Under the pieces are notes generated by a model. That model saw only the letters and a program-made list of their open reading frames with translations, was not told the origin of the DNA and made no database searches. A stretch of DNA of 64,000 nt, taken from Escherichia coli (GTDB taxonomy: Bacteria; Pseudomonadota; Gammaproteobacteria; Enterobacterales; Enterobacteriaceae). The DNA lies in assembly GCF_051903065.1 (NCBI RefSeq), contig NZ_CP178438.1. One strand, given 5' to 3'. The number at the start of each line of letters is the position of its first letter. The first letter of the stretch is position 1. Position numbers and translations under genes: made by a program. This document shows positions 1 through 64,000 of this stretch, one piece after another.

Positions 1-302
1 AAACGGTAAGGATCATCAATCAGGTTTTGCTGACCATGCCAGACAACAGCCAACTGATAGCGGAAAAAATTCTTACGTCGCGGAATGATGCCGCTAAAGA
101 ATCCCCGTGAGTCGAGACACTCCAGTTTTGCGAGTTTGCGCCCGGTTTTCGGTTCAATCACCCAGACATCGGTAGCGTCGGGTAAAAGGGCACGGACTTC
201 CAGTCCCGCGGTGGTTTTATGCATTCCCAGTACGGAAAAAGGATCCGCAAAATGGCCTGCAATTAGCGCGTTAATCACGTCTCTATCGATACGATCGGAC
301 AT
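1..302 (-). CDS. glgB: 1,4-alpha-glucan branching enzyme GlgB, N-terminal part only (gene continues beyond window start)
   Basis: Reverse-strand translation of 1-302 reads [18 protein letters not shown]...[21 protein letters not shown], the GlgB N-terminus; start codon is the reverse complement of cat at 300-302; truncated by the window edge so not in the ORF track. Confidence 0.85.
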
Positions 303-574
303 GCTTGTCTTCCTGTTTTATTGTGTCACCCCATCCAATTGGATTTTTGACTTCTGGTTGTGACATTTTTTTGACCTGAACGGCGCAGCACTCTGTGCAT
401 CCTCTCTGCGTCGTCCTCACTTCAGGTAAGGCTGTGAATACTCATGTATTCAGCCACCCTTAAAGAATAGCCAATGCTCTATTTAACTCCCGGTAAATCA
501 TGAAACATCTGCGCTTACTCCTGTATTACGCACTAACAGGGGCGGCATCGCGCCCCAGATTTAATGAATAAAGA

Positions 575-1678
575 TTACGCCAGTTGACGAAGCATCCGAC
601 GCAGCGGCTCCGCGGCCCCCCACAGCAGCTGGTCGCCCACGGTAAAGGCTGACAGGAACTCTGGTCCCATATTCAGCTTACGCAGGCGGCCTACCGGCGT
701 GGTCAGCGTGCCGGTAACGGCAGCTGGGGTTAGCTCACGCATAGTGATTTCCCGATCGTTCGGAACGACTTTCGCCCACGGATTGTGCGCAGCCAGCAGT
801 TCTTCCACGGTCGGAATCGACACATCTTTTTTCAATTTAATAGTGAATGCCTGGCTGTGGCAGCGCAATGCCCCGACACGCACACATAAACCATCTACCG
901 GAATTACGGAAGATGTGTTGAGGATCTTGTTGGTTTCCGCCTGCCCTTTCCACTCTTCGCGGCTCTGACCGTTATCGAGCTGTTTGTCGATCCACGGAAT
1001 CAGGCTACCCGCCAGCGGCACGCCAAAGTTATCCACCGGCAGCTCACCGCTACGGGTTAAGGTTGTGACTTTGCGTTCGATATCGAGAATAGCAGAGGAC
1101 GGGGTCGCGAGTTCATCTGCTACATGGCCATACAGATGGCCCATCTGGGTTAATAACTCACGCATATGTCGCGCACCACCGCCGGAAGCGGCCTGGTAGG
1201 TTGCAACGGACACCCAATCAACAAGATCATTGGCGAATAAACCACCCAACGACATCAACATCAGGCTTACGGTACAGTTACCGCCAACAAAAGTCCTGAT
1301 GCCATTATTTAATCCGTCGGTAATGACGTCCTGATTGACGGGGTCAAGAATGATGATGGCGTCATCTTTCATGCGCAGAGACGATGCTGCGTCAATCCAG
1401 TAACCCTGCCATCCGCTTTCACGAAGCTTTGGATAGATTTCGTTGGTATAATCGCCGCCCTGACAGGTCACAATGATATCGAGGGCCTTTAGCGCCTCCA
1501 GATCAAAGGCATCCTGAAGTGTGCCAGTGGTTCCGCCAAAAGACGGCGCAGCCTGACCAAGCTGAGAAGTAGAAAAGAAGACAGGGCGAATGGCGTCGAA
1601 GTCGCGCTCTTCAACCATGCGTTGCATGAGAACGGAGCCGACCATACCGCGCCAGCCGATAAAACCAACATTTTTCAT
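575..1678 (-). CDS. asd: aspartate-semialdehyde dehydrogenase
   Basis: ORF 575..1738; the product from internal Met ([21 protein letters not shown]...) is 367 aa, matching Asd length and N-terminus; upstream extension in track rejected. Confidence 0.93.
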
Positions 1679-1869
1679 AAGCGTTTTTTCCTGCAAAGAT
1701 GTGTGCTGTATAAATGTGCCGGTCTCCTCTTGGCACATCTTTCACCATACAAAAAGCAGCCAAAGTCGCAAGTGAAATTAATCAATGATAGCGAAGCCAT
1801 CAGTAATGCGACTTATCCTGCTTTGTTAGCACGCAGAAAGTCCGCGGCAATTATCAGGGAATTTGAGTT

Positions 1870-2463
1870 ATGAATGAAATCATTTCTGCAGCAGTTTTAT
1901 TGATCCTGATTATGGATCCGCTCGGAAACCTACCTATTTTCATGTCCGTACTGAAACATACTGAACCGAAAAGACGGCGGGCAATCATGGTGCGAGAGTT
2001 GCTTATTGCTCTCCTGGTGATGCTGGTGTTCCTGTTTGCGGGTGAGAAAATTCTGGCATTTCTCAGCCTGCGAGCAGAAACCGTCTCCATTTCTGGCGGC
2101 ATCATTCTGTTTCTAATTGCCATTAAGATGATTTTCCCCAGCGCTTCAGGAAATAGCAGCGGGCTTCCGGCAGGTGAAGAGCCATTTATCGTGCCGCTGG
2201 CAATTCCGCTGGTCGCCGGGCCAACTATTCTCGCCACGCTGATGTTGTTGTCTCATCAGTACCCGAATCAGATGGGACATCTGGTGATTGCTCTGCTGCT
2301 GGCCTGGGGCGGCACCTTTGTCATCCTGCTACAGTCTTCGCTATTTTTACGTCTGCTGGGCGAGAAAGGGGTGAACGCACTTGAACGCCTGATGGGATTG
2401 ATTCTGGTGATGATGGCAACCCAGATGTTCCTCGACGGCATTCGAATGTGGATGAAGGGGTAA
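1870..2463 (+). CDS. yhgN: MarC-family inner membrane protein YhgN
   Basis: 197-aa hydrophobic ORF MNEIISAAVLLILIMDPLGNLPIF...; position right after asd as in E. coli. Confidence 0.9.
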   Translation: MNEIISAAVLLILIMDPLGNLPIFMSVLKHTEPKRRRAIMVRELLIALLVMLVFLFAGEKILAFLSLRAETVSISGGIILFLIAIKMIFPSASGNSSGLPAGEEPFIVPLAIPLVAGPTILATLMLLSHQYPNQMGHLVIALLLAWGGTFVILLQSSLFLRLLGEKGVNALERLMGLILVMMATQMFLDGIRMWMKG

Positions 2464-2468
2464 GGTTC

Positions 2469-2507
2469 AAACAGGTGCTGCACACAACCAGACGCGGCAC
2501 CTGTTTT
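2469..2507 (+). terminator. putative stem-loop terminator between convergent yhgN and DprA-like gene
   Basis: aaacaggtgc (2469-2478) pairs with gcacctgttt (2497-2506), followed by T-run; loop is long (18 nt), so strength uncertain. Confidence 0.4.
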
Positions 2508-2508
2508 A

Positions 2509-3711
2509 TTACCTGAACTGATAATGACCTTCGCCCAATCGGATAACCCTTCCCTCTTCTTCTGCGCGGTTCAGCCACACACTAATTTGTTCGATGGTTA
2601 AACCAGTACAAGACGCCAGCCTTTCAATACTTATCGATTCCTTTGCAAGGATCGCCAGTTCCGCCACAAAGAGTTGATAAAAATCGACAGGCGTATACGC
2701 GGGCATTACTGCGTAATTTGCGTCATCTTCATGCAGCGAAAACAGTTCTGGTTGAGCGTTACGGAGTGCTCTGTCATACATCAGCCCAGGAACGTCTGGC
2801 AGTCTGATCGTCACATTCTCAGCCTGTTCAGCACTCCATGACGCCCCATTTTCTACTAATCGTGAATTGGCTGATTGCATATCCTGATTTGGTTTAACCT
2901 GCACAGGCAGCCACTGATGTTTTAATGCCTCCATCGCCCCGGTTATCGTTCCACCGGTCATTCCCGCACGTACAACCATTGCGCTTTCAGCAAGGCAATA
3001 AATATATTTATTTCGCGCCATCGCATTGCCGACGGTGAAACGTACCTCTGGGTAAAACGGCGAAATCAACACCAGGTTGCCTGCTATAAGCCCTTCACGC
3101 CATTTCACTAACGTACTCGTTTTTAACAAGCTATCAGCTAATACGCCAACGGCAGTTCCCCCGGCCTCCAGTGCCGACGCCATTGCACATTCATCAATAC
3201 CTCGCGCACCACCAGAGATAACGCAAATCCCCTGTTGGGCCAGTTTCGCGGCCAGTTGTTGGGTATAGCGCAAATCGTCAGTCGGAGCATCTCGCGAGCC
3301 AACAATCGCCATACCTTCCGCTTGCAGTAATGCTTTATTCCCGCAGCCAAATAAAACGGGAGGTGCATCCGTTCGCAATCGGTTTTTCAAGCGAACGGGA
3401 TAATCAGCATCTCCGCGGGTTAAGATCCATAAACCGGCGCGTTGCCACTTATCTACCGCCAACGCCAGACTATGACCACGCGCCAGCAAGCCAAGAATAC
3501 GCTCCTGAGAAATACGCGGATCGCTCCAGCCTGTAAGTTTCTCTTGCGGTTGCGGCACCAGAAGCTCGGCGGGACTGATACGTTGGTGCTTCAGCCATAA
3601 TGCAAACTTCCCCCATTCACTATTACTAAGAGGTTTATACTCACTCGCCGCCGCGCGAGAAAAATCGCTGGTTAGCAGGAGAGTTGCTTGTGCATTGGCT
3701 GAAAGATTCAT
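2509..3711 (-). CDS. DprA/Smf-like (SLOG Rossmann-fold) DNA-processing protein paralog
   Basis: ORF 2509..3804; DprA signature ...AIVGSRDAPTDDL...VISGGARGIDECAMASALEAGGTAVGVLADSL...MARNKYIYCLAESAMVVRAG; start assigned to Met32 (3709-3711), which overlaps the upstream helicase stop in a TGATG arrangement; the alternative start at 3804 would overlap the helicase by 94 nt. Confidence 0.75.
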   Translation of the reverse strand: MNLSANAQATLLLTSDFSRAAASEYKPLSNSEWGKFALWLKHQRISPAELLVPQPQEKLTGWSDPRISQERILGLLARGHSLALAVDKWQRAGLWILTRGDADYPVRLKNRLRTDAPPVLFGCGNKALLQAEGMAIVGSRDAPTDDLRYTQQLAAKLAQQGICVISGGARGIDECAMASALEAGGTAVGVLADSLLKTSTLVKWREGLIAGNLVLISPFYPEVRFTVGNAMARNKYIYCLAESAMVVRAGMTGGTITGAMEALKHQWLPVQVKPNQDMQSANSRLVENGASWSAEQAENVTIRLPDVPGLMYDRALRNAQPELFSLHEDDANYAVMPAYTPVDFYQLFVAELAILAKESISIERLASCTGLTIEQISVWLNRAEEEGRVIRLGEGHYQFR

Positions 3712-5807
3712 CAATTTTTTACCGAGGTAGAAGCAAGGGCAAGAGGATAAACCGTCGGGCAACCTGCCTGGCGTAACAGTGCTGTCAGAACTGTCAGCGT
3801 CCATGCAGAATCCACGATATCGTCAACCAGCAACGCCGGACCAGGCATCAAAGGAGGGGTAATCACAAACGCCCCGTCGAGATTTTGACACTGGTGGAAA
3901 CGGTTTTGCTGCATTTTCTGCGGTGGATTGTCCACGACTTTTTCAATGGCATCAATAAAAGGTAAGCCAAGTTTCGCCGCCAGTCGCCGGGCAAAATCAG
4001 AAACCAGGTCGAGGTGCTTTAATGAAGGAACGCAGCATACCCAGGTTGGTTCAGGATGCGGATTCCAGCGTTGGCGAACCATTTCCGCACATGCCTCCAC
4101 CAGTTCATCACTGAATCGTCCCGTTTTTTTCTCCTGTGCTACCTGCTTTCCCCACCCGGAATCTCCCCAACGAGAAAGGATTCGCCCCGTAGATCCTTGT
4201 AAACTCGCAGGCAAGTTCCCTTTAAATCCGTATTGCGTAAAAGCCCCAGCTGCCACCTGTTTATTGAGATTTAATGGCAGGTCAGCGTGTTTAATAAATA
4301 AGTTTGCCGCATGGAGTAAGCCGCTATCAATGTCGGGCGACAACAACGGACGCTGAAGACAACTGCTACATTTACCACAACGTTCGGCACCTGGCTCATC
4401 GAGTGCGCGGCGCAGAAATTGCATTTTGCACTCCTTGGTCGTGATATAGCTTTCAACGTCTGCCAGCTCACTTTTTCTCTGATTCATCAAATGGTTAATT
4501 CGTTCATGGTCAGGAGAAAAACTGACAATTGTTCTGCGCCATAATTTCTCGGTATACACCACAGGCGATGGATTTTCAGCTACCAATAATTTCAGTGCTT
4601 TTTCTATTTGCCCATAACGGAGATTCGTCCGTTGTTCAATGCCTCGTAAGGTAAGACCGTCATTCACGCTAAGTACGTTGAGTATTTCATGAATTTGTGC
4701 CTCCGCAGGAAAGGCGCTTTCACGGAAGAATTTATGAATAGCACGGTCTTCACTGCCGCAAAGCAGTATGCCAACAGCAGAATCGATACCGCGACCGGCA
4801 CGCCCCACCTGTTGGTAGTAACCAACTATCGAACCTGGCATCTGGTAATGAATAACAAACCCCAAATCCGGTTTGTCAAAGCCCATTCCCAGCGCCGTTG
4901 TCGCAACCAGCACTTTAATTTTATTTGCCAGCAACGCCTGCTCCAGATATTCCCTGGCAGTATTAGAATCTTCCGCGCCTTCACAAGTCACGCCGCTGTA
5001 GTAAGCAAATGCACTGATACCATTTTTCCTTAACCACTCGGCGACAAGTTCGGCATCGCGAGTAGTCAGGGTATAAACAATTCCCGATTTGGAAAACTGA
5101 GGGATAACCGTTGCTAACCATGCCAGACGGGATGACTGTTCACCTAAGACTAAGGCATCAAGCGCCAAACTTTCGCGAGCCAGCGTTCCACGCTGAATCA
5201 CAATGTCACCCAATTGCTGACGGATATCCTCAACGACACGGTTATTCGCTGTCGCGGTTGTACCCAGAACAGGGGTATTCGCAGGTAGTTGGCGCAAAAT
5301 ATCTAATATACGTCGGTAATCCGGGCGAAAATCGTGGCCCCAATCAGAGATGCAGTGCGCCTCGTCGACCACAAGCAAGCCAATACGATCGGCTATAGGA
5401 TATAAAACCGTTTCGATAAAGTCCTGGTTTGCCAAACGTTCCGGGGAAACCAGCAAGCAATCGACCTCACCTTGCAGCAACTTATCGCTAATGCGCTGCC
5501 ATTCTTCTCTGTTTGTAGAATTCAACGTTTCAGCCGTAATACCTAACCGTTCAGCGGCGGCAACCTGGTTACGCATCAGGGCAAGCAAAGGAGAGATGAT
5601 AATTGTCGGGCCAGCGCCGCGATCGCGGAAGATTTTACTGGCGATGAAGTACACAGCACTTTTCCCCCAGCCAGTGCGTTGGACAACCAGCAGTTTTCGC
5701 CGTTGGTTCACCACCGCGTCTATGGCTTCCCATTGCCCTTCCCTGAAAGTAGCGGTGGTATTTCCTAACATCCGCTGTAAAAGCAATTCAGCTGCGTGCT
5801 TTTCCAT
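3711..5807 (-). CDS. RecQ-family SF2 DNA helicase with C-terminal ComF/GntX-like phosphoribosyltransferase-fold domain
   Basis: 698 aa; Walker A QRTGWGKS, DEAH box VVDEAHCISDWGHDFRPDY, TATA motif, QQVGRAGRG arginine finger, Cys4 zinc site C460/C477/C480/C483 (17-3-3 spacing as in RecQ); C-terminal ...GAFVITPP...PALLVDDIVDSAWTL... resembles the PRTase-type nucleotide-binding loop of ComF-family proteins; strong SD (aggag) upstream of ATG at 5805-5807. Confidence 0.8.
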   Translation of the reverse strand: MEKHAAELLLQRMLGNTTATFREGQWEAIDAVVNQRRKLLVVQRTGWGKSAVYFIASKIFRDRGAGPTIIISPLLALMRNQVAAAERLGITAETLNSTNREEWQRISDKLLQGEVDCLLVSPERLANQDFIETVLYPIADRIGLLVVDEAHCISDWGHDFRPDYRRILDILRQLPANTPVLGTTATANNRVVEDIRQQLGDIVIQRGTLARESLALDALVLGEQSSRLAWLATVIPQFSKSGIVYTLTTRDAELVAEWLRKNGISAFAYYSGVTCEGAEDSNTAREYLEQALLANKIKVLVATTALGMGFDKPDLGFVIHYQMPGSIVGYYQQVGRAGRGIDSAVGILLCGSEDRAIHKFFRESAFPAEAQIHEILNVLSVNDGLTLRGIEQRTNLRYGQIEKALKLLVAENPSPVVYTEKLWRRTIVSFSPDHERINHLMNQRKSELADVESYITTKECKMQFLRRALDEPGAERCGKCSSCLQRPLLSPDIDSGLLHAANLFIKHADLPLNLNKQVAAGAFTQYGFKGNLPASLQGSTGRILSRWGDSGWGKQVAQEKKTGRFSDELVEACAEMVRQRWNPHPEPTWVCCVPSLKHLDLVSDFARRLAAKLGLPFIDAIEKVVDNPPQKMQQNRFHQCQNLDGAFVITPPLMPGPALLVDDIVDSAWTLTVLTALLRQAGCPTVYPLALASTSVKN

Positions 5808-5907
5808 CTTTATCTCCTGCGATCTTTAGGCAGTGATTAGAACGGATTATTTGCAGGTAAATTTGCGAGAGAGATCAAAAAGATGAAGAGAGGAGAAAAG
5901 AGAAATG

Positions 5908-5935
5908 AATTACTGCGAGCAAGCTCGCAGTAATT
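5908..5935 (-). terminator. rho-independent terminator downstream of gntU
   Basis: Perfect inverted repeat aattactgcgagc-aa-gctcgcagtaatt; on the minus strand it is followed by a T-rich tract (catttctcttttctcc...). Confidence 0.6.
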
Positions 5936-5946
5936 TGTCGCAGTAA

Positions 5947-7287
5947 TTAACTCAACAGCTGGAACGCAATCATCCCAACGATGGCACCAACAGTGCCGAG
6001 GATGGTTTCCATCATGGTCCAGGTTTTCAGCGTTTCGGCTTCGGTCGCGCCGGTAAATTTACCGAACAACCAGAAACCGGCGTCGTTAACGTGGCTGACA
6101 ACAATCGAACCACCGGCGATACAAATCGACAGCGCCGCCATTTGCGCACCGGAGTAGTTCAGTTGTTCAATGACCGGCATCACCAGCCCCACCGCCGTTA
6201 AACAGGCAACGGTGGCAGACCCCTGAATGATGCGCACTGCAGCTGCCAGCACGAAGCAGGTGATAGCAATCGGCAGGCCCATGCCGGTTAACGCTTCGCC
6301 CAGTGCCGGACCTACGCCAGAGTCAACCAGCACCTGTTTGAACACGCCGCCCGCACCAATCACCAGCAGAATGATCCCCGCCGGTTGCAGCGCGTGACCG
6401 CAAATCTCCATCACTTTGTCTTTTGGCATGCCCTGACGCATTGCCAGGCCATAAATCGCTACCAGACAAGCAACCAGAATCGCGGTAAACGGATGACCAA
6501 TAAACTCGAACCATTCGTAAGCAGTAGAGCCTTCCGGCACAAAACGCGCGGCAATGGTTTTCAGCCCCACCAGCACCAGCGGCAGCAGGATCAGCGACAG
6601 GCTGAATCCGAAGGACGGCATTTTGCCTTCGCCGAGATGCGGCTCGCTGATGTCGTCAGGAATATGCAGCTCAACGTAACGGCTGATGAAGTTACCCCAC
6701 AGCGGCCCGGCAATAATCATTCCCGGAATTGCCGCACACAGGCCAATCAGGATCATCCAGCCAAAATCGGCGTTCATCTGCGATGCCAGCAGCATTGGCG
6801 CTGGCCCTGGCACCAGGAACGCCGCCGCTGCCGCCACGCCTGCGAATAATGGGATTACCAGCTTCACCAGGTTCGTACCGGTGTGGCGCGCCATTGAGAA
6901 AGCAACGCTAATCAGCAGAACAATCGCCACTTCAAAGAACAGCGGTAGCGCACAGACCAGCCCCGCAAGGCCGATGGCATAATGCGCGCGGCTGTGACCG
7001 AAGGATTTAAGCATTTTGACGGCAATCTGATCGACTGCGCCGGTTTCATGTAAGATCTTGCCAAACATAGCTCCCAGGGCGACAACCACCGCCAGGAAGC
7101 CGAGGGTGCCTCCCATCCCTTTTTCCATCGTCGCTGCGATTTTATCGAGCGGCATACCGGAAAAAAGGCCAGCCCCCATGGACACCACCATTAAAGCCAG
7201 GAAAGCGTGCATACGCGCCTTCATGACTAAAAACAGCAGCAGTAAAACAGACCCTACTGCTGTTAAAACAAGCGTTAATGTAGTCAC
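5947..7287 (-). CDS. gntU: low-affinity gluconate transporter (GntP family)
   Basis: 446-aa polytopic membrane protein MTTLTLVLTAVGSVLLLLFLVMKARMHAF...; conserved position upstream of gntK/gntR. Confidence 0.9.
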   Translation of the reverse strand: MTTLTLVLTAVGSVLLLLFLVMKARMHAFLALMVVSMGAGLFSGMPLDKIAATMEKGMGGTLGFLAVVVALGAMFGKILHETGAVDQIAVKMLKSFGHSRAHYAIGLAGLVCALPLFFEVAIVLLISVAFSMARHTGTNLVKLVIPLFAGVAAAAAFLVPGPAPMLLASQMNADFGWMILIGLCAAIPGMIIAGPLWGNFISRYVELHIPDDISEPHLGEGKMPSFGFSLSLILLPLVLVGLKTIAARFVPEGSTAYEWFEFIGHPFTAILVACLVAIYGLAMRQGMPKDKVMEICGHALQPAGIILLVIGAGGVFKQVLVDSGVGPALGEALTGMGLPIAITCFVLAAAVRIIQGSATVACLTAVGLVMPVIEQLNYSGAQMAALSICIAGGSIVVSHVNDAGFWLFGKFTGATEAETLKTWTMMETILGTVGAIVGMIAFQLLS

Positions 7288-7290
7288 TAC

Positions 7291-7818
7291 TTATTTGCCT
7301 TTTTTAATAACCTCAATGGTGCTTGCCACAACACCTTCCAGCGGTTGATCGATATCCACCACCAGTACATCGGTTTCGTCCGCACCCGGCTCCTGCAGCG
7401 TTTCAAACTGCGTCACCAACATTTGGGTTTTAAAGAAATGGCCTTTGCGCGCTTTCAGGCGGCTTTCAATCACATCAAAATCGCCTTTCAGGTAGATGAA
7501 AGAGAGATTCGGATTACCTTCACGCAGCAAGTCGCGATAGTGTTTTTTCAATGCAGAACAGACGATCAGTGACACTTTATTAGTGCGCTGCATAGCAAAC
7601 GCGGCGTCGTTCAGCGCCTGCAACCACGGTTTGCGATCGTCGTCATTCAGCGGTTCGCCAGACGCCATTTTTTCGATATTGCGCCGTGGATGGAGGAAAT
7701 CGCCATCAAGAAACGCGGCATGAAGTTGATGCGCCACTTCACTGGCGACCGCAGATTTGCCGCTGCCCGATACGCCCATCAAGACGTAAACGTGGTGATC
7801 ATGGTTAGTCGTGCTCAA
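7291..7818 (-). CDS. gntK: gluconokinase (thermoresistant)
   Basis: P-loop MGVSGSGKSAV; ORF track starts at ATG 7839, but the 175-aa form beginning (M)STTNHDHH... from a TTG codon at 7816-7818 matches the known GntK N-terminus; start uncertain by 7 codons. Confidence 0.85.
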   Translation of the reverse strand: MSTTNHDHHVYVLMGVSGSGKSAVASEVAHQLHAAFLDGDFLHPRRNIEKMASGEPLNDDDRKPWLQALNDAAFAMQRTNKVSLIVCSALKKHYRDLLREGNPNLSFIYLKGDFDVIESRLKARKGHFFKTQMLVTQFETLQEPGADETDVLVVDIDQPLEGVVASTIEVIKKGK

Positions 7819-7956
7819 AGTGGTGCCCCCACAATACAAGAATTAAAAATGTTACGGGTAACTGTTATCGGTAACATTGTCCAGCCGGACAATATCAGAA
7901 GCAATATCCATCCGTGCCTTAAGTGTATAAGTGTGAGCTACTTCAAATTTGTGGGC

Positions 7957-8952
7957 TTAAATAGATCCGCCCGGTGACAAGGTGAAACCTAAATCTAACA
8001 TTTTAGGTGTCACAGATTCGCCACGAATACGCGCCAGAAGGCGTTCAGCGCCAATACTGCCCATCCGCTCACGCGGCGTCAGCACGCTCGCAAGTCGTGG
8101 CTCCATCACCTGACCAATGTCATGACCGTGGAAACCGGCAATCGCCATATCGTCAGGAACTTTTAACCCCAGACGCTGACATTCAAACGCCGCGCCGACC
8201 GCCAGATCATCATTAGTACAGAACACGCCATCCAGCTGCGGATATTCCCGCCGCGCCTGGCGAATCAGTTCAATACCGGAAGAGTAAGAAGAAGATTGCT
8301 CAACCATCACGCTATACGGCACCAGGCCTGCATCCCGCATCGCCTGTTCGTATCCCTTCTGTTTGATGATAGTACGTTCGTCGAGACGTGCGCCGAGATA
8401 GGCAATATGGCGATGCCCGCGAGCAATAATGGCGGCGGTCATCTGGCGTGCCGCTTCAAAGTTATCAAAACCGACGGCAATATCGAGGCATGGCGACTTG
8501 CTGTCCATCAGTTCCACCACGGGAATCCCCGCCACTTCAATCATCTTTAAGGTGCGCGGCGTGTGCGTACGTTCAGTGAGGATCAGGCCGTCGATATTCC
8601 AGGAGAGCATGGATTCGAGGCGTTCTTGCTCCATTTCCGGTTTATAACCGTAGTGGGCCAGCATGGTCTGATAACCGTGCGCGTCGGTGACGCTTTCGAT
8701 TCCGCGTAATACTTCCGCGAAAACCTGGTTGGTGAGAGAAGGTAACAGGACGCCAATCGCCCGGCTGGTGGCGTTAGAGAGGATATCGGGCGCGCGATTG
8801 GGAATATAGCCCAGTTCATCAAGAGCCGCGGCAATCTTGCCGCGTAGAGCGACGGAAACCTGCTCCGGGTTGCGTAAAAAACGGCTGACCGTCATTTTGG
8901 TCACGCCTACACGGTCAGCCACATCCTGAAGTACGGGTCTTTTCTTTTTCAT
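7957..8952 (-). CDS. gntR: LacI-family gluconate repressor
   Basis: 331 aa with N-terminal HTH MKKKRPVLQDVADRVGVTKMTVSRFL and periplasmic-binding-protein-like core. Confidence 0.92.
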   Translation of the reverse strand: MKKKRPVLQDVADRVGVTKMTVSRFLRNPEQVSVALRGKIAAALDELGYIPNRAPDILSNATSRAIGVLLPSLTNQVFAEVLRGIESVTDAHGYQTMLAHYGYKPEMEQERLESMLSWNIDGLILTERTHTPRTLKMIEVAGIPVVELMDSKSPCLDIAVGFDNFEAARQMTAAIIARGHRHIAYLGARLDERTIIKQKGYEQAMRDAGLVPYSVMVEQSSSYSSGIELIRQARREYPQLDGVFCTNDDLAVGAAFECQRLGLKVPDDMAIAGFHGHDIGQVMEPRLASVLTPRERMGSIGAERLLARIRGESVTPKMLDLGFTLSPGGSI

Positions 8953-9175
8953 CGTCCTGAAGGTACAAAAGAGATAGATTCTCTTAGTTTAACACGGACG
9001 CATCAGAACCTTCCCGGGGAAAACAGTGCTTGTTTACAATTATTAGATATACACTAAATCAATTGCATCGCATTGTGCTAACGACGCGGCAAAACCCCGG
9101 AAGCGTACATCAGCACGCGACCGGAGCGAGTGAGGAAGCCTGCAAAAGGGCAGGCTTCAAAGATGCCGTTGAGTT

Positions 9176-9871
9176 TTAAACCGGCGGCAGATCGAACAGT
9201 AACACTTCGCTGTCGCTATCCGCATGGATGGAGATTGCCTGCTCATCCCAGATTGCCAGACCATCGCTGGTCGAGGCTTTCACGCCGTTAATGGTGACAT
9301 TGCCTTTCACCACCTGGATCCAGACGCGGCGTTCAGCGGCAATCTGATGCACCGACTGCTCATCTTTCAGCAACGCCCAGCGGTACAGTTCCATATCCTG
9401 ATGCACTTTCAATGAACCATCTCGCGCATCTGGCGAAAGCACCAGTTGTTTGCCCTGCACGGCATCGAAGCGACGCTGTTCATAACGCGGCGTAATGCCG
9501 TTTTCTTCAGGCATGATCCAGATCTGATACAGATGCAGACGCTCGGTGCTGCTTGGGTTGTACTCTGAGTGACGAATACCCGTACCCGCACTCATAATCT
9601 GGAACTCGCCCGCCGGAACCTGCTCTTTATTGCCCATGCTGTCCTGGTGCTCAACAGTACCTTCCAGCACGTAGGTCAAAATTTCCATATCTTTATGCGG
9701 GTGAGTGCCGAAGCCCTGCCCTGCTTCAATCACGTCGTCGTTAATCACGCGCAGCGCGGAGAAGCCCATAAAGTTCGGATCGTAATAGTTGGCAAAAGAG
9801 AAAGTATGCCAGGAGTCCAGCCAGCCATGATTTGCATGACCACGTTCATTTGCTTTGCGTAAGTAGATCAT
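9176..9871 (-). CDS. yhhW: pirin-like cupin protein (quercetin 2,3-dioxygenase-like)
   Basis: 231 aa, cupin His motifs (HPHKDMEILTYVLEG...HSEYN). Confidence 0.88.
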   Translation of the reverse strand: MIYLRKANERGHANHGWLDSWHTFSFANYYDPNFMGFSALRVINDDVIEAGQGFGTHPHKDMEILTYVLEGTVEHQDSMGNKEQVPAGEFQIMSAGTGIRHSEYNPSSTERLHLYQIWIMPEENGITPRYEQRRFDAVQGKQLVLSPDARDGSLKVHQDMELYRWALLKDEQSVHQIAAERRVWIQVVKGNVTINGVKASTSDGLAIWDEQAISIHADSDSEVLLFDLPPV

Positions 9872-9993
9872 TTGTATTCGCCCCCTGAATGATTTCGATG
9901 GGCTTAGTGTGGACCCGATCTGCCTGGGATGATAGAGGGTGAAAATTGACCCCTATGTTCAAAAAAATTGAACTATTCGAGGGGCCATCAAAC

Positions 9994-11031
9994 TTACTTC
10001 GCGAGAGTCACGGTGGAGGGAGAGGCTTGCTCAAATCCGCGTTCAAGGATTTCCAGATTCGTAAGAACTTCAGATTCCTTGACGTAATTTGGCGCACCAT
10101 TGGTGATCGTTTGGTACAACGCATCATAAACGCGCCCGTAATCGCCCATCTCTGGCTTCATCTCTTCTCTGACCGTCACGCCCTCGTCATTGACATACTC
10201 CAGCACACCGACCGAATCATCCGCTGCGAATCCCGGTTCGCCCGGCATAATATTAGCCTTCAGGCTGGTTTCCTGCTGGTCGATACCGTATTTAATAAAC
10301 GAACCTTTCTTACCGTGAACGATAAATTTCGGATAATCGATTTTCACCAGATGGCTGGTTTTGACGATGGCTTTTAGATCGCCATAAAACAGTTGCGCTT
10401 CAAAGGTGTCGTCAGGATTGGCTTTATTGCGCAGGCTGCGGATGTCATAAGCGACGTGATCCGGGCGACCGAACAGAGAAATAATCTGGTCCATCGTATG
10501 CACACCAAGGCCATAGAACGCGCCATCCTGCGGCAGCCCAGGTTTGGTTTCTGCCACCGGGCGGTAATAGTCAAAATGGCTTTCCACTTCGACAATCTCT
10601 CCCAGCTTGCCGCTTTCAATCGCTTTTTTCGCCGTCAGGAAGCAGGAATCAAAGCGACGATTCTGATATGGCGTGACGGTCAGCCCTTTGCTTTTCGCCA
10701 GTGCAAACAGCTCTTTCGCCTGCGCAAGTGTCGGAGTGAACGGTTTTTCGACCAGCACATTTTTCCCGGCTTCCAGCGCGCGTTTCGCGTACTCGAAATG
10801 GCTGTCCGCGTGGGTGCAGACCACAACCAGCTTAACATCGGGATCGTTTAGCACTTCGTCGAGATCGCTGGTGAAATGGATATGAGAGTAAATGGGAGCC
10901 TGTTCTTCCGGCTTCGCATGGCGACGAAAAATATGCGCGACATGCCAGCTATCCTTGCGGTTAAGTACATACGGCAGATGGTAACGGGTGGTGCTTTTGC
11001 CGAAGCCAATAAAGGCGCAGTTGATGACCAT
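9994..11031 (-). CDS. yhhX: Gfo/Idh/MocA-family NAD(P)-dependent oxidoreductase
   Basis: 345 aa, N-terminal Rossmann motif CAFIGFGKSTTRYHLPY. Confidence 0.88.
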   Translation of the reverse strand: MVINCAFIGFGKSTTRYHLPYVLNRKDSWHVAHIFRRHAKPEEQAPIYSHIHFTSDLDEVLNDPDVKLVVVCTHADSHFEYAKRALEAGKNVLVEKPFTPTLAQAKELFALAKSKGLTVTPYQNRRFDSCFLTAKKAIESGKLGEIVEVESHFDYYRPVAETKPGLPQDGAFYGLGVHTMDQIISLFGRPDHVAYDIRSLRNKANPDDTFEAQLFYGDLKAIVKTSHLVKIDYPKFIVHGKKGSFIKYGIDQQETSLKANIMPGEPGFAADDSVGVLEYVNDEGVTVREEMKPEMGDYGRVYDALYQTITNGAPNYVKESEVLTNLEILERGFEQASPSTVTLAK

Positions 11032-11147
11032 GATTTCGTCCTTTTTAAGGTGGTTATTTACACCTTAGCGCAAAGCGGACGTGGTTCCTACTGGAGTGCG
11101 CATAACGAACACAAGCCCCCCCGTGGATAAATTGAGAACGAAAGATC

Positions 11148-11242
11148 AAAAAAAAAGCCAGCACCCGGCTGGCTAAGTAATACTGGAAGCAATGTGAGCA
11201 ATGTCGTGCTTTCAGGTTCTCCGCGAGGGTCTTCCTGATCGC
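11148..11242 (-). ncRNA. ryhB: RyhB small RNA (Fur-repressed iron-sparing sRNA)
   Basis: Minus-strand sequence GCGATCAGGAAGACCCTCGCGGAGAACCTGAAAGCACGACATTGCTCACATTGCTTCCAGTATTACTTAGCCAGCCGGGTGCTGGC followed by a T-run, recognised from memory as RyhB; lies between yhhX and yhhY as expected. Confidence 0.85.
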
Positions 11243-11245
11243 GAG

Positions 11246-11268
11246 ACAATAATAATCATTCTCATTCG
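11246..11268 (-). promoter_or_regulatory. Fur box in ryhB promoter
   Basis: Minus-strand gaatgagaatgattattattgtc immediately upstream of the RyhB 5' end resembles the Fur consensus GATAATGATAATCATTATC. Confidence 0.6.
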
Positions 11269-11363
11269 CACTTGTCCAACACTTTTTGCAAAAAAATGCA
11301 TTTGACTCGCATTTGAAAGTCAATGATGTTGAAAGGGACATTTACCCCAAAGAGGACAAAGGA

Positions 11364-11852
11364 ATGAGTGAGATAGTAATACGCCACGCAGAAACACGGG
11401 ATTACGAGGCCATTCGGCAGATTCACGCCCAGCCAGAGGTGTATTACAACACGCTACAGGTGCCTCATCCTTCCGATCATATGTGGCAGGAGCGACTCGC
11501 CGATCGTCCCGGCATCAAACAGTTAGTTGCCTGTATTGATGGAACCGTCGTGGGTCACCTCACCATTGACGTGCAACAGCGCCCACGCCGCAGTCATGTT
11601 GCCGATTTTGGTATCTGTGTCGACTCTCGTTGGAAGAACCGCGGCGTCGCCAGCGCCCTGATGCGAGAGATGATTGAAATGTGCGACAACTGGTTACGGG
11701 TAGATCGCATTGAACTAACCGTGTTTGTCGATAACGCCCCGGCAATTAAGGTCTATAAAAAATACGGCTTTGAAATTGAAGGGACTGGTAAGAAGTACGC
11801 ATTGCGTAATGGTGAATATGTCGATGCGTATTATATGGCGCGGGTGAAATAG
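11364..11852 (+). CDS. yhhY: GNAT-family N-acetyltransferase
   Basis: ORF 11286..11852 (TTG start in track); 162-aa form from ATG 11364 (MSEIVIRHAETRDYE...) with upstream AGGA; GNAT motifs (RNRGVASALMREM). Confidence 0.85.
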   Translation: MSEIVIRHAETRDYEAIRQIHAQPEVYYNTLQVPHPSDHMWQERLADRPGIKQLVACIDGTVVGHLTIDVQQRPRRSHVADFGICVDSRWKNRGVASALMREMIEMCDNWLRVDRIELTVFVDNAPAIKVYKKYGFEIEGTGKKYALRNGEYVDAYYMARVK

Positions 11853-11879
11853 AGAATTTGCAATCTAAGTTTGTCATTT

Positions 11880-11906
11880 AAGCCCTCACCTACCGGGAGA
11901 GGGCTT
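11880..11906. terminator. putative bidirectional stem-loop between convergent yhhY and ggt
   Basis: aagccctc ... gagggctt inverted repeat in the 60-bp convergent intergenic region; no clean T-run. Confidence 0.4.
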
Positions 11907-11912
11907 AAGATA

Positions 11913-13646
11913 TTAATAACCCGCCGTTAAATCATCCACCGAGCGCGGATCGGATGCGCCGTACAACTCACCGTCCGGCCCAACCATAATGCTTTGTGTA
12001 CTGCCCATCGCCTCTTTCAGCGCCACTTTCTGACCTTTTGCTTCCAGCAGCTTGAGCGTATCCGGGCTAAATCCTTTTTCGACACGCAGCTCGTCCGGCA
12101 ACCACTGATGGTGGAAACGCGGCGCATTGGTCGCTTCAGCGACGTTCATGCCATAATCGATGCTATTCACCACCATTTGAAGCACTGTAGTGATGATCCG
12201 GCTCCCGCCAGGGCTACCGGTGACCAGCCAGGTTTTACCGTCTTTCACCACAATGGTGGGTGACATCGATGACAGCGGGCGTTTGTTCGGCCCGACGGCG
12301 TTGGCATCACCGCCCACCAGCCCGTAAACGTTCGGTACGCCCGGTTTGGCGGAGAAATCATCCATCTGGTTATTAAGCAGAATACCGCTCTCGCCCGCGA
12401 CAATGCCCGTACCGAAGGTGGTGTTCAGCGTATAGGTCACCGCCACCGCGTTACCATCTTTATCCACCACTGAGTAATGGGTAGTTTGATTACTCTCATA
12501 AGGCGCAAGCTTGCCAGGGCGAATCTCGCTGGACGGTTTCGCTTTATTGATATCGATTTGCTCGGCAATAGATTTGGCATAGGCTTTATTGGTCAGCGCC
12601 TGCCACGGGACTTTCACAAAATCCGGGTCGCCAAGATATTCCGAGCGGTCAGCGTAGGCATATTTCTCCGCTTCTGCCATGATCTGCATCGCGTCGGCGC
12701 TGCCAAAACCGTATTTCTTCATATCGAAGTTTTCCAGAATATTGAGGATTTGTACGATATGGATCCCGCCGGAGGATGGCGGTGGCATGGAGTAAACCTG
12801 ATACCCGCGATAATCGCCGCTTATCGGTGTGCGTTCGACCGCTTTATACGCCGCTAAATCTTCTTTAGTGATCAGGCCACCGTTTTTCTGCATCTCCTGG
12901 GCAATCTGTTCCGCTATCGTGCCTTTGTAGAATTCGTCCGGGCCGTTTTCGGCAATCATCTCCAGGCTCTTTGCCAGGTTCGCCTGCACCAGCTTGTCGC
13001 CCTTTTTCAGCGGCTCGCCCTCTTTCCAGAAGATAGCCTTGCTGTTTTCGTGATTCGGCAGCACTTCGCTCCCGTAGGTTTTGAGATCGTCAGCCAGCGC
13101 GTCGTTAACGATAAAACCATCGCGTGCCAGTTTAAACGCTGGCTGCACCACTTTGTTCAACGGCATTGTGCCGTATTTATCCAACGCCAGCGAGAAACCA
13201 GCGACCGTACCGGGCGTGCCGGAAGCCAGATGCGAAGTGAGTGATTTTTTGCTGTCCGGGTTGCCCTGGTCATCAAGGAACATATCGCGGGTCGCTTTGG
13301 CGGGTGCCATTTCGCGGAAATCGATAGCGGTGGTATTGCCATTTTTCGAGCGGATCAGCATAAAACCACCACCGCCCAGATTCCCTGCCTGCGGATGCGT
13401 TACCGCCAGCGCGTAGCCCACAGCCACGGCGGCATCAACGGCATTCCCGCCCTCCTTGAGGATATCCACCCCCACCTGAGTGGCAGTAGCATCTACAGAT
13501 GCCACCATCCCCTGTTTCGCGCGTACCGGATGGAAGACATCTTCCTCCACGCCGTAAGAAACAGGAGGCGCAGCGGCGGCGCTAAAACAACTTCCTGAGA
13601 GCAGAGCAGCAATGGCCACCCGGCGTAAAAACGTCGGTTTTATCAT
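11913..13646 (-). CDS. ggt: gamma-glutamyltranspeptidase
   Basis: ORF 11913..13673; product from MIKPTFLRRVAIAALLSGSCFSAAAA... (signal peptide); catalytic Thr region NQTTHYSVVD present. Confidence 0.92.
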   Translation of the reverse strand: MIKPTFLRRVAIAALLSGSCFSAAAAPPVSYGVEEDVFHPVRAKQGMVASVDATATQVGVDILKEGGNAVDAAVAVGYALAVTHPQAGNLGGGGFMLIRSKNGNTTAIDFREMAPAKATRDMFLDDQGNPDSKKSLTSHLASGTPGTVAGFSLALDKYGTMPLNKVVQPAFKLARDGFIVNDALADDLKTYGSEVLPNHENSKAIFWKEGEPLKKGDKLVQANLAKSLEMIAENGPDEFYKGTIAEQIAQEMQKNGGLITKEDLAAYKAVERTPISGDYRGYQVYSMPPPSSGGIHIVQILNILENFDMKKYGFGSADAMQIMAEAEKYAYADRSEYLGDPDFVKVPWQALTNKAYAKSIAEQIDINKAKPSSEIRPGKLAPYESNQTTHYSVVDKDGNAVAVTYTLNTTFGTGIVAGESGILLNNQMDDFSAKPGVPNVYGLVGGDANAVGPNKRPLSSMSPTIVVKDGKTWLVTGSPGGSRIITTVLQMVVNSIDYGMNVAEATNAPRFHHQWLPDELRVEKGFSPDTLKLLEAKGQKVALKEAMGSTQSIMVGPDGELYGASDPRSVDDLTAGY

Positions 13647-13765
13647 CGTTATTCTCCAGAGATTAAGGGGCAACCCCAGCTAAGCCTGGTATATAACTCT
13701 GAATTAATCCTGATGATTGCAGGAAAGGAGTAAACTTAAAGAATATCTTCAGAGGAGGATACGCG

Positions 13766-14206
13766 ATGAAACGACTTCTGATTCTTACGGCACTCCTGCC
13801 GTTTGTCGGCTTTGCACAGCCCATTAATACTCTGAACAACCCTAACCAGCCGGGGTATCAGATCCCCAGTCAGCAGCGGATGCAAACCCAGATGCAGACT
13901 CAGCAAATCCAGCAAAAAGGGATGCTGAATCAGCAACTGAAAACGCAAACTCAGTTGCAACAACAGCATTTAGAAAACCAGATAAACAATAATTCTCAGC
14001 GGGTGTTGCAGTCACAGCCGGGGGAGCGAAATCCCGCCCGGCAGCAAATGCTGCCCAACACCAATGGCGGGATGTTAAACAGCAACCGTAATCCGGATAG
14101 TTCGTTGAATCAGCAGCATATGTTGCCGGAGAGGAGAAACGGCGACATGCTGAATCAGCCCGGCACGCCGCAGCCTGATATACCGTTGAAAACTATTGGG
14201 CCGTAA
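13766..14206 (+). CDS. yhhA: secreted Gln-rich protein YhhA
   Basis: 146 aa, signal peptide [17 protein letters not shown] then Q/N-rich low-complexity sequence. Confidence 0.8.
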
Positions 14207-14936
14207 AGTTCGGACCAATCACATCAATCGCATCGGTACAGATGCAATCCACGCCCCAGCGCAGCAACTCTGCCGCGCGCTGGGGTTTATTGACGGTATA
14301 AACCAGAATCCGCAGTCCAGCATCTTTCAACTGCATTACTCGCGCTTTATCAAGCAACTTATGATTGAGATGAATAGAGACGCAGCCCAGCCGCGTAGTC
14401 AGTTCGCGCCAGTCGTCGCGCCATTCATCCAGCAACAAACCGCGCGGCAGTTCTGGTACTGCCTGTTGTGCGGCTTCTAAAGCATCAATTTCGAACGATG
14501 ACAGCAGCGGCGGCGTCATACCGCCCCACAGCTCGCGTGCCGCCAGCGCCACCATTTTGCCCGTTAATGGCCCAGTGCCAGTGGTGGGTTTGATTTCGAT
14601 ATTCGCCATCATCCCATGTTCGCGACAGCGTTCCGCCACCTGCGAAAGCAACGGCAGCGGCTCACCTTTAAACGCTTTGCCGTACCAACTGCCTGCATCC
14701 ACACGTAGTAAATCCTGCCAGTTCAGTTCACCCGCGACGCCCCAGCCGTTGCTGGTACGTTCGAGATTGTCGTCATGGAGCAGGAAGATTTCGCCATCTT
14801 TCGACAACTTCGCGTCAAATTCGATCATCTTATGACCGTATTTTGCCCCGACGTCGATTGCCGCCAGGGTGTTTTCCGGGGCCAGCTTACCGCCGCCACG
14901 ATGTGCGACGATGCGGGGATAAGGCCAGTTACTCAT
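14193..14936 (-). CDS. ugpQ: cytoplasmic glycerophosphodiester phosphodiesterase
   Basis: 247 aa, GDPD motifs (IVAHRGGG..., [10 protein letters not shown]). Confidence 0.92.
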
Positions 14937-16003
14937 ACTCGTTGTCCTGTTTCACCATCAAAAAGATGCAGCTGATTTTCCGCCAGATGCAACCACAGCG
15001 TGCTGCCTGCCGTCGGGCGCTCCTGATGCGCCAGTCGCACCACCAGCTTCTGTTCGCCCCAGCGTCCGTGCGCCAGGTTATCTGCGCCGAGGATCTCCAG
15101 CGTGTCCATCACCAGCGGTACGCCGCCTTCTGCCTGCGAGCTTAGCGCAATATGTTCCGGGCGAATGCCGAGAGTCATTTTACGCCCGGCATACTGACGG
15201 TAGCCACCGTTTAGCGGTAGCACGATACCGCCGTCCAGTTCAAAATGCGTGCCTTCATTATTCACGCGGCCTGTCAGCAGATTCATCGCCGGACTGCCAA
15301 TAAAACTCGCCACAAACAGGCTGGCGGGCTTTTCGTAGACTTCAACTGGCGTGCCAATCTGTTCGGCAACGCCGCCGTTCATCACCATTACTCGCTGGGC
15401 GAGCGTCATCGCCTCAACCTGATCGTGAGTAACGTAGAGTGAAGTCGTTTTCAGGCGACGGTGCAGCTGTTGCAGTTCAAGACGCATCTGTACGCGCAGC
15501 TTGGCATCGAGGTTAGAGAGTGGCTCATCAAACAGGAACACCGCCGGATCGCGCACAATTGCGCGGCCCATCGCCACACGCTGACGCTGACCGCCGGAAA
15601 GCTCGCGTGGGCGACGTTTGAGCAGGCCGTCCAGCTCCAGAATGCGCGCCGCTTCTTTAACGCGCTCGGCAATTTGCTGCTTGCCCATGCCGCGAATTTT
15701 CAGCCCCCACGCCATGTTTTCTTCAACACTCATATGCGGATAAAGCGCGTAGTTCTGGAACACCATCGCAATCCCGCGATCTTTCGGCTCCATTTCGGTC
15801 ACCCGCTGGTCGTTGATCCAGATATCGCCTTCCGTCACCCGCTCCAGCCCGGCAACCATGCGCAGCAGCGTCGATTTCCCGCAGCCTGACGGCCCGACCA
15901 TCACGATAAATTCGCCATCCGCCACATCAAGGTTCAGCGGTTTAATCACCTGGGTTTTGCCATCCCAGCTTTTGGTTACTGCCTGTAATTTCAGTCCTGC
16001 CAT
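14933..16003 (-). CDS. ugpC: sn-glycerol-3-phosphate ABC transporter ATP-binding protein
   Basis: ORF 14933..16042; 356-aa form from [13 protein letters not shown]...; Walker [10 protein letters not shown], signature [14 protein letters not shown]. Confidence 0.92.
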
Positions 16004-16004
16004 C

Positions 16005-16850
16005 TTATTTCTCACTATCGACCAGGCCGCGCACGAAGGCACGCTGCATCACTAAAACAATCACTACTGGTGGGATCAGGGTTAACAACATCGCCGCCAT
16101 CACTGAGTTCCATTCTGTGGTGCCTTCGCCCGTGGCGATCATCCCTTTGATCCCTGCCACGGTGGTGCCGAGATCCACGTCGGTAATAATCAACAACGGC
16201 CACAAATACTGGTTCCAGCCGTAAATAAAGGTGATCACAAACAACGCCGCCAGATTAGTTTTGGACAACGGAAAAACGATGTCGCAAAAGAAGCGCATTG
16301 GCGATGCGCCGTCGATCCGCGCGGCTTCCACCAGTTCATCCGGTAGGGTCATAAAGAACTGGCGGAAAAGAAACGTCGCGGTCGCCGAGGCCATCAGCGG
16401 CAGCGTTAAACCTGCGTAGCTGTCGAGCATCTTCAGGTTGGCGATGACTTCCACCGTCGGGAAGATACGTACTTCAACCGGCAACATCAGGGTGATAAAA
16501 ATCATCCAGAAAAAGAGGTTACGCAGCGGAAAACGAAACCAGACAATGGCGAATGCCGAGAGCATCGAGACGGTAATTTTGCCGAGCGTAATGCTGAACG
16601 CCATCACGAAGCTGTTAAGCAACATCCGCCAGAACGGCGCACTATTTGTGCCTACCCCGTTTACCCAGATGTTGTGGATGTTTTCCAGCAGATGCGTGCC
16701 GGGGATGAGCGTCATCGGCGCGGCGTAGACGGCCTGTTTATCCAGCGTCGCCGCGACAAACGCCACGTACAGCGGGAAGAGGATCACCGCGATCCCGAGG
16801 ATCAGCATGGTATGGCTGAATATCGTCAGCCACGGACGGTTCTCAATCAT
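16005..16850 (-). CDS. ugpE: sn-glycerol-3-phosphate ABC transporter permease
   Basis: 281-aa polytopic membrane protein, operon position. Confidence 0.9.
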
Positions 16851-17734
16851 TGGTAACGCACCTTGCTTTCAACATAGCGGAACTGCACCACCGTCAGCAC
16901 GATGACGAGGAACATCAACACCACCGACTGCGCGGCAGACGAAGCCAGATCCAGTCCGGTAAAGCCTTCGCGGTAGATCTTATAAATCAGCGTCGTGGTG
17001 GCCTGAACCGGCCCGCCGGACGTGGCGGCGTCGATCACCGGGAAGGTGTCGAAGAAGGCATACACCAGGTTCACTACCAGCAGGAAGAAACTCACCGGGG
17101 CGATAAGCGGCAGCGCAATCTTAAAGAAGCGGCGAATCGGCCCTGCACCGTCGATGGCTGCGGCTTCGATCAACGAACGGGGAATGGATTGCAGCGCGGC
17201 ATAGAAGAACAGGAAGTTGTAGCTGATTTGCTTCCATACTGAGGCAAACACCACCAGAAACATTGCCTGACCGCTGTTTTGCGCGTGGTTCCAGTCGTAG
17301 CCGAACTCAGCGAGAAAATGGGTGATCAGCCCGCGACCGGGGTTAAACAGGAAGATCCACAATACGGCGGCAACGGCCGGAGCCACGGCATACGGCAGCA
17401 GCATCAAGGTTTGATAGAAACGACTGCCGCGCACGATGTACTCCACCAGCGCCGCAAAGAACAGCGATACCAGCAAACCGCTGACGGTGACAAAGGTGCT
17501 GAATTTTATCGTCGTCCAGAAGGAGTCGATATAGTAGCTGTCATGAAACAGCGCGACGAAGTTATCCAGGCCGACAAACTGGCTGGAGAAACCAAACGGA
17601 TCGACGCTTTGCAGCGAGTACCACAACGCTTCGCCCGCAGGCCAGATAAAAAAGATAACGGTGATGATGAGCTGCGGCGCGACCAGCAGATAAGGCAGCC
17701 AGCGCGAGCGGAACACCGGACGGGATGATGACAT
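16847..17734 (-). CDS. ugpA: sn-glycerol-3-phosphate ABC transporter permease
   Basis: 295-aa membrane protein, 4-nt overlap with ugpE. Confidence 0.9.
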
Positions 17735-17755
17735 TACGGTTAATTCCTGAACTGT

Positions 17756-17823
17756 GCCGGATGCGCTTCGCTTATCCGGCCTACACGCGATGCCAGGTCA
17801 GATAAGCGAAACGCATCCGACAT
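17756..17823. repeat. REP/BIME element (two inverted REP units) in ugpB-ugpA intergenic region
   Basis: gccggatgcgcttcgcttatccggcctac and inverted partner gataagcgaaacgcatccgac; classic E. coli REP sequence. Confidence 0.8.
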
Positions 17824-17831
17824 TACACTGA

Positions 17832-19148
17832 TTAAGACTTCGTCGATTTCTCAAAGCGGCGCAGCAACTGATTTCCACGCTCAACGGCGGTATCCAGTGC
17901 CTGCTGTGGTGTCTTCTTACCGGTCCACACGCTCTCCAGCTCTTCATCCACAATCACGCGGATCTGCGGCATGTTGCCCAGACGCAGTCCTTTGGTGAAC
18001 GGCAACGGCGGCTTATTCAGCATCTGACGCGTCGCGGTATCCGCCCCTGGATTTTTCTCATAAAAGCCCTGCTCACGGGTCAGGTCATACGCTGCTTTGG
18101 TGATTGGCAGATAACCGGTTTTCTGATGCCACTCGGCAGCGTTTTCTGGCTTCGCGAGGAAGTCGAGGAACTTCGCCACGCCGGTATACGTTTCTTTATC
18201 TTTGCCCTGCATCACCCACAGGCTGGCCCCGCCGATAATGGCGTTTTGCGGTGCATCTTTCGCATCGGCGTCGTAAGGCATCATGCCTACGCCATAGTTA
18301 AATTTGGCGTACTCACGAATATTAGCGAGAGAACCGGAAGAGGCGGTGGTCATCGCGCAATCACCGTTATAGAACTTCTCGGTGGATTCATCCTTACGCC
18401 CGACGTAGCTGAAATCGCCCTTCTTGTTCATCTCTTCGAGCATGGCGATGTGTTTCACCTGCTCCGGCTTGTTGAACTCCAGCACCGCATCCGTGCCGTC
18501 AAAGCCGTTGTTTTTGCTGGCAAACGGCAGACCGTTCCAGGCGCTAAAGTTTTCCAGTTGGATCCAGCCCTGCCAGCCGCTGGCGTAGCCGCACTTCATT
18601 CCGGAGGCTTTCAGTTTTGCAGAATAGTCCGCCAGATCCTGCCAGGTTTTCGGCGGCTGTTCCGGGTCTAATCCTGCTTTCTTGAAGGCGTCTTTGTTGT
18701 AATAGAGAACGGGGGTCGAGCTGTTGAATGGCTGGGAGAGTAAGTGGCCCGTTTTGCTGTCGGAGTAGTAACCGGAAACCGTCGGCACAAACTGCGACTC
18801 ATCGAATTGAATCCCCGCCTCTTTAAACACGTCATATACCGGTTTAATGGCTTTCGACGCCATCATGGTGGCGGTGCCAACTTCATAAACCTGCAAAATA
18901 GCCGGAGCATTGCCGGTACGAAATGCGGCAATCCCCGCGCTTAAATTCTGTTCGTAGTTGCCTTTATAGGTCGGTACAATTTTGTAATCCGGGTTTTCGG
19001 CGTTAAAACGTTGGGCCAGAGAATCCACCTCTTTACCCAGTTCCCCTTCCATAGAATGCCAGAACGGAATGGTCGTCACTGCCTGTGCATTCCCCATTAA
19101 CGCCAGTCCGAGCGCCAGTGCTGAAGCTGTATAATGTAACGGTTTCAT
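17832..19148 (-). CDS. ugpB: sn-glycerol-3-phosphate periplasmic binding protein
   Basis: 438 aa with signal peptide [23 protein letters not shown]. Confidence 0.92.
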
Positions 19149-19244
19149 CGTTTATCTCTCTTGTTGTACCGAATGCGCGAATTCACGCGTTTTATGCTCG
19201 CGGGGTAACATGACATGCTCGAATTACAGAAAAATAACTTTTTT

Positions 19245-19285
19245 GTTACATTTGTAAGATAGTAAGGTGTCAGAAAGATGACAAG
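19245..19285 (-). promoter_or_regulatory. putative PhoB box(es) of the ugp promoter
   Basis: Minus-strand cttgtcatctttctgacacc resembles pho-box CTGTCAT-N4-CTGTCAC about 120 bp upstream of ugpB start; ugp is a known Pho regulon operon. Confidence 0.45.
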
Positions 19286-19507
19286 GCGGTGACGGTACGG
19301 GTGAGGGAAAATGGGAGATGGGGCACGGATATCCCGAGAATGCACTGAAAAGAGGCGATTAACGGCCAGCTAATCGCCAGAACTCCTTACCATGAAGAGC
19401 AAAAATGGCAGCAAATTCTGCGTCCAGTTTTGCTGCCCGATGAGAGCTACATTTTTCAATTTTAACAAAAGATTGCCGCGACACTGGTCTAACGGCAAAG
19501 AAGATTT

Positions 19508-20254
19508 TCATTGCACCACACTCTGCTTCAGCCGCTCATTGGCGGTCTTAATCCATTCCCGGTGGTGTTTTCTATAATGAGGTCTTGAGCGTTTAGCCGT
19601 ATCAACCACGGCAACATACTGCTCGTTGGCTTCACGTAACCGACTCATTTTCGCCAACATTTCCGCATAGTAAATACGCGCCTGCGGGCCGGGGTAATAA
19701 GAAATCAATACTTCAAACTCGCTTTCCGCATCAGCGTATTTTTCTTGTGCGGCTAACGTTCTGGCAAATAACAAATGCCCGTCTGCCGACTGAAAATCAG
19801 GGTTATAACGCATCACATCTTCCAGCGTCTGCTGACAGGCGGCGAACTCCTGAATAGCAAACTGTGCCTGCGCCAGGCTTAGCATCATTGCCGCTTCATG
19901 GGCGAATATCCCGCTTAACGCCTGCTGATAATGGGGAACAGCTTCGTGATAACGCCCCAGACGCGCCAGTTCATTAGCCAACGCATAATGGTTTTGATTC
20001 GTCTCGGCAATCGCCAGTTCTTCGGTTAATTTGCGCAGGTGGCGCTCAGGGTTGAGTTTGTTCTGCAGGCGCATCAGCAAAGTATGCCCGTGACGGTCAG
20101 CGCCCGTTTCAGGCAGCATCACTATGACGAAATACGCCACGCAGCCAATCACCGGAAAACAGAAAATGATAAAAATCCAGTACCGCTCTTGTCCGGTACG
20201 GTAAGCGTGAATACAGCAAAGCAGTTCAAGCATGACAACAACGGCATAATGCAT
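19508..20254 (-). CDS. hypothetical membrane protein, PLDc_N-like N-terminal domain plus helical-repeat (TPR-like) C-terminal region
   Basis: 248 aa; N-terminus LELLCCIHAYRTGQERYWIFIIFCFPVIGCVAYFVIVMLPE fits the small two-helix PLDc_N pattern (R..W....I..P..G...Y); C-terminal part Ala/Leu-rich helical repeats; no database check run. Confidence 0.6.
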   Translation of the reverse strand: MHYAVVVMLELLCCIHAYRTGQERYWIFIIFCFPVIGCVAYFVIVMLPETGADRHGHTLLMRLQNKLNPERHLRKLTEELAIAETNQNHYALANELARLGRYHEAVPHYQQALSGIFAHEAAMMLSLAQAQFAIQEFAACQQTLEDVMRYNPDFQSADGHLLFARTLAAQEKYADAESEFEVLISYYPGPQARIYYAEMLAKMSRLREANEQYVAVVDTAKRSRPHYRKHHREWIKTANERLKQSVVQ

Positions 20255-20372
20255 GGGAGGGAACCTTTCCGTGGCAAATAAGTGGTCTGGTTTTAATCCT
20301 CCCGGTCAGTTGAAACAAGTCTGTATACGGACGAAGATCCCGGCAGAACGTGGCTGCCGGGTATTCGATAAT

Positions 20373-21086
20373 TTACCCGCCTAAATACGCACTTCTCACT
20401 GCTTCGTTCGCCAGCAGCGCATCGCCGGTATCGGAGAGCACAACATGGCCGTTTTCCAGCACGTAGCCGCGATCCGCCAGCTTCAGCGCCTGGTTGGCGT
20501 TCTGCTCGACGAGGAAGATCGTCATCCCCTGCTCGCGCAGCTGCTCGATGGTGTCGAAAATTTGCTGGATGATAATCGGCGCAAGACCGAGCGATGGCTC
20601 ATCAAGCAACAACAAACGCGGGTTGCTCATCAGCGCGCGACCAATCGCCAGCATCTGCTGTTCACCGCCGGACATGGTGCCCGCCCGCTGAACACGACGC
20701 TCATGAAGACGTGGAAACAGCTCATACACCCACTTTATGCGCTCCTGAAACTGATCACGTTCGGCAAAAAAGCCGCCCATCGCCAGGTTCTCTTCCACCG
20801 TCATCCGCGAGAAGACGCGACGCCCTTCCGGGACAATCGCTACCGCTTCGCGCATGATTTTCGCCGTCTGCCAGTCGGTAATGTCTTTATCATCAAACAC
20901 AATTCGCCCGCTGGTGGCGCGCGGATCGCCGCATAACGTGCCGAGCAAGGTGGTTTTCCCCGCCCCGTTCGCGCCAATCAGCGTGACAATCTCGCCCTGA
21001 TTGATATGCAGGCTCACCTCATGCAGCGCCTGGATTTTGCCGTAGTGGGCGCTGACTTTGTCAAAGGACAACATGACTTTTTCCAT
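20373..21086 (-). CDS. livF: branched-chain amino acid ABC transporter ATP-binding protein
   Basis: ORF 20373..21098; 237-aa form from MEKVMLSFDKVSAHYGK...; Walker A GANGAGKTT. Confidence 0.92.
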   Translation of the reverse strand: MEKVMLSFDKVSAHYGKIQALHEVSLHINQGEIVTLIGANGAGKTTLLGTLCGDPRATSGRIVFDDKDITDWQTAKIMREAVAIVPEGRRVFSRMTVEENLAMGGFFAERDQFQERIKWVYELFPRLHERRVQRAGTMSGGEQQMLAIGRALMSNPRLLLLDEPSLGLAPIIIQQIFDTIEQLREQGMTIFLVEQNANQALKLADRGYVLENGHVVLSDTGDALLANEAVRSAYLGG

Positions 21087-21087
21087 C

Positions 21088-21855
21088 TTATGCCTCACCT
21101 AAATAGGCACGGATCACGTCCGGGTTATTACGGATTTGCTCCGGCGTACCGTTTGCCAGCGGCGTCCCCTGATTGACCACGTAAATTCGGTCCGAAATTC
21201 CCATCACCAGCTTCATATCGTGTTCAATCAACAAGATAGTGGTGTTGTGATGGTTACGCAGTTCGGCAATCAGCTCATCCAGCTCTTTCGTTTCTTTCGG
21301 GTTAAGACCTGCCGCAGGTTCGTCGAGCATTAAAATCTCCGGCTGTGTCACCATGCAGCGGGCGATCTCCAGACGGCGCTGGTCACCATAGGCCAGGTTA
21401 CTCGCCTGACGGTTGGCGTGTTCCAGCAAACCAATGCGCTCAAGCCAGGTGGCGGCGCGGTCGAGCGCTTCACTTTGGGCGCGACGGAAAGAAGGCGTTT
21501 TCAACAGGCCAGAGAACAGCCCGGTTTTCAGTTGCTGATGCTGTGCCACCAGCAGGTTTTCAATTACCGTCATTTCGCGGAACAGACGCACATGCTGGAA
21601 GGTACGCACCACGCCCATGCGGGCGATTTGCTGCCCCGGCAAACCCTCCAGATGCTGATCGCGCAGTAAAATAGTGCCGCCGGTGGGTTTGTAGAATCCG
21701 GTCAGGCAGTTGAAGACCGTCGTTTTTCCGGCACCGTTAGGGCCGATTAACGAGACGATCTCCTGCGGGTACAGTTCGAGATTGACGTTGTTCACCGCCA
21801 GCAGGCCGCCGAAGCGCATCATCAGGCCGTTAACAGATAATAATGGCTGACTCAT
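21088..21855 (-). CDS. livG: branched-chain amino acid ABC transporter ATP-binding protein
   Basis: 255 aa, Walker [10 protein letters not shown], signature motif. Confidence 0.92.
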
Positions 21856-23129
21856 GCCTGCTCTCCTTTCGCTGCGCCGTTTTTCAGCTTCAGTTGCGGG
21901 CGCGTCATGGGCAGCAAGCCCTGCGGACGCCAGATCATCATCAGCACCATCAAACCACCGAGCATTAACATGCTGTATTCGTTGAAATCACGCATCAACT
22001 CGCGCGATACCACCAGCAGAACAGACGCCAGAATCACTGCAAATTGCGAGCCCATACCGCCGAGCACCACTATCGCCAGTACAAAGGCTGATTCAGCAAA
22101 GGTGAAGGATTCCGGGCTGACAAAGCCCTGACGCGCAGCAAACAGCGTTCCGGCAAAACCGGCAAACGCGGCGCTGATGGTAAAGGCAGTCAGCTTGATA
22201 CGACGCGGGCTTAAGCCCAGCGAACGGCAGGCGATCTCGTCTTCACGCAACGCTTCCCACGCACGCCCCAGCGGCATCCGCAGCAGGCGGTTAATGACAA
22301 ACAGGCTTAGCACCACCAGCAGCAACGCCACCAGGTACAGGAAGATGACGCGATCGGAGGGATCGTATTTCAGGCCAAAGAAATTACTGAACGTGTCCCA
22401 GCCGCCTTCGCGGGCGGTACGGCTGAACTCGAGGCCGAAGAAAGTCGGTTTCGGGATCTGACTAATTCCGTTCGGGCCACCGGTGATTTCAGTGTTATTG
22501 AGCAGCAATATGCGCACAATTTCGCCGAAACCGAGGGTAACGATCGCCAGATAGTCGCCACGTAAACGCAACACCGGGAAGCCGAGCAGGAAGCCCGCCG
22601 CCGCTGCCATTAACCCGGCAATCGGCAAACAGGTCCAGAACCCCAGACCGTAATAGTGATTGAGCAGCGCAAAAGTGTAAGCGCCGATGGCGTAAAAGCC
22701 GCCGTACCCCAGCACCAGCAGGCCAGAAAGCCCTACAACCACGTTCAGCCCGAGTCCGAGGATAATGTAGATCATGGTCAGGGTGGCGATATCCACCGTC
22801 CCGCGTGAGACCATAAACGGCCACGCCACCGCAAGCACCAGCAGCGCCACGAGAAACAGCTTTTGCTTCACCGTGGAGCCATCAATCGCGGGCAGAATAA
22901 ACTTCGGTCCGGAAACGCTTTTCAGCCCTTTCTGGAAAGCAGGTCGCAAAATCTGGAAGAAAAAGACCACCGCCGTGCCGATAAACACCCACTGCCAACG
23001 GATGTCTGAAGCCGTGTCGACCACCAGTTTGGTGCCATCCAGCTCCAGTTGTACGCCCATAAAAACGCCTGCCAGGACAAAAAACATCGCGGCAGAGAGC
23101 AACGCCATTGCAATATGCATAGGTTTCAT
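21852..23129 (-). CDS. livM: branched-chain amino acid ABC transporter permease
   Basis: 425-aa polytopic membrane protein. Confidence 0.9.
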
Positions 23130-24052
23130 ACTTTCTCTACCTCCGGGCGACCCAGAATACCGGTCGGCATCACCAACAGCACCAGGATCAGCAGGGCGAA
23201 TGAGACCACATCTTTATATTCCGTACTCAGATAGGCAGAAGAGAGCGCCTCCGCAATCCCCAGGATCAGCCCGCCAATCATCGCTCCCGGAATGCTGCCA
23301 ATCCCACCGAGCACCGCCGCGGTAAAGGCTTTCATCCCGGCCATAAAGCCGATATAGGGGTTAATGACGCCGTAGAACTGACCGAGCAGTACGCCCGCCA
23401 CCGCCGCCATCGCTGCGCCAATTACAAAGGTCAGCGCAATCACCCGGTCGGTGTTAATGCCAAGCAGACTCGCCATTTTCAGATCTTCGGCGCAGGCACG
23501 ACACGCGCGCCCCATGCGGGAATAGCGAATGAAGATCGTCAGCGCCAGCATGGCGAGGAAAGTAACAATCCAGATCACCGCCTGCATGGTGGTAATAGAG
23601 GCAGAGAAGTTTTCGCTATGGCCCACCACCCACTGACCGTTAAACAGGCTGGGCAGCGCCACGTCGCGCGAACCTTCGGTCAGGCTGACGTAGTTTTGCA
23701 GGAAGATGGACATGCCGATTGCCGAGATGAGCGCAATAAGGCGCTTAGAGTTACGCACCGGGCGGTAAGCCACCCGTTCGATACTCCAGCCGTAGGCGCT
23801 GGCAATGACTATCGCGCCGACGAATCCCGCCGCCACCAGCAGCCAGCCGGTATCAATGCCCATCATCATCAGCGCGGCGATGATCATAAATGAGACGTAG
23901 CTGCCAATCATGTAAACCTCGCCGTGGGCGAAGTTGATCATGCCGATAATGCCGTAAACCATGGTGTAGCCGATGGCTATCAGCGCGTAGGTACTGCCCA
24001 GCGTGACGCCGTTAAACATCTGCTGCAAGAAATACAAAAACTGCTCAGACAT
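23126..24052 (-). CDS. livH: branched-chain amino acid ABC transporter permease
   Basis: 308-aa membrane protein. Confidence 0.9.
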
Positions 24053-24099
24053 AAGGTAACCTTTCTAAACCCGCCCGCATTTCACGGGCGGTGGGATGA

Positions 24100-25209
24100 T
24101 CACTTGGCTGCCGTGGATGAACCATCGGCGTGCCACTGGAAGACACCAAAATCAAATCCCTTAAGATCGCCTTTTTCATCCCAGTTCAGCGGCCCAATCA
24201 CGGTGTTTGCACCGTTTGCTTTTAAATCTTTCACCAGCGCCAGCGGCTCATCGCTGCCGGTACGTTCAAGGGCAGTTGCCAGAGATTGCACCGCCGCGTA
24301 AGTGATCCAGACATAAGGCCCGGACGGATCTTTCTTGTCTGCTTTCAGCGCATCAACGATGCCCTGGTTTGCCGGATCCTGGTCATAGCGTTTTGGCATA
24401 GTGACCAACATGCCTTCGGCGGCATCACCGGCAATGTTCGACAACGACGCATTACCCACACCTTCCGGCCCCATAAACTGGGTTTTCAGGCCAACGGAAC
24501 GGGCCTGGCGCAGCATCTGCCCCATTTCCGGGTAGTAACCGCCGTAGTAAACGAAGTCGATGTTTTCTTTTTTCAGGCGGGCGATCAACGCAGAGAAATC
24601 TTTCTCCCCGGCGGTAATACCGTCGAAGAAAACAACATTGGCGTTAGCCGCTTTCAGCCCGTCCTGCACCGAACGTGCCAGCCCTTCGCCATACTGTTGT
24701 TTGTCGTGAATGATGGCGATGCGCTGGGGCTTCACCGTCTCAAGAATGTATTTTGCCGCTGTAGGCCCCTGGGAAGAGTCCAGCCCGGCAGTACGCATGA
24801 TGTGTTGATAACCGCGTTGGGTCAGCTCCGGGTTGGTCGCTCCCGGCGAGATCATCAGAATACCTTCGTCTTCATAGATATCTGATGCAGGTTGAGTAGA
24901 AGAAGAACACAGATGACCAATAACGTATTTAATGCCGTCGTTAACGATTTTGTTGGCGACCGCAACGGCTTGTTTCGGGTCGCAGGCGTCGTCATATTCC
25001 ACGCCAACCAGCTTATCGCCTTTAATCCCCCCTTTGGCATTAATGTCTTTAATCGCCTGACGCGCGCCGTTAAATTCCATATCGCCCCACTGGGCAATCG
25101 GGCCGGACATCGCGCCGACAACGGCGACTTTAATATCGTCAGCCATAGCGGTGTGTGATATTGCCAGTGCAATCATCCCTGCGATGATAGTTTTCGCATT
25201 CCGTTTCAT
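24100..25209 (-). CDS. livK: leucine-specific periplasmic binding protein
   Basis: ORF 24100..25263; 369-aa form from [23 protein letters not shown] (signal peptide); paralog of livJ in this window. Confidence 0.9.
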
Positions 25210-25632
25210 AGTCAAAAATCCCCATTCGTGATGTTGTGTTGCTTTGTTCTTATGTGTTAACAAATCAGACTGTTCTTTTTTTATACTGCACTGTTTTTGC
25301 CTGTTTGATTAAGGGTTTAGCGCAGTATTTTGTGATAATAGCGATTAAAATCCCTATTTTTCAGTCGATTAAGAACAGATAATATTCTGAATTTATTGAT
25401 AGATAAACAGAAAAAGGTGCCTTTGTCAGCATAAAATAACGGCACAAAGGGCGGAATAATTCACTACCATTCAGGGGATTATGCTGGACATTTTTCATTC
25501 TCTAATGTTTTAACTTTGTAATTATTGCTGTTAAAAAATTAATCACCTGCCAAAAGAAATAAAAAAGAGAAAGCCTCCGATTAAATTATTTCGCTACACT
25601 GGTTCCACTTTTGTGATTTACACGGGTTACCC

Positions 25633-26016
25633 ATGAAGCTGACCATCATTCGATTAGAAAAATTTAGCGACCAGGACCGGATTGACCTGCAAAAGATCTG
25701 GCCGGAGTATTCCCCTTCCTCGTTACAGGTTGACGATAACCACCGTATCTACGCCGCGCGTTTTAACGAGCGCCTGCTCGCTGCCGTACGGGTAACCTTA
25801 AGCGGCACAGAGGGAGCACTGGATTCCCTGCGCGTGCGGGAAGTCACTCGACGTCGCGGTGTGGGGCAATATCTGCTGGAAGAGGTTTTGCGTAACAATC
25901 CTGGCGTTTCATGCTGGTGGATGGCGGATGCAGGCGTGGAAGATCGCGGTGTGATGACGGCGTTTATGCAGGCGCTGGGGTTTACGGCACAACAGGGCGG
26001 CTGGGAGAAGCGTTAA
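25633..26016 (+). CDS. panM: PanD maturation/regulatory factor (GNAT-like)
   Basis: 127 aa MKLTIIRLEKFSDQDRIDLQKIWPEY...; between livK and livJ as in E. coli. Confidence 0.85.
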   Translation: MKLTIIRLEKFSDQDRIDLQKIWPEYSPSSLQVDDNHRIYAARFNERLLAAVRVTLSGTEGALDSLRVREVTRRRGVGQYLLEEVLRNNPGVSCWWMADAGVEDRGVMTAFMQALGFTAQQGGWEKR

Positions 26017-26540
26017 TCGCTCTGTGTAAAAAGCAGTTCAATGGATTTGGTTGGGAAAAATAACGCATTTTTGTTTTCCCCGACTAAAGGGATAAAGCCC
26101 AGCGATTTATAAAACGTATGGGCTTTTTCATTCAGCGCCTCGACAAAAAGACCGTGAATACCTACCGCTAAAGAGGCTGACCAGACGACTTTCATGGCAT
26201 GAGCAACCAGTGTTGCTCCCCATCCCTGCCCCTGTATTGAATGATCAATTGCCAGACGCCCAAGAGTGACGCTGGGAATATTTTTGTAGGGAATTTTTTT
26301 CTGTTTCGATTTCGAGGGCAATGCGGCTCGTTCAAAACAACTGCCGCATAATGTGTAATATCCCAGCACCTGACGTTCTGGAGTGTTGCGACAAAGGATA
26401 TACGCTCGCAGAATTTTGTTGCGATGTTGACGAACGAGATGTGTCGTCAGAAAGAGATTTAACGCTTCCTCGCCGCAGTCGAATCGCTGTAGATCATAAT
26501 CTGCATCATCGGTCAGAATCTCTATCGTCAGATCATCCAT
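26013..26540 (-). CDS. GNAT-family acetyltransferase toxin of a type II TA pair (AtaT/KacT/TacT family)
   Basis: 175 aa; GNAT acetyl-CoA motif (QGQGWGATLVAHAM); immediately downstream of a DUF1778 antitoxin with a 7-nt gap. Confidence 0.8.
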   Translation of the reverse strand: MDDLTIEILTDDADYDLQRFDCGEEALNLFLTTHLVRQHRNKILRAYILCRNTPERQVLGYYTLCGSCFERAALPSKSKQKKIPYKNIPSVTLGRLAIDHSIQGQGWGATLVAHAMKVVWSASLAVGIHGLFVEALNEKAHTFYKSLGFIPLVGENKNALFFPTKSIELLFTQSD

Positions 26541-26546
26541 AAATTA

Positions 26547-26813
26547 TTACATTCCCTGAAGACGTTTTACCGCACGTTTTAGCTTTTCACCTGGTGACGG
26601 TGGATTACTCAGCGCATCCATCACCCGCGTCCAGGATTCCTCATTGAGGATCACCCGCCGATGCTGTTCAATCACTTCCGCAGCCCGCTGCGAAGCGCTG
26701 TTCAACATAAATTGGCTGACGGACTGATTAGATATCGCTGCCGCTTCCTCAATCATACTTTTGTCATCGTCAGTTAAACGCAGATCGATACGCTGCTTTT
26801 TAACAGCAGACAT
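26547..26813 (-). CDS. DUF1778 (RHH-like) antitoxin (AtaR/KacA/TacA family)
   Basis: 88 aa MSAVKKQRIDLRLTDDDKSMIEEAAAISNQSVSQFMLNSA...; strong SD AGGAGA upstream. Confidence 0.8.
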   Translation of the reverse strand: MSAVKKQRIDLRLTDDDKSMIEEAAAISNQSVSQFMLNSASQRAAEVIEQHRRVILNEESWTRVMDALSNPPSPGEKLKRAVKRLQGM

Positions 26814-26828
26814 GTGAACTCTCCTGCT

Positions 26829-26859
26829 CCGTATAATATGTACGGCACATCACCGTACA
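26829..26859 (-). promoter_or_regulatory. putative TA operator/promoter (overlapping palindromes)
   Basis: ccgtataatatgtacgg and tgtacggcacatcaccgtaca inverted repeats directly upstream of the antitoxin start; typical autoregulatory TA operator layout. Confidence 0.5.
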
Positions 26860-26910
26860 ATAAGCATATCCTGGATTGTTTAATCTTTCTACAACCATTT
26901 CGACAAACAT

Positions 26911-26942
26911 AAAAAAACCCGATGGACGTTAAGCGCATCGGG
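26911..26942 (-). terminator. rho-independent terminator of livJ
   Basis: Minus-strand CCCGATG-cgcttaacgtc-CATCGGG followed by TTTTTTT, 20 nt downstream of livJ stop. Confidence 0.8.
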
Positions 26943-26962
26943 CATTTTCATTTATCTATCCG

Positions 26963-28066
26963 TTACTTCGCATCGGTCGCCGTGCCGTTGGCGTGCCAGT
27001 CAAATACGCCGAACTCAAAGCCTTTCAGATCGCCTTTCTCATCCCACGTCAGCGGCCCCATCACGGTATCAACCGAGTTCGCTTTCAGGTATTTGGCGAT
27101 TTCAGCCGGATCGTCAGACTGATTCAGGCCCGCCTGCAAAGATTGCAGCGCGGCGTAGGTGGTCCAAACGAATGCGCCGCTTGGGTCCTGTTTTTTCGCT
27201 TTGATGGCGTCAACAATGGGTTTGTTCGCCGGAACCTGATCGTAGTTCTTCGGCTTGGTCACCAGCAGCCCTTCCGCTGATTCGCCCGCAATGTTAGACA
27301 GCGAAACGTTAGCCACACCTTCCGGCCCCATAAACTGAGTTTTCAGCCCTGCCGCGCGTGCCTGACGCAGGATTTGCCCCATTTCCGGGTGATAACCGCC
27401 GTAGTAAACGAAGTCGATATTCTCTTTTTTCAGACGCGCCACCAGCGTTGAGAAATCTTTTTCCCCGGCGGTGATACCATCAAAGAACACCACGTTAGCA
27501 TTGCCTTTCTTCAGGCCGTCCTGCACCGCTCGCGCCAGACCTTCGCCGTATTGCTGTTTGTCGTGAACGATAGCAATACGCTGCGGTTTCACTTTCTCAA
27601 GAATATATTTCGCCGCCGTCGGCCCCTGGTCGGAGTCCAGGCCGGTGGTGCGCAGGATCAGCTGATAGCCACGGGCGGTCAGCTCCGGCGCGGTTGCCGC
27701 TGGGGTGATCATTAAAATGCCTTCGTCTTCGTAGATGTCAGACGCAGGCTGCGTTGATGAAGAACAGAGGTGACCAATCACATATTTAATGCCGTCGTTA
27801 ACGACTTTGTTCGCCACCGCAACCGCCTGTTTCGGGTCACAGGCATCGTCATATTTTACGATTTGCAGTTTGTTGCCTTTAATGCCGCCTTTAGCGTTGA
27901 TATCCGCAACCGCCTGCTCTGCGCCGGTAAACTCCTGGTCACCGTACTGCGCAACCGGACCGGACATTGCGCCCACGACCGCGACTTTAATATCTTCTGC
28001 CAGAGCCATATTGCTGAATGTCAGCGCGATACATCCTGCCAGTAACGCTTTACCCTTTATGTTCAT
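26963..28066 (-). CDS. livJ: Leu/Ile/Val periplasmic binding protein
   Basis: ORF 26963..28123; 367-aa form from [23 protein letters not shown] (signal peptide). Confidence 0.92.
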
Positions 28067-28336
28067 CCTGAGAATCCCCATTCTTCTGGTTATTACGTGT
28101 GTTGTGATGTTGTTGTTCAGCACTTTATTTCGTTTTATGCATGACTACCCGTGCTTTAGCAGCATACTCTGCTAAAACATACCCGATTTTTATGATATTG
28201 GAATAGCTATTTTGACAGTTTATTAACAATCTGCGTGGGGATTGGCGTTTTGCCGGAGGGGAAATTGATTATTGTAGAGGCCCAAAAAACAAAAACCCCG
28301 GACTCGCATCCAGGGTTCTCTGCTTAATAGCGGAAA

Positions 28337-29191
28337 TTACGCTTCTATAGCAGCGCGCAGTTTTTTCATCGCATTCTTTTCCAGCTGGCGCACACGCTCA
28401 GCGGAAACACCGTAACGGTCAGCCAGTTCCTGCAACGTGGACTTGTTGTCTTCGTCCAGCCAGCGCGCACGGATGATGTCCTGGCTGCGTTCGTCCAGAC
28501 CCTGCATCGCGTCGGTCAGACGGTTTGCTGCCTGCTCTTCCCAGTTATCATCTTCAATGCCGTCGGCAAAGTTAGATGATTTATCCTGCAGATAGAGCAC
28601 CGGTGCCATCGGTTGGCTGTCGGAATCGTCGTCGGAAGACAGGTCAAAGGTCATGTCCTGTGCCGCCATACGTGATTCCATCTCACGTACGTCTTTGCTG
28701 GTTACGCCCAGTTCACGGGCCACCATTTCGACTTCATCCTGGTTAAACCAGCCCAAACGCTGCTTGGTTTTACGCAGGTTGAAGAACAGTTTGCGCTGCG
28801 CTTTGGTGGTCGCAACTTTGACGATACGCCAGTTACGCAGAACGTATTCGTGGATCTCTGCTTTGATCCAGTGAACGGCGAAGGAGACCAGGCGCACACC
28901 CACTTCCGGGTTAAAACGGCGCACTGCTTTCATCAGGCCGATGTTACCTTCCTGAATCAAATCCGCCTGTGGCAGGCCATAGCCCGCATAATTACGAGCA
29001 ATATGAACAACAAACCGCAGGTGAGACAGGATCAGCGTTTTAGCTGCTTCCAGATCGCCATGGTAATGCAGCTTTTCAGCCAGCGCCCGCTCCTCGTCAG
29101 CCGACAACATCGGCCACGCGTTAGCTGCCCGGATGTAGGAATCCAGGTTGCCAACTGGGGCTAAAGCTAAACTTTGCATTTTGTCAGTCAT
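28337..29191 (-). CDS. rpoH: RNA polymerase sigma-32 (heat-shock sigma factor)
   Basis: 284 aa [51 protein letters not shown]...; sigma-70 family regions 2 and 4. Confidence 0.95.
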
Positions 29192-29282
29192 TCAAATCCT
29201 CTCAATCGATATCTTCTGGCGCTTCAGTGGTAGCAACAACTGTGCCAGAGCTTAAGAGCAACGAGGTTATCATTCACTGTTT

Positions 29283-29313
29283 TATCAGACCGTGATTTTA
29301 TCCACAAGTTCAA
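29283..29313 (-). promoter_or_regulatory. rpoH P3 promoter (sigma-E dependent)
   Basis: Minus-strand tGAACTTgtggataaaatcacggTCTGAtaaaa, matching the sigma-E -35 GAACTT / -10 TCTGA arrangement known for rpoH P3. Confidence 0.7.
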
Positions 29314-29435
29314 TGCAAGCTTGTGAATAAATTACGCACAAAATGTGACATAGAGATGAAATACCGGGAAGAGACAACGGGGTCTCTTTCCCTGCTACGG
29401 AACCCATTGCAGGGAAAGAGTATAACACGCTTTTA

Positions 29436-30494
29436 TTATTCAGGCGTAAAGTGGCGTAAATGTTGTACCGTGGCAAGCCACGCTGCCACCCAGCCAATCA
29501 TCGAGCATACCAGCAGCAATAGCAGGCATTCATCGAACGATAAGCCATTGATATCAAACTTCGTTCCGAAAACCTGTGCCACTTCCGCAACCGCCGATGA
29601 CAATCGCAGTACCAGAATTTCTGACAAAATTAATGACAACAATGCGCCAGAAAATCCCAGCAGTGCGCCACCGTACAGGAACGGGCGCAGGATGAAACCA
29701 TCCGTCGCACCAATCAGTTTCTGCACGTTGATGGAGTCACGGCGAGCAAAGATGCTCAAACGTACACTGTTACCGATGACGAGGAACACTGCCGCCACCA
29801 TCAACACGCCGATCATCGCCGAAACGCGCCCGACCAGCCCGGTCAACGCCGCCAGACGGGCAAACCAGCTGTCATCCATCCGCACTTCGTCAATGCCGTT
29901 AATCTGCGTGATACGATCACGCAGCGTATTGAGTGATTCCGTCCCCTGAAAATCGAGTTTCGGGATCACCACCGCCACTGCCGGAAGCGGGTTTTCTTCC
30001 AGCATATCCAGCGCACCACCAAAACCAGACCAGTTACGGAACTCGCCCAGTGCGTCTTCACGAGAAAGATAGTTCACTTTCTCCACGCCTTGCTCGGCCT
30101 GCAACTGTGCCACCACGCCCGCAGCAGCGTCATCGTCCAGCGTTTTTTGCAGATAAACAGTGATTTGCGGTGACGGATAATACTGCGTCGCCGCCTGGTT
30201 AACGTTTTTGTACACCATATAACAGACGCTGGGCAGCGTCAGAGAGATGGCGATAACCATCACCGTTAAAAACGTGGCGAACGGTTTGCTTTTCAGATCC
30301 TGCAATGCGCCGTGGAAGGCATAGCGCACCTGTTCGTTGAAAACGTTGGTTTTGCGATTTACCGGTTTTGGCGAGGATTTCGCGCGTTTCGGTGCGTTAC
30401 GACCGCCGTCGCCTGAGCCGCCGACCGATTTACGGAAGCGATCAAGACGCCCGCCAAACTGCCGAATATGATTGATTGCATCGCGCTTATTCAT
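29436..30494 (-). CDS. ftsX: cell division ABC-transporter-like permease
   Basis: ORF 29436..30521; 352-aa form from [15 protein letters not shown]... Confidence 0.9.
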
Positions 30495-31155
30495 GGCCCA
30501 CGCCTCCATGCAAGTGACCATCGCTCAGGGTGAGCATGCGATAGGAACGCCGTGAAATCAGGTTGATGTCGTGCGTTGCCATCAATACGGTTACCCCAAC
30601 GCGGTTAAACTCTTCAAACAGACGTAGAATCCCTTCCGACAACGCGTCGTCCAGGTTACCAGTCGGTTCGTCCGCCAGCAGTACCGCGGGCTTATTCACC
30701 ACCGCGCGGGCAATGCCAACACGCTGTTGTTCACCGCCCGAAAGCTGAATAGGGAAGTTCTTCGCTTTGTCCAGTAGCCCGACTTTATCCAGTGCCGCCG
30801 ACACCCGGCGACGAATATCGTCACCGCTGGCACCAGCGATAATCAGCGGGATCGCCACGTTATCGTAGACAGTGCGGTCCATCAGTAGATGGTGATCCTG
30901 GAAAATCATGCCAATCTGGCGGCGCAGAAACGGAACTTCACGGTTTTTCAGACGCGTGATGTCATGGCCGCTAAACCAGATTTTCCCGGCGCTGGGCCGC
31001 TCAATCCCACAGATCAGCTTCAGGAGGGTACTTTTCCCTGCGCCGGAATGACCGGTCAGAAACGCCATCTCACCCGGCTGCATATGGAACGTAACGCCCT
31101 GCAGCGCCTGTCTCCCACCGAGATAAGCCTTGCTGACATGTTCAAAGCGAATCAT
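30487..31155 (-). CDS. ftsE: cell division ATP-binding protein
   Basis: 222 aa, Walker [18 protein letters not shown] signature. Confidence 0.93.
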
Positions 31156-31157
31156 TG

Positions 31158-41784: not shown

Positions 41785-42060
41785 GTGGCTTCTGTTTCTA
41801 TCAGCTGTCCCTCCTGTTCAGCTACTGACGGGGTGGTGCGTAACGGCAAAAGCACCGCCGGACATCAGCGCTATCTCTGCTCTCACTGCCGTAAAACATG
41901 GCAACTGCAGTTCACTTACACCGCTTCTCAACCCGGTACGCACCAGAAAATCATTGATATGGCCATGAATGGCGTTGGATGCCGGGCAACAGCCCGCATT
42001 ATGGGCGTTGGCCTCAACACGATTTTACGTCACTTAAAAAACTCAGGCCGCAGTCGGTAA
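41785..42060 (+). CDS. insA: IS1 InsA (transposition inhibitor / N-terminal part of transposase)
   Basis: 91 aa [43 protein letters not shown]... (GTG start). Confidence 0.93.
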
Positions 42061-42482
42061 CCTCGCGCATACAGCCGGGCAGTGACGTCATCGTCTGCGC
42101 GGAAATGGACGAACAGTGGGGCTATGTCGGGGCTAAATCGCGCCAGCGCTGGCTGTTTTACGCGTATGACAGGCTCCGGAAGACGGTTGTTGCGCACGTA
42201 TTCGGTGAACGCACTATGGCGACGCTGGGGCGTCTTATGAGCCTGCTGTCACCCTTTGACGTGGTGATATGGATGACGGATGGCTGGCCGCTGTATGAAT
42301 CCCGCCTGAAGGGAAAGCTGCACGTAATCAGCAAGCGATATACGCAGCGAATTGAGCGGCATAACCTGAATCTGAGGCAGCACCTGGCACGGCTGGGACG
42401 GAAGTCGCTGTCGTTCTCAAAATCGGTGGAGCTGCATGACAAAGTCATCGGGCATTATCTGAACATAAAACACTATCAATAA
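41979..42482 (+). CDS. insB: IS1 InsB frame (transposase InsAB' made by -1 frameshift at the A-run near 42036-42041)
   Basis: 167-aa -1 frame ORF overlapping the insA 3' end; slippery ttaaaaaac motif present. Confidence 0.9.
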
Positions 42483-42497
42483 GTTGGAGTCATTACC

Positions 42498-42506
42498 GAG
42501 CAGGCA
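42498..42506. repeat. IS1 target-site duplication, right copy (GAGCAGGCA)
   Basis: Identical 9-mer to 41721-41729. Confidence 0.8.
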
Positions 42507-42865
42507 ATGGCCACCGTTTATCTAACAGTGGCCATTTGATTTGAGGAAATGATGAAACATTATTCAGAAAATTAATTTAAAAAAACCATTCCTTAAGTCA
42601 AATATATATAAACGCCGAATAGCGATTAAATCCTTCTCAAAGAATGCACTGATAACATTGTGTTATTTTTATTGCCTCATTTTTCTCACTCACTTATAGT
42701 TGGTCCCTGCTGGCAGTAATTTAGTCATTTCAGAGATTTTTACTCTGATGTGCACTTACTGACTTATCTCACAAGTAATTTTTTCTCTAAATAAAGAATA
42801 GTGATGCCAGCAATTACAGTTAAAACTTGCTTTACTCGTAAAAACAATACTTTAATGGGGTTCTA

Positions 42866-43255
42866 ATGAGACATTACATGAAATGGTTTGCGGCTATTGC
42901 TGTTGTGGGTGCTTTAGCGGGTTGCGCGCGTACTGCGCCAATTGATCAGGTTCACTCAACCGTCAGCGCTGGTCATACCCAGGAACAAGTGAAAAAAGCG
43001 ATTCTGAAAGCTGGCGTTGAACGCAAATGGATTATGTCCGAAGCCGGACAAGGCATAATTAAAGCACGTCAACAGTCACGCGATCATTCAGCGGAAATAC
43101 GCATTAACTACACGGCATCCAGCTACGATATCAATTATGAAAATAGCCAGAACCTTCAAGCGTCAGGCGGACAAATTCATAAAAACTACAATCGCTGGGT
43201 CCGCAATCTCGACAAAGATATTCAACTGAATTTGTCAGCGGGCGCAGATTTATAA
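42866..43255 (+). CDS. small lipoprotein (first gene of the polyene-type cluster)
   Basis: 129 aa, signal peptide with lipobox MKWFAAIAVVGALAGC; alternative start ATG 42878. Confidence 0.75.
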   Translation: MRHYMKWFAAIAVVGALAGCARTAPIDQVHSTVSAGHTQEQVKKAILKAGVERKWIMSEAGQGIIKARQQSRDHSAEIRINYTASSYDINYENSQNLQASGGQIHKNYNRWVRNLDKDIQLNLSAGADL

Positions 43256-43314
43256 TTCCTCCTAAAGTCGGGCCGTTGCGGTCCGATAATAATTTAATTC
43301 CCTCTTAACAGGTT

Positions 43315-44382
43315 GTGCCCAACATGTACGAACAGGATTCTCTTAGCGCACTGGATGCGATTACCGAAGCTCAACGCATTGCCTTTGCCCCTATGCTTTT
43401 TCAAACAGCACTCTGCCTACGTAATGCGGGTGTACTTTCATATCTGGATCGGCAAGGCAAACATGGCGCAACGCTGGCTGATATCACCGAACATAGCCAT
43501 ATCAACGAATATGCTGCCAGCGTTCTGTTAGATATGGGCTTAAGCGGGCGAATTATTACCTGTAAAGAGGGAATTTATTACCTGGCGAAAATCGGTCATT
43601 ACCTCCTGCATGACACTATGACTCGCGTGAATATGGATTTCACCCAGGATGTCTGTTACCAGGGGCTCTTCTTCCTCGCCGATTCACTCAATGAAGGAAA
43701 ACCTTCCGGGTTAAAAGTATTTGGCGACTGGTCGACGATATATCCGGCACTTTCGCAATTACCAGACGCCGCTCGTGAAAGCTGGTTTGCGTTTGATCAT
43801 TACTATTCAGATGGCGCATTTAACGCCGCACTGCCTTATGTATTCGCCAACAACCCCACAACATTGTACGATGTAGGCGGCAATACGGGTAAGTGGGCTT
43901 TGCGTTGCTGCAAATACAATGAAAACATCGCCGTGACGTTATTAGATCTGCCACAACAAATCGTACTAGCGAAAGAAAATATCGCGAATGCAGGTTTTTC
44001 TGATCGCATAGATTTCCATGCGGTGGATATGCTAAGCGATGCCCCATTACCGGGCGAGGCTGATATCTGGTGGATGAGCCAATTTTTAGACTGTTTTTCA
44101 CCCGAACAAATAATTAGCATACTCAGCAAAATTGCCAGCGTAATGAAGCCTGGCGCAAAAGTTTGCATCATGGAGTTGTTCTGGGATGCGCAGCGGTTTG
44201 AAGCAGCATCGTTTAGCCTGAACGCGTCCTCACTTTATTTTACCTGCATGGCAAACGGTAACAGCCGTTTCTATAGTGCAGAGAAATTTTACGACTATCT
44301 GAATAAAGCAGGATTCCAGGTAGCAGAGCGCCACGATAATTTAGGCGTTGGGCATACACTTTTGATATGCCAAAAGAAATAA
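43315..44382 (+). CDS. class I SAM-dependent (O-)methyltransferase
   Basis: 355 aa; SAM-binding motif LYDVGGNTGKWAL; GTG start at 43315, alternative ATG at 43324. Confidence 0.8.
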   Translation: MPNMYEQDSLSALDAITEAQRIAFAPMLFQTALCLRNAGVLSYLDRQGKHGATLADITEHSHINEYAASVLLDMGLSGRIITCKEGIYYLAKIGHYLLHDTMTRVNMDFTQDVCYQGLFFLADSLNEGKPSGLKVFGDWSTIYPALSQLPDAARESWFAFDHYYSDGAFNAALPYVFANNPTTLYDVGGNTGKWALRCCKYNENIAVTLLDLPQQIVLAKENIANAGFSDRIDFHAVDMLSDAPLPGEADIWWMSQFLDCFSPEQIISILSKIASVMKPGAKVCIMELFWDAQRFEAASFSLNASSLYFTCMANGNSRFYSAEKFYDYLNKAGFQVAERHDNLGVGHTLLICQKK

Positions 44383-44422
44383 TCGTCACTTAATAATTTT
44401 GGTTTACCGCGGGCGCGCGTTG

Positions 44423-45145
44423 ATGAAATTTACATTAAATATTACCGACTGGCAGGCACTGGCGCCTGGACTTAGCGAAGCGCAGCAATGGCAAGCATGG
44501 TCGCGCCAGCCGTGGGCGATTGACCCTGCCGCGCCGTTGGCAAAATTAAGTGAACTGCCAATGATGACCGCCCGCCGCCTCAGTTCAGGCAGCAAACTGG
44601 CTGTTGAATGCGGTCTGGCAATGCTACGCCGCCATCAGCCAGACGCCGTTTTGTATACCAGTCGTCATGGCGAACTGGAGCGCAATTACCGCATTGTTCA
44701 TGCACTGGCAACCGAACAGGCGCTTTCTCCGACCGACTTCGCGCTCTCCGTACACAACTCTTCCGTGGGTAACCTGACCATTGCGGCCAAACAGCCGATC
44801 GTTTCGTCATCGCTTTCGGCTGGTCGCGACACTTTCCAGCAAGGTTTGTGTGAAGTGCTTAGCCTGTTACAAGCGGGATACCAGCGCGTGCTGATGGTCG
44901 ATTTTGACGGTTTCCTGCCCGAGTTTTATCACCCACAACTGCCATCAGAAATGCCGACCTGGCCGTACGCCGTCGCGCTGGTGATTGAAGCTGGCGATGA
45001 GTGGCAATGTGAAACGCAGTCAGCCATTGCGGGCAATGAAACAACACTGCCGCAAAGCATGTTGTTTTTACAGCACTATTTACAAAATGTAGACACATTT
45101 TCACTGCCTGGCGAGCGCGTGCAATGGCGCTGGAGCCACAGATGA
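44423..45145 (+). CDS. ketosynthase-like protein lacking the active-site Cys (chain-length-factor-like KS partner)
   Basis: ORF 44399..45145 (TTG in track); ATG at 44423 gives MKFTLNITDWQALAPG...; about 240 aa, thiolase-like N-terminal half without a C-x-S-S catalytic motif. Confidence 0.7.
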   Translation: MKFTLNITDWQALAPGLSEAQQWQAWSRQPWAIDPAAPLAKLSELPMMTARRLSSGSKLAVECGLAMLRRHQPDAVLYTSRHGELERNYRIVHALATEQALSPTDFALSVHNSSVGNLTIAAKQPIVSSSLSAGRDTFQQGLCEVLSLLQAGYQRVLMVDFDGFLPEFYHPQLPSEMPTWPYAVALVIEAGDEWQCETQSAIAGNETTLPQSMLFLQHYLQNVDTFSLPGERVQWRWSHR

Positions 45146-45963
45146 GTAAGCTGATGTCACGTCTGGAGTGGACCTGGCGACTGGTCATGACCGGGTTATG
45201 TTTTGCCCTGTTTGGTCTCGGCGGCCTGCTGCTTTCTGTCGTGTGGTTTAACATATTGTTAGTTTTGGTGTGGGATACTTCCCGCCGCCGTCGTTTGGCG
45301 CGTCGCAGCATTGCCGCCAGTTTTCGCCTGTTTTTAACTGTCGCGAAAGGGCTTGGCGTGCTGGATTATCGTATTGATGGCGCTGAAATTTTACGTCAGG
45401 AACGCGGTTGCCTCGTCGTAGCCAATCATCCCACGCTGATCGATTACGTGCTGCTGGCGTCAGTCATGCCAGAAACTGACTGCCTGGTGAAAAGCGCACT
45501 GTTAAAAAATCCTTTTCTTGGCGGCGTCGTGCGGGCGGCAGATTATTTAATCAACAGCGAAGCTGAAACCCTGTTACCCCGCTGCCAACAGCGACTGGCA
45601 CAGGGTGACACTATCCTGATTTTCCCCGAAGGCACACGAACGAAGCCCGGTGAAAAAATGACGCTGCAGCGCGGGGCGGCGAATATTGCCGTGCGCTGCG
45701 CCAGCGATTTACGCATCGTGACAATCGGCTGTAGCGAGCATCTGCTGGATAAACAAAGTAAATGGTATGACGTTCCACCTGACCGGCCGTTTTTTACGGT
45801 TGCAGTCCATGGTCGGGTTGAAATCAATAAATTTTACGATGCAACTTCACAAGAACCGGCGCTGGCAGCAAGGCAGTTAAACCGGCATCTTTTGCTTCAA
45901 TTACAACAAGGTTGTTTACCTCTCTCAGGAATAAATAATGCAAGCGCTTTATCTGGAAATTAA
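45142..45963 (+). CDS. PlsC-type (lysophospholipid) acyltransferase
   Basis: ORF 45124..45963; start at ATG 45142 forms an ATGA overlap with the upstream stop; motifs NHPTLIDYVLL (H-x4-D) and IFPEGTRT. Confidence 0.8.
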   Translation: MSKLMSRLEWTWRLVMTGLCFALFGLGGLLLSVVWFNILLVLVWDTSRRRRLARRSIAASFRLFLTVAKGLGVLDYRIDGAEILRQERGCLVVANHPTLIDYVLLASVMPETDCLVKSALLKNPFLGGVVRAADYLINSEAETLLPRCQQRLAQGDTILIFPEGTRTKPGEKMTLQRGAANIAVRCASDLRIVTIGCSEHLLDKQSKWYDVPPDRPFFTVAVHGRVEINKFYDATSQEPALAARQLNRHLLLQLQQGCLPLSGINNASALSGN

Positions 45964-46195
45964 AAACCTCATCATCAGCACCCTCAATCTGGACGAGTTG
46001 ACGCCTGATGATATCGATACCGACGCGCCGCTGTTTGGCGACGGTTTAGGGCTGGACTCTATCGATGCCCTGGAACTGGGACTGGCAGTAAAAAATGAGT
46101 ACGGCATCGTGCTCTCTGCGGAAAGCGAAGAGATGCGTCAGCACTTTTTCTCCGTCGCCACTCTGGCCTCTTTCATTGCTGCGCAACGTGCCTGA
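45938..46195 (+). CDS. acyl carrier protein 1
   Basis: 85 aa; phosphopantetheine-attachment motif GLGLDSIDALELG; SD agga 7 nt upstream. Confidence 0.88.
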   Translation: MQALYLEIKNLIISTLNLDELTPDDIDTDAPLFGDGLGLDSIDALELGLAVKNEYGIVLSAESEEMRQHFFSVATLASFIAAQRA

Positions 46196-46206
46196 GGAAA
46201 GCCATC

Positions 46207-46458
46207 ATGACAGAACAACAAACCGTCTATCAGGAAGTCTCAGCCCTGCTGGTTAAGCTGTTTGAAATCGATCCGCAGGACATCAAACCTGAAGCGCGCC
46301 TGTACGAAGATCTGGAACTGGACAGCATCGACGCCGTTGACATGATTGTGCACCTGCAAAAGAAAACCGGTAAGAAAATCAAGCCGGAAGAGTTTAAAGC
46401 AGTGCGTACAGTCCAGGATGTCGTCGAGGCTGTAGAACGCCTGCTACAAGAAGCCTGA
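46207..46458 (+). CDS. acyl carrier protein 2
   Basis: 83 aa; motif DLELDSIDAVDMI; SD gagga upstream. Confidence 0.88.
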   Translation: MTEQQTVYQEVSALLVKLFEIDPQDIKPEARLYEDLELDSIDAVDMIVHLQKKTGKKIKPEEFKAVRTVQDVVEAVERLLQEA

Positions 46459-46462
46459 TCTG

Positions 46463-47044
46463 ATGTCGGGCATTCGCTCGCTACCGATGATTAAGCTGCT
46501 GACTGGATTATTGCTGCTCGCCTGGCCGTTTGTGATTTGGTTTGGCTTAGCGCATAACGGCCTGCACTGGCTGTTACCGCTAATGGCGTTGCTGCTTTTG
46601 TTGCGTCTGCGCCAGACCCGTCGCCAGGCGGGGCCTTTACAAGCCGTCACGCAACTCGTCGCTGTCGTGGGCATCGCATTATGTGTCGCCAGCTTTATGT
46701 TGAAAACGCACCAGCTACTGCTGTTTTACCCGGTAGTGGTTAACGCGGTCATGCTGGCGGTTTTTGGCGGTTCGCTGTGGTCGGCAATGCCGATAGTTGA
46801 GCGGCTGGCGCGGTTGCAGGAGCCAGACCTCCCGGAAAAGGGCGTGCGCTATACCCGCCACGTCACGCAAATCTGGTGCGGCTTTTTCATCATTAACGGT
46901 GGAATTGCCCTCTTTACCGCGCTTTATGCCGATATGTCGTTATGGACCGCCTGGAACGGCATGATTGCTTATTTGTTGATGGGGACGTTAATGGCTGGTG
47001 AATGGCTGGTGCGCCGCCAGGTTATGAAAAGAGATCGCGCATGA
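46463..47044 (+). CDS. hypothetical integral membrane protein
   Basis: 193 aa, about 4-5 hydrophobic helices (LLTGLLLLAWPFVIWFGLAH...). Confidence 0.7.
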   Translation: MSGIRSLPMIKLLTGLLLLAWPFVIWFGLAHNGLHWLLPLMALLLLLRLRQTRRQAGPLQAVTQLVAVVGIALCVASFMLKTHQLLLFYPVVVNAVMLAVFGGSLWSAMPIVERLARLQEPDLPEKGVRYTRHVTQIWCGFFIINGGIALFTALYADMSLWTAWNGMIAYLLMGTLMAGEWLVRRQVMKRDRA

Positions 47045-48402
47045 AGCAGACCTTACCGCTTGCACGCTGGCTGACTGCGCCACGCCCTGATGACACACCC
47101 ATTGCGTGGCTGAACGAAAGTACCTGGACGCTGGGCGATTTGCGTCACGATGTCGCGCAACTTATCTGCCGCTTGCAGCAACAGCCGGGTGAACGCTGGG
47201 CGCTGTGCTTTGAGAACAGCTATCTGTTTATCGTTGCCCTGCTCGCCACGCTACACGCCGGAAAAACGCCGGTGCTTCCGGGGCATAACCGTGTTATCCA
47301 GCTTAACGAGCAACGTGAACTTTTTGATGGTGTGCTTAGCGACAGCGAACTTAACTGGCAAGGTTCATTGCTGTTGGTAGCAAGTTCCCCACAAGTCGCG
47401 ACACAATCCTTCACCTTTGCCGCTATAGCGCCAGAGGCTTATATCGAGCTGTTTACCTCCGGTTCCACGGGACAGCCGAAACGGGTGATTAAACCTGTTC
47501 ATTTGCTGGACCGTGAAGCAGAACTGCTGGCTGAACGATTAGGCGCACGTCTGGCGGATTGTCGTGTCATCGGTTCCGTATTGCCGCAGCATTTGTACGG
47601 CCTGACTTTTCGCGTTTTCCTGCCCATGGCGCTGGGATTACCCCTACATGCCGCCATGCTCTGGTATGTCGAACAGTTTGCCGCGTTGAGTCATCAGCAT
47701 CGCTATATCTTCATCAGCAGCCCGGCATTTTTGAAGCGTCTGGATACACAGCTTTCCCCACCGCCCGTTCAGGTGCTTCTCTCTGCTGGCGGTGAGCTAC
47801 CGTGGCAGGATGTACAACACACCGCGAGCTGGCTGCGCGTCTGGCCTGATGAAATCTACGGCAGCACGGAAACCGGCGTCATCGCCTGGCGCTACCGCGA
47901 ACAAGAGCAACGCCGCTGGCTACCCCTCCCAGGTATGCAGTTCCAGGCCGAAGGCGATGCCTTTCGCCTCTTTTCACCGCTGATAGCGGAAGATAACGGC
48001 CTGTTACTCGACGATATCTTACAGTTTAGCGAAGATGGTCAGTTCCATCTGATGGGGCGTCGTGGGCGCATCGTTAAGATTGAAGAAAAACGTATTTCAC
48101 TCCAGGAAGTAGAACAACGTCTACTGGCGCTGGACGGCATTCGCGAGGCGGCGGCAGTTCCCGTTACGCGCGGCGGGCGTCAGAGCATAGGCGTTTTGCT
48201 GGTGCTGGATGACGAAGCTCATCTGCAATGGCAGAACGGCGGCGGGCATAGCCAGGAAATGACCTGGCGGCGTTTACTGCGCCCGACGCTGGAGCCAGTT
48301 GCTATTCCGCGTTACTGGCGCGTTATTGATGAAATGCCAGTAAACAGTATGAACAAGCGTGTCTATGCGCAATTACAGGAGTTATTTCATGAAGCCCCAT
48401 GA
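47041..48402 (+). CDS. adenylate-forming enzyme (AMP-dependent synthetase/ligase; probable starter-acid:ACP ligase)
   Basis: ORF 47002..48402; start at ATG 47041 (ATGA overlap with upstream stop); AMP-binding motifs FTSGSTGQPKRV and YGSTETG. Confidence 0.82.
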   Translation: MKQTLPLARWLTAPRPDDTPIAWLNESTWTLGDLRHDVAQLICRLQQQPGERWALCFENSYLFIVALLATLHAGKTPVLPGHNRVIQLNEQRELFDGVLSDSELNWQGSLLLVASSPQVATQSFTFAAIAPEAYIELFTSGSTGQPKRVIKPVHLLDREAELLAERLGARLADCRVIGSVLPQHLYGLTFRVFLPMALGLPLHAAMLWYVEQFAALSHQHRYIFISSPAFLKRLDTQLSPPPVQVLLSAGGELPWQDVQHTASWLRVWPDEIYGSTETGVIAWRYREQEQRRWLPLPGMQFQAEGDAFRLFSPLIAEDNGLLLDDILQFSEDGQFHLMGRRGRIVKIEEKRISLQEVEQRLLALDGIREAAAVPVTRGGRQSIGVLLVLDDEAHLQWQNGGGHSQEMTWRRLLRPTLEPVAIPRYWRVIDEMPVNSMNKRVYAQLQELFHEAP

Positions 48403-48742
48403 AATCGAGCGCCATCAGGCACAAACGAATCACCTTGAAATTGTTCTGCATCTCAGGGCGGATCTGTTCTGGTTTCGCGGTCATTTTGCCGTGCAACCAT
48501 TACTCCCAGGAGTTGCGCAAATCGATTGGGCGATGAGCTACGCGCTCAATCTGCTCGCGCCTGGCTGGCGTTTTCACTCCATTCAGAACATAAAATTCCA
48601 GTCTCCGTTGCTGCCGGAAAACCGCGTCACGCTCGCGCTTAACTGGCAGGAAGAACGCCAGATTCTGAGCTTTAGCTATCAGCGTCACGACGGTGACGCC
48701 CGCCACACCGCCAGTAGCGGGAAGATACGCCTATGTCGGTAA
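48389..48742 (+). CDS. FabZ/FabA-like hotdog-fold 3-hydroxyacyl-ACP dehydratase
   Basis: ORF 48359..48742; start ATG 48389 with SD aggag 8 nt upstream; motif FRGHFAVQPLLPGVAQIDWAM resembles FabZ GHFP..P..PGVL..EA.AQ. Confidence 0.78.
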   Translation: MKPHEIERHQAQTNHLEIVLHLRADLFWFRGHFAVQPLLPGVAQIDWAMSYALNLLAPGWRFHSIQNIKFQSPLLPENRVTLALNWQEERQILSFSYQRHDGDARHTASSGKIRLCR

Positions 48743-50409
48743 ACTTTTCTCCCTGCGTGTTGATCCCCTGCTACAACCACGGCGCGATGATGCCGGGCGT
48801 GCTGGCGCGTCTTAAGCCATTTAATCTGCCCTGTATTGTGGTGGACGACGGCAGCGATGCCGCCACGCAACAGCAACTGGACAGTCTGCTTGCCGAACAG
48901 CCTGGCGTGACCTTAATCCGCCTGGCAGAAAACGCAGGCAAAGGCGCGGCAGTGATGCGTGGCTTACAGGCAGCGGCAGACGCAGGGTTCAGCCATGCGG
49001 TGCAGGTGGATGCTGACGGTCAACATGCGATTGAAGATATCCCCAAACTGCTGGCACTCGCTGAACAACACCCTGCGGCGCTGATCTCCGGCCAGCCAAT
49101 TTACGATGACTCCATCCCCCGCTCACGGCTTTACGGGCGCTGGGTCACCCACGTCTGGGTATGGATCGAAACGCTCTCCCTGCAACTGAAAGACAGCATG
49201 TGCGGCTTTCGCGTTTATCCGGTTGCGCCAACGCTGCAACTGGCAAAACACGCCACCATCGGCAAGCGGATGGATTTCGACACTGAAGTGATGGTGCGCC
49301 TCTACTGGCAGGGAAACACCAGCTATTTCGTGCCGACCCGCGTCACCTATCCACTGGACGGGCTTTCGCATTTTGATGCCCTGAAAGATAACGTCCGCAT
49401 CTCGCTCATGCACACGCGTCTGTTTTTCGGCATGTTGCCGCGTATTCCTTCACTACTGATGCGCCGCTCTTCCAGCCACTGGGCGCGGCAGAGTGAAGTG
49501 AAAGGATTATGGGGAATGCGCCTGATGCTGCTGGTCTGGCGTCTGCTGGGAAGAACGGCGTTTAGCGCGCTGCTTTACCCGGTGGTGGGCGTCTACTGGC
49601 TCACTGCTGCTCGTGCGCGCAAAGCGTCGCAAGACTGGCTCGCCCGTGTACGACAGCATCAACCACAGGCGGCAAAACTCAACAGCTATCAGCACTTTCT
49701 ACGTTTCGGTAATGCCATGCTCGACAAAATCGCCAGCTGGCGCGGCGAGCTACAACTGGGGCACGATGTGCTGTTTGCGCCAGGCGCAGAAGCGGCGCTT
49801 GACGTCAGCGATCCGCGCGGCAAATTGCTGCTGGCCTCGCATCTTGGCGATGTGGAAGTGTGCCGGGCGCTGGCAAAAATTCAGGGCTACAAAACCATTA
49901 ACGCGCTGGTGTTTAGCGAAAACGCCCAACGCTTTAAACAGATAATGCAGGAGATGGCTCCTCAGGCAGGTATTAACCTGATGCCGGTAACAGATATCGG
50001 CCCGGAAACCGCCATCCTGCTGAAAGAGAAGCTGGATAACGGCGAATGGGTGGCGATTGTCGGTGACCGCATCGCCGTCACCCCGCAACGCGGCGGCGAC
50101 TGGCGCGTCTGCTGGAGTCCGTTTATGGGCCAGCCTGCGCCCTTCCCACAGGGGCCGTTTATTCTCGCGTCTATTTTGCGCTGCCCGGTGAATCTGATTT
50201 TCGCCCTGCGCCAGCGCGGCAAGCTGCATATTCACTGCGAAACCTTTGCCGACCCGCTGCTGTTGCCGCGTGGCGAACGCCAACAGGCGCTGCAAAACGC
50301 TATCGACCACTACGCCGCGCGTCTGGAACATTACGCGCTCCAGTCGCCCCTCGACTGGTTTAATTTTTTCGATTTCTGGCAACTGCCGGAAATTCAGGAC
50401 AAGGAGTAA
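48733..50409 (+). CDS. two-domain protein: N-terminal GT2-family glycosyltransferase plus C-terminal domain of uncertain (possibly acyltransferase-like) function
   Basis: 558 aa; GT-A motifs VLIPCYNHG, VVDDGSDA, QVDADGQH in the first about 250 aa; C-terminal half not confidently assigned by eye. Confidence 0.75.
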   Translation: MSVNFSPCVLIPCYNHGAMMPGVLARLKPFNLPCIVVDDGSDAATQQQLDSLLAEQPGVTLIRLAENAGKGAAVMRGLQAAADAGFSHAVQVDADGQHAIEDIPKLLALAEQHPAALISGQPIYDDSIPRSRLYGRWVTHVWVWIETLSLQLKDSMCGFRVYPVAPTLQLAKHATIGKRMDFDTEVMVRLYWQGNTSYFVPTRVTYPLDGLSHFDALKDNVRISLMHTRLFFGMLPRIPSLLMRRSSSHWARQSEVKGLWGMRLMLLVWRLLGRTAFSALLYPVVGVYWLTAARARKASQDWLARVRQHQPQAAKLNSYQHFLRFGNAMLDKIASWRGELQLGHDVLFAPGAEAALDVSDPRGKLLLASHLGDVEVCRALAKIQGYKTINALVFSENAQRFKQIMQEMAPQAGINLMPVTDIGPETAILLKEKLDNGEWVAIVGDRIAVTPQRGGDWRVCWSPFMGQPAPFPQGPFILASILRCPVNLIFALRQRGKLHIHCETFADPLLLPRGERQQALQNAIDHYAARLEHYALQSPLDWFNFFDFWQLPEIQDKE

Positions 50410-50412
50410 AGG

Positions 50413-50835
50413 GTGCTTAACGATCCCCGATTTACCGCTGAAGTCGAGCTGACCATTCCCTTTCACGACGTCGATATGATGGGCGTGGCCTGGCACGGTA
50501 ACTATTTTCGCTACTTTGAAGTGGCCCGCGAGGCGCTGCTCAACCAGTTCAATTACGGCTATCGGCAGATGAAAGAGTCCGGTTATTTGTGGCCAGTGGT
50601 CGATGCGCGGGTGAAATATCGCCACGCTCTCACCTTTGAGCAACGCATCCGCGTGCGTGCGCATATCGAAGAGTTCGAAAACCGTCTGCGGATTGGCTAT
50701 CAGATTTTCGATGCCGAAACGGGCAAACGCGCCACCACCGGATACACCATTCAGGTCGCGGTCGACGAGCAAAGCCGCGAACTGTGCTTTGTCAGCCCCG
50801 ATATTCTGTTTGAACGCATGGGAGTCAAACCATGA
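50413..50835 (+). CDS. hotdog-fold acyl-(ACP/CoA) thioesterase (4HBT-like)
   Basis: 140 aa; GTG start 50413 with SD aaggag 6 nt upstream; MLNDPRFTAEVELTIPFHDVDMMGVAWHGNYFRYFE... typical 4HBT/YbgC-like N-terminus. Confidence 0.75.
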   Translation: MLNDPRFTAEVELTIPFHDVDMMGVAWHGNYFRYFEVAREALLNQFNYGYRQMKESGYLWPVVDARVKYRHALTFEQRIRVRAHIEEFENRLRIGYQIFDAETGKRATTGYTIQVAVDEQSRELCFVSPDILFERMGVKP

Positions 50836-51437
50836 AATTTTTACCGCTGCTGGCGCTGCTGATTAGCCCGTTTGTGAGCGCCCTGACCCTGGACGATCTT
50901 CAACAACGTTTTACCGAACAGCCGGTGATCCGCGCCCATTTCGATCAAACCCGGACGATTAAAGATCTGCCGCAGCCGCTGCGATCTCAGGGCCAGATGT
51001 TGATCGCCCGCGACCAGGGGTTATTGTGGGATCAAACCTCACCGTTCCCCATGCAACTATTACTGGACGATAAACGCATGGTGCAGGTGATCAACGGTCA
51101 GCCGCCGCAAATCATCACGGCAGAAAATAACCCGCAGATGTTCCAGTTTAACCACCTGCTGCGCGCGCTGTTCCAGGCCGATCGCAAAGTGCTGGAACAA
51201 AACTTCCGCGTCGAATTTGCCGACAAAGGCGAAGGCCGCTGGACGCTGCGCCTGATGCCGACCACCACGCCACTGGATAAAATTTTCAACACCATCGATC
51301 TCGCCGGGCAAACCTATCTGGAGAGCATTCAGCTTAATGATAAACAGGGCGATCGCACCGATATTGCTCTTACCCAACATCAACTGACACCAGCGCAACT
51401 GACCGATGACGAACGCCAACGTTTTGCCGCCCAGTAA
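50832..51437 (+). CDS. LolA-like outer-membrane lipoprotein carrier family protein
   Basis: 201 aa with signal peptide MKFLPLLALLISPFVSA; ATGA overlap with upstream gene. Confidence 0.72.
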   Translation: MKFLPLLALLISPFVSALTLDDLQQRFTEQPVIRAHFDQTRTIKDLPQPLRSQGQMLIARDQGLLWDQTSPFPMQLLLDDKRMVQVINGQPPQIITAENNPQMFQFNHLLRALFQADRKVLEQNFRVEFADKGEGRWTLRLMPTTTPLDKIFNTIDLAGQTYLESIQLNDKQGDRTDIALTQHQLTPAQLTDDERQRFAAQ

Positions 51438-53724
51438 ACGCCCCGCGCTGTTATGGGGGCTAGTCTGCCTGGTCATGGCGGCGGCGTTGCTGATCCTGCT
51501 GCCGCAATCACGGCTGAACAGTAGCGTGCTGGCTATGTTACCCAAACAGGCGATGGGCGATATTCCCCCAGCGCTGAATGACGGCTTTATGCAGCGTCTG
51601 GACCGCCAACTGGTGTGGCTGGTCAGCCCCGGTAAAGAGGCTAATCCCAGGGTCGCTCAGGAGTGGCTGACGCAGCTGCAAAAATCCGCTGCGCTTGGCG
51701 ACATTAAAGGGCCAATGGATGCCGCCAGCCAGCAGGCGTGGGGAGCGTTTTTCTGGCAGCACCGCAACGGCCTGATTGACCACGACACCCGCGCCCGCCT
51801 GCAAAACGGCGGCGAAGCGCAGGCGCAGTGGATCCTCTCCCAGCTTTATTCTGCATTCTCCGGGGTAAGCGGCAAGGAGCTGCAAAACGATCCGCTGATG
51901 TTAATGCGCGGCTCGCAGCTGGCGATGGCAAAAAATGGCCAGCGTTTGCGGCTGATGGACGGCTGGCTGGTGACGCAGGATCCCCAGGGCAACTACTGGT
52001 ATCTGCTGCACGGCGAACTGGCGGGATCGTCGTTTGATATGCAGCAAACCCACCAGCTCATCACGACCCTGAATACGCTGGAAAAGGATCTGAAAACGCG
52101 TTACCCACAGGCGCAGTTGCTCTCGCGCGGCACGGTATTTTACAGCGATTACGCCAGTCAACAGGCGAAGCAGGATATCTCAACCCTGGGCGTGGCAACG
52201 CTGCTGGGGGTGATATTGCTGATTGTGGCGGTGTTCCGCTCTTTGCGCCCGTTGCTGCTTTGCGTGATTTCCATCGGCATCGGCGCGCTGGCGGGAACGG
52301 TCGCCACTTTATTGATTTTCGGTGAATTACACCTGATGACGCTGGTGATGAGCATGAGCGTTATCGGCATTTCCGCTGACTACACGCTCTATTATCTCAC
52401 CGAGCGGATGGTTCACGGCAACGACGTTTCGCCGTGGCAAAGCCTGGCGAAAGTACGCAATGCCTTGCTACTGGCGCTGCTCACCACCGTGGCGGCGTAT
52501 CTGATTATGATGCTCGCCCCCTTCCCCGGCATTCGCCAGATGGCGATTTTTGCCGCCGTCGGGTTGAGCGCCTCCTGTCTGACCGTCCTGTTCTGGCATC
52601 CGTGGCTGTGCCGTGGCCTGCCGGTGCGTCCGGTTCCGGCGATGGCGCTGATGCTACGCTGGCTGGCAGCGTGGCGGCGTAATAAAAAACTGTCGCTGGG
52701 TCTGCCCGTCGCGCTGGCGCTGTTTTCGCTGGCGGGGATGTCAATGCTACGCGTCGATGACGATATCTCGCAGTTACAGGCGCTACCGCAGCATATTCTG
52801 GCGCAGGAAAAAGCCATTACCGCCCTGACCAGGCAGAGCGTCGATCAAAAATGGTTTGTGGTTTACGGCGATTCGCCACAGCAAACATTGCGGCGACTGG
52901 AGAAATATACCGCCTCACTTGAGTATGCGAAAAAAGAGGGGCTTATCAGCAACTACCGCACCATTCCGCTGAACTCCCTTGCGCGGCAGGAGGAAGATTT
53001 ACAACTGCTGAAAACGGCGGCCCCGACAGTAACAAAAGCGCTGCAAAATGCCGGGCTGACGGCAGTGAACCCGGATCTCAACGCCATGCCAGTGAACGTT
53101 GATGAATGGCTGGCAAGCCCCGCCAGTGAAGGCTGGCGTCTGCTGTGGCTGACGCTGGAAAACGGCGAAAGCGGCGTACTGGTGCCGGTTGAAGGGGTTA
53201 AAAGTAGCGCGTTGATGCAGGAAATCGCCAGCTATTACCCTTGCGGCATTGCCTGGGTTGATCGCAAAAGCACCTTTGATGAATTGTTCGCACTTTACCG
53301 TTATGTCTTAACCGGCTTGTTGCTGGTGGCGCTGGCGGTGATTGCCTGCGGCGCAGTGGCCCGTCTCGGCTGGCGCAAAGGGCTTATCAGCCTGGTGCCT
53401 TCGGTGCTTTCGCTGGGCTGCGGTCTGGCGGTGCTGGCGATGAGCGGGCAGGCGGTGAATATCTTTTCGCTTCTGGCGCTGGTGCTGGTGCTTGGCATCG
53501 GCATCAATTACACGCTGTTTTTCAGTAATCCGCGCGGCACACCGTTAACTTCGCTACTGGCGATCACACTGGCAATGCTCACCACCTTGCTGACGCTGGG
53601 AATGTTGGTATTCAGCGCCACCCAGGCCATCAGCAGTTTTGGCATTGTGCTGGTGAGCGGTATTTTCACCGCCTTCCTGCTTTCGCCGCTGGCTATGCCC
53701 GATAAAAAGAGAACAAAAAAATGA
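51406..53724 (+). CDS. MMPL/RND-superfamily exporter
   Basis: 772 aa, two clusters of TM helices separated by soluble loops; 32-nt overlap with upstream gene. Confidence 0.8.
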   Translation: MTNANVLPPSKRPALLWGLVCLVMAAALLILLPQSRLNSSVLAMLPKQAMGDIPPALNDGFMQRLDRQLVWLVSPGKEANPRVAQEWLTQLQKSAALGDIKGPMDAASQQAWGAFFWQHRNGLIDHDTRARLQNGGEAQAQWILSQLYSAFSGVSGKELQNDPLMLMRGSQLAMAKNGQRLRLMDGWLVTQDPQGNYWYLLHGELAGSSFDMQQTHQLITTLNTLEKDLKTRYPQAQLLSRGTVFYSDYASQQAKQDISTLGVATLLGVILLIVAVFRSLRPLLLCVISIGIGALAGTVATLLIFGELHLMTLVMSMSVIGISADYTLYYLTERMVHGNDVSPWQSLAKVRNALLLALLTTVAAYLIMMLAPFPGIRQMAIFAAVGLSASCLTVLFWHPWLCRGLPVRPVPAMALMLRWLAAWRRNKKLSLGLPVALALFSLAGMSMLRVDDDISQLQALPQHILAQEKAITALTRQSVDQKWFVVYGDSPQQTLRRLEKYTASLEYAKKEGLISNYRTIPLNSLARQEEDLQLLKTAAPTVTKALQNAGLTAVNPDLNAMPVNVDEWLASPASEGWRLLWLTLENGESGVLVPVEGVKSSALMQEIASYYPCGIAWVDRKSTFDELFALYRYVLTGLLLVALAVIACGAVARLGWRKGLISLVPSVLSLGCGLAVLAMSGQAVNIFSLLALVLVLGIGINYTLFFSNPRGTPLTSLLAITLAMLTTLLTLGMLVFSATQAISSFGIVLVSGIFTAFLLSPLAMPDKKRTKK

Positions 53725-54305
53725 TCAAATCCACATTCTGGCGAGCGTTCGCCCTGACCGCTACGCTTATCCTCACCGGCTGTAGCCACTCGCAACCAGA
53801 ACAGGAAGGCCGCCCGCAGGCGTGGCTGCAACCTGGCACGCGCATCACGCTGCCGGCACCAGGGATTTCACCCGCAGTCAATTCGCAGCAACTGTTGACC
53901 GGCAGCTTCAACGGCAAAACCCAGTCGCTGCTAGTAATGCTTAACGCCGACGACCAGAAAATCACCCTTGCCGGGCTGTCGTCGGTCGGCATTCGCCTGT
54001 TTCTGGTGACCTACGATGCAAAAGGGCTACGCGCCGAGCAATCCATCGTCGTCCCGCAGTTGCCGCCCGCAAGTCAGGTGCTGGCTGACGTAATGCTCAG
54101 CCACTGGCCGATTAGCGCCTGGCAACCGCAACTTCCCGCAGGATGGACACTTCGCGACAACGGTGACAAACGCGAGCTGCGTAACGCCAGCGGCAAACTG
54201 GTCACGGAAATCACCTATCTGAATCGCCAGGGAAAACGCGTGCCAATCAGCATTGAGCAGCATGTCTTTAAATACCACATCACCATTCAATACTTAGGTG
54301 ACTGA
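53721..54305 (+). CDS. lipoprotein of unknown function (DUF3261-like)
   Basis: 194 aa, lipobox LILTGC after signal peptide; ATGA overlap with MMPL gene. Confidence 0.72.
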   Translation: MIKSTFWRAFALTATLILTGCSHSQPEQEGRPQAWLQPGTRITLPAPGISPAVNSQQLLTGSFNGKTQSLLVMLNADDQKITLAGLSSVGIRLFLVTYDAKGLRAEQSIVVPQLPPASQVLADVMLSHWPISAWQPQLPAGWTLRDNGDKRELRNASGKLVTEITYLNRQGKRVPISIEQHVFKYHITIQYLGD

Positions 54306-54306
54306 T

Positions 54307-55476
54307 ATGATTTATATTTCCGCCGTCGGCATGATCAACGCCCTGGGAAATAACCTTGACGAAATCGCAGCCAACCTGGCTCGCGGTGTCGCCCCCGGAA
54401 TGCGCCCACGCGCAGGCTGGTTGCAGGGGCATCCGCAGGCGGTCCTGGCTGGCGTGGATGGCGAGCTTCCGCTTATCCCGGAAAAATTCGCTGCGCATCG
54501 CTCGCGCAACAATCAGATCCTGCTGGCGGCGCTGGCGCAGCTCCAGCCGCAGGTTGATGACACTATAGCGAAATATGGTCGCGAGCGCATCGCGATTGTA
54601 CTTGGCACCAGCACCTCCGGCCTGCATGAAGGCGACACGCACGTTAACCTGCGCACCCACGGGCAGCCGAGCACCACATGGCATTACGCGCAACAGGAAC
54701 TCGGCGATCCGTCGCGTTTTCTCAGCCACTGGCTGGCGCTCGACGGCCCGGCTTATACCCTTTCAACCGCCTGCTCCTCCAGCGCCAGAGCGATGATCAG
54801 CGGGCGCAGGCTTATCGAGGCGGGGCTGGTCGATGCCGCCATTGTGGGTGGCGCAGACACCCTGAGCCGGATGCCGATTAACGGTTTTCACAGCCTCGAA
54901 TCGCTGTCGCCAACCTTATGTCAGCCGTTCGGTCGTGACCGCGCAGGTATCACCATTGGTGAAGGGGCGGGGCTAATGCTGCTGACCCGCGAACCGCAGC
55001 CCATCGCATTGCTGGGCGTTGGTGAATCGAGCGACGCTTACCATATTTCAGCTCCGCATCCGCAGGGCGAAGGAGCGATCCGCGCTATTAATCAGGCGCT
55101 GACCGATGCGCAGCTTACGCCGGATGACGTCGGCTATATCAACCTGCACGGCACCGCCACACAGCTCAACGACCAGATTGAATCAATGGTGGTTAACGCC
55201 CTGTTTGGCGAACGCGTACCGTGCAGCTCCACCAAACATTTGACCGGACACACGCTGGGCGCAGCGGGCATTACCGAGGCGGCAATTAGTATGTTGATTT
55301 TACAGCGTGATTTACCGCTGCCCGCTCAGGACTTCAGCCTGTCGCCGCGCGATCCCACGCTGCCACCGTGTGGCATTATCGAAAAACCGCAGCCGCTGGC
55401 ACGTCCGGTGATCCTGTCCAATTCCTTCGCCTTTGGCGGCAATAACGCCAGCATTCTGCTCGGGAGGGTTTCGTGA
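54307..55476 (+). CDS. beta-ketoacyl-ACP synthase (catalytically competent KS)
   Basis: ORF 54298..55476 (GTG); ATG 54307 has SD taggtga 7 nt upstream; catalytic triad motifs STACSSS, HGTAT, GHTLGAAG. Confidence 0.85.
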   Translation: MIYISAVGMINALGNNLDEIAANLARGVAPGMRPRAGWLQGHPQAVLAGVDGELPLIPEKFAAHRSRNNQILLAALAQLQPQVDDTIAKYGRERIAIVLGTSTSGLHEGDTHVNLRTHGQPSTTWHYAQQELGDPSRFLSHWLALDGPAYTLSTACSSSARAMISGRRLIEAGLVDAAIVGGADTLSRMPINGFHSLESLSPTLCQPFGRDRAGITIGEGAGLMLLTREPQPIALLGVGESSDAYHISAPHPQGEGAIRAINQALTDAQLTPDDVGYINLHGTATQLNDQIESMVVNALFGERVPCSSTKHLTGHTLGAAGITEAAISMLILQRDLPLPAQDFSLSPRDPTLPPCGIIEKPQPLARPVILSNSFAFGGNNASILLGRVS

Positions 55477-55937
55477 GCCACTATTTATCCCCCGGTGCTT
55501 ATCTGCCCCACGACGCGCCCATGTTACTGCTGGAAGACGTGGTGAGCGTCAGCGATGACAGCGCGGTGTGCCGCGTGACGGTTTCGCCCAGTGGCGTACT
55601 GGCACCGTTTCTCGACCCGGACGGCAATCTCCCCGGCTGGTTTACCCTTGAACTGATGGCGCAAACCGTCGGCGTCTGGTCTGGCTGGCATCGCCACCAG
55701 CAGGGCAAAAACAGTATTGAGTTAGGGATGATACTGGGCGCGCGTGAATTGCTTTGCACCACTGGCATTCTGCCCGCAGGCCAGACGCTGACCATTACCG
55801 TCAAACTGCTGATGCAAGACGATCGCTTCGGCAGTTTTGAGTGCAGCATCAACGACGGCGAGGCAACGGGCCGCATTAACACCTTCCAGCCGACCGCGGA
55901 AGAACTTACCACCCTGTTTCAACAAGGAGCGTCCTGA
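55473..55937 (+). CDS. FabA-like hotdog-fold dehydratase
   Basis: 154 aa; GTG start overlapping upstream stop (GTGA) with SD ggagg; hotdog-length protein with no other recognisable catalytic motifs. Confidence 0.7.
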   Translation: MSHYLSPGAYLPHDAPMLLLEDVVSVSDDSAVCRVTVSPSGVLAPFLDPDGNLPGWFTLELMAQTVGVWSGWHRHQQGKNSIELGMILGARELLCTTGILPAGQTLTITVKLLMQDDRFGSFECSINDGEATGRINTFQPTAEELTTLFQQGAS

Positions 55938-56668
55938 TGAGTCGTTCAGTTCTGGTTACTGGTGCCAGCAAAGGCATTGGTCGCGCCATCGCCTGCCAAC
56001 TGGCGGCAGACGGCTTTAACATTGGCGTTCACTATCACCGTGACGCCACAGGCGCTCAGGAAACGCTGAATGCCATTGTCGCCAATGGGGGTAACGGGCG
56101 TTTGCTCAGTTTCGACGTCGCAAACCGCGAACAGTGTCGGGAAGTGCTGGAGCATGAGATCGCGCAACACGGTGCCTGGTACGGCGTGGTCAGTAACGCC
56201 GGGATCGCCCGCGATGCCGCTTTTCCGGCTTTAAGCGATGACGACTGGGATGCGGTGATCCACACCAACCTCGACAGTTTCTACAACGTCATTCAGCCGT
56301 GCATTATGCCGATGATCGGCGCACGCCAGGGTGGGCGCATCATCACGCTATCCTCGGTTTCCGGCGTAATGGGCAATCGCGGCCAGGTGAATTACAGCGC
56401 TGCCAAAGCCGGAATTATCGGCGCAACAAAAGCGCTGGCTATCGAACTCGCGAAGCGCAAAATCACCGTCAACTGCATCGCGCCGGGGCTTATTGATACC
56501 GGGATGATCGAAATGGAAGAGAGCGCTCTGAAAGAGGCAATGTCGATGATCCCCATGAAACGTATGGGCCAGGCGGAAGAAGTTGCCGGGCTTGCCAGTT
56601 ATTTAATGTCTGATATTGCGGGTTACGTCACCCGCCAAGTTATTTCCATCAACGGAGGGATGTTATGA
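55937..56668 (+). CDS. 3-oxoacyl-ACP reductase (SDR, FabG-like)
   Basis: 243 aa; VLVTGASKGIGRAIA cofactor motif, catalytic NYSAAKAG (YxxxK). Confidence 0.88.
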   Translation: MSRSVLVTGASKGIGRAIACQLAADGFNIGVHYHRDATGAQETLNAIVANGGNGRLLSFDVANREQCREVLEHEIAQHGAWYGVVSNAGIARDAAFPALSDDDWDAVIHTNLDSFYNVIQPCIMPMIGARQGGRIITLSSVSGVMGNRGQVNYSAAKAGIIGATKALAIELAKRKITVNCIAPGLIDTGMIEMEESALKEAMSMIPMKRMGQAEEVAGLASYLMSDIAGYVTRQVISINGGML

Positions 56669-57894
56669 CACGTCGCGTAGTGATTACAGGAATGGGCGGC
56701 GTGACTGCCTTTGGTGAAAACTGGCAGGACGTTTCTGCACGCTTACTGGCGTATGAAAATGCGGTGCGCAAAATGCCGGAGTGGCAGGTCTACGACGGGC
56801 TGCACACCCTGCTTGGCGCGCCTGTTGATGATTTCACGCTACCGGAGCACTACACCCGCAAGCGTATCCGTGCGATGGGCCGCGTGTCGCAAATGTCGAC
56901 CCGTGCCAGCGAGCTGGCGTTAGAGCAGGCAGGGTTGATTGGCGATCCGATATTAACCAGCGGCGAAACGGGCATTGCGTACGGTTCATCGACCGGCAGT
57001 ACCGGCCCGGTAAGCGAGTTCGCCACCATGCTGACGGAAAAGCACACCAATAACATCACTGGCACCACCTATGTGCAGATGATGCCGCACACCACCGCCG
57101 TTAATACTGGCCTCTTTTTCGGCCTGCGCGGGCGGGTGATCCCAACCTCCAGCGCCTGTACTTCCGGCAGCCAGGCAATCGGTTATGCGTGGGAAGCCAT
57201 TCGCCACGGTTATCAAACGGTGATGGTTGCTGGTGGTGCCGAAGAGTTATGTCCTTCAGAAGCAGCGGTATTTGATACGCTTTTCGCCACCAGCCAGCAC
57301 AATGATGCGCCGAAAACCACACCTTCACCGTTCGATGAAAACCGCGACGGGCTGGTGATTGGTGAAGGCGCAGGTACGCTCATTCTCGAAGAACTGGAAC
57401 ACGCCAAAGCGCGCGGCGCGACCATTTACGGTGAAATCGTCGGCTTTGCGACGAACTGCGACGCGGCACATATTACCCAGCCGCAGCGCGAAACCATGCA
57501 GTATTGTATGGAGCAATCGCTGAAAATCGCCGGGTTAAGCGCACAAGATATCGGCTATATTTCAGCGCATGGTACGGCGACCGATCGCGGTGATATGGCA
57601 GAAAGTCTGGCGACAGCAACCATTTACGGTGATAATGTGCCGCTCTCCTCGCTGAAAAGTTATTTTGGTCATACGCTTGGTGCCTGTGGCGCGCTCGAAG
57701 CCTGGATGAGTCTGCAAATGATGCGCGAAGGTTGGTTTGCGCCTACGCTAAACCTGAATAAACCAGACCCGAATTGTGGCGCGCTGGATTACATCATGCA
57801 TGAAGCCCGCAAGGTTGATTGTGAGTTTTTACAGAGTAACAACTTTGCCTTTGGCGGCATTAATACATCCATCATCATTAAACGTTGGCCCTGA
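56665..57894 (+). CDS. beta-ketoacyl-ACP synthase II-like (FabF/FabB family)
   Basis: 409 aa; SSACTSGS, SAHGTATDRGD, GHTLGACG motifs; ATGA overlap with reductase gene. Confidence 0.88.
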   Translation: MTRRVVITGMGGVTAFGENWQDVSARLLAYENAVRKMPEWQVYDGLHTLLGAPVDDFTLPEHYTRKRIRAMGRVSQMSTRASELALEQAGLIGDPILTSGETGIAYGSSTGSTGPVSEFATMLTEKHTNNITGTTYVQMMPHTTAVNTGLFFGLRGRVIPTSSACTSGSQAIGYAWEAIRHGYQTVMVAGGAEELCPSEAAVFDTLFATSQHNDAPKTTPSPFDENRDGLVIGEGAGTLILEELEHAKARGATIYGEIVGFATNCDAAHITQPQRETMQYCMEQSLKIAGLSAQDIGYISAHGTATDRGDMAESLATATIYGDNVPLSSLKSYFGHTLGACGALEAWMSLQMMREGWFAPTLNLNKPDPNCGALDYIMHEARKVDCEFLQSNNFAFGGINTSIIIKRWP

Positions 57895-57895
57895 T

Positions 57896-58483
57896 ATGTA
57901 TCGGATAGTTCTGGGGAAAGTTTCGACCTTAAGCGCAGCTCCACTGCCACCGGGTTTACGCGAGCAAGCACCGCAAGGTCCACGACGCGAACGCTGGCTG
58001 GCGGGGCGTGCATTGCTTTCGCACACGCTTTCCCCGCTACCGGAGATCATCTATGGCGAACAAGGCAAACCTGCATTTGCGCCGGAAACGCCGCTATGGT
58101 TCAACTTAAGCCATAGCGGTGACGATATCGCCCTGCTGTTGAGTGATGAAGGCGAAGTCGGCTGCGATATCGAAGTGATTCGCCCGCGCGCCAACTGGCG
58201 CTGGCTGGCGAACGCCGTGTTCAGCCTCGGGGAACACGCTGAAATGGACGCCGTGCATCCTGATCAGCAACTGGAAATGTTCTGGCGCATCTGGACGCGC
58301 AAAGAAGCCATCGTTAAACAGCGTGGCGGCAGCGCCTGGCAAATCGTCAGCGTAGACAGCACCTATCACTCCTCGCTGTCAGTCAGCCATTGTCAGCTAG
58401 AAAATTTAAGCCTTGCGATCTGCACCCCCACCCCCTTTACGCTCACCGCCGACAGTGTGCAATGGATCGATTCAGTTAACTGA
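57896..58483 (+). CDS. acpT: holo-ACP synthase-type 4'-phosphopantetheinyl transferase AcpT
   Basis: ORF 57776..58483; 195-aa form from MYRIVLGKVSTLSAAPLPPGLREQ... begins 1 nt after the KS stop; PPTase core (FNLSHSGD..., WTRKEAIVK). Confidence 0.9.
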   Translation: MYRIVLGKVSTLSAAPLPPGLREQAPQGPRRERWLAGRALLSHTLSPLPEIIYGEQGKPAFAPETPLWFNLSHSGDDIALLLSDEGEVGCDIEVIRPRANWRWLANAVFSLGEHAEMDAVHPDQQLEMFWRIWTRKEAIVKQRGGSAWQIVSVDSTYHSSLSVSHCQLENLSLAICTPTPFTLTADSVQWIDSVN

Positions 58484-58529
58484 TCCCGCCCACCCGACTG
58501 CCCATCTATTGATCCAGAACAGGTAATCA

Positions 58530-58557
58530 GTATGACGAATACTTAAAATCGTCATAC
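58530..58557 (+). promoter_or_regulatory. NikR operator in the nikA promoter
   Basis: GTATGA-N16-TCATAC dyad (gtatgacgaatacttaaaatcgtcatac) about 40 bp upstream of nikA start. Confidence 0.8.
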
Positions 58558-58594
58558 TTATTTCCGCCATCTATTTTAATCCATTGGGGTTACC

Positions 58595-60169
58595 ATGCTC
58601 TCCACACTCCGCCGCACTCTATTTGCGCTGCTGGCTTGTGCGTCTTTTATCGTCCATGCCGCTGCACCAGATGAAATCACCACCGCCTGGCCGGTGAATG
58701 TCGGGCCACTAAACCCGCACCTTTACACGCCTAACCAGATGTTCGCCCAGAGCATGGTTTATGAACCGCTGGTGAAATATCAGGCTGATGGTTCGGTGAT
58801 CCCGTGGCTGGCAAAAAGCTGGACTCATTCAGAAGATGGTAAAACCTGGACCTTCACCCTGCGTGATGACGTGAAATTCTCCAACGGCGAACCGTTTGAT
58901 GCAGAGGCAGCGGCAGAAAACTTCCGCGCAGTGCTCGATAACCGTCAACGTCACGCCTGGCTGGAGCTGGCAAACCAGATTGTTGATGTCAAAGCACTCA
59001 GTAAAACAGAGCTGCAAATCACCCTGAAAAGCGCCTACTATCCTTTCCTGCAAGAACTGGCCCTGCCGCGCCCTTTCCGCTTTATCGCCCCCTCGCAGTT
59101 TAAAAACCATGAAACCATGAACGGGATTAAAGCGCCGATTGGCACCGGGCCGTGGGTTTTGCAGGAATCGAAACTGAATCAGTACGATGTCTTCGTCCGT
59201 AACGAAAACTACTGGGGCGAAAAGCCGGCGATTAAGAAGATCACTTTTAACGTCATCCCGGACCCTACTACCCGCGCGGTGGCGTTTGAAACTGGCGATA
59301 TCGACCTGCTGTACGGAAACGAAGGGTTATTACCGCTCGATACCTTCGCCCGCTTTAGCCAGAACCCGGCTTACCATACCCAACTGTCGCAGCCGATCGA
59401 AACCGTGATGCTGGCGCTTAATACCGCCAAAGCCCCCACCAATGAGCTGGCAGTACGTGAAGCTCTTAATTACGCGGTAAACAAAAAATCGCTGATTGAT
59501 AACGCGTTGTATGGCACCCAGCAGGTCGCCGACACCCTGTTTGCCCCTTCTGTGCCCTACGCCAACCTCGGCCTGAAACCGCGCCAGTACGATCCGCAGA
59601 AAGCGAAAGCGTTGCTGGAAAAAGCCGGTTGGACGCTGCCTGCGGGCAAAGACATCCGCGAGAAAAATGGTCAGCCGCTGCGCATTGAACTGTCGTTCAT
59701 CGGCACCGATGCGTTAAGCAAATCGATGGCGGAAATCATTCAGGCTGATATGCGCCAGATTGGCGCAGATGTCTCGCTGATTGGCGAAGAAGAGAGCAGT
59801 ATCTATGCTCGTCAGCGCGACGGTCGTTTTGGCATGATTTTCCACCGCACCTGGGGCGCGCCATACGATCCACACGCCTTCCTCAGTTCAATGCGCGTAC
59901 CGTCACACGCTGACTTCCAGGCACAGCAAGGATTAGCCGACAAACCGCTGATTGATAAAGAGATCGGCGAAGTGCTGGCGACCCATGACGAAACGCAACG
60001 TCAGGCGCTGTATCGCGACATTCTGACCCGTCTGCATGACGAGGCGGTTTATCTGCCTATCAGTTACATCTCAATGATGGTGGTATCAAAACCGGAGCTG
60101 GGTAACATCCCCTACGCGCCGATCGCCACCGAAATTCCGTTCGAACAGATTAAACCGGTGAAACCTTAA
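58595..60169 (+). CDS. nikA: nickel ABC transporter periplasmic binding protein
   Basis: 524 aa with signal peptide [24 protein letters not shown]. Confidence 0.93.
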
Positions 60170-61109
60170 TGTTGCGTTACGTATTACGCCGCTTTCTGCT
60201 GCTGATCCCGATGGTGCTCGCCGCCTCGGTGATCATTTTTCTGATGCTGCGCCTCGGTACCGGCGACCCGGCGCTCGATTATCTGCGTTTATCTAACCTG
60301 CCGCCGACGCCGGAGATGCTGGCCTCTACCCGCACCATGCTCGGACTGGATCAGCCGCTGTACGTCCAGTACGGCACCTGGTTGTGGAAGGCGCTGCATC
60401 TTGACTTTGGTATCTCATTCGCCAGCCAACGCCCGGTACTGGACGATATGCTGAACTTCCTGCCCGCCACGCTGGAACTTGCAGGTGCGGCGCTGGTATT
60501 AATTCTGCTCACTTCTGTGCCGCTCGGTATCTGGGCGGCGCGCCATCGCGATCGTCTGCCGGATTTCGCCATACGTTTCATCGCGTTTCTCGGCGTGTCG
60601 ATGCCTAACTTCTGGCTGGCGTTTTTACTGGTGATGGCGTTTTCGGTGTATCTGCAATGGCTACCCGCGATGGGCTACGGCGGCTGGCAGCACATCATTC
60701 TGCCTGCGGTTTCCATCGCCTTTATGTCGCTGGCGATTAACGCGCGACTGCTGCGCGCCAGTATGCTGGACGTCGCCGGTCAGCGTCACGTCACCTGGGC
60801 GCGGCTACGCGGCCTGAATGACAAACAGACCGAACGCCGCCATATTCTGCGCAATGCCTCGCTGCCGATGATCACCGCCGTGGGGATGCACATCGGCGAA
60901 CTGATTGGCGGGACGATGATTATCGAAAACATCTTTGCCTGGCCGGGCGTCGGGCGCTATGCGGTGTCGGCGATTTTTAACCGTGACTATCCGGTGATCC
61001 AGTGCTTTACGCTGATGATGGTGGTGGTTTTTGTGGTCTGTAATTTGATTGTCGATTTGCTCAACGCCGCGCTGGACCCACGCATTCGTCGTCATGAAGG
61101 AGCGCACGC

Positions 61110-61113
<4 letters not shown>
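60169..61113 (+). CDS. nikB: nickel ABC transporter permease
   Basis: 314-aa membrane protein, operon position. Confidence 0.92.
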
Positions 61114-63917
<2,804 letters not shown>

Positions 63918-63949
63918 GTTATTTCTGAAACGAGGAAAGAAAAGATATT

Positions 63950-63982
63950 AACTGAACTTAATTTATAAAATTAAGTTCAGTT
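63950..63982. repeat. perfect 13-bp inverted repeat (hairpin) downstream of nikR
   Basis: aactgaacttaat-ttataaa-attaagttcagtt; no T-run, so not a canonical intrinsic terminator. Confidence 0.55.

Positions 63983-64000: not shown

Follow-up and report, generated by a model that had tools for sequence, protein, structure and literature searches.

A conserved hairpin behind apeA and the possible uncoupling of a lipoprotein gene from the aryl-polyene cluster of Escherichia coli

Main finding

The lipoprotein gene apeA, the first gene of an aryl-polyene (APE) biosynthetic cluster of Escherichia coli, is followed just past its stop codon by a hairpin that is conserved in most of the Enterobacterales loci compared. 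We propose that one regulated promoter in the AT-rich tract upstream of apeA drives the cluster, and that the hairpin acts as a leaky terminator or 3' stabiliser that uncouples apeA from apeB-R. We give this reading a probability of roughly 45%. The elements found are of ordinary, well-understood kinds and lie in a known cluster; the hairpin is more conserved than a single sequence could show.

The window, i.e. the whole stretch of 64,000 nt that was analysed, is a part of an E. coli chromosome. The comparative set comprised 80 loci with relatives of ApeA, one genome per species. The main features are collected in Table 1.

APE clusters are said to rank among the most widespread biosynthetic gene clusters of bacteria, and they affect the oxidative-stress resistance and biofilm formation of pathogens (PMC8253772). 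Under laboratory conditions they are largely silent. The likely promoter at 42672–42700, the corrected start of apeA and the hairpin behind this gene provide handles for their activation and study. Moreover, the analysis accounts for the tendency of apeA to act as a separable unit.

Table 1. Coordinates of the features around apeA (positions in the window)
Feature	Position	Strand	Description
IS1A insertion (insA/insB)	41730–42497	+	Directly 5' of the AT-rich tract; 9-bp target duplication gagcaggca at 41721–41729 and 42498–42506
Terminator-like hairpin	42506–42545	+	Arms 42506–42518 and 42524–42536, then TTGATTTGA tail; parted from yhhT by IS1
AT-rich DNA 5' of the promoter	42546–42671		A7 and T5 runs; composition
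Predicted sigma-70 promoter of apeA	42672–42700	+	-35 TTGCCT 42672–42677, 17-bp spacer, -10 TATAGT 42695–42700
Predicted 5' UTR	42707–42865	+	About 159 nt; Shine-Dalgarno GGGG at 42857–42860
apeA	42866–43255	+	First gene of the APE cluster; precursor of a lipoprotein, 129 aa, with lipobox LAGC, Cys20 and Ala at +2
Conserved RNA hairpin	43267–43287	+	9 bp, 3-nt loop, 11 nt past the apeA stop; tail AAUAAUUUAAUU
Spacer and apeB initiation block	43288–43323	+	AU-rich; conserved block CTTAACAGGTTGT, AGG 43311–43313
apeB	43324–44382	+	O-methyltransferase, PF00891 E 6.7e-18; first biosynthetic gene 3' of the hairpin

Identity and distribution of the locus

The order of elements in the window was yhhS (minus strand), yhhT (plus strand, ending at 41709), IS1A, the AT-rich leader and a run of plus-strand genes. 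According to the annotation of identical RefSeq genomes, this run encodes a lipoprotein, a methyltransferase, a ketosynthase chain-length factor, a lysophospholipid acyltransferase, two acyl carrier proteins, a COG4648 protein and an AMP-binding protein. It is the known APE biosynthetic cluster, and its first gene already has a name: the gene is called apeA (c1204) in strain CFT073 (PMC8253772). The initial annotation had recognised the gene but not its name, and it contained neither the IS1 element nor the hairpin of yhhT that lies within its leader.

Of 5426 complete E. coli genomes, 569 had the version of the cluster between yhhT and acpT, in one copy each, and O157:H7, O55:H7 and O145 were among them. 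A CFT073-type version with about 70% DNA identity occupied a different chromosomal site (256 records). In genomes free of the island, homology with the window stopped at the yhhT stop codon. The search of plasmids gave a single match, to a record of 4.9 Mb which is clearly a chromosome. The yhhT–acpT site is presumably the island OI-138 (O-island 138) of O157:H7. De Lay and Cronan reportedly described the same cluster in 2006 as O-island 138 of O157:H7.

An APE cluster directly 3' of yhhT was also seen in many genera of Enterobacteriaceae (Citrobacter, Klebsiella, Lelliottia, Enterobacter, Kosakonia and Atlantibacter). It looks as if the yhhT site of the cluster is ancestral and was lost in K-12-like E. 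coli, rather than being the site of a recent insertion.

From apeB onwards, the junctions measured 40 nt (apeB–apeC) and then -4, -26, 11, 4 and -4 nt. The genes behind apeA had been described as tightly overlapped. This is mostly right for the later junctions (-26 to +11 nt) and wrong for apeB–apeC with its 40-nt gap.

The left edge of the leader

The AT-rich leader had been placed at 42498–42865. Position 42498 is no natural boundary, because it is the first base after IS1A. The insertion point of IS1A lies 12 nt 3' of the yhhT stop. The duplicated 9-mer is single-copy in an IS-free genome (L002), and only 4 of 5426 complete E. coli genomes have this IS1 junction in common.

The inverted repeat at 42506–42536 has 13-nt arms that are 92% complementary (-17.7 kcal/mol, z -2.98) and is followed by TTGATTTG. 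We read it as the yhhT terminator because it lies 17 nt past the yhhT stop in IS-free genomes such as L002. The first 48 bases of the supposed leader consist of the IS1 target duplication and this hairpin. The real leader therefore spans about 42546–42865. The IS1 element sits upstream of the yhhT terminator hairpin and does not extend into the AT-rich tract; little effect of the insertion on the apeA promoter would be expected. Besides the two hairpins, a search of the region for direct and inverted repeats gave just short pairs consistent with chance.

An AT-rich tract with a footprinted promoter

The GC content of 42498–42865 was 32.6%, compared with 53.6% for the window, and only 0.25% of 368-bp windows were as low; 'markedly AT-rich' was a correct description. 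Across loci, the 370 bp upstream of apeA were at least 8 GC points under the locus mean in 78 of 85 cases (mean 0.37 vs 0.51). Judged from these loci, APE clusters generally have an AT-rich tract upstream of apeA. The sole other tract in the 64 kb with a 368-bp GC of ≤36% was located at 25161–25709, upstream of a minus-strand ORF (24100–25263).

In a consensus scan of 42300–43500, TTGCCT-17-TATAGT was the sole sigma-70-like match on the plus strand, with 9 of 12 hexamer positions matching. This match alone proves nothing, because the number of sigma-70-like sites in the region was no higher than in shuffles. Conservation adds to it: ttATTTnnATTGATA-N17-TATACT was present upstream of apeA in 11 further loci, at a distance of 165–210 nt (300 nt in one). 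These loci belong to another Escherichia species, Citrobacter (seven loci), Klebsiella indica and K. michiganensis. The conserved columns of a nine-species alignment were the ATTG of the -35 and the TATAnT of the -10, with the spacer and flanks drifting.

A sigma-70 promoter at 42672–42700 is thus likely, footprinted phylogenetically across Escherichia, Citrobacter and Klebsiella, and the suggestion that the AT-rich region holds a promoter was borne out. Because the hexamers are conserved across species, we predict a transcription start near 42707 and the 5' UTR given in Table 1. The 5' UTR showed no significant fold (z -0.70), and an Rfam scan of 42400–43450 at E ≤1 returned no match. A 20-codon uORF (42804–42866) that ends in TAATG on the apeA start was also considered. 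It is probably fortuitous and was treated as a chance product, because the closest other Escherichia species (Escherichia sp. E1V33) has ATA in place of its ATG.

The AT-rich DNA 5' of the promoter is, going by its composition, a possible UP element or nucleoid-protein binding zone. Silencing of the leader by H-NS or StpA would be compatible with every transcription model considered here. It is plausible, if tentative, on the grounds of composition (32.6% GC over 368 bp with A/T runs), of the accessory status of a locus found in 569 of 5426 genomes, and of the temperature dependence of the paralogous CFT073 cluster, whose expression is higher at 37 °C than at 23 °C. The CFT073 cluster is also induced by overexpression of TosR (PMC8253772), and the Xenorhabdus cluster is silent in the laboratory (bioRxiv 10.1101/2020.12.19.423268). 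On the other hand, the high-affinity motif TCGATAAATT was absent from 42498–42865 at ≤2 mismatches, AT-rich intergenic DNA is commonplace, and our literature search found no paper tying H-NS to APE clusters.

apeA and its product

The first gene had been called a small lipoprotein gene at 42866–43255, and this was correct in extent and type: it has 129 codons for amino acids, a lipobox and a conserved start. The signal peptide and lipobox, MRHYMKWFAAIAVVGALAG-C20, match the pattern [LVI][ASTVI][GAS]C, and each of the 81 distinct homologues has kept the lipobox cysteine. The lipidated cysteine is followed by Ala21, not Asp. In E. coli lipoprotein sorting, a residue other than Asp at this position predicts the outer membrane, and ApeA is predicted to be an outer-membrane lipoprotein.

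RefSeq/PGAP sets the apeA start at 42878 (125 aa), but other species carry Ile, Val or Ala in place of this methionine. In a comparison of 17 species, the ATG at 42866 was conserved across genera, together with its Shine-Dalgarno sequence (GGGG/GGGAG). Since this start is conserved and Met5 is not, the RefSeq start is probably four codons short.

ApeA is 64% identical to the CFT073-type ApeA. Neither Pfam nor NCBIfam has a family covering it, and its AF2 model had a pLDDT of 85. A profile search found 3690 cluster representatives, 2225 of them at E ≤1e-10, with tandem-duplicated forms among them. Two distant members of the profile were checked, and both lay within APE-type clusters. The gene comes first, ahead of apeB or apeC, in 83 of 84 loci. 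When apeA was deleted from the CFT073 cluster, the pigment stayed and the mature APE lipid was lost (PMC8253772).

The hairpin behind apeA is conserved as RNA

A GC hairpin had been noted between apeA and the methyltransferase gene, and it was confirmed: GUCGGGCCG-UUG-CGGUCCGAU (43267–43287) folds with -14.3 kcal/mol (z -3.9 vs shuffles). A hairpin of ≤-10 kcal/mol beginning ≤25 nt past the apeA stop was found in 70 of 82 distinct Enterobacterales loci. Compared with dinucleotide shuffles, the 60 nt past the stop had a mean z of -3.05 (65 of 82 below -2). The mean z of the control segment upstream of apeA was -0.35 (6 of 81 below -2).

The stem TCGGGCC/GGCCCGA occurs in most Enterobacteriaceae and is almost invariant across many genera. 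Otherwise the stems at this position are unrelated from one genus to the next, also in the more distant genera: Atlantibacter has AACCGGCC/GGCCGGTT, Dickeya GAGCCGAATA/TATTCGGCTC, Xenorhabdus AAGCCTATC/GATAGGCTT and Morganella an A/T-rich stem of 14 bp. For the close group, RNAalifold gave 8 pairs, and compensatory double changes were present in 3 of these. The non-Watson-Crick cells of this group numbered 36. All were G-U on the sense strand and none was A-C; 2 cells were other mismatches.

The presence of G-U and absence of A-C cells on the sense strand argues for a selected plus-strand RNA structure, not a chance one, rather than a DNA palindrome. The inverted repeat could still be thought of as a palindromic double-stranded DNA operator for a regulator of apeB-R, as the near invariance of TCGGGCC/GGCCCGA goes beyond what pairing needs. 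We regard this as very improbable: such a strand bias is unexpected for a DNA palindrome, the stems of the more distant genera are unrelated, and no regulator gene was seen in the annotation of the locus.

REP or BIME identity was rejected. The hairpin motif has one site in the window and occupies one place per genome. Across the 519 kb of the compared loci it matched 68 times, and 66 of these matches lay just past apeA, at the 3' end of this gene.

The hairpin belongs to apeA

The hairpin is kept at the apeA stop under four sets of circumstances: in loci lacking apeB, with 180–500 nt ahead of apeC; in Serratia proteamaculans (L084), whose apeA is divergent from the cluster; in loci with 120–180-nt insertions behind the hairpin (L015, L035); and in a distant metagenomic cluster (L086). 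Because of this constancy of position, we take it to be a 3' element of apeA. C. koseri (L017) is the one exception, with an 83-nt insertion between the apeA stop and the hairpin.

Structured insertions of 80–180 nt were seen in the apeA–apeB spacer of Citrobacter amalonaticus S646 (L015:3391–3577), Serratia sp. DD3 (L035:3391–3636) and C. koseri (L017:3391–3541). The hairpin and the apeB ribosome-binding block were retained on either side of them. These insertions may be small mobile repeats.

A perfect TATAAT (43251–43256) overlaps the apeA stop. No -35 lies at 16–18 bp from it, and TTGTCA is found 13 bp upstream. This hexamer could be a weak internal promoter for apeB. If transcription started from it, the hairpin could be the 5' end and 5' stabiliser of an apeB transcript, like the ompA 5' stem-loop. 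The hexamer ends 10 nt ahead of the stem, and the C. koseri insertion puts the hairpin on the apeB side. However, the hairpin is kept at the apeA stop without apeB, with a monocistronic divergent apeA and with insertions downstream of it. The U-runs behind the hairpin in several genera are sensible only for the formation of a 3' end, and the TATAAT-like sequence is largely set by the last codon and TAA and is not conserved. A role as 5' stabiliser is thus very improbable, and the assignment to the 3' end of apeA is preferred.

Neither a canonical terminator nor a classical attenuator in E. coli

The spacer between apeA and apeB measures 68 nt up to the conserved, annotated ATG at 43324. The gap of 59 bp given before results only if a non-conserved GTG at 43315 is taken as the start. 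The block CTTAACAGGTTGT stays beside apeB in L015 despite the 120 nt inserted after the hairpin, and it is read as the ribosome-binding region of apeB.

No U-tract follows the E. coli hairpin: its tail is AATAATTTAATT, with 4 T in the best 8-nt window. A consensus terminator scan did not call it. The d'Aubenton-Carafa discriminant, which we re-implemented with modern energy parameters so that its thresholds are approximate, was -29.2 in E. coli and above 0 in only 8 of 82 loci. Loci scoring as canonical terminators were those of Atlantibacter, Superficieibacter, Pantoea latae, two other Enterobacteriaceae and one Citrobacter freundii assembly. The low score in E. coli is explained by the tail AAUAAUUUAAUU; lacking a U-tract, the hairpin is no canonical terminator there. 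It resembles Rho-independent terminators in being a GC-rich stem-loop a few nucleotides past a stop, with true terminators at the same position in some genera. It differs from them in the missing U-tract and the discriminant of -29.

An attenuator controlling entry into the operon had also been suggested. In the strict sense this did not hold up. No alternative antiterminator pairing was conserved in 18 relatives, with the single hairpin alone being conserved, and hence the hairpin is no classical attenuator; the Rfam scan without a match and the unstructured 5' UTR point the same way. A long-range helix (43240–43247/43313–43320) that would mask the region before the apeB start reached z -3.1 in E. 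coli and was dropped because it was not conserved in the 18 relatives. Another reading, prompted by the near-invariant TCGGGCC/GGCCCGA stem, is that the hairpin is a sequence-specific cis-regulatory RNA. It would be bound or processed by a host or cluster factor, would gate the amount of transcription or translation that reaches the APE biosynthetic genes, and would form a dedicated checkpoint together with the AT-rich silenced promoter. We consider this quite improbable.

One transcription unit or two

The initial annotation had proposed two transcription units as one possibility. In its explicit form, the hairpin (possibly with host factors) would end a monocistronic apeA mRNA, and apeB-R would be transcribed from a promoter of their own in the 3' end of apeA or the spacer. 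Separability of apeA as such is well founded. In 8 of 82 loci, among them those of Atlantibacter, Superficieibacter and Pantoea latae, apeA is followed by a canonical hairpin with a U-run, and gaps of 180–500 nt precede apeC in loci that lack apeB. In Serratia proteamaculans (L084:1–3360) and a metagenomic contig (L085:3108–5402), apeA is divergent from apeC–apeH. Going by gene orientation, the divergent apeA of these two loci is certainly a transcription unit of its own.

For E. coli, several points speak against two independent units. The tail of the hairpin is AAUAAUUUAAUU with a discriminant of -29, and the promoter scan found no plus-strand site in 42701–43500. The TATAAT at 43251–43256 is in favour of a promoter there, but the nearest -35-like hexamer, TTGTCA, is just 13 bp from it. 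In addition, apeA and apeB-I are co-induced in CFT073. Two independent units in E. coli are rather unlikely. The idea thus stands as far as the separability of apeA in the family is concerned, and it is the less likely reading for the E. coli locus without a U-tract.

We prefer a single regulated promoter with a leaky or stabilising hairpin. In this model, one sigma-70 promoter (42672–42700) in the AT-rich tract would start transcription about 159 nt ahead of apeA, and it would probably be kept low and condition-dependent. The transcript would encode ApeA and then reach the GC-rich hairpin 11 nt past the apeA stop. As the E. coli hairpin has no U-tract, we infer that most polymerases read through it into apeB-R. 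The hairpin would halt a fraction of the polymerases, or shield the apeA part of the mRNA from 3'-exonucleases once the AU-rich stretch behind the hairpin has been cut, or both. The apeA mRNA would then be more abundant or more stable than the mRNA encoding the enzymes. In some genera, the hairpin behind apeA would be a full terminator.

A single promoter is supported by the lack of a plus-strand promoter match in 42701–43500 and by the short distance of just 36 nt from the hairpin to the ATG of apeB. Expression data come from CFT073, where the log2 fold changes at 37 °C vs 23 °C were 1.46 for apeA, 1.98 for apeB and 2.12 for apeC, down to 1.26 for apeI and fading to 0.3 at apeR (PMC12890032 supplement). 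The ApeA, ApeB and ApeC proteins were increased at 37 °C as well (PMC12890032 supplement). These figures are fold changes from a paralogous cluster with 70% identity and not transcript structures; the co-induction of apeA and apeB-I fits a shared upstream promoter or read-through without proving one. In the Sakai strain, ECs4325–4340 were reported to be induced by spinach lysate.

Some observations count against the preferred model and in favour of two units. Several relatives have a canonical terminator after apeA, and a TATAAT is present at 43251–43256. In Xenorhabdus doucetiae, whose cluster is silent, an arabinose promoter (P_BAD) before apeB switches on the whole pathway and suffices for full APE lipids (bioRxiv 10.1101/2020.12.19.423268). 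Because apeA is divergent in two loci, and 180–500 nt precede apeC in the loci without apeB, the arrangement of the genes indicates that at least some members of the family have a second promoter, which serves the biosynthetic genes.

Comparison with known systems

The closest known system is the APE_Ec cluster of CFT073 (Johnston et al. 2021, PMC8253772). Both clusters have the order apeA-apeB-apeC-apeD-apeE-apeF-apeG-apeH, and in both the first gene encodes a 129-aa lipoprotein. The CFT073-type locus also has a long AT-rich upstream region and a hairpin behind apeA. The differences concern the position, as the version in the window is located at yhhT–acpT, and the identity to the CFT073-type copy (about 70% for DNA and 64% for ApeA). 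The CFT073-type promoter is also different (TTGACA-18-TATATT, 88 nt upstream of apeA), and the strain of the window has an IS1 beside the leader.

The promoters of bgl and proU are AT-rich and silenced by H-NS. Like them, the apeA region has its promoter in strongly AT-rich DNA and belongs to an accessory locus with poor laboratory expression, and a temperature dependence is seen in the CFT073 paralogue. It differs in that the high-affinity motif is absent. Unlike the activating insertions of bgl, the IS1 here lies outside the AT-rich tract.

Intercistronic stem-loops are known to give unequal expression within operons, e.g. the malE-malF REP, the Rhodobacter pufBA hairpin and the papA 3' hairpin. 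The apeA hairpin shares several properties with them. It is a stable hairpin just past the first cistron, without a strong U-tract and with an AU-rich stretch behind it. In these systems, too, a structural or envelope protein is encoded ahead of the stem-loop, and enzymes and transporters are encoded behind it. In contrast to the malE-malF REP, it is not a REP element and is unique in the window and site-specific. The hairpin behind apeA is a conserved RNA-level stem-loop between cistrons on the same strand and probably serves to decouple their expression.

Follow-up and report, generated by a model that had tools for sequence, protein, structure and literature searches.

An 18-gene cluster next to acpT in Escherichia coli is very probably the known aryl polyene locus

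Gene content of the locus

The window (the whole stretch of 64,000 nucleotides analysed) is E. coli chromosome with 100% identity to strain 23CRST027. Genes are given in window coordinates, based on the ORF list and on the RefSeq annotation of the identical record NZ_AP045789.1, which shows 19 co-directional plus-strand genes between yhhT and nikA; products were assigned by NCBIfam, Pfam and PDB searches together with the RefSeq annotation. Eighteen tightly packed genes at 42878–57894 are apeA–apeR, and acpT follows after one base at 57896–58483; these genes and the features described below are all on the plus strand. An earlier note on this DNA had counted 18 genes ending in acpT, and the co-directional set stands as described, but 18 ape genes plus acpT make 19 in the interval. 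The extent of the cluster given there also holds; its start at 42866 is an upstream in-frame ATG used by the CFT073 annotation, the RefSeq start of apeA being 42878. Packing is tight as claimed, although 'mostly' joined by ATGA/GTGA overlaps was an overstatement: only 6 of the 18 junctions are 4-nt overlaps of this type; at another 5 the genes overlap differently (1–32 nt), gaps of 1–11 nt separate them at 5 more, and the two widest gaps measure 40 and 68 nt.

Equivalog-level NCBIfam matches above cutoff were obtained for FabG2, both ketosynthases, both acyl carrier proteins and AcpT. The carrier proteins, each with a DSI motif, are encoded by apeE (45938–46195; NF006617, 90.8 bits against a cutoff of 70) and apeF (46207–46458; NF003757, 146 bits, cutoff 65). 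The elongating ketosynthase ApeO (54307–55476; NF006618, 554 bits, cutoff 407) has the motifs TACSSS, YHISAPH and LHGTAT and matches PDB 6QSP chain A (E 7.5e-174) and 7F28 chain B, and the initiating ketosynthase ApeR (56665–57894; NF006587, 778 bits, cutoff 470) has the motifs SSACTSG, AHITQP and AHGTAT and matches 4EWG (E 1e-164) and A. baumannii ApeR, 7F27 (E 5e-158; identities of both entries from PMC8358021). The partner of ApeO is the ketosynthase-like chain length factor ApeC (44423–45145; Pfam PF13723, E 1e-66; X. doucetiae ApeC, 6QSP chain B, E 1e-91; RefSeq 'beta-ketoacyl synthase chain length factor'), in which a weak alignment places Asn at the position of the catalytic Cys of ApeO. 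The 3-ketoacyl-ACP reductase FabG2 is encoded by apeQ (55937–56668; TIGR01831, 476 bits, cutoff 339; PDB 4IIU, E 1e-154), and the 4'-phosphopantetheinyl transferase AcpT, which starts 1 nt past the apeR stop codon, matches NF007676 with 396 bits (cutoff 174). The hotdog dehydratase subunits are ApeI (48389–48742; X. doucetiae 6QSR chain A, E 7e-39; weak FabZ match) and ApeP (55473–55937; 6QSR chain B, E 7e-47; 'ApeP family dehydratase' in other RefSeq records).

The SAM-dependent methyltransferase ApeB (43324–44382) matches the FlxJ-family model (E 3e-142) with 474 bits, below its cutoff of 560 bits, and the adenylate-forming aryl-ACP ligase for starter loading, ApeH (47041–48402), has an NCBIfam 4-coumarate-CoA ligase model as its best match (E 1e-24), far below cutoff; more than 1100 ApeH homologues are present across Enterobacterales. 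ApeD (45142–45963) is a lysophospholipid (PlsC-type) acyltransferase (TIGR00530 AGP_acyltrn domain, E 3e-15; RefSeq LPLAT family) and ApeK (50413–50835) a YbgC/4HBT-type thioesterase (TIGR00051, E 1e-16). ApeJ (48733–50409) is a fusion of an N-terminal GT2 glycosyltransferase (PF00535 at residues 8–131 only) with a C-terminal LpxL/LPLAT-type acyltransferase; its C-terminal 319 aa have homologues at 46–52% identity that contain PF03279 and are annotated as LpxL/LpxP or LPLAT acyltransferase, and the sequence shows an HX4E-like motif, SHLGDVE. The remaining products are the LolA-like periplasmic carrier ApeL (50832–51437; TIGR00547 lolA, E 5e-16; flexirubin LolA2, E 7e-15), the MMPL/RND-family transporter ApeM (51406–53724; HAE3, HpnN and MMPL matches; RefSeq 'MMPL family transporter'), the LolB-like DUF3261 lipoprotein ApeN (53721–54305; lipobox LTGC; PF11659, E 7e-39), the small lipoprotein ApeA (42878–43255; lipobox LAGC in the translation; RefSeq 'lipoprotein') and the integral membrane protein ApeG (46463–47044; RefSeq 'COG4648 family protein'), for which the Pfam and NCBIfam searches returned no significant match.

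Family models, solved Xenorhabdus and Acinetobacter Ape structures and the RefSeq annotation are all consistent with the inventory of the earlier note. Every item listed there was found: two carrier proteins, two ketosynthases with Cys/His/His motifs, the ketosynthase-like chain length factor, FabG2, two hotdog dehydratases, AMP-ligase, YbgC-type thioesterase, methyltransferase, LPLAT acyltransferase, GT2 fusion, and LolA, MMPL and lipoprotein genes; left out were apeG and, of the two lipoprotein genes, either apeA or apeN. The absence of an ammonia-lyase was confirmed by NCBIfam profile search of the 19 products, and the same search found no enoyl reductase among them.

Upstream region and expression

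Comparison with O157:H7 delimits an IS1 (41730–42497; RefSeq IS1A transposase) that separates the yhhT stop from the terminator of that gene, outside the cluster and flanked by a 9 bp target duplication, GAGCAGGCA, at 41721–41729 and 42498–42506. The IS1 junction occurs in only 2 complete genomes; the insertion is strain-specific and the ape upstream region is intact. This region (42507–42877) is AT-rich (41–46% G+C), is the presumed promoter region of apeA and is preceded by the displaced yhhT terminator hairpin (42507–42536; fold −17.7 kcal/mol, z −3.0). One promoter-like match was found at 42672–42700, and such matches occur at chance frequency.

An IS1 in this place, together with the weak expression of APE clusters under laboratory conditions, might suggest that the cluster is silent or decaying in this strain. 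This is very unlikely: the IS1 lies 380 bp upstream of apeA and ahead of the terminator hairpin, the 371 bp from the end of the duplication to apeA are 99.7% identical to O157:H7, and all 19 reading frames are full length, free of frameshifts and stops, with products 95–100% identical to those of O157:H7. An intact cluster may nevertheless be poorly expressed, since transcripts of the corresponding O-island 138 of O157:H7 are modest (2–6 fold up in an rpoS mutant; PMC2907692) and the Xenorhabdus ape cluster is silent in the laboratory.

Relation to known clusters

In CFT073 the APE_Ec cluster (c1204–c1186, apeA–R) has been characterised by experiment: heterologous expression gives a yellow aryl polyene pigment, which is lost in deletion mutants (Cimermancic et al. 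2014; Johnston et al. 2021, PMC8253772). The window cluster is colinear with it, sharing all 18 genes and their order on one strand, with equal protein lengths except for ApeA (125 against 129 aa, the annotated start being different) and ApeH (453 against 452 aa). Nucleotide identity is 94–100% over most of the cluster, amino acid identity is 94–97% for ApeB–F and 96–100% for ApeJ–R, with ApeK identical, and dN/dS is 0.01–0.29 in the genes that allowed computation. The surroundings differ: the CFT073 cluster is on an integrase-bearing island adjoining dgcT/pgaA, without neighbouring acpT and without the upstream IS1, whereas the window cluster is flanked by yhhT and acpT.

One could instead think of a locus with no pigment pathway, either an ordinary paralogue of fatty-acid synthase or a set of genes for modifying lipid A or phospholipids, as many products match FAS II families (FabF, FabG, FabZ, ACP) and lipid acyltransferases, and the O-island 138 genes are 'unknown' or 'putative acyltransferase' in older annotations (PMC2907692). 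There is next to no chance that this is so. The pigment and deletion phenotypes of the near-identical CFT073 cluster refute it in practice, the Ape proteins are the best structural matches, well above FabF and FabB, and the locus encodes no enoyl reductase but has, beside a chain length factor, a methyltransferase for the ring and a dedicated adenylating enzyme of the aryl-acid type. With high confidence, given the colinearity with CFT073, the stretch can be assigned as the known 18-gene aryl polyene (APE, yellow membrane pigment) cluster of E. coli plus acpT, the gene for its activating enzyme.

Within the aryl polyene cluster, two blocks (apeA with 5' apeB, and 3' apeG–apeH–apeI) are only 57–75% identical to CFT073 in nucleotides, and the encoded proteins reach 64% (ApeA), 81% (ApeG), 66% (ApeH) and 72% (ApeI); dS is saturated in apeH and apeI. 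Among complete E. coli genomes the alleles partition cleanly, with 565 genomes of the window type, 259 of the CFT073 type and 569 with the apeR–acpT junction. Since these old divergent alleles include starter loading and its neighbours, the acpT-linked class might make a product chemically unlike that of CFT073, differing, for example, in aromatic starter, in chain length or in how it is methylated, and within E. coli the pigment chemistry comes from the CFT073 type only. Such a difference is very unlikely. In general apeH evolves faster than the rest of the cluster, and each of the two E. coli alleles shares about 65% identity with Enterobacter ApeH. In an alignment of about 120 Enterobacterales ApeH homologues, 180 columns show conservation of 95% or more; the window allele keeps 177 of them, both alleles lying within 175–177. 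The two ApeI alleles are about equally good matches to X. doucetiae ApeI, dN/dS of 0.08–0.2 argues for conserved function, and the more distant Xenorhabdus shares the 4-hydroxy-3-methylphenyl hexaene of CFT073. A change of product between the allele classes is thus unlikely, given how few of the residues conserved in the family either ApeH allele has lost.

O-island 138 of O157:H7 (De Lay & Cronan 2006, Mol Microbiol 61:232, as cited in PMC8253772) has the same locus, yhhT-ape-acpT-nikA, and the same allele class; it lacks the IS1 and differs by a few percent of nucleotides, ApeA, ApeE, ApeK and AcpT being 100% identical, ApeF 98.8%, and ApeC the most divergent (95% aa). The X. doucetiae cluster (Grammbitter et al. 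2019), from a different genus and of much lower sequence identity, shares the apeA–R nomenclature and enzyme set; its solved proteins are matched by window ApeO, ApeC, ApeI and ApeP at E 1e-39 to 1e-174. The flexirubin (Bacteroidota) and xanthomonadin (Xanthomonas) clusters share aryl-polyene chemistry and a type II PKS/FAS-like core. Flexirubin models for FlxJ methyltransferase, FlxB reductase and LolA2 gave weak to moderate matches, all below curated cutoffs, and the window cluster differs from both in that RefSeq annotation and NCBIfam show no tyrosine ammonia-lyase, DarA/DarB dialkylresorcinol genes, halogenase or XanB2-type chorismatase in it.

acpT and loss of the cluster in K-12

The earlier note suggested that loss of this island left acpT orphaned in K-12, and this is borne out: acpT there directly follows yhhT, and homology resumes 20 nt inside the apeR 3' end, a breakpoint shared by the sampled cluster-empty genomes. 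Of 5426 complete E. coli genomes, 5425 have acpT and about 15% have the cluster; Enterobacter sp. Bisph1 has the same 18-gene order with an acpT homologue directly after apeR. The retained 20-nt apeR end and the Enterobacter arrangement indicate that K-12 and most E. coli deleted apeA–R and kept acpT, a loss proposed earlier by De Lay & Cronan (2006).

Proposed pathway

AcpT would turn the carrier proteins ApeE and ApeF into their holo forms; De Lay & Cronan (2006), as cited in PMC8253772, found that AcpT modifies the O157:H7 homologues in vitro. By analogy with the Xenorhabdus orthologue, for which direct loading was shown, ApeH probably adenylates 4-hydroxybenzoate made by UbiC and loads it directly onto a carrier protein. 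The earlier note had likewise suggested a 4-hydroxybenzoate starter made elsewhere from chorismate, and for the lyase-free cluster the literature proposes the same UbiC supply and ApeH loading (PMC8253772). ApeR would then carry out the first condensation with malonyl-ACP and the ApeO:ApeC heterodimer the elongation, with keto groups reduced by ApeQ and dehydrated by ApeI:ApeP; because the cluster lacks a gene for an enoyl reductase, the expected product is a conjugated hexaene. ApeB would methylate the aryl ring (PMC8253772; bioRxiv 10.1101/2020.12.19.423268).

The pigment structure has been determined only for CFT073 and Xenorhabdus, which have the same chromophore, and the final lipid, GalNAc-phosphoglycerol with a C26:5 conjugated acyl chain, only in X. 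doucetiae (bioRxiv 10.1101/2020.12.19.423268). From this APE-lipid structure, ApeK, ApeD and bifunctional ApeJ (GT2 plus LpxL-type acyltransferase) are predicted to release the polyene and join it to a GalNAc-phosphoglycerol lipid, which ApeG, ApeL, ApeM, ApeN and perhaps ApeA would transport to the outer membrane; the functions given here for ApeA, ApeG and ApeK, like the route of export, are literature proposals.

Discussion

The observation of the earlier note was real and its interpretation correct; coordinates and content hold, and it was inexact only on the number of genes and on how widely ATGA overlaps occur. With the cluster already described and characterised in CFT073, the present finding is an ordinary one. 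In the outer membrane the APE lipid would quench reactive oxygen species and promote biofilm, both of which were shown for the CFT073 cluster. A small addition to the known picture, read from the alignments, is that the acpT-linked version of the cluster differs from the CFT073 version by two old replaced blocks.

Identification of the aryl polyene cluster

The 18 genes apeA to apeR (42878-57894, all on the plus strand) were recognized as an already known system, the aryl polyene (APE) cluster of E. coli; the observation in the earlier note was thereby confirmed and its interpretation supported. The reference was the APE_Ec cluster of E. coli CFT073, which has been studied by experiment (apeA-R, c1204-c1186; PMC8253772), and comparison was made with NC_004431.1 1143727-1158748. 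There, 18 genes with the order, strand and gene lengths found in the window are present, and this colinearity with a cluster shown experimentally to make an aryl polyene bore out the assignment to the aryl polyene type. Nucleotide identity to CFT073 was 96.4% over 48288-57894 and 90.3% over 43130-47291, and the proteins ApeJ to ApeR were 96-100% identical, with ApeK identical.

The pathway read from the sequence in the earlier note agrees with the published one, in which ApeH activates the 4-hydroxybenzoate supplied by UbiC, the chain is started by ApeR and elongated by ApeO:ApeC, ApeQ carries out reduction, ApeI/ApeP dehydration and ApeB ring methylation, ApeD and ApeJ serve lipid attachment, and ApeL, ApeM and ApeN serve export (PMC8253772). 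Structures of ApeO:ApeC and ApeR are available (PDB 6QSP, 7F28 and 7F27; PMC8358021). A cell-bound yellow aryl-polyene pigment has been shown for the CFT073 and Xenorhabdus clusters only (PMC8253772; bioRxiv 10.1101/2020.12.19.423268), and the final Xenorhabdus product is a GalNAc-phosphoglycerol lipid with a 4-hydroxy-3-methylphenyl hexaene and a C26:5 conjugated acyl chain (bioRxiv 10.1101/2020.12.19.423268).

Organization of the locus

The window spans glgB to nikR and is 100% identical to NZ_AP045789.1 (E. coli strain 23CRST027). Between yhhT (40660-41709) and nikA (from 58595), 19 genes were found, all on the plus strand: the 18 ape genes and acpT (57896-58483), which starts 1 nt past apeR (RefSeq annotation and ORF list). 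The stretch reported as 18 genes ending in acpT is thus real, and its count was off by one. The genes are tightly packed, as had been stated, and the description of the junctions as mostly ATGA/GTGA overlaps was somewhat generous: of the 18, 6 are such 4-nt overlaps, a further 5 overlap by 1-32 nt in other ways, and 5 leave gaps of 1-11 nt; larger spacers occur only at apeA-apeB (68 nt) and apeB-apeC (40 nt). G+C content rises from ~42-46% at the 5′ edge of the cluster to 55-60% in its body.

The 68-nt apeA-apeB gap contains a G+C-rich 9-bp hairpin (43267-43287, GTCGGGCCG-TTG-CGGTCCGAT, ~-14 kcal/mol) followed by A/T-rich sequence; the hairpin may separate apeA from apeB-R, as an attenuator or as a stabiliser. 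Promoter and terminator scans gave matches at chance level only, and an Rfam search of 41000-59000 gave no match. Opposite apeJ/apeK, a 340-aa antisense ORF with a TTG start (minus strand, 49750-50772) is absent from the RefSeq annotation and was without a match in the family search; it probably arose by chance, the coding DNA being G+C-rich.

Upstream of the cluster, a complete IS1 (41730-42497) lies 20 nt past the yhhT stop codon and ahead of the yhhT terminator hairpin, flanked by a 9-bp target duplication (GAGCAGGCA; 41721-41729 and 42498-42506). Among 5426 complete E. coli genomes, this exact junction occurred in only two, sister isolates from Ecuador. From the duplication up to apeA the sequence is undisturbed, with 99.7% identity to O157:H7, which has the same locus without IS1.

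Gene content and class membership

Each item named in the gene inventory of the earlier note was backed by NCBIfam, Pfam and PDB searches; all were present, and what the inventory had left out was apeG (a COG4648 membrane protein) and a second lipoprotein. Two acyl carrier proteins scored above curated cutoffs and carry DSI attachment motifs (NCBIfam), and two ketosynthases, both with Cys, His, His motifs, scored above the cutoffs of Ape-type subfamilies (NF006618, 554 bits; NF006587, 778 bits). The chain length factor ApeC (240 aa) is ketosynthase-like (Pfam PF13723) and matched chain B of PDB 6QSP (E 1e-91); because BLASTP gave no significant alignment between ApeC and ApeO, the Cys-to-Asn exchange in ApeC is drawn from a weak alignment together with the 6QSP match. 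The reductase was assigned to FabG2 (476 bits, cutoff 339), the two hotdog dehydratases matched PDB 6QSR chains A and B, and NCBIfam identified an adenylate-forming enzyme, a thioesterase of YbgC type, a methyltransferase resembling FlxJ and an LPLAT acyltransferase. The export genes encode a LolA-like protein and an MMPL transporter (NCBIfam) as well as a DUF3261 lipoprotein (Pfam).

In ApeJ (558 aa), Pfam detected a GT2 domain at residues 8-131 only, and gave no match for ApeG or the C-terminal 300 aa of ApeJ. The C-terminal 319 residues have homologues (46-52% identical) that contain PF03279 and bear the name LpxL/LpxP or LPLAT acyltransferase, so the second half of ApeJ was assigned as an acyltransferase, in agreement with the literature label 'glycosyl/acyltransferase'. 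Among the 19 products no FabI, FabK or FabV-type enoyl reductase family match was found; with no such enzyme from the cluster the chain would stay a conjugated polyene, and host FabI could still act in trans.

Clusters of the ape type are called by a core set of genes (bioRxiv 10.1101/2020.12.19.423268), namely ketosynthases (apeO, apeR), chain length factor (apeC), acyl carrier proteins (apeE/F), dehydratases (apeI/P), ketoreductase (apeQ) and transporter (apeM), and according to the NCBIfam, Pfam and PDB matches this set is complete and intact in the window. The set for lipid attachment and outer-membrane export is also present: apeD, apeJ, apeL, apeM and apeN, encoding LPLAT, GT2 plus LpxL-type, LolA-like, MMPL and DUF3261 proteins, respectively. 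A flexirubin-type cluster would be expected to contain a tyrosine ammonia-lyase and the DarA/DarB dialkylresorcinol genes. As the earlier note had said of ammonia-lyases, none is encoded among the 19 products; the only DarB match in the cluster was that of ApeR (22 bits; cutoff 550), and window matches to the flexirubin FlxJ, FlxB and LolA2 models were all below cutoff. A housekeeping type II fatty acid synthase, which should show equivalogs of FabF, FabB, FabG and FabZ that reach the curated scores, and an enoyl reductase, was likewise rejected: FabF models gave 210 and 353 bits (cutoff 494) and two FabZ models 22-26 bits (cutoffs 113 and 155), and the top-scoring models for the cluster proteins were Ape-type subfamilies and FabG2.

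Distribution and allele classes

The cluster was found in ~824 of the 5426 complete E. coli genomes, in two allele classes that follow chromosomal location. Window-type apeH-apeI was present in 565 genomes, O157:H7 included, a number almost equal to that of genomes with the apeR-acpT junction (569; acpT itself occurs in 5425 of 5426), and the CFT073 type was present in 259, including Nissle 1917 and ATCC 25922; the former class is linked to acpT (565), the latter lies in an integrase island (259). In O157:H7 genomes, blastn gave a second matching place.

Most of the cluster is 94-100% identical between window and CFT073, with the exception of two sharply bounded blocks of 57-75% identity. The first (~42497-43600) takes in apeA with its upstream region and the 5′-terminal third of apeB (ApeA 64% aa identity to CFT073); the second (~46800-48700) covers 3′ apeG, apeH and apeI (ApeG 81%, ApeH 66%, ApeI 72%), with dS of 1.7-3.4 and dN/dS of 0.08-0.2. 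Both blocks represent old divergence. In a scan of genome contigs, ApeH was found at two loci only, in Escherichia sp. E1V33 and Enterobacter sp. Bisph1. By protein search, the nearest relatives of window ApeH outside Escherichia are from Citrobacter and Klebsiella (73-76%), and the nearest relative of CFT073 ApeH is from 'Enterobacteriaceae bacterium ESL0689' (87%).

Because the starter-loading block (3′ apeG, apeH, apeI) as well as apeA and 5′ apeB diverged anciently, the acpT-linked cluster could conceivably yield a pigment lipid that differs in aryl head group or chain length, or be regulated differently, and the pigment structure has been determined for only one of the two classes, the CFT073 type. 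We regard such a difference as very improbable, and four results speak against a changed starter. ApeH is the fastest-evolving gene product of the cluster, Enterobacter ApeH being ~65% identical to both alleles, and among 180 columns conserved at >=95% in ~120 homologues 177 are retained by the window allele and 175 by that of CFT073; X. doucetiae ApeI is matched about equally well by both ApeI alleles; and the chromophore of CFT073 is shared by the Xenorhabdus cluster, although the latter is far more distant (bioRxiv 10.1101/2020.12.19.423268). Given these four results, little weight was assigned to a product altered from that of the CFT073 type. Window ApeH, an orthologue 66% identical to CFT073 ApeH with 177/180 family-conserved columns, is the putative adenylating enzyme that would load an aromatic acid starter on the ACP; no solved relative of ApeH was found at E < 1e-10.

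acpT linkage and loss of the cluster in K-12

In K-12, yhhT is followed directly by acpT. Homology of K-12 to the window ends at 41705 and restarts at 57876, within the last six codons of apeR, and in the cluster-free genomes listed all matches start at this same breakpoint, 57876. Homology of CFT073 to the window stops exactly at the apeR stop codon; therefore the 20 nt kept in K-12 are part of apeR. Enterobacter sp. Bisph1 has an acpT homologue (63% aa identity) that begins 3 nt past apeR. Taken together, the K-12 breakpoint, the end of CFT073 homology and the Enterobacter arrangement show that the apeR-acpT linkage is ancestral and that K-12 lost the cluster by deletion. The view in the earlier note that this loss left acpT orphaned in K-12 is correct.

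AcpT activates the O157:H7 homologues of ApeE and ApeF (De Lay & Cronan, 2006, as cited in PMC8253772). O157:H7 ApeE and AcpT are 100% identical to the window proteins and ApeF is 98.8% identical, i.e. acpT adjoins a cluster whose carrier proteins are identical or nearly so to those that AcpT modifies in O157:H7. In the acpT-nikA spacer no terminator-like site was found. The spacer contains a perfect inverted repeat (GTATGA-N16-TCATAC, 58530-58557) that corresponds in form to the operator of NikR at the nikABCDE promoter.

In a cluster-free genome, a weak apeR match (85 nt, 76%) led to a different, unrelated FAS/PKS-like island at tRNA-Ser/ycdU (NZ_CM188746.1 3135206-3159290). The island, present in some cluster-free E. 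coli, encodes AcpS, an SDR, FabZ, an ACP, an aminomethyltransferase, an 852-aa ketosynthase and a second ketosynthase, together with an ABC transporter, a lipoprotein-sorting protein and a malonyltransferase.

Other features of the window

Several further genes were noted on the minus strand. An overlapping pair between yhgN and gntU (2509-5807) is annotated as DprA (DNA-processing protein) and a RecQ-family helicase and may be an accessory or defence-type module. RefSeq annotation also places a tetratricopeptide-repeat protein gene between ugpB and livF (19508-20254) and an AtaT/AtaR toxin-antitoxin pair between panM and livJ (26013-26813). A hypothetical 102-aa gene (37093-37401) lies in a zntA-tusA spacer of ~485 bp; since the K-12 spacer is ~100 bp and without the gene, it looks like a small strain-variable insertion.

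Significance

APE clusters rank with the most widespread of all biosynthetic gene clusters in bacteria. The pigment lipids that they produce shield Gram-negative bacteria, pathogenic E. coli among them, against oxidative stress and favour biofilm formation. Recognition of the cluster here adds no new biology, and the strain joins the ~15% of E. coli that keep it. Two points are mildly useful: the two E. coli allele classes are tied to two chromosomal sites, one class alone having been studied chemically, and loss of the cluster in K-12 is supported directly at the sequence level, by the 20-nt apeR scar and the Enterobacter apeR-acpT linkage combined.

Follow-up and report, generated by a model that had tools for sequence, protein, structure and literature searches.

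The gene at positions 44423 to 45145 (+) of the window, a stretch of 64,000 nucleotides of Escherichia coli DNA, is E. coli apeC, a known gene that public records already annotate correctly. Taken as a whole, the evidence is best explained if ApeC pairs, as a half-size and non-catalytic subunit, with the ketosynthase ApeO of the aryl-polyene (APE) cluster of E. coli, a reading to which we give a probability of about 0.92. Its direct basis lies in the identity of the protein, its fold, its lost catalytic residues, the conservation of its family and the genomic context. Heterodimerisation, acyl carrier protein (ACP) docking and chain-length control by ApeC we infer from its orthologues and from the literature.

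The apeC gene and the ape cluster

The longest open reading frame around apeC spanned 44399 to 45145 (+) with a TTG start, and the ATG at 44423 opened a protein of 240 aa with the N-terminus MKFTLNITDW. A start at the TTG (44399) is unlikely, because the RefSeq start and the sequence alignment to Xenorhabdus doucetiae ApeC (residues 1-238 paired with residues 1-238) both fit the ATG at 44423. The RefSeq coding sequence covered exactly 44423-45145 (L001 16124-16846, offset 28299), as delimited in the initial annotation, under the product name "beta-ketoacyl synthase chain length factor" (WP_123003729.1). This annotation was taken from an essentially identical E. coli chromosome, NZ_AP045789.1 (100% identity over window positions 1-28412 and 99.997% over 28300-61500).

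Of 5426 complete E. coli genomes, 824 had the gene, in every case on the chromosome, and it was intact at 95-100% identity in 823 E. coli genomes. Alleles within the species shared 90-100% DNA identity, and among the matches listed, every one with an annotated feature underneath was named as a chain length factor (CLF). Two places in NZ_CP166879.1 (E. coli strain 48) matched the apeB-apeF segment, so this strain may carry two copies of the cluster.

Eighteen genes between 42878 and 57894 reproduced, gene for gene, the order and predicted functions of apeA-apeR in the characterised cluster of E. coli CFT073 (Table 1, PMC8253772), with acpT directly downstream:

apeA, 42878 to 43255 (+), lipoprotein, first gene of the cluster (RefSeq, L001 14579-14956; matches Table 1, PMC8253772)
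apeB, 43324 to 44382 (+), SAM-dependent methyltransferase (PF00891; RefSeq "methyltransferase")
apeC, 44423 to 45145 (+), half-size ketosynthase-like chain-length factor, 240 aa (PF13723; RefSeq CDS WP_123003729.1; 6qsp_B)
apeD, 45142 to 45963 (+), lysophospholipid acyltransferase (PF01553; RefSeq start L001 16843)
apeE, 45938 to 46195 (+), acyl carrier protein, in tandem with apeF (RefSeq "phosphopantetheine-binding protein")
apeF, 46207 to 46458 (+), acyl carrier protein, in tandem with apeE (RefSeq "acyl carrier protein")
apeG to apeN, 46463 to 54305 (+), COG4648 protein, AMP-binding acyl-ACP synthetase, FabZ-like dehydratase, GT2, thioesterase, LolA-like protein, MMPL/RND transporter and DUF3261 protein (RefSeq; order as in Table 1 of PMC8253772)
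apeO, 54307 to 55476 (+), catalytic ketosynthase, predicted partner of ApeC (6qsp_A, 7f28_B, NF006618)
apeP, 55473 to 55937 (+), hotdog dehydratase (RefSeq)
apeQ, 55937 to 56668 (+), 3-ketoacyl-ACP reductase FabG2 (RefSeq)
apeR, 56665 to 57894 (+), FabB/FabF-like homodimeric ketosynthase (4ewg_A, 7f27_A)
acpT, 57896 to 58483 (+), 4'-phosphopantetheinyl transferase, directly downstream of the cluster (RefSeq)

ApeB also matched a FlxJ-family methyltransferase model, under that model's curated cutoff. AcpT has been reported to activate homologues of ApeE and ApeF in O157:H7 (PMC8253772).

The end of apeC lay 9161 bp upstream of the start of apeO. The gene overlapped apeD in an ATGA at 45142-45145 (apeD ATG at 45142-45144, apeC TGA at 45143-45145), and this stop/start overlap suggests that apeC is translationally coupled to apeD rather than to its ketosynthase partner. 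The same overlap recurred in distant homologues, and the order apeC-apeD-ACP-ACP-...-apeH was kept in homologues at only 30% identity. On a contig from JGI sample 3300072015 carrying one such 30%-identical ApeC homologue, the cluster was apparently truncated or split: only ApeC, ApeD, two ACPs, ApeH and an ApeI-like protein were encoded before unrelated genes, with no ApeO-type ketosynthase within 10 kb of the ApeC homologue.

The cluster lay between yhhT and acpT-nikA, as in O157:H7; the locus tags c1186-c1204 suggest that it may occupy another chromosomal site in CFT073. An IS1A-family element (41785-42482) was found between yhhT and apeA, some 400 bp upstream of the latter, whereas in O157:H7 FRIK944 yhhT was followed directly by apeA after a 392-nt gap with no insertion sequence. 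This IS1 copy just upstream of apeA also counts as a difference between the allele of the window and that of CFT073, and the element could interrupt the ape operon promoter of this strain or stand in for it.

Other accessory genes were seen elsewhere in the window. A DprA-like gene and an overlapping gene for a RecQ-family helicase (2509-5807) lay between yhgN and gntU, a site from which we take the pair to be missing in E. coli K-12; if truly missing there, the pair would be an accessory insertion. A TPR-protein gene between ugpB and livF (19508-20254) and an AtaT/AtaR type II toxin-antitoxin pair between panM and livJ (26013-26813) were ordinary accessory genes.

Fold and catalytic residues of ApeC

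Pfam family PF13723 (Ketoacyl-synt_2) covered ApeC over the whole profile (1-223 of 223; 225.5 bits, cutoff 25; E 8.3e-67). A scan at E<=10 returned neither PF00109 nor PF02801 nor any other Pfam family, and no NCBIfam model matched. Among PDB sequences, the best match was 6qsp_B over the full length (E 1e-91), followed by 7f28_A (E 1.6e-14). At 240 aa, ApeC was roughly 60% as long as the two ketosynthases of the cluster (389 and 409 aa). This size is that of its family: an exhaustive HMMER search with ApeC yielded 2112 clusters (50% identity, E<=1e-3), nearly all of about 240 aa, and the median length was 245 aa in the set of 109 diverse representatives (28-84% identity to the query) on which the column counts and the AlphaFold2 alignment were based.

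The AlphaFold2 model of ApeC was compact, with a mean pLDDT of 96.4. In Foldseek it superposed on 6qsp_B with a TM-score of 0.95 (TMt 0.96), an rmsd of 1.3 Å and 58% identity, and its next neighbours were Acinetobacter baumannii ApeC (AbApeC), then the Iga12 CLF, FabF and the actinorhodin CLF. The thiolase-fold, ketosynthase-like character and shorter length assigned to the protein in the initial annotation were thus borne out.

A ketosynthase alignment of seven sequences was built from E. coli FabF (identical to 6okg_A), ApeR and ApeO of the window and four PDB homologues. Profile-profile alignment (hhalign) of the ApeC family to this set spanned only FabF 34-194 (E 1.6e-4, probability 51%); against single ketosynthase sequences the probability was 0.5%. 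AbApeC and X. doucetiae ApeC (XdApeC) are described in the literature as having one thiolase domain, with the half that carries His-His-Lys missing. ApeC is likewise a single thiolase half, the first, of the ketosynthase fold, and a full member of the half-size ApeC/PF13723 chain length factor family. An origin from the second thiolase half, with both histidines kept, was considered and rejected, the first half being indicated by Pfam, hhalign, the literature structure and the model. BLASTP of ApeC against ApeO and ApeR was insignificant (E 0.23 and 1.2), and paired ApeC 73-122 ("RHGE...SVHN") weakly with the HGT/GH histidine motifs near the ketosynthase C-termini, a pairing to which neither profiles nor structures lent support.

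Both ketosynthases of the cluster retained the catalytic Cys-His-His residues that had been read from their sequences at the outset. The invariant residues of the ketosynthase alignment were FabF C164, H304, K336 and H341, and the triads C156/H281/H315 of ApeO and C165/H302/H336 of ApeR aligned with FabF C164/H304/H341. ApeO matched 6qsp_A (E 7.5e-174), 7f28_B (E 2.8e-82) and NF006618 (554 bits), and its C156 aligned with Cys167 of A. baumannii ApeO (AbApeO), the named nucleophile of that enzyme (PMC8358021). ApeR matched 4ewg_A (E 1e-164) and A. baumannii ApeR (7f27_A, E 4.9e-158).

ApeC itself had neither the Cys-His-His triad nor the lysine, and its only conserved histidines, H82 and H111, were both in the N-terminal half. 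In the model, a strand at 127-131 and a helix from 134 met at S132/A133/G134; since the strand ends at 131 and the helix begins at 134, the nucleophile elbow is S132-A133-G134-R135, which is without cysteine by the model and by hhalign. The residue equivalent to the cysteine was ambiguous, being A133 by phmmer against AbApeC, G134 by the helix start of the model and R135 by the profile-profile alignment, in which FabF Cys164 fell opposite R135. In the family, columns 132 to 135 held Ala or Ser, Ala, Gly and a variable residue (E17, A16, R11 and K9 of 109 at column 135), with Cys in 2, 2, 2 and 0 of 109 sequences, respectively.

No cysteine was conserved across the 109 representatives, and no column reached 30% Cys. 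The three cysteines of E. coli ApeC (C63, C143 and C196) all lay outside the elbow, and their columns held Cys in 22, 5 and 19 of the 109 sequences. Six of the representatives had a cysteine somewhere in the elbow segment and AbApeC has C112 there; a minority of the CLFs of the ApeC family therefore still have a cysteine close to where the nucleophile used to be. The alignment to ketosynthase and CLF families that had been called for thus recovered a ketosynthase-like fold and no conserved nucleophilic cysteine, in agreement with the absence of an active-site Cys motif first proposed. ApeC is not a catalytically active elongating ketosynthase of the FabF/FabB type, and it cannot perform a Claisen condensation by itself, because it has neither the nucleophilic cysteine nor the His-His/Lys machinery of the second half.

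ApeC among known chain length factors

The closest characterised relatives of the E. coli protein were other ApeC proteins. The structure 6QSP is entitled [quoted passage not shown], and its chain B belongs to the same PF13723 family (239 against 240 aa in E. coli). It is encoded in the same slot of its cluster, with the methyltransferase and acyltransferase genes on either side, and its ApeO partner is equally conserved; the two ApeC proteins differ only by species-level sequence divergence, C143 of E. coli being Phe in X. doucetiae. ApeC of E. coli CFT073 (c1202, APE_Ec; PMC8253772) comes from the same species and from a cluster with the same 18-gene order and predicted functions.

A. baumannii ApeC (7F28 chain A) shares the family, the heterodimer architecture predicted for the E. 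coli pair, the single thiolase half and the conserved Arg-Arg and SPT motifs with E. coli ApeC, but the structural alignment gave an identity of only about 24%. It also lacks an N-terminal helix of about 20 residues, and its elbow has a 3-residue deletion, with C112 ("SLSC") in place of the A133 of E. coli (44819-44821).

Outside the family, the best structural match of the ApeC model was the Iga12 CLF of ishigamide biosynthesis (6KXF chain B; E 3.9e-8, TMq 0.66, 17% identity), which belongs to a polyene-forming type II polyketide synthase of the highly reducing kind. Iga12 is larger (360 residues) and serves another product class, with no aryl starter. The actinorhodin CLF (1TQY chain B) is also a non-catalytic thiolase-fold partner of a ketosynthase that shapes the interface tunnel, and the ApeC model matched it with E 5e-7 and TMq 0.61 (0.39 when normalised to 1tqy_B). 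With 402 residues, however, it contains both thiolase halves, against the one half and 240 aa of ApeC.

Classical KS-beta/CLF proteins typically carry Gln at the position of the active-site cysteine. ApeC has Ala-Gly-Arg at the elbow and no Gln. According to a review, the classical CLF gene lies directly downstream of the KS-alpha gene and is often translationally coupled to it; apeC, by contrast, is found 9161 bp upstream of apeO and overlaps apeD. ApeC is thus outside the classical KS-beta/CLF family, because it is half-size, has no Gln and its gene is not adjacent to the ketosynthase gene, yet it would work like a classical CLF in being non-catalytic and in shaping the tunnel of a ketosynthase. 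The type II polyketide synthase logic of the initial annotation held for the non-catalytic ketosynthase partner and did not hold for a CLF of the classical kind (half-size, no Gln, 9.2 kb from the ketosynthase gene).

Proposed role of ApeC with ApeO

In the APE literature, ApeH loads 4-hydroxybenzoate onto ApeE, and the pseudo two-fold ApeO-ApeC complex, in which ApeC acts as the CLF, and the homodimer ApeR extend it with malonyl units, while each double bond arises through ApeQ and the dehydratases. With the A. baumannii proteins, fully elongated polyene was obtained from ApeO-ApeC alone, and ApeR made short species and increased throughput (PMC8358021). The cavity of AbApeO-AbApeC runs from the ApeO cysteine to ApeO His138 and ApeC Glu142 (PMC8358021); in the 7f28_A chain, Glu has index 141 and Pro index 142. 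A review considers that the pocket depth of ApeO-ApeC decides chain length. The literature basis for length control by ApeC is cavity shape and docking (PMC8358021, PMC9006962), and these two articles report no ApeC mutagenesis. What is said of the original work, Grammbitter et al. 2019 (JACS), follows the accounts given in PMC8253772, PMC8358021 and PMC9006962.

By homology to the two crystallised orthologous pairs, E. coli ApeC would form a pseudo-symmetric heterodimer with ApeO (54307-55476). The partner named for it from the start is probably the right one, as the orthologues of the two proteins are chains B (E 1e-91) and A (E 7.5e-174) of 6QSP. This heterodimer would iteratively extend 4-hydroxybenzoyl-ACP with malonyl units, each round being followed by reduction by ApeQ and dehydration by ApeI or ApeP to build the polyene. 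The substrate cavity would lead from the ApeO cysteine to the subunit interface, where ApeC would form part of its wall and its end, hence the name chain length factor, and an R51/R52 patch on ApeC is proposed to dock the ACPs. ApeR would be a separate homodimeric ketosynthase for initiation and short chains.

The conservation of ApeC was concentrated in two motifs, SRHGE (residues 80-84; 44660-44674) and SPTDFxxSVHN (residues 102-112; 44726-44758), both invariant or nearly so in the 109 representatives. The most conserved residues were S80, H82, S102, P103, F106, S109, V110, H111 and N112, and T104, the Thr of the SPT motif, was present in 88 of 109. By hhalign, the two motifs aligned with FabF segments 107-111 and 131-141, which in ketosynthase dimers line the acyl pocket of the partner subunit. 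Conservation as strict as this is unusual in a subunit taken to be non-catalytic, and the invariance of the motifs fits an interface, tunnel or structural role better than that of a tunable ruler. R51 and R52 were also invariant in the 109 representatives; they corresponded to AbApeC Arg30 and Arg31, proposed as an ACP docking contact, and T104 corresponded to AbApeC T83 (alignment, zero index offset).

The main alternative is that ApeC is an obligatory scaffold of ApeO, needed for stability, solubility and ACP docking through R51/R52, and does not determine length, which would instead follow from the ApeO cavity, polyene rigidity, the division of labour between ApeR and ApeO or release by the thioesterase ApeK. 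The near-invariance of the predicted interface motifs (80-84 and 102-112) argues for it, since a length tuner would be expected to vary. The contact with ACP proposed for AbApeC R30/R31 also suits a scaffold, as do the similar cavity volumes of ApeO-ApeC and ApeR found by Lee et al., who credit release and length partly to the conformational restraint of the polyene. However, the AbApeO-AbApeC cavity ends in part on an ApeC residue, the review puts chain length down to pocket depth, and the nearest structural relatives outside the family, Iga12 and the actinorhodin CLF, are genuine CLFs, whose residues were found by mutagenesis or computation to control length, according to the review. We regard the scaffold as unlikely, though it deserves to be kept in mind. 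A co-catalytic subunit, going beyond the passive capping of the tunnel and not an inert ruler, seems improbable; H111/N112 or H82 might then, for instance, act as a gate, help to orient the rigid aryl-polyene or contribute to a reaction step within the ApeO cavity.

Still less credible is a cryptically active ApeC in which residues such as S80, H82, S109, H111 and N112 would serve decarboxylation, acyl transfer or some other reaction. The unusually strict conservation of S80, H82, S102, S109, H111 and N112 would agree with such an enzyme, but a conserved cysteine and the second thiolase half with His-His-Lys are both missing, the review deems the CLF subunit devoid of condensation activity and of canonical active-site residues, and the APE papers cited here report no activity for ApeC alone. 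The short length (about 60% of a ketosynthase) and the insignificant BLASTP matches to ApeO and ApeR could also suggest that apeC is the decayed remnant of a full-length ketosynthase gene. The conservation of both length and motifs throughout the family already refutes this (about 240 aa being the norm in the 109 representatives and across the 2112 clusters), and the crystallisation of orthologues as stable heterodimers, the compact model and the intact gene in 823 E. coli genomes likewise speak against a pseudogene.

The non-catalytic partner of ApeO remains the preferred reading of ApeC. As the gene, the family, the partner and the heterodimer structure were published between 2019 and 2021, its recognition here is a rediscovery of little discovery value. 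It serves as a control, in which a ketosynthase/CLF pair and the correct partner were inferred with nothing but the raw sequence. Few biosynthetic clusters are as widespread in bacteria as those for aryl-polyenes, which have been linked to biofilm formation and protection from oxidative stress in pathogenic E. coli. The question that apeC touches is whether, and through which residues, a half-size CLF sets the length of the polyene.

Follow-up and report, generated by a model that had tools for sequence, protein, structure and literature searches.

[quoted passage not shown] Genetic, biochemical and NMR work has addressed how these two proteins divide their labor (Grammbitter 2019/2020; Johnston 2021; Lee 2025). 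ApeE is the preferred carrier of the 4-hydroxybenzoate starter and is essential, a delta-apeE mutant being devoid of pigment (Johnston 2021, PMC8253772), and ApeH, as shown on the orthologs from Xenorhabdus doucetiae and Acinetobacter baumannii, picks ApeE for loading with 4-hydroxybenzoate. Deletion of apeF from the CFT073 cluster leaves partial pigment, the yellow intermediates being kept and the mature lipid lost (PMC8253772). Two functions have been put forward for ApeF. The A. baumannii protein has a shallow pocket and is bound and malonylated by FabD, and a malonyl carrier has been proposed (Lee 2025, PMC12624758). Alternatively, ApeF from X. doucetiae has been postulated to carry the conjugated fatty acid that ApeD hands to lysophosphatidylglycerol (bioRxiv 10.1101/2020.12.19.423268). 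Some APE-type clusters, e.g., the xanthomonadin cluster, use a single ACP (PMC8253772).

Regarding the priming of these carriers, in vitro activation of the ApeE and ApeF homologs of Escherichia coli O157:H7 EDL933 by the AcpT of this strain has been reported (De Lay & Cronan 2006, Mol Microbiol 61:232, as cited in PMC8253772), and the title of that study names the carrier proteins as the "cognate" substrates of AcpT and contains the words "genome rearrangement has orphaned". As far as the citation and the title go, the question of which enzyme primes the APE carriers of E. coli was answered in 2006. The CFT073 cluster, for its part, has been described as having no dedicated phosphopantetheinyl transferase (PPTase) (Johnston 2021, PMC8253772). 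In A. baumannii, ApeE and ApeF have been made holo in vitro with the AcpS of the same species (Lee 2025, PMC12624758), and thus an AcpS-type enzyme can modify orthologs of these proteins, at least preparatively. The association of an ACP pair with AcpT has already been described for O-island 138 (De Lay & Cronan 2006), and ApeE and ApeF themselves in the work on CFT073 and X. doucetiae (Cimermancic 2014; Grammbitter 2019 and 2020; Johnston 2021) and in the tandem-ACP structures from A. baumannii (Lee 2025); the additions made below are small, namely distribution figures, a deletion scar in K-12 and the conservation of the junction between apeR and acpT.

The carrier-protein pair and its cluster

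The window, i.e., the whole stretch of 64,000 nucleotides of E. coli DNA that was analyzed (RefSeq assembly GCF_051903065.1, contig NZ_CP178438.1), harbors an APE cluster located on the chromosome between yhhT and acpT-nikA (Table 1). Its gene order is that published for apeA-apeR, and all 18 genes, which are co-oriented, as well as acpT are intact. The first six genes encode, in order, a lipoprotein, a FlxJ-type methyltransferase, a ketosynthase (KS) chain length factor (CLF), a lysophospholipid acyltransferase and the two ACPs; they are followed by genes for a membrane protein, an AMP-binding enzyme, an ApeI-like dehydratase, a GT2/acyltransferase, a thioesterase and a LolA-like protein, and then by those for a MMPL transporter, a DUF3261 protein, a KS, an ApeP dehydratase, FabG2 and a second KS. 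The core set of an APE cluster is present and intact: KS (apeO, apeR), CLF (apeC), ACPs (apeE, apeF), DH (apeI, apeP), KR (apeQ) and transporter (apeM). These identities were taken from Pfam and NCBIfam searches and from the RefSeq annotation of near-identical genomes, one 98% identical and one of the same layout, which agree gene for gene. The ApeI-like domain PF22818 is matched at 136 bits, and the ApeP-like domain PF22817 is recorded for ApeP homologs. The best NCBIfam resemblance of ApeH is to 4-coumarate-CoA ligase, with a score under the cut-off of that model.

Table 1. Position of the APE cluster, of selected genes within it and of acpT in the window
Feature	Position	Strand	Description and basis
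Whole APE cluster, apeA-apeR	42878..57894	+	O-island 138 type, 18 genes, all intact; RefSeq annotation of relatives and ORF lengths
apeD	45142..45963	+	Lysophospholipid acyltransferase; Pfam PF01553 and annotation; 3' end overlaps apeE by 26 nt
apeE	45938..46195	+	ACP of 85 aa, Ser41 in GLGLDSIDALE; ORF read at these coordinates
apeF	46207..46458	+	ACP of 83 aa, Ser40 in LELDSIDAVDM; ORF read at these coordinates
apeH	47041..48402	+	Adenylating enzyme; Pfam AMP-binding match
apeR	56665..57894	+	Last ketosynthase of the cluster; annotated beta-ketoacyl-ACP synthase
acpT	57896..58483	+	Sfp-type 4'-phosphopantetheinyl transferase, 195 aa; NF007676, PF01648

The two small ACPs with DSID and DSIDAV motifs that a sequence-only reading had placed back to back are indeed found as intact ORFs, in the same orientation and separated by a spacer of 11 nt. 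Shine-Dalgarno-like purine runs (AGGA, GAGGAA) can be read 5' of both. The Pfam PP-binding domain PF00550 is matched above the gathering score in both products (E = 5.7e-8 for apeE and 2.6e-13 for apeF), and each matches an NCBIfam model of its own, NF006617 for apeE (90.8 bits, cut-off 70) and NF003757 for apeF (146 bits, cut-off 65). Both ORFs encode carrier proteins, with scores well above chance expectation.

The orthology of the two proteins can be read from their best matches of known structure. The top PDB match of apeE is 9LS6, ApeE from A. baumannii (E = 1.6e-25, 59% identity), and that of apeF is 9L1V, ApeF from the same species (E = 5.7e-19, 45% identity). These matches are reciprocal best, the cross-pairs being weaker (30% identity for apeE vs. 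9L1V and 34% for apeF vs. 9LS6). The two window proteins share only 31% identity with each other, and apeE can be aligned with AcpP across only 38 residues, at 34% identity. A recent duplication was considered as the origin of the pair and rejected on the basis of this low mutual identity and of the separate conserved ortholog set to which each protein belongs. Individual residues follow the same partition. The marks of ApeE highlighted by Lee 2025 are found in apeE, i.e., a Gly-rich segment (FGDGLGLDS) before helix 2 and Gly48 (ELG48L) within it; the NAE lid is SAE here; in pairwise alignment, apeE displays loop insertions of 3, 1 and 6 residues relative to apeF. As for apeF, the shallow-pocket residues A43, F63, K64 and V66 are kept and V38 is conservatively replaced by L38.

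AcpT and its linkage to the cluster

In searches with the acpT product, NF007676, the NCBIfam equivalog for AcpT, scores 396 bits (cut-off 174) and Pfam PF01648 scores 44 bits (cut-off 25); the protein also resembles the Sfp structure 1QR0 (E = 6e-9) and HetI (63 bits). Two motifs of Sfp-type enzymes can be read in its translation, VGCDIE at the metal site (G-x-D-x-E) and WTRKEAIVK (W/F-x-x-K-E-A/S-x-x-K), and both align with the Sfp residues in 1QR0. We consider it very likely that the two ORFs are the apeE and apeF of an APE cluster and that the acpT product is the Sfp-type PPTase that makes both of their products holo.

The start of acpT one nucleotide past the last KS gene, also pointed out in the sequence-only reading, holds at the level of single bases: the apeR stop codon TGA (57892-57894) is followed by a single T and then by the ATG of acpT. 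No recognizable Shine-Dalgarno sequence was seen before acpT when the junction was read directly, and scans of positions 41600-58700 for promoters and terminators returned counts near those of the shuffled background (14 vs. 11.9 and 29 vs. 20.7, respectively) and were given no weight. The 1-nt gap, the missing ribosome-binding sequence, the apparent absence of a terminator and the conservation of this junction (see below) suggest that acpT shares a transcript with apeR and that the translation of the two genes is coupled.

This conservation was assessed by a contig scan of species-representative genomes, anchored on an alignment of 11 ApeP sequences, which yielded 80 loci, all of them from Enterobacterales. 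An AcpT homolog follows apeR in 66 of the 78 assessable species loci; in 60 of these, from more than 20 genera, the junction is of the same TGA-N-ATG type, with a single intervening nucleotide in 25 loci and two in 35. The genes located 3' of acpT vary from genus to genus, e.g., nik in Citrobacter, arn in Klebsiella and others in Pantoea. ApeE and ApeF are found in tandem, as two distinct ortholog sets, in all 73 loci with a flank reaching the ACPs. In 12 of the 78 loci (five Serratia, two Edwardsiella, three Mangrovibacter, C. braakii and strain RIT693), no PPTase was detected within 10 kb by HMM search. Among more distant ApeP clusters, two could be judged on long enough contigs, two more being on contigs too short: one of the two (ApeP 44% identical) has a PF01648 gene 3 nt after its KS gene, and the other has no nearby PPTase. 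Among Enterobacterales, AcpT has diverged much more quickly than ApeR and ApeE have, with a median identity of 69% (35-98%) vs. 89% (81-98%) for ApeR and a median of 88% for ApeE.

Within E. coli, acpT is present in 5425 of the 5426 complete genomes and the ACP pair in 824, such that about 85% are without ApeE and ApeF. The apeR-acpT junction, with acpT in cis, occurs in 569 of the 5426 genomes and the K-12-type junction, where yhhT adjoins acpT, in 4856; acpT is orphaned, with no ACP pair in the genome, in about 4600. In 255 of the 824 genomes with the pair, the latter lies on an island away from acpT, i.e., in trans. GW-AmxH19 exemplifies this situation: its island copy lies beside cdiBA, homology to the window ends exactly at the apeR stop codon, and no PPTase is found within 16 kb of the cluster. 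The same island junction is common to 162 genomes, including Nissle 1917, ATCC 25922 and clone D i14. That island copies end at the apeR stop without acpT accounts for the absence of a dedicated PPTase reported for CFT073 (Johnston 2021, PMC8253772).

In K-12, the last 19 nt of apeR remain directly in front of acpT. This remnant is a deletion scar and indicates that the cluster was lost there, rather than inserted beside an unrelated gene. Between yhhT and this remnant lies a filler of 34 bp, for which the window contains no match at up to six errors. The scar fits the wording on genome rearrangement in the title of De Lay & Cronan 2006. The K-12 and window acpT genes differ at five synonymous sites and one non-synonymous site, changing one residue, and the resulting dN/dS of 0.06 is drawn from few sites.

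Judged from these genomes, the cis PPTase can be regarded as the ancestral enterobacterial arrangement, yet it is not obligatory and is dispensable for the mobility of the cluster, since 255 island-type E. coli genomes and 12 Enterobacterales loci have no adjacent acpT or PPTase. This distribution also bears on the proposal, made from the sequence alone, of a self-contained priming system separate from the housekeeping one. The dedicated part of it stands, on the conserved junction and on the AcpT activity published for EDL933 as cited in PMC8253772; the self-contained, AcpS-separate part cannot be held as obligatory, given the 255 genomes with the pair in trans and the activity of A. baumannii AcpS.

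It could be argued that acpT is a core gene that merely flanks an insertion site, the ACPs being primed by the housekeeping AcpS or by EntD and the adjacency being meaningless. The near-universal presence of acpT (5425 of 5426 genomes, against 824 for the ACP pair), the island copies that end at the apeR stop without any PPTase, the in vitro modification of A. baumannii ApeE and ApeF by the AcpS of that species (PMC12624758) and the lack of relaxed constraint in orphan K-12 acpT (the above dN/dS, from few sites) are all in line with such a reading. A chance neighbor would, however, hardly be kept at 1-2 nt from apeR in 60 species loci and more than 20 genera while the downstream genes differ, the 19-nt remnant in K-12 points to cluster loss and not to insertion, and AcpT activity on exactly these ACPs in vitro has been published, according to PMC8253772. 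Meaningless adjacency is hence very improbable, and a functional linkage of acpT with the cluster is retained. Some of the same observations, namely near-universal retention at full length, the absence of relaxed constraint in K-12 (from very few sites) and a divergence faster than that of ApeR, lead us to raise, tentatively, the idea of an additional substrate or role of AcpT that is independent of the cluster, although we rate this as less likely to be true than false. If so, the cis arrangement of the window would be the ancestor of both the orphan PPTase and the island copies deprived of one.

Proposed pathway and roles of the two carriers

In the following scheme, gene identity, orthology, motifs and synteny come from the present analysis, while the enzymatic steps are taken from the work of others on orthologs or on the same genes. 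AcpT would use CoA to turn both apo-ACPs, ApeE and ApeF, into their holo forms. By analogy with the orthologs, holo-ApeE would then receive 4-hydroxybenzoate from the adenylating enzyme ApeH and would bear the growing polyene through rounds of condensation by ApeO/ApeC or ApeR, reduction by ApeQ and dehydration by ApeI/ApeP. Holo-ApeF most likely would obtain malonyl groups from the housekeeping FabD and supply them as extender units, and it may also bear the second, conjugated fatty acyl chain. Attachment of the products to a lipid anchor would fall to ApeD together with ApeJ, and export of the lipid-anchored product to ApeL, ApeM and ApeN.

The separate roles that the sequence-only reading had suggested for the two ACPs, starter loading for one and elongation or lipid transfer for the other, fit the published models, with ApeE as the starter carrier and ApeF as the carrier of either malonyl units or a lipid chain. 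As for the choice between the latter two, ApeF could mainly carry the conjugated fatty acid of the APE lipid, passed by ApeD to lysophosphatidylglycerol, rather than shuttle malonyl units. This role was proposed for X. doucetiae on the grounds of the structures of its APE lipids and of deletion mutants (bioRxiv 10.1101/2020.12.19.423268), is consistent with the delta-apeF phenotype of the CFT073 cluster, where yellow intermediates are kept and no mature lipid is formed (PMC8253772), and is echoed in the window by apeD, which sits directly upstream of the ACP pair and overlaps apeE. Against it, A. baumannii ApeF is shallow-pocketed, FabD-bound and malonylated, with the pocket residues conserved in the window, and the assignment in the preprint is itself a postulate; moreover, malonyl and lipid roles are not mutually exclusive. 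A mainly lipid-carrying ApeF is possible but seems the less probable option, and the malonyl shuttle is preferred.

That the two ACPs are redundant, interchangeable duplicates would accord with their adjacency, their similar size, the DSID serine motif found in both and the existence of APE-type clusters with a single ACP, such as that for xanthomonadin (PMC8253772). Such redundancy is nevertheless extremely unlikely: the two proteins are closer to their respective A. baumannii counterparts (59% and 45%) than to each other (31%), they fall into two distinct ortholog sets in 73 of 73 loci, their knockout phenotypes differ (PMC8253772), and ApeH discriminates between them.

Comparison with described systems

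Among the closest described loci is O-island 138 of O157:H7 EDL933 (Z4853/Z4854 and AcpT), where the same genes occupy the same locus, in the order yhhT-cluster-acpT-nikA. The ACP region of O157:H7 and O55:H7 genomes is 100% identical to that of the window, the flanks being about 98% identical. Unlike EDL933, the window is not from O157:H7; its layout fits strain 23CRST027, and it carries an IS1 element (41730-42497) between yhhT and apeA, about 380 bp upstream of the latter, which is common to only 2 of the 5426 complete genomes. The APE cluster of CFT073 (Cimermancic 2014; Johnston 2021, PMC8253772) displays the same 18-gene order and the same tandem ACPs, and the ACP region of island-type copies, e.g., that of GW-AmxH19, shares about 97% DNA identity with the window. 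In contrast to the window, where acpT is in cis, the island-type copy adjoins cdiBA and stops at the apeR stop codon without acpT. The resulting population picture (569 genomes in cis, 255 in trans and about 4600 with orphan acpT) may be of help in engineering or deleting the pathway, and so may the conservation of the apeR-acpT junction over more than 20 enterobacterial genera.

With regard to the individual proteins, the window ACPs are orthologous to ApeE (9LS6) and ApeF (9L1V) from A. baumannii (Lee 2025, PMC12624758), with 59% and 45% identity and with equal serine positions (S41 and S40), the holo forms having been made with AcpS in that study. AcpT, like the Sfp-type (group II) PPTases found in secondary-metabolite clusters (Sfp, EntD, HetI), belongs to PF01648, is linked to a cluster and serves carriers other than those of FAS. 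It differs from Sfp, EntD and HetI in being short (195 aa) and in being a core gene of E. coli, retained also in genomes that lack its substrates.

PPTase genes behind apeR and the K-12 spacer

In several of the Enterobacterales loci surveyed, among them those of Atlantibacter, Buttiauxella and C. freundii M-21, the PPTase encoded 3' of apeR shares only 35-40% identity with E. coli AcpT, the accompanying ApeR being 81-88% identical (L061, L064, L067, L072, L077, L085-L090). Such divergence behind apeR reflects either very fast evolution of the PPTase or its replacement at the same position. Regarding K-12 MG1655, the spacer between yhhT and acpT (4912-4970 of its locus, L002, compared with window 57876-57895) is 54 bp long: 34 bp of unmatched filler come first, then the final 19 nt of apeR, and lastly the T preceding the acpT ATG. 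The K-12 spacer is the scar of a deletion of the APE cluster.

IS1 upstream of the ape operon and other window features

The IS1 copy is flanked on both sides by the 9-bp target duplication GAGCAGGCA and lies 20 bp past the yhhT stop codon, approximately 380 bp 5' of apeA, a position from which it might affect ape operon expression. This exact insertion was found in only two of 5426 complete E. coli genomes, namely strains 23CRST027 and 23CRST031. The 415-bp zntA-tusA segment is present in PK8275 and 23CRST027, 12 bp standing in its place in O157:H7 493/89, and its hypothetical ORF had no match in Pfam or PADLOC.

Features of the window outside the APE cluster
Feature	Window position	Strand	Location or evidence
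DprA-like gene and RecQ-like helicase gene	2509-5807	-	between yhgN and gntU
RyhB small RNA	11149-11213	-	Rfam RF00057, 83 bits
TPR-repeat protein, 248 aa	19508-20254	-	between ugpB and livF
ataT/ataR pair (GNAT toxin-antitoxin)	26013-26813	-	between panM and livJ; annotation of matching genome
415-bp segment	37061-37475		between zntA and tusA
Hypothetical ORF, 102 aa	37093-37401	-	in zntA-tusA segment
IS1, 768 bp	41730-42497		InsA/InsB ORFs at 41785-42482

Since the DprA-like gene matches the PADLOC model PsyrA (671 bits) and the RecQ-like helicase gene matches PsyrT (1063 bits), the two genes constitute a PsyrTA-type toxin-antitoxin/anti-phage pair, which K-12 is not known to carry. RyhB is the sole Rfam match reaching the gathering score within the window, and no tRNA genes were found there.

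A second genomic context for the APE cluster

The same APE cluster can also be found in E. coli GW-AmxH19 (positions 12933-27954 of its locus, L003), in an island adjoining cdiBA, where decayed sugar-metabolism pseudogenes come after it and acpT is missing. Homology between this copy and that of the window ends upstream inside apeA (L003 13197, corresponding to window 43130), and the promoter region of the GW-AmxH19 cluster is unlike that of the window.

Follow-up and report, generated by a model that had tools for sequence, protein, structure and literature searches.

ApeJ of the Escherichia coli aryl polyene cluster, a fusion of a GT2 glycosyltransferase and an LpxL/LpxM/PatA-type acyltransferase with a likely role in anchor assembly

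The open reading frame (ORF) at positions 48733-50409 of the window, a stretch of 64,000 nucleotides of the E. coli chromosome, is apeJ of the known E. coli aryl polyene (APE) pigment cluster. Its product joins, end to end, two enzymes for which many other APE clusters have separate, neighbouring genes. A GT2 glycosyltransferase domain with a GT-A fold makes up the N-terminal half. The C-terminal half belongs, as indicated by its profile, fold and relatives, to the acyltransferases of the LpxL/LpxM/PatA type (PF03279), a branch of the lysophospholipid-acyltransferase superfamily. We consider it likely that ApeJ is a bifunctional enzyme that assembles the APE anchor in E. coli, with both domains acting as proposed below. 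An anchor-assembly role has already been put forward in the literature, where the protein is called 'glycosyltransferase/acyltransferase' (Johnston et al., 2021, and others), and ApeJ is thus not new. What the present analysis adds is the family placement of the acyltransferase half (LpxL/LpxM/PatA, with H370/E375), the position of the junction (aa 245-249) and a census of fused and split forms.

The apeJ coding sequence lies on the + strand, like all features given below unless stated otherwise, and runs from an ATG start to a TAA stop, encoding 558 aa. The gene is assigned as the orthologue of CFT073 c1194, since the two qPCR primers published for apeJ/c1194 find perfect matches within the ORF (0 mismatches; 49896-49916 on the + strand and 50024-50043 on the - strand). 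In an E. coli genome that carries a 100% identical copy, RefSeq gives the gene these same two ends; the RefSeq product name is only 'glycosyltransferase family 2 protein'. Of 5426 complete E. coli genomes, 823 carry the gene with 95-100% conservation, so that a chance ORF is no concern. The copy in the window is an allele that shares 95-99% identity with the majority of the other E. coli copies, and the main E. coli ApeJ protein cluster has the same length (558 aa, 98% identity). A 340-aa antisense ORF (49750-50772, - strand) and several smaller ORFs inside apeJ were dropped as genes, as RefSeq annotates none of them and phyla-level homologues retain the + strand frame.

The surrounding APE cluster apeA-apeR (42878-57894) comprises 18 genes, all on the + strand, and sits between yhhT and acpT-nikA, with acpT (57896-58483) directly following. 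It was delineated with the RefSeq annotation of the identical locus L001 (window coordinate = L001 coordinate + 37732), the gene table in Johnston et al. (2021) and Pfam scans. The scans, which covered all ORFs, and the RefSeq annotation agree that the full apeA-R gene set is present; the 100% identical annotated locus includes ApeI/ApeP-family dehydratases, a chain-length factor, two acyl carrier proteins (ACPs) and LolA-like, MMPL and DUF3261 genes. Within the cluster, apeJ is located between the PF22818 ApeI-like dehydratase gene on its 5' side and apeK on its 3' side. Its start overlaps the end of apeI by 10 nt, and apeK (50413-50835; GTG start at 50413), a 4HBT-fold thioesterase by PF13279 (E 1.1e-16) and RefSeq annotation, begins 3 nt past the apeJ stop. 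Further upstream, apeE and apeF (45938-46458) encode two acyl carrier proteins with PF00550 matches. The gene at 45142-45963, which the initial annotation had described as a PlsC-type acyltransferase, is indeed one: it is apeD, matches PF01553 (E 1.3e-19) and is named 'lysophospholipid acyltransferase family protein' by RefSeq. In the case of ApeJ of CFT073 (c1194) and Xenorhabdus doucetiae, the gene, its position between apeI and apeK and the 18-gene cluster are the same, and nothing substantive differs.

The glycosyltransferase domain (48733-49467) spans aa 1-245 and ends in a long helix (aa 216-243). The PF00535 model (Glycos_transf_2) covers aa 8-131 at E 1.8e-20, its 74 bits exceeding the cut-off of 23.3, and the two GT-A motifs that had initially been noticed in the N-terminal ~250 aa are both present. 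The DDGSD motif (48844-48858; aa 38-42), in which D39 and G40 are invariant, contains what we take to be the nucleotide-sugar binding Asp of GT-A enzymes. The DADGQH motif (49009-49026; aa 93-98) is a DxD metal/diphosphate-binding motif with invariant D93, D95, Q97 and H98, and it aligns with 'DADlQH' of Pyrococcus furiosus DPMS (PDB 5mlz), which has the DxD-x-Q-H motif in common with ApeJ. Conservation in this domain was assessed on 44 fused homologues with 38-84% identity. In the AF2 model, the pLDDT exceeds 90 across aa 10-240.

In both sequence and structure, the nearest relatives of the N-terminal domain are DPMS (5mlz), GtrB (5ekp), ArnC (9bhc) and PpgS. The domain profile matches DPMS at 4e-14, GtrB at 1.7e-12 and ArnC at 1.7e-11, and Foldseek matched the model to ArnC, GtrB, DPMS, GpgS and TarP. 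The equivalog thresholds of the DPMS, GtrB, ArnC and PpgS member families are not reached: the best NCBIfam match, PpgS (2e-14), scores 53.5 bits against a cut-off of 370, and ArnC scores 24.6 bits against 529. DPMS, GtrB and ArnC moreover carry C-terminal transmembrane helices, whereas the GT2 part of ApeJ has none of its own, with no hydrophobic window before aa 263. Similarly, the GT2 proteins of split systems have a length of about 251-279 aa and possess only the long helix equivalent to aa 216-243.

The acyltransferase domain (49477-50406) covers aa 249-558. The initial annotation had seen a separate C-terminal domain of ~300 aa that was possibly acyltransferase-like, and both parts of this proposal are borne out. 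Direct searches with the E. coli sequence were of limited reach. In Pfam, the isolated C-terminal half (aa 245-558) gave no match even at E 10, NCBIfam returned a weak, sub-threshold PatA-family match (E 0.009), and a single-sequence PDB search retrieved GT2 relatives only. Since these searches fell short, the domain was classified through a family profile, structure prediction and its relatives. A first homologue search was of no use for a profile, since the 120 matches listed were all close copies from enterobacteria (82-98% identity); the required diversity came from an all-against-representatives search. The resulting ApeJ-family profile matches LpxM at 2.5e-7, and 64 of 72 relatives with 32-48% identity match PF03279 (Lip_A_acyltrans; best 2.9e-19). 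Modelled alone, the C-terminal half yields a pTM of 0.90, and its fold resembles LpxM and PatA more closely than it does the other members of the superfamily.

Several positions of this domain are strongly conserved. The H-x4-E motif 'HLGDVE' (49840-49857), with H370 and E375 as candidate catalytic pair, aligns on 'HFGTWE' of Acinetobacter baumannii LpxM (5kn7), the Glu of which is the catalytic E127, and PDB entry 5knk, titled as a catalytic-residue substitution (E127A), reads 'HFGTWA' at this site. Both homologue alignments show H370 and G372 as invariant and E375 with at least 90% conservation. D445-R446 (50065-50070), in the second conserved block of the domain, is invariant in both alignments as well, with D445 opposite the Asp of 'ILPDHTP' in LpxM, and so is G474. 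At the start of the domain, both predicted models contain two hydrophobic/amphipathic helices (49498-49605; aa 256-272 and 274-291) with a kink at the invariant G273. Their Kyte-Doolittle 19-residue maxima (1.37-1.38) stay under the classical transmembrane score and Arg residues occur within them; these helices probably form a membrane-association element that opens the acyltransferase unit. Similar to LpxM and LpxL (5kn7, 5knk; PF03279), ApeJ has the H-x4-E motif, but the E. coli C-terminal domain remains below the Pfam threshold and the two amphipathic helices after the fused GT2 domain take the place of the single N-terminal transmembrane helix of the LpxM/LpxL enzymes.

The two domains are joined by a linker (49468-49497; aa 246-255) that marks the fusion junction. 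The AF2 model of full-length ApeJ has a pLDDT of 89.7 and a sole internal low-confidence stretch (aa 247-256), with values below 50 internally only at aa 247-252 and 254-256. This low-pLDDT linker falls where, in split systems, the first gene stops and the second begins: the GT2 protein of a split homologue ends opposite aa 245 and the acyltransferase protein starts opposite aa 249. The split GT2 protein of locus L002 aligns to aa 3-245 of ApeJ with 56% identity. Among the 150 best 50%-identity representatives, 76 are stand-alone acyltransferases and 62 have an ApeJ-type GT2 part (51 of these are about full length or longer, the others being shorter or truncated); fused and split forms are about equally common among the sequence clusters. 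The stand-alone acyltransferase genes lie directly 3' of a separate GT2 gene at the same position of syntenic APE clusters, and across the family the GT2 part is either fused with the acyltransferase or coupled to it in translation. The scenario in which the C-terminal half is simply an extended GT2 accessory region was rejected, as roughly one in two of the related 50%-identity clusters has this half as a stand-alone gene and as it folds on its own.

The proposed function builds on the APE lipid of Xenorhabdus, the cluster of which was called highly similar by its authors. In this lipid, glycerol-phosphate-GalNAc forms the backbone and the APE is bound as an ester to O-6 of the sugar (2020 preprint). 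In Xenorhabdus, ApeD acylates the sn-2 position and the X. doucetiae delta-apeJ mutant accumulates acyl-cFA-glycerol-phosphate. According to the Xenorhabdus model, ApeJ first puts GalNAc on this acylated glycerol-phosphate and next forms the ester between the sugar and the polyene bound to ApeE; an acyl-ACP- or acyl-CoA-dependent O-acylation of a membrane glycolipid was proposed from the metabolite profile of the mutant only. The E. coli delta-apeJ mutant keeps part of its pigment and makes late intermediates, with the mature lipid absent (Johnston et al., 2021). The idea that this gene and the PlsC-type enzyme together serve to conjugate the polyene to a glycolipid or lysophospholipid-like anchor, already voiced in the initial annotation, matches both the Xenorhabdus structure and the E. 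coli delta-apeD and delta-apeJ phenotypes. A literature search for later biochemical work on ApeJ or the E. coli APE lipid led to no studies other than the preprint of 2020, the genetics paper of 2021 and an expression preprint of 2026, and in vitro activity of either ApeJ domain is reported in none of the literature searched.

By analogy with this structure, taken from a preprint on another genus, E. coli may make the same lipid. ApeD would then produce a diacyl-glycerol-phosphate intermediate, to the phosphate of which domain 1 (aa 1-245) would most likely transfer a HexNAc from a UDP-sugar in a metal-dependent reaction, the sugar being GalNAc in Xenorhabdus. Domain 2 (aa 249-558) would subsequently use an H370/E375 charge relay, most likely to transfer the polyene from ApeE to the 6-OH of the sugar. 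Both domains are presumably held at the cytoplasmic face of the inner membrane by the amphipathic helices aa 216-243 and 256-291, and ApeLMN would then export the product. The mycobacterial phosphatidylinositol-mannoside 6-O-acyltransferase PatA (PDB 5f2t, 5oce, 7ojt; only 15-18% identity) offers an equivalent to the second step: PatA acylates the 6-OH of mannose on phosphatidylinositol mannosides. Its donor is palmitoyl-CoA instead of the ACP-bound polyene proposed for ApeJ, its acceptor is mannose on phosphatidylinositol instead of GalNAc-1-phosphate, and it is, unlike ApeJ, not fused to a glycosyltransferase. In the case of LpxM/LpxL, the acceptor is a 3-hydroxyacyl chain of lipid A, as opposed to the sugar hydroxyl of a glycophospholipid proposed here. 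If the published Xenorhabdus model is right, the first step resembles that of DPMS, GtrB, ArnC and PpgS in that the acceptor is a membrane-lipid phosphate, yet polyprenyl phosphate for the polyisoprenyl-phosphate glycosyltransferases and diacylglycerol phosphate for ApeJ.

The stereochemistry of the first step deserves attention. GT2 enzymes, including the lipid-phosphate transferases nearest to the ApeJ N-terminal domain, are inverting and form a beta linkage from a UDP-alpha-sugar. The GalNAc-1-phosphate of Xenorhabdus was reported as alpha (J H1-H2 2.8 Hz; 2020 preprint) and therefore conflicts with this expectation. Counting against the bifunctional model are this reported alpha anomer, the GT2 part devoid of the transmembrane helices of DPMS, GtrB and ArnC, and the C-terminal domain that is sub-threshold in Pfam and NCBIfam. 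A more specific reading, which we regard as doubtful, is that the GT2 half derives from a polyprenyl-phosphate transferase, has lost its transmembrane helices and was retargeted to diacylglycerol phosphate, directly building a 'phosphatidyl-HexNAc' head group. A biochemically characterized enzyme with such an activity was not encountered in the literature searched. If this retargeting were true, the alpha linkage would imply an unusual retaining GT2-like enzyme or a non-canonical donor, or else the published head-group mechanism would be wrong.

Alternatively, the GT2 domain could be a true polyprenyl-phosphate glycosyltransferase that makes undecaprenyl-P-HexNAc as a periplasmic donor, from which another enzyme transfers the sugar, while the acyltransferase works on a different substrate. 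All closest sequence and structure relatives are polyprenyl-phosphate transferases (ArnC, GtrB and PpgS work in this way), and the alpha anomer could be accounted for by a route of two steps, the second of them carried out by another inverting transferase. However, neither the RefSeq annotation nor the Pfam scans reveal a second glycosyltransferase in the APE cluster, of GT-C type or other, and the domain does not have the membrane helices of its relatives. Its family-wide fusion or translational coupling to the acyltransferase and the direct accumulation of a glycerol-phosphate lipid in the delta-apeJ mutant likewise speak against it, and we hold this alternative to be unlikely.

Equally improbable to us is a lipid A-type secondary acyltransferase that places the polyene or another acyl chain on lipid A or a lipid A-like glucosamine glycolipid, which would make the E. 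coli anchor LPS-derived. The domain does belong to the LpxL/LpxM family, and lipid A was named as a possible anchor by Johnston et al. (2021). Still, the product of the highly similar Xenorhabdus cluster is a glycerol-phosphate-GalNAc lipid, the presence of an own PlsC-type enzyme and a GT2 in the cluster fits a de novo glycophospholipid assembly, and PatA, which is structurally as close, acylates a sugar on a glycerophospholipid and not lipid A. By far the least probable is a catalytically inert C-terminal half, an extension of the glycosyltransferase for membrane anchoring or scaffolding only. Such a role would agree with the missing Pfam domain in the E. coli C-terminal half and with the RefSeq name, which mentions a glycosyltransferase only. 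It is contradicted by the invariant catalytic His and the at least 90% conserved Glu, both aligned on the H-x4-E motif of LpxM with its E127, by the invariant D445, R446 and G474, by the confident independent fold prediction and by the 76 stand-alone genes among the 150 representative clusters.

In summary, we have placed the acyltransferase half of ApeJ, left unannotated by Pfam and RefSeq in E. coli, in the LpxM/PatA family, with a candidate catalytic pair. The H370/E375 placement, the junction and the mismatch between the alpha linkage and an inverting GT2 enzyme could guide mutagenesis and biochemistry. [quoted passage not shown] As the bifunctional anchor-assembly enzyme of this pathway, ApeJ would be the step that turns a free pigment into a membrane lipid.

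The C-terminal half of ApeJ (aa ~249-558) is an independent acyltransferase domain of the LpxL/LpxM/PatA type, belonging to the lysophospholipid-acyltransferase superfamily. For ApeJ itself, Pfam gives no match to this half even at an E-value of 10, NCBIfam returns a weak PatA-family match alone (E 0.009), and the RefSeq product name at the identical locus, 'glycosyltransferase family 2 protein', covers the GT2 half and leaves the remainder unnamed. With aa 245-558 as query and 1.84 billion cluster representatives as database, 3042 relatives reach E ≤0.001; of the best 150, 62 have an ApeJ-like GT2 part at the N-terminus and 76 stand alone, at 293-360 aa. In the C-domain alignment, whose 72 members share 32-48% identity with the query, 64 match the Lip_A_acyltrans family (PF03279; best E 2.9e-19). 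The profile of this alignment matches Acinetobacter baumannii LpxM (5kn7; E 2.5e-7) and PatA (E 0.015). The motif SHLGDVE (H370...E375) aligns on PHFGTWE of LpxM; in PDB entry 5knk, whose title gives E127A as a catalytic-residue substitution, this very position reads HFGTWA. H370, G372, D445, R446 and G474 are invariant in the homologue alignments, while E375 is at least 90% conserved. Based on the stand-alone relatives, the split loci described below, the PF03279 matches and the LpxM profile match, the separate and 'possibly acyltransferase-like' domain of the initial annotation is thus supported on both counts, and an extended GT2 accessory region lacking its own fold is excluded.

Two stand-alone relatives were traced to contigs (loci L002, L003 and L004), and both lie in syntenic aryl polyene (APE) clusters where the acyltransferase gene directly follows, and overlaps, a separate GT2 gene of 251-279 aa. 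Alignment of the L002 pair with ApeJ places the GT2 protein on aa 3-245 (56% identity) and its acyltransferase partner on aa 249-558 (47%). The fusion junction falls at the sole low-confidence internal stretch of the ApeJ AlphaFold2 model (aa 247-256). In the metagenomic cluster L004:1729-6635, apeJ is split into a GT2 of 251 aa and an acyltransferase of 307 aa (PF03279), and apeH and apeI form a single fused gene (551 aa). This cluster also has an aromatic ammonia-lyase gene (PF00221) inserted ahead of the thioesterase gene, suggesting that its aryl starter is supplied by a different route. The metagenomic protein P0126 (1185 aa) combines AMP-binding (ApeH-like), ApeI-like dehydratase, GT2 and Lip_A_acyltrans domains in one polypeptide. 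Their order equals the gene order apeH-apeI-apeJ, suggesting that the corresponding steps are physically coupled.

The N-terminal half is a bona fide GT2, closest to enzymes that glycosylate a membrane-lipid phosphate, yet outside all of those equivalog families. This follows from a PF00535 (Glycos_transf_2) match at aa 8-131 (E 1.8e-20), from invariant D39, D93, D95, Q97 and H98 across 44 fused homologues (38-84% identity), and from its profile and structural neighbours. The 44-homologue profile ranks Pyrococcus dolichol-phosphate mannose synthase (DPMS) first (4e-14, DADgQH aligned on DADlQH), followed by GtrB (1.7e-12), ArnC (1.7e-11) and, below these, other GT2 enzymes. Foldseek with the full-length AlphaFold2 model (pLDDT 89.7) retrieves ArnC, GtrB and DPMS as top GT-A matches, whereas the best NCBIfam model, PpgS (polyprenyl-phospho-GalNAc synthase), reaches 53.5 bits and so stays far short of its cut-off (370). 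Both motifs noted initially are present, DDGSD at aa 38-42 (48844-48858) and DADGQH at aa 93-98 (49009-49026).

Unlike DPMS-, GtrB-, ArnC- and PpgS-type enzymes, the GT2 domain of ApeJ has no C-terminal transmembrane helices: the hydropathy scan finds no hydrophobic window before aa 263, and naturally split GT2 proteins stop after a long helix equivalent to aa 216-243. In structure models, the acyltransferase unit starts in two helices, aa 256-272 and 274-291, with a kink between them at G273, which is invariant. They contain arginines, and their hydropathy maxima (1.37-1.38) fall below those of a classical transmembrane helix. Both domains require cytoplasmic donors, a UDP-sugar and acyl-ACP. 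In fused ApeJ, helices aa 256-291 should be unable to make one membrane crossing; together with helix aa 216-243 they most likely form an interfacial or re-entrant anchor.

The gene is a single unbroken ORF (48733..50409, + strand; ATG start, 558 aa, TAA stop) that overlaps the final 10 nt of the upstream ORF and is followed after 3 nt by the next, a tightly coupled operon arrangement. An antisense ORF of 340 aa with a TTG start (49750-50772, -) lies within apeJ and apeK; it has no RefSeq annotation and nothing points to a gene. By RefSeq annotation of the identical locus, apeJ takes tenth place in a series of 18 co-directional genes flanked by yhhT on one side and acpT-nikA on the other. Its predecessors encode, in order, a lipoprotein, methyltransferase, chain-length factor, lysophospholipid acyltransferase, two ACPs, a hypothetical membrane protein, an AMP-binding enzyme and an ApeI-family dehydratase; a thioesterase, LolA-like protein, MMPL transporter, DUF3261 protein, ketosynthase, ApeP-family dehydratase, FabG2 and a ketosynthase follow. 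Pfam scans of every cluster ORF agree with this annotation, and the cluster corresponds gene for gene to apeA-apeR of E. coli CFT073, where apeJ (c1194) is listed as 'glycosyltransferase / acyltransferase' (Johnston et al., 2021). Both c1194 qPCR primers, taken from a 2026 preprint of the same group, match inside the ORF with 0 mismatches (49896-49916, +; 50024-50043, -), where no chance matches are expected. Sequence correspondence of cluster and primers thus identifies the gene as apeJ. Pfam gives no match at E 0.001 for apeG (193 aa, 46463-47044, +; RefSeq hypothetical protein) or apeA (129 aa, 42866-43255, +; RefSeq lipoprotein), whose pathway roles are conjectural (Johnston et al., 2021). 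The phosphopantetheinyl transferase gene acpT (57896-58483, +) lies 1 nt after apeR; as the homologous enzyme in EDL933 activates that strain's ApeE/F homologues (Johnston et al., 2021), acpT is probably a functional member of the cluster.

The chromosome of E. coli ECNB21-M121 carries a 100% identical apeJ. Among 5426 complete E. coli genomes, 823 (~15%) have a copy of at least 95% identity, in each case single and chromosomal and never plasmid-borne. G+C is 0.55-0.59 across the cluster (42000-58000) versus about 0.50 in the window's first 30 kb, with a drop to 0.46 at the cluster's left edge (42-44 kb). This shift and the patchy, always chromosomal presence of the cluster fit horizontal acquisition of an island bordered by yhhT and acpT.

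In structure, the second domain stands closest to PatA, which acylates the 6-OH of a hexose carried by a glycerophospholipid; LpxL and LpxM take acyl-ACP as donor. The APE cluster of Xenorhabdus doucetiae is described by its authors as highly similar to the CFT073 cluster, and the mature APE lipids of this species are built on a glycerol-phosphate-GalNAc backbone. They bear a saturated acyl chain and a conjugated C26:5 acyl at sn-2, the latter proposed to be installed by ApeD, and O-6 of the GalNAc is esterified with the aryl polyene (Xenorhabdus preprint). An acyl-cFA-glycerol-phosphate intermediate builds up in ΔapeJ, and the authors conclude that ApeJ works in two steps, adding GalNAc and then transferring the ApeE-bound polyene onto that sugar (Xenorhabdus preprint). 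E. coli ΔapeD and ΔapeJ are partly pigmented and make late intermediates without the mature lipid (Johnston et al., 2021). Our domain assignments fit this model well: the GT2 domain, whose relatives glycosylate lipid phosphates, would transfer the sugar onto the phosphate of a phosphatidate-like lipid, and the acyltransferase domain would place the ApeE-bound polyene on the sugar of the resulting glycophospholipid, in parallel with the 6-OH acylation by PatA and the acyl-ACP use of LpxL/LpxM. The PlsC-type gene apeD (45142-45963) matches PF01553 (E 1.3e-19). Lipid structure, mutants and domain assignments thus support the initial proposal that ApeJ and this enzyme join the polyene to a glycolipid or phospholipid anchor. 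The literature search found no in vitro biochemistry of ApeJ.

GT2 enzymes, including DPMS, GtrB and ArnC, invert, and direct transfer from a UDP-alpha-sugar to phosphate is then expected to yield the beta anomer. The GalNAc-1-phosphate of the published lipid is reported as alpha (J H1-H2 2.8 Hz; Xenorhabdus preprint), which does not fit an inverting GT2 domain (48733-49467). The mismatch leaves room for GalNAc addition through a polyprenyl-phosphate intermediate, although the cluster contains no second glycosyltransferase for such a route, and equally for an atypical mechanism of the GT2 domain, given the alpha product where an inverting enzyme should produce beta.

In summary, the ORF belongs to the named, genetically characterised ApeJ family, and its bifunctional nature is already in the literature (Johnston et al., 2021; Xenorhabdus preprint; 2026 preprint). 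Our additions are incremental: they place the acyltransferase half beside LpxM and PatA with the candidate catalytic pair H370/E375, define the exact fusion junction, and show fused and two-gene forms to be roughly even among the best 150 of 3042 relatives, while also bringing to light the four-domain ApeH-ApeI-GT2-acyltransferase megafusion.

Follow-up and report, generated by a model that had tools for sequence, protein, structure and literature searches.

The apeLMN genes of an Escherichia coli aryl-polyene cluster as a candidate lipid route to the outer membrane

The way in which a non-protein lipid gets to the outer membrane is an active question, on which three genes of a bacterial pigment cluster bear. 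The window—the whole stretch of 64,000 nucleotides of Escherichia coli DNA (GCF_051903065.1, NZ_CP178438.1) that was analysed—had been predicted to hold, at 50832–54305, a module of a LolA-like carrier, an MMPL-type exporter, and a lipoprotein. Three co-oriented open reading frames of the plus strand fill exactly this interval: apeL (50832..51437, 201 aa) for a LolA-family carrier that is predicted to be secreted, apeM (51406..53724, 772 aa) for an RND/MMPL-type inner-membrane transporter, and apeN (53721..54305, 194 aa) for a DUF3261 protein with the features of an outer-membrane lipoprotein and a predicted LolB-like fold. The claimed overlaps of ATGA or longer can likewise be read from the sequence: ATGA at 50832–50835 is common to the stop of apeK and the start of apeL, the overlap between apeL and apeM is 32 nt long (51406–51437), and ATGA at 53721–53724 is common to the stop of apeM and the start of apeN. 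The upstream neighbor apeK (50413..50835, plus strand) encodes a hotdog thioesterase (4HBT_2, E 1.1e-16). Downstream, apeN overlaps the next ketosynthase (KS) gene by 8 nt with a GTG start at 54298, whereas the RefSeq start, ATG at 54307, leaves a gap of 1 nt. The RefSeq annotation of a 100% identical E. coli chromosome lists the same three genes with starts equal to those given here, under the names "LolA family protein" (apeL), "MMPL family transporter" (apeM), and "DUF3261 domain-containing protein" (apeN).

The cluster in which the module was said to be embedded is an aryl-polyene (APE) cluster, apeA–apeR, which by Pfam matches and RefSeq annotation extends over 42878..57894 on the plus strand and encloses apeLMN. 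Pfam matches comprise a methyltransferase, a CLF (Ketoacyl-synt_2), an acyltransferase, two ACPs, an AMP-ligase, a GT2, a KS, a KR, and a second KS, together with two dehydratase-type proteins (ApeI-like, E 1e-39; ApeP-like, E 6.9e-41). This gives the type II PKS/FAS-like core of an APE system—KS, CLF, two ACPs, KR, the ApeI/ApeP dehydratases, and an aryl-activating AMP-ligase. The first cluster gene, apeA (42878..43255, plus strand), encodes a small lipoprotein with the lipobox LAGC (N-terminus MKWFAAIAVVGALAGC; RefSeq "lipoprotein"). The gene apeG (46463..47044, plus strand) encodes a polytopic membrane protein with several hydrophobic segments, named "COG4648 family protein" in RefSeq and free of matches in Pfam or NCBIfam. 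Directly adjoining the cluster, acpT (57896..58483, plus strand; Pfam ACPS, E 2.4e-11; RefSeq AcpT) encodes a phosphopantetheinyl transferase and is followed by nikA–E; the title of De Lay & Cronan (2006) ties AcpT to substrates in O157:H7. The cluster site, between yhhT/IS1 and acpT-nikA, is that of O157:H7, and the region is 98.1% identical to O157:H7 EDL933. A scan of the cluster for promoters and terminators gave no signal distinguishable from shuffled sequences.

As the transport genes of the aryl-polyene pigment cluster of E. coli, apeL, apeM, and apeN have already been described; the window adds one more copy of a known module and no new component. About 15% of the complete E. coli genomes carry this module. 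In CFT073, where the cluster has been studied genetically and aryl-polyene pigment production was shown, the corresponding genes c1192/c1191/c1190 are alike in identity, order, and overlaps, and Johnston et al. (2021, PMC8253772) assigned their products as a LolA-like chaperone, an RND transporter, and a LolB-like protein of the DUF3261 type. For the CFT073-type (uropathogen) cluster, the proteins compared here are those of clone D i2: ApeL, ApeM, and ApeN are 98.5, 96.4, and 97.9% identical to that copy, which lies in a pathogenicity island in contrast to the yhhT/IS1–acpT-nikA site of the window. In total, 14 of the 18 cluster proteins show 94–100% amino acid identity to the clone D i2 cluster. 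ApeA, ApeG, ApeH, and ApeI reach only 65–82% between these two E. coli cluster types, with ApeA being the least conserved protein (65%); the apeA/G/H/I genes are mosaic between E. coli lineages.

A chance arrangement of open reading frames can be rejected, because the gene order G-J-K-L-M-N-O is kept in all 79 further species-level loci whose flanks were long enough, with conserved junctions. The scan for related loci was built on a 16-sequence alignment, and its best 80 loci are nearly all labelled Enterobacterales. Among the 79, K and L overlap by 4 nt in 76, L and M by 14–32 nt in 77, and M and N by 4 nt in 58. The same order appears in a 40%-identical metagenomic contig, and in five of six contigs with 25–40% ApeN identity the gene immediately before ApeN encodes an ApeM homologue; such distant contigs are mostly too short to reach apeL. 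Overlapping junctions conserved to this extent, together with the strict synteny, are compatible with co-translation of the proteins.

ApeL exceeds the Pfam cut-offs for LolA (PF03548; 43.5 bits, cut-off 23.6, E 3.7e-11) and for LolA_3 (PF19574; 41.6 bits, cut-off 23, E 1.1e-10). Its 58.8 bits against the NCBIfam model lolA (TIGR00547) stay below the equivalog cut-off of 112; hence, ApeL is not a LolA orthologue but a LolA paralogue, distinct from the housekeeping LolA itself. The nearest solved relative is PDB 8t5j, a "LolA family protein" (E 7e-22), for which the literature search found no describing paper. Read by eye, the sole hydrophobic segment of ApeL is N-terminal and forms a Sec signal with predicted cleavage after VSA17 (MKFLPLLALLISPFVSA, next residue L); no Cys stands at this site, and there is no lipobox. 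ApeL is therefore predicted to be a soluble secreted periplasmic protein.

ApeM shows RND topology, with 12 predicted transmembrane helices and large loops after TM1 and TM7. Crude Kyte–Doolittle hydropathy places TM1 at 11–38, TM2–6 at 256–398, TM7 at 429–450, and TM8–12 at 626–765, and the periplasmic loops at 39–255 (about 217 aa) and 451–625 (about 175 aa). The Pfam MMPL match (PF03176; 33.2 bits, cut-off 20.5) covers residues 252–395 only. The NCBIfam matches to HAE3, HpnN, and BstA models are weak and all below cut-off: ApeM scores 48.1 bits against the HpnN model TIGR03480 (cut-off 751.85), and is hence no HpnN orthologue by this measure, and 20.1 bits against NF052374 (cut-off 1100). 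Among solved structures, HpnN (PDB 5khn, 6wu0) is the best—though very distant—relative; ApeM is about 100 aa shorter, and its match to 5khn (E 7.9e-7, 31 bits) aligns over TM2–6 and places Asp325 on an HpnN Asp. The TM4 pair D325-Y326 is invariant in all 80 homologues covering the site. In TM10, N701-Y702 is kept, with Asn in place of Asp (Asp occurs in two distant homologues only), which counts against the export route discussed below. In the literature, where the family is called APPE, ApeG was proposed as a fourth transport component (PMC8253772). If the conserved TM4 Asp-Tyr serves as a proton drive, ApeM would not need ApeG or the like as a further source of energy.

Could ApeM instead be a tripartite efflux pump of the drug type, through which the pigment or other compounds leave the cell? 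Weak matches to CmeB and to models of multidrug RND permeases point this way. AcrB-type pumps, however, have longer periplasmic loops than the about 217 and 175 aa of ApeM, the best ApeM matches are the HpnN/HAE3 lipid transporters, and the RefSeq annotation of the cluster contains neither a membrane-fusion adaptor nor an outer-membrane channel gene. The APE pigment, moreover, is cell-bound (PMC8253772; bioRxiv 10.1101/2020.12.19.423268). On these grounds we have rejected the efflux pump, to which we concede hardly any likelihood.

ApeN matches DUF3261 (E 4.8e-39) and bears the lipobox L-T-G-C at residues 18–21, with Cys21 as the lipobox Cys and Ser at position +2. Its homologues were taken from a 50%-cluster library, as a search for close homologues gave only Enterobacteriaceae proteins of >80% identity; the Cys is kept in 87 of 89, and in these 87 the +2 residue is never Asp. 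By the sorting rule established for Enterobacteria, which reads the +2 residue, ApeN is predicted to carry an outer-membrane-type sorting signal. A single-sequence AF2 model was discarded for its pLDDT of 59.9; in the alignment-based model used instead, the fold is of the LolB type and LolB is the best structural match. A further, weak fold match is LprG (3mh8, E 0.047). In E. coli LolB, a hydrophobic residue, Leu68, is exposed on a protruding loop; a putative equivalent of this loop in ApeN is the loop 87–91 between two strands, in which position 89 is L, W, V, or M in 56 of 89 homologues. At the sequence level, DUF3261 is the only Pfam match at E<=10 and LolB is not among them, the 89-sequence profile retrieved neither LolB nor anything relevant from the PDB, and a single-sequence search of the PDB returned nothing relevant. 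In its modelled fold, ApeN is LolB-like; by sequence, it is not a member of the LolB family.

Together, these features outline a route to the outer membrane. The APE chain would be built on ACPs and attached by ApeD and ApeJ to a glycerolipid or glycolipid anchor at the inner membrane. ApeM, as an RND transporter of HpnN/MmpL type driven by the proton-motive force, would extract this APE-lipid from the inner membrane and hand it to ApeL, the presumed soluble LolA-fold carrier of the periplasm. ApeL would deliver it to the LolB-fold lipoprotein ApeN anchored in the outer membrane, which would finally insert it there. We put the probability of this whole route from ApeM over ApeL to ApeN at roughly 70%; herein we infer the cargo, the direction of transfer, both hand-overs (ApeM to ApeL and ApeL to ApeN), and the energy source. 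The original prediction of a pathway for a hydrophobic product parallel to Lol/Mla is supported, because the carrier has its signal and LolA domain, the transporter its RND topology and TM4 Asp, and the lipoprotein its lipobox and LolB-like fold. All its sequence-level expectations held; the parallel is to Lol, and the Mla part falls away. Matching export models have been proposed for CFT073 (Johnston et al. 2021, PMC8253772) and for Xenorhabdus (Grammbitter et al. 2020, bioRxiv 10.1101/2020.12.19.423268), and direct evidence of transport was found for no organism in the searchable literature.

As in the Lol pathway (LolCDE–LolA–LolB), a periplasmic LolA-family carrier is paired with an outer-membrane lipoprotein receptor of apparent LolB fold. 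The inner-membrane part, by contrast, is an RND transporter in place of the ABC transporter LolCDE, and the presumed cargo is a glycolipid, whereas Lol carries protein. Whether ApeLMN are a genuine relay of the Lol type is roughly an even call; a proton-driven RND protein would then stand in for the ATP-driven LolCDE, a polyketide glycolipid would be the cargo, and a DUF3261 protein of LolB fold would be the receptor. The idea of a Lol-type relay is already in print; what is added here are the placing of ApeN with LolB in the structural comparison, the conserved outer-membrane-type lipobox of ApeN, and the conserved TM4 Asp-Tyr of ApeM. Once proven, a relay that runs from an RND transporter over a LolA-type to a LolB-type protein would be a further lipid route alongside Lol, Lpt, and Mla. 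Counted against the route are that ApeN lacks a detectable sequence relation to LolB and that the scores of ApeL and ApeM do not reach the NCBIfam cut-offs for LolA, LolA2, and HpnN.

The cargo is probably an APE-glycolipid and not the free pigment. LolA and LolB folds are, however, known carriers of lipoproteins, and the first cluster gene encodes one: ApeL and ApeN might carry ApeA, possibly APE-lipidated, as a private Lol branch, while ApeM by itself would flip or export the lipid. Johnston et al. raised ApeA as cargo (PMC8253772), and De Smet et al. leave a lipoprotein cargo open for flexirubin loci (PMC11885536). Against this stand the full wild-type pigmentation of a CFT073 apeA deletion (PMC8253772), the Xenorhabdus product, which is a free glycolipid without a protein part (bioRxiv 10.1101/2020.12.19.423268), and the low conservation of ApeA across the two types of cluster in E. 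coli. We consider ApeA an unlikely cargo.

Deletion of apeM in E. coli removes nearly all pigment and renders APE metabolites undetectable, with no mislocalisation (PMC8253772). This loss, instead of an accumulation in the inner membrane, counts against the export route. It would fit a role of ApeLMN in assembling the biosynthetic machinery at the membrane or in keeping it stable—as a scaffold, a chaperone of late steps, or a sink for the product—and so would the position of apeLMN in the middle of the biosynthetic operon, with its overlapping junctions. A loss of product is equally expected, however, from feedback or degradation once export is blocked, and a secreted ApeL and a lipid-anchored ApeN outside the cytoplasm would be set apart from the ACP-bound chemistry. 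The deletion of the LolA-like ORF10 in Lysobacter, which leaves wild-type pigment and the protection against UV and H2O2, argues against an assembly role and counts against the export route as well. We regard an assembly role as quite improbable. For apeL and apeN, clean deletions were not obtained, and polar effects may account for their phenotypes (PMC8253772).

The export route by ApeM, ApeL, and ApeN has parallels in other systems. HpnN, the hopanoid RND transporter, carries a hydrophobic lipid in the direction of the outer membrane and is not known to have dedicated LolA- or LolB-like partners. In mycobacteria, MmpL7/LppX and LprG combine an RND transporter with a lipoprotein of LolA/LolB fold to export a polyketide lipid; we know of no soluble carrier in these MmpL systems, which differ from ApeLMN in their envelope and show no sequence relation. 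An equal role has been proposed for LolA2/LolB2 of Flavobacterium johnsoniae, a LolA-like and LolB-like pair in a flexirubin locus, that is, of an aryl-polyene-type pigment (PMC11885536). These belong to a different phylum, and ApeL stays under the cut-off of the NCBIfam flexirubin model LolA2_flexi (54.9 vs 125 bits, E 7.4e-15). Throughout Bacteroidota, LolA2/LolB2 genes always lie within flexirubin loci (De Smet et al. 2025, PMC11885536). [quoted passage not shown] In xanthomonadin and arcuflavin clusters, a LolA-like gene adjoining an exporter-like gene is conserved (PMC3949708), and xanthomonadin has been reported in the outer membrane (PMC3949708; bioRxiv 10.1101/2020.12.19.423268).

From ~42.9 kb to 58.5 kb, the ORFs form an extended array of co-oriented genes with little space between them, and the three-gene module at 50832–54305 within it is confirmed. 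As originally predicted, these genes are contiguous and overlap by ATGA or longer: the ORFs of apeL (50832–51437, 201 aa), apeM (51406–53724, 772 aa), and apeN (53721–54305, 194 aa) match the predicted coordinates exactly, and the junction sequences agree. As read from the sequence, the stop of the thioesterase gene apeK and the start of apeL have a common ATGA (50832–50835), apeL and apeM overlap by 32 nt, and apeM and apeN again have a common ATGA (53721–53724). For the downstream ketosynthase (KS) gene, an 8-nt overlap with apeN would require a start at GTG 54298; RefSeq places the start at ATG 54307. The RefSeq starts of the three genes agree with ours, under the names LolA family protein (apeL), MMPL family transporter (apeM), and DUF3261 domain-containing protein (apeN). 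Promoter and terminator scans within the cluster gave no difference from shuffled sequence.

The module is housed in the 18-gene aryl-polyene (APE) cluster, flanked by yhhT/IS1A and acpT-nikABCDE. It begins with a lipoprotein, a methyltransferase, a chain-length factor, an acyltransferase, two ACPs, and a COG4648 membrane protein, continues with an AMP-ligase, an ApeI-type dehydratase, a GT2/acyltransferase, and the thioesterase—followed by apeL, apeM, and apeN—and ends with a KS, an ApeP-type dehydratase, a KR, and a second KS. Pfam supports every part (ApeI-like, E 1e-39; ApeP-like, E 6.9e-41), and the APE cluster of O157:H7 EDL933 is 98.1% identical to the window copy. The identity of the three genes as apeL, apeM, and apeN is near certain. 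At the left cluster edge, between yhhT and apeA, lies an IS1A with a programmed-frameshift transposase (41785–42482).

In ApeL, the only hydrophobic segment is N-terminal and leads into VSA|L, and there is no cysteine; hence, the protein is expected to be secreted and soluble. Its Pfam scores for LolA and LolA_3 exceed the cut-offs; its NCBIfam scores for housekeeping LolA and flexirubin LolA2 stay under theirs. Its nearest solved relative is PDB 8t5j (E 7e-22), deposited as a LolA-family protein and grouped with 9coz and 9cwl as the closest PDB matches. ApeM lies above the Pfam MMPL cut-off, and its hydropathy profile is that of an RND protein, with TM1, a ~217-aa loop, TM2–6, TM7, a ~175-aa loop, and TM8–12. 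Among solved structures, its best relative is the hopanoid transporter HpnN (E 7.9e-7), with whose Asp the TM4 pair Asp325-Tyr326 aligns—a pair kept in 80/80 homologues examined. TM10 carries Asn701-Tyr702, with Asp instead in two distant homologues. By analogy to HpnN and MmpL3, these features suggest that transport by ApeM may be driven by protons.

The three genes are already known as routine members of a described system. For CFT073, Johnston et al. [quoted passage not shown] Grammbitter et al. 2020 (bioRxiv 10.1101/2020.12.19.423268) likewise proposed this route, with ApeM as its "APPE family" RND transporter, and solved the Xenorhabdus product as an APE-bearing GalNAc-phosphoglycerol lipid. 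The predicted carriage of a hydrophobic product from the inner to the outer membrane is supported and equals this published model. Of the proposed parallel to Lol/Mla, the Lol half holds and the Mla half does not; as a second correction, what is carried is probably a glycolipid and not free pigment. In related systems, the LolA2/LolB2 pair, whose function was left for testing, is always located in flexirubin loci (De Smet et al. 2025, PMC11885536), and xanthomonadin-type clusters conserve a LolA-like gene adjoining the exporter (PMC3949708). Deletion of apeM removes nearly all pigment, and clean deletions of apeL and apeN were not obtained (Johnston et al. 2021, PMC8253772). In Lysobacter, according to the literature, the LolA-like gene is needed neither for pigment nor for UV/H2O2 protection, and our literature search found no paper demonstrating transport by these proteins. 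In view of these limits to the functional evidence, we put the proposed ApeLMN transport mechanism at roughly 70%, below the gene identities.

When one genome was scanned for each species, 219 ApeN relatives came up; the best 80 of them—nearly all labelled Enterobacterales—were taken. Among these, the order G-J-K-L-M-N-O (apeG to apeO) is present in all 79 loci with enough flanking sequence; the 4-nt K/L overlap recurs in 76/79, an L/M overlap of 14–32 nt in 77/79, and the 4-nt M/N overlap in 58/79. This conservation argues for apeM starting at ATG 51406. The gene order is also identical on a metagenomic contig whose ApeN is 40% identical, and in five of six contigs at 25–40% ApeN identity the gene immediately upstream of ApeN encodes an ApeM homologue. 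In the sixth (L089, a distant cluster, 3079–5775; 27% ApeN identity), no RND gene precedes the DUF3261 gene; this gene follows a divergent gene and is the first of a separate unit that also includes KS and ApeP. Hence, the module can be split.

Within E. coli, 825 of 5426 complete genomes carry the 4-kb region—with 100% identity to E. coli chromosomes and 95–99% in 822 further records; in this search it was on no plasmid. The APE copy of clone D i2 (uropathogen-type), used as a proxy for the genetically studied CFT073 cluster, lies in a pathogenicity island at a different chromosomal place. Decayed hemagglutinin, enterotoxin, and IS66 genes border this site (NC_017651.1, locus 1–30319), which has no adjacent acpT. 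Sequence comparison shows mosaicism of the cluster among E. coli lineages: most proteins are 94–100% identical to the clone D i2 type, against 65% for ApeA, 82% for ApeG, 66% for ApeH, and 72% for ApeI. Compared with the clone D i2/Nissle type, DNA identity falls to 62–67% across 46865–48664 (3′ apeG, apeH, apeI), and to 62–70% for this segment and 42700–43564 (apeA, 5′ apeB) together; the remaining cluster DNA is 93–99.7% identical. apeL, apeM, and apeN belong to the conserved backbone outside the swapped segments (ApeL 98.5%, ApeM 96.4%, and ApeN 97.9% identical to clone D i2). Judged by their apeH segment, complete genomes divide into 569 records with ≥90% identity and 256 with 60–80%; these two classes might make different pigments, since the swapped cassette contains the starter-activating ligase.

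Elsewhere in the window, a DprA-like gene overlaps a RecQ-family helicase gene between yhgN and gntU (2509–5807, minus strand), which looks like a small accessory insertion, and an AtaT/AtaR toxin–antitoxin pair lies between panM and livJ (26013–26813).

Follow-up and report, generated by a model that had tools for sequence, protein, structure and literature searches.

A perfect AU-rich palindrome between the convergent nikR and hicBA genes of Escherichia coli as a possible transcript-end hairpin

A perfect palindrome lies between the convergent ends of nikR and hicBA, at positions 63950-63982 of the DNA analysed here, a stretch of 64,000 nucleotides from Escherichia coli (hereafter the window). 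It is a real, non-random, but ordinary intergenic hairpin. Our preferred reading, held at somewhat less than even odds (roughly 45%), is that the convergent transcripts of nikR and hicBA end at an AU-rich RNA hairpin formed by the palindrome, which would work as a weak non-canonical terminator or as a 3'-end protector; that RNA polymerase or exonucleases stop at the hairpin is what we infer. The palindrome on its own matters little. Its interest lies in how a variable E. coli locus is annotated, since a conserved hicBA pair and not an rhs element follows the window, and in the approximately 27% of E. coli in which the canonical hicB terminator has been replaced and an AU-rich perfect hairpin is all the structure that is left to separate the convergent units. 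If the hairpin truly stops or protects transcripts, it would be one more non-canonical, U-poor 3'-end hairpin.

The palindrome reads AACTGAACTTAATTT-ATA-AAATTAAGTTCAGTT (33 nt). The repeat finder reported a left arm (63950-63964) and a right arm (63968-63982) of 15 nt each, 100% complementary and separated by a loop of 3 nt (63965-63967); none of these parts is assigned to a strand. The initial annotation had described a perfect hairpin with 13-bp arms and an AT loop; the perfection was confirmed, while the arm length and the loop were not, as two A-T pairs per arm had been missed. Its judgement that the repeat was too perfect for chance held. The palindrome is the longest perfect inverted repeat of the window (loops of up to 10 nt), and none of 60 dinucleotide-preserving shuffles of the whole window gave a perfect arm longer than 13, a length reached in 2 of the 60. 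No second match to the 33-mer was found in the window at up to three mismatches (0 expected), and arm-like 13-mers occurred elsewhere in the window at about chance level. The predicted folds are stable as RNA on the + strand (-16.2 kcal/mol, z = -7.9) and on the - strand (-15.3 kcal/mol, z = -7.1) and as single-stranded DNA (-12.8 kcal/mol, z = -8.4), and folding of the 119-nt spacer returned the palindrome as its sole strong structure. Three of the 15 stem pairs are G-C and the base of the stem is made of A-U pairs; the stem energy ranges from -14.5 to -16.2 kcal/mol, approximately 0.44 kcal/mol per nucleotide, which is less than in typical terminators. In one haplotype, a G>A change beside the right arm lengthens the stem to 16 bp.

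The palindrome was correctly placed downstream of nikR (63516-63917, + strand, 133 aa), the last gene of nikABCDE-nikR, which follows nikE (62704-63510) in the list of open reading frames. The window stops 18 bases past the palindrome. Its last 601 bases match 5425 of the 5426 complete E. coli genomes and are 100% identical only to E. coli ECNB21-M121, the locus of which (L001; window coordinate = L001 coordinate + 55399, identity checked) was used to extend the sequence. There, nikR (annotated at L001 8117-8518) is followed by a 119-bp spacer, hicB, hicA and then yhhJ-rbbA-yhiI. The neighbourhood had been described as bordering rhs-type elements; the extension revealed neither an rhs nor any other mobile element, and hicB-hicA-yhhJ occupy its place. 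Both hicB (L001 8638-8997, - strand, 119 aa; Pfam HicB PF05534, 56.8 bits with a cut-off of 21) and hicA (L001 8994-9269, - strand, 91 aa; Pfam HicA_toxin PF07927, 37.2 bits with a cut-off of 27) carry the domains, and hicA lies upstream of hicB with a 4-nt overlap, the gene order, by which they are assigned to a HicAB type II toxin-antitoxin module. A sigma-70-like promoter-like site upstream of hicA points toward the palindrome (consensus scan, L001 9330-9303).

Palindrome and stop codons are 32 nt apart on the nikR side and 54 nt apart on the hicB side, and the two genes converge. The left part of the spacer (63918-63949, no strand assigned; GTTATTTCTGAAACGAGGAAAGAAAAGATATT) is common to the DUF3829-type and IS1-disrupted strains described below. 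The first 18 nt of the right part (63983-64000, no strand assigned; GCATAGATAGATCCTGTA...) are followed by 36 more nt up to the hicB stop codon (L001 8584-8637). The spacer has a G+C content of 31% versus 54% in the window. Neither a promoter-like site (consensus scan) nor an ORF of at least 20 aa was found within it, a search of Rfam with the palindrome returned no family (two meaningless weak matches at E up to 10), and a full-text literature search found nothing on this locus.

On the other side of the module, the hicA-yhhJ spacer (L001 9270-9341, 72 bp) carries four repeats of the form TATGAC(A/T)TCA / TATGAAGTCA over the hicA promoter-like site, the outer two being an inverted pair; these repeats are likely to be a HicB operator. 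A cryptic-clade Escherichia has the same 72 bp at 100% identity. Many genomes share a common variant of the module that is 14 bp shorter (L004 1976-2309; 809 vs 823 bp matched, in two pieces, with the change at the hicA end). The hicA annotation in genomes with this variant is 76 aa long, not 91 aa, or is missing altogether, which suggests a decayed toxin gene beside an intact antitoxin gene.

In the 119-bp gap, the transcripts of nikABCDE-nikR (+ strand) and hicA-hicB (- strand) could both fold the same 15-bp AU-rich stem, which sits at the 3' end of a transcription unit, between the convergent nikR and hicB stops. In the hicBA sense, a U-rich stretch follows the stem, which could act as a terminator of the intrinsic type, though a weak one. 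With the U tract absent in the nikR sense, it would there be only a pause or barrier and a block to 3'-to-5' exonucleases trimming a transcript terminated further downstream. Such protective stem-loops at 3' ends are known from REP elements and from the hairpins to which Rho-terminated transcripts are trimmed, and the palindrome resembles them in being an intergenic, U-less hairpin just past a stop codon, as are the hairpins in the K-12 and O157 nikR flanks.

The tails and the scores define how weak the terminator would be. The consensus scan called the - strand terminator-like (15 pairs, loop of 3, tail AATATCTTTT). Positions 63935-63949 read on the - strand give AAUAUCUUUUCUUUC, the U-rich tail behind the hairpin in the hicBA-sense transcript; its U-tract score is 0.9, or 2.4 with two terminal A-U pairs counted as tail. 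The + strand tail GCAUAGAUAG has no U tract. The earlier statement that a T-tract is lacking is accurate for the + strand (tail GCATAGATAG); on the - strand the tail AATATCTTTTCTTTCC is U-rich. A terminator score of the d'Aubenton-Carafa type (energies from ViennaRNA) was negative for the - strand (-33.0) as well as for the + strand (-42.7), where a positive score is expected of a terminator. The hicB terminator of O157, used as control, has a GC-rich stem followed by UUUUU, begins 5 nt after hicB and folds at -19.4 kcal/mol, with a score of +11.7. As the scores are negative on both strands versus +11.7 in the control, the palindrome is not a canonical intrinsic terminator. It shares with intrinsic and bidirectional terminators a stable stem-loop that lies tens of nucleotides behind two facing stop codons and has a tail rich in U on one strand and rich in A on the other, but it differs from intrinsic terminators in its AU-rich stem (3/15 G-C), in a U tract that is interrupted and offset, and in the negative scores on both strands.

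Three comparisons between arrangements of the locus speak for a role at transcript ends. In the window arrangement the canonical hicB terminator is gone, save approximately 11 nt of one arm (GCCGCTA...), which leaves the palindrome as the sole candidate stop signal for hicBA. The nikR 3' flanks of K-12 and O157 have their own unrelated U-less hairpins, at most approximately 15 nt from the stop codon (-14.6 and -11.6 kcal/mol respectively); the recurrence of unrelated hairpins in each alternative arrangement suggests that a hairpin might be wanted at this position, whatever its sequence. In the DUF3829-type chromosomes described below the nikR-sense tail is UUAUUUUAAUU (U-tract score of 3.4), which in combination with a perfect stem would give a score of -9.7, not far from the threshold. 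Counting against the transcript-end role are the AU-rich stem, the + strand without a U tract, and the fact that 73% of E. coli genomes, as well as Klebsiella, do without the palindrome.

The 33-mer was found at 1486 places in 1485 of the 5426 complete E. coli genomes (two places in one of them), all of them chromosomal and always in the nikR-hicB spacer. In a spread sample of these matches identity was 100% over 33 bases in every row but the last, in which 28 of the 33 bases matched owing to an IS1 insertion. The 83-bp stretch 3' of nikR occurs in 1497 of the 5426 genomes and is identical in ECNB21-M121 and in O104:H4 2009EL-2050, among others; 1490 hold at least 80% of it, and 1485 of these 1490 match the 33-mer, the other five having no exact 28-nt match to it. 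The whole hicBA interval was present in 2076 genomes, the approximately 580 extra ones being mostly O157-type. Searches of the plasmid collection with the 33-mer and the 83-bp flank returned nothing beyond two mis-filed E. coli chromosomes, and the phage collection held nothing similar to the palindrome. A degenerate core pattern matched 94 stretches among 100,044 species representatives, two of them enterobacterial: E. coli E69 and a 3.7-kb metagenome-assembled contig labelled Citrobacter with the same nikR-palindrome-hicB layout. The other 92 were rejected as relatives, as they are chance matches in AT-rich, unrelated genomes.

Outside E. coli, the cryptic-clade Escherichia sp. E3659 has the same spacer with two differences, both outside the palindrome, and an identity of 95-98% in the flanking genes. 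In Klebsiella aerogenes and K. pneumoniae, nikR and hicBA are convergent and adjacent, with a 27-bp spacer and no palindrome. Since Klebsiella shares the convergent adjacency, we conclude that the arrangement is old: the nikR/hicBA adjacency predates the Klebsiella split and hicBA is not a recent insertion, whereas the longer spacer with its palindrome is, as far as these comparisons go, a feature of the Escherichia lineage, single-copy and not mobile. We rejected the idea that the palindrome travels with hicBA, given that O157-type and Klebsiella hicBA have no palindrome and that in three genomes the palindrome lies beside a DUF3829 gene.

Variation within the spacer was compared in 17 further copies plus the cryptic-clade copy, which represent few haplotypes. 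None of the 33 palindrome positions was polymorphic versus 7 of the 86 flanking spacer positions; by our own calculation, the chance that all 7 variable sites miss the 33 palindrome positions among the 119 is P ~0.1, which is not significant. This conservation is compatible with the transcript-end role without being significant. No compensatory arm change was found among the spacer copies gathered, in which the arms are invariant, and this gives no evidence on pairing either way.

The nikR-yhhJ interval has at least four arrangements: hicBA only; a PTS island plus hicBA; a DUF3829 gene plus the island plus hicBA; and rhsB-yhhH-yhhI. The last is that of K-12, which has no palindrome and departs from the window sequence as soon as the nikR stop codon is passed. 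In O157-type genomes, nikR (TAA stop) is followed by approximately 200 bp of different sequence, by an island encoding a GntR regulator, PTS components, an FGGY kinase, HPr and an aldolase, and by hicBA; the palindrome is also absent there. The DUF3829-type arrangement (three genomes; E. coli Z1323HEC0462, here L007) begins with nikR, the same 32 nt and the first 9 nt of the arm, and continues with a REP/BIME-type repeat of 152 nt, a palindrome that is complete yet imperfect (one mismatch in the arms and AGA as its loop), the DUF3829 gene, a 24-nt nikR remnant, the same island and hicBA. The remnant (L007 15457-15480; CACGGGCATTTGCAGTGCCTGCCG) is the 3' end of a second nikR downstream of the DUF3829 gene and leads into the O157-type nikR-GntR spacer. 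This order shows that the DUF3829-type chromosome combines two nikR-flank haplotypes.

Chromosomes of the window type and of the L007 type part ways precisely at the final base of the right arm. The 41-43 nt to the right of the palindrome stand directly after the aldolase gene of the island in E. coli O157:H7 TR01, and in a low-coverage metagenome contig the same block is joined to a truncated aldolase gene. The simplest reading of these junctions is that an island-bearing arrangement lost the segment from DUF3829 to the aldolase and so gave rise to the window spacer, one end of the deletion lying at the hairpin base.

The 41 nt between aldolase and hicB occur as two unrelated alleles of exactly equal length (L122 917-970, TR01, versus L005 8962-9011). 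One allele has a canonical GC-rich terminator with UUUUU; the other is the right-hand block of the palindrome, which removes the aldolase stop codon and extends the protein by 11 aa.

The strongest competitor of the transcript-end reading, which we consider unlikely but by no means negligible, is that the palindrome has no selected function: it would be a young inverted duplication, made by template switching or snap-back in an AT-rich decaying spacer and kept at the junction of a deletion of the DUF3829/sugar-PTS island, perfect because it is recent and because E. coli diversity is low. Much of the distribution agrees with it. The palindrome is lineage-specific, being absent from Klebsiella, from the non-Escherichia species representatives and from 73% of E. 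coli, and it lies in a spacer far poorer in G+C than the window. Its right edge is the exact point at which DUF3829/PTS-island chromosomes diverge, and the position of the right-hand 41-43 nt after the aldolase of TR01, or after the truncated aldolase of the metagenome contig, makes the spacer look like the island form minus the island. Moreover, the terminator score is non-canonical, diversity is too low for purifying selection to show, and the island-bearing copy is an imperfect quasi-palindrome with one arm mismatch. Against an accident of this kind, unrelated hairpins stand at the same position in all other arrangements, suggesting a need; the palindrome is present with and without the island and so was not made by the deletion; and it is unchanged in the cryptic-clade Escherichia despite a divergence of 2-5% in the flanking genes. 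Quasi-palindromes are known hot spots of template-switch mutation in E. coli. The present case is like them: a short inverted repeat that is perfect in one lineage has an imperfect counterpart in another (a mismatch in the arm and an altered loop), and it sits at a deletion endpoint and attracts insertions.

Three insertions were found inside the palindrome. In the DUF3829-type genomes, the REP-type insertion (L007 14033-14231) lies within the left arm, after arm position 9, and has at its flanks a direct duplication of 9 bp (AACTGAACT) and an additional AACTG, with the slightly imperfect palindrome regenerated downstream. The 152-nt repeat is built of a pair of REP-like palindromes with an AT-rich centre between them; it is detected at a median of 9 places in E. 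coli genomes. With its duplication, the insertion looks like one half of a filled-versus-empty site pair. A REP-type insertion with a target duplication might be of interest for work on REP/BIME mobility and, if the pair is a true one, would be a rare natural record of the movement of a REP-type repeat. IS1 interrupts the palindrome in two strains, after position 14, in the left arm (L006 5033-5050), and after position 28 (L109 1501-1530; GDSC2227PM). These strains have different adjacent deletions, reaching to yhiN in the former and to yhiM in the latter, and have lost hicBA-yhhJ-rbbA and more. As all three insertions were found with palindrome-centred queries their detection is biased, and we do not claim an unbiased hot spot. 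That the AT-rich palindrome is a fragile site which shapes the variation between nikR and yhhJ, its hairpin, extruded or single-stranded, directing deletion endpoints to the base of the stem and attracting IS1 and REP-type insertions, is in our estimate rather improbable. Elsewhere in the window, a 35-nt stretch just after a zntA-like ORF (37425-37459) matches the REP-like part of the 152-nt repeat at 86%; this is probably a REP element of the ordinary kind.

It is very unlikely that the palindrome is a DNA dyad to which a dimeric protein binds, be it a transcription factor or a nucleoid protein. The initial annotation had raised this possibility, and nothing in our results came to its support. 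The palindrome does have perfect two-fold symmetry over 33 bp, and in the DUF3829-type genomes it is approximately 140 bp upstream of the DUF3829 gene start. In the window's arrangement, by contrast, it lies between two gene ends, in a spacer without a promoter-like site, arm-like 13-mers are no more frequent in the window than chance allows, and megablast over the 5426 genomes, in which the sequence is unique, disclosed no regulon of similar sites. There is no match by eye to the TGAC(A/T)TCA repeats of the hicA promoter region. The NikR half-sites GTATGA/TCATAC are missing, and a NikR operator was rejected, as GTATGA-N16-TCATAC is absent from 63950-63982. The palindrome is like that operator in being a perfect dyad in the nik locus, but its half-sites and spacing differ and it is located 3' of nikR, not at a promoter.

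Least probable of all is that the palindrome marks where an exchangeable or mobile element ends, attaches or recombines, as an rhs border, MITE-like ends or an island target would. The at least four arrangements make nikR-yhhJ a hot spot, one junction falls at the right edge of the palindrome, and three independent insertions lie inside it, although the bias of their detection weakens the last point. The copy number already largely refutes this reading: the palindrome is single-copy per genome and was found on no plasmid or phage. It is a unique sequence without further copies, the very outcome that the initial annotation had named as contrary to its proposal of a repeat or mobile-element edge, and that proposal fails for this reason; what survives of it is that the palindrome marks a boundary of structural variation within the species. 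Moreover, the window's strain has no recombinase or transposase gene in the vicinity, the palindrome is missing from the rhsB arrangement as well as from the O157-type chromosomes with their island, and the 24-nt nikR remnant points to homologous plus illegitimate recombination and not to site-specific integration. Four specific candidates were rejected. As for an island att-site, neither the palindrome nor its flanks nor a direct repeat recurs at the far end of the island. An Rhs border does not agree with hicB, hicA and yhhJ downstream, nor with K-12, which has rhsB yet no palindrome. Terminal inverted repeats of an IS or MITE do not fit a single-copy sequence with 3 nt between its arms and no flanking direct repeat. 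A REP/BIME or other dispersed extragenic palindrome does not fit 1486 places that all fall at one locus; the palindrome also differs from REP in being AT-rich and without the REP consensus, and three genomes have a genuine REP-type repeat within it.

Other dyads were noted in the window. A perfect dyad with 10-bp arms (58529-58558; AGTATGACGAATACTTAAAATCGTCATACT) ends 37 bp upstream of the nikA start and contains GTATGA-N16-TCATAC (58530-58557), the known NikR operator motif. Between a yhhN-like ORF (34162-34788) and the zntA-like ORF (34862-37060) there is a perfect 22-bp palindrome without a loop (34798-34819; ACTCTGGAGTCGACTCCAGAGT), presumably the ZntR-bound dyad of the zntA promoter. Finally, a perfect hairpin with 13-bp arms (5908-5935; AATTACTGCGAGC-AA-GCTCGCAGTAATT) lies 12 nt past the end of a minus-strand ORF (5947-7287) and is followed on the minus strand by a T-rich stretch; from this layout it looks like a terminator.
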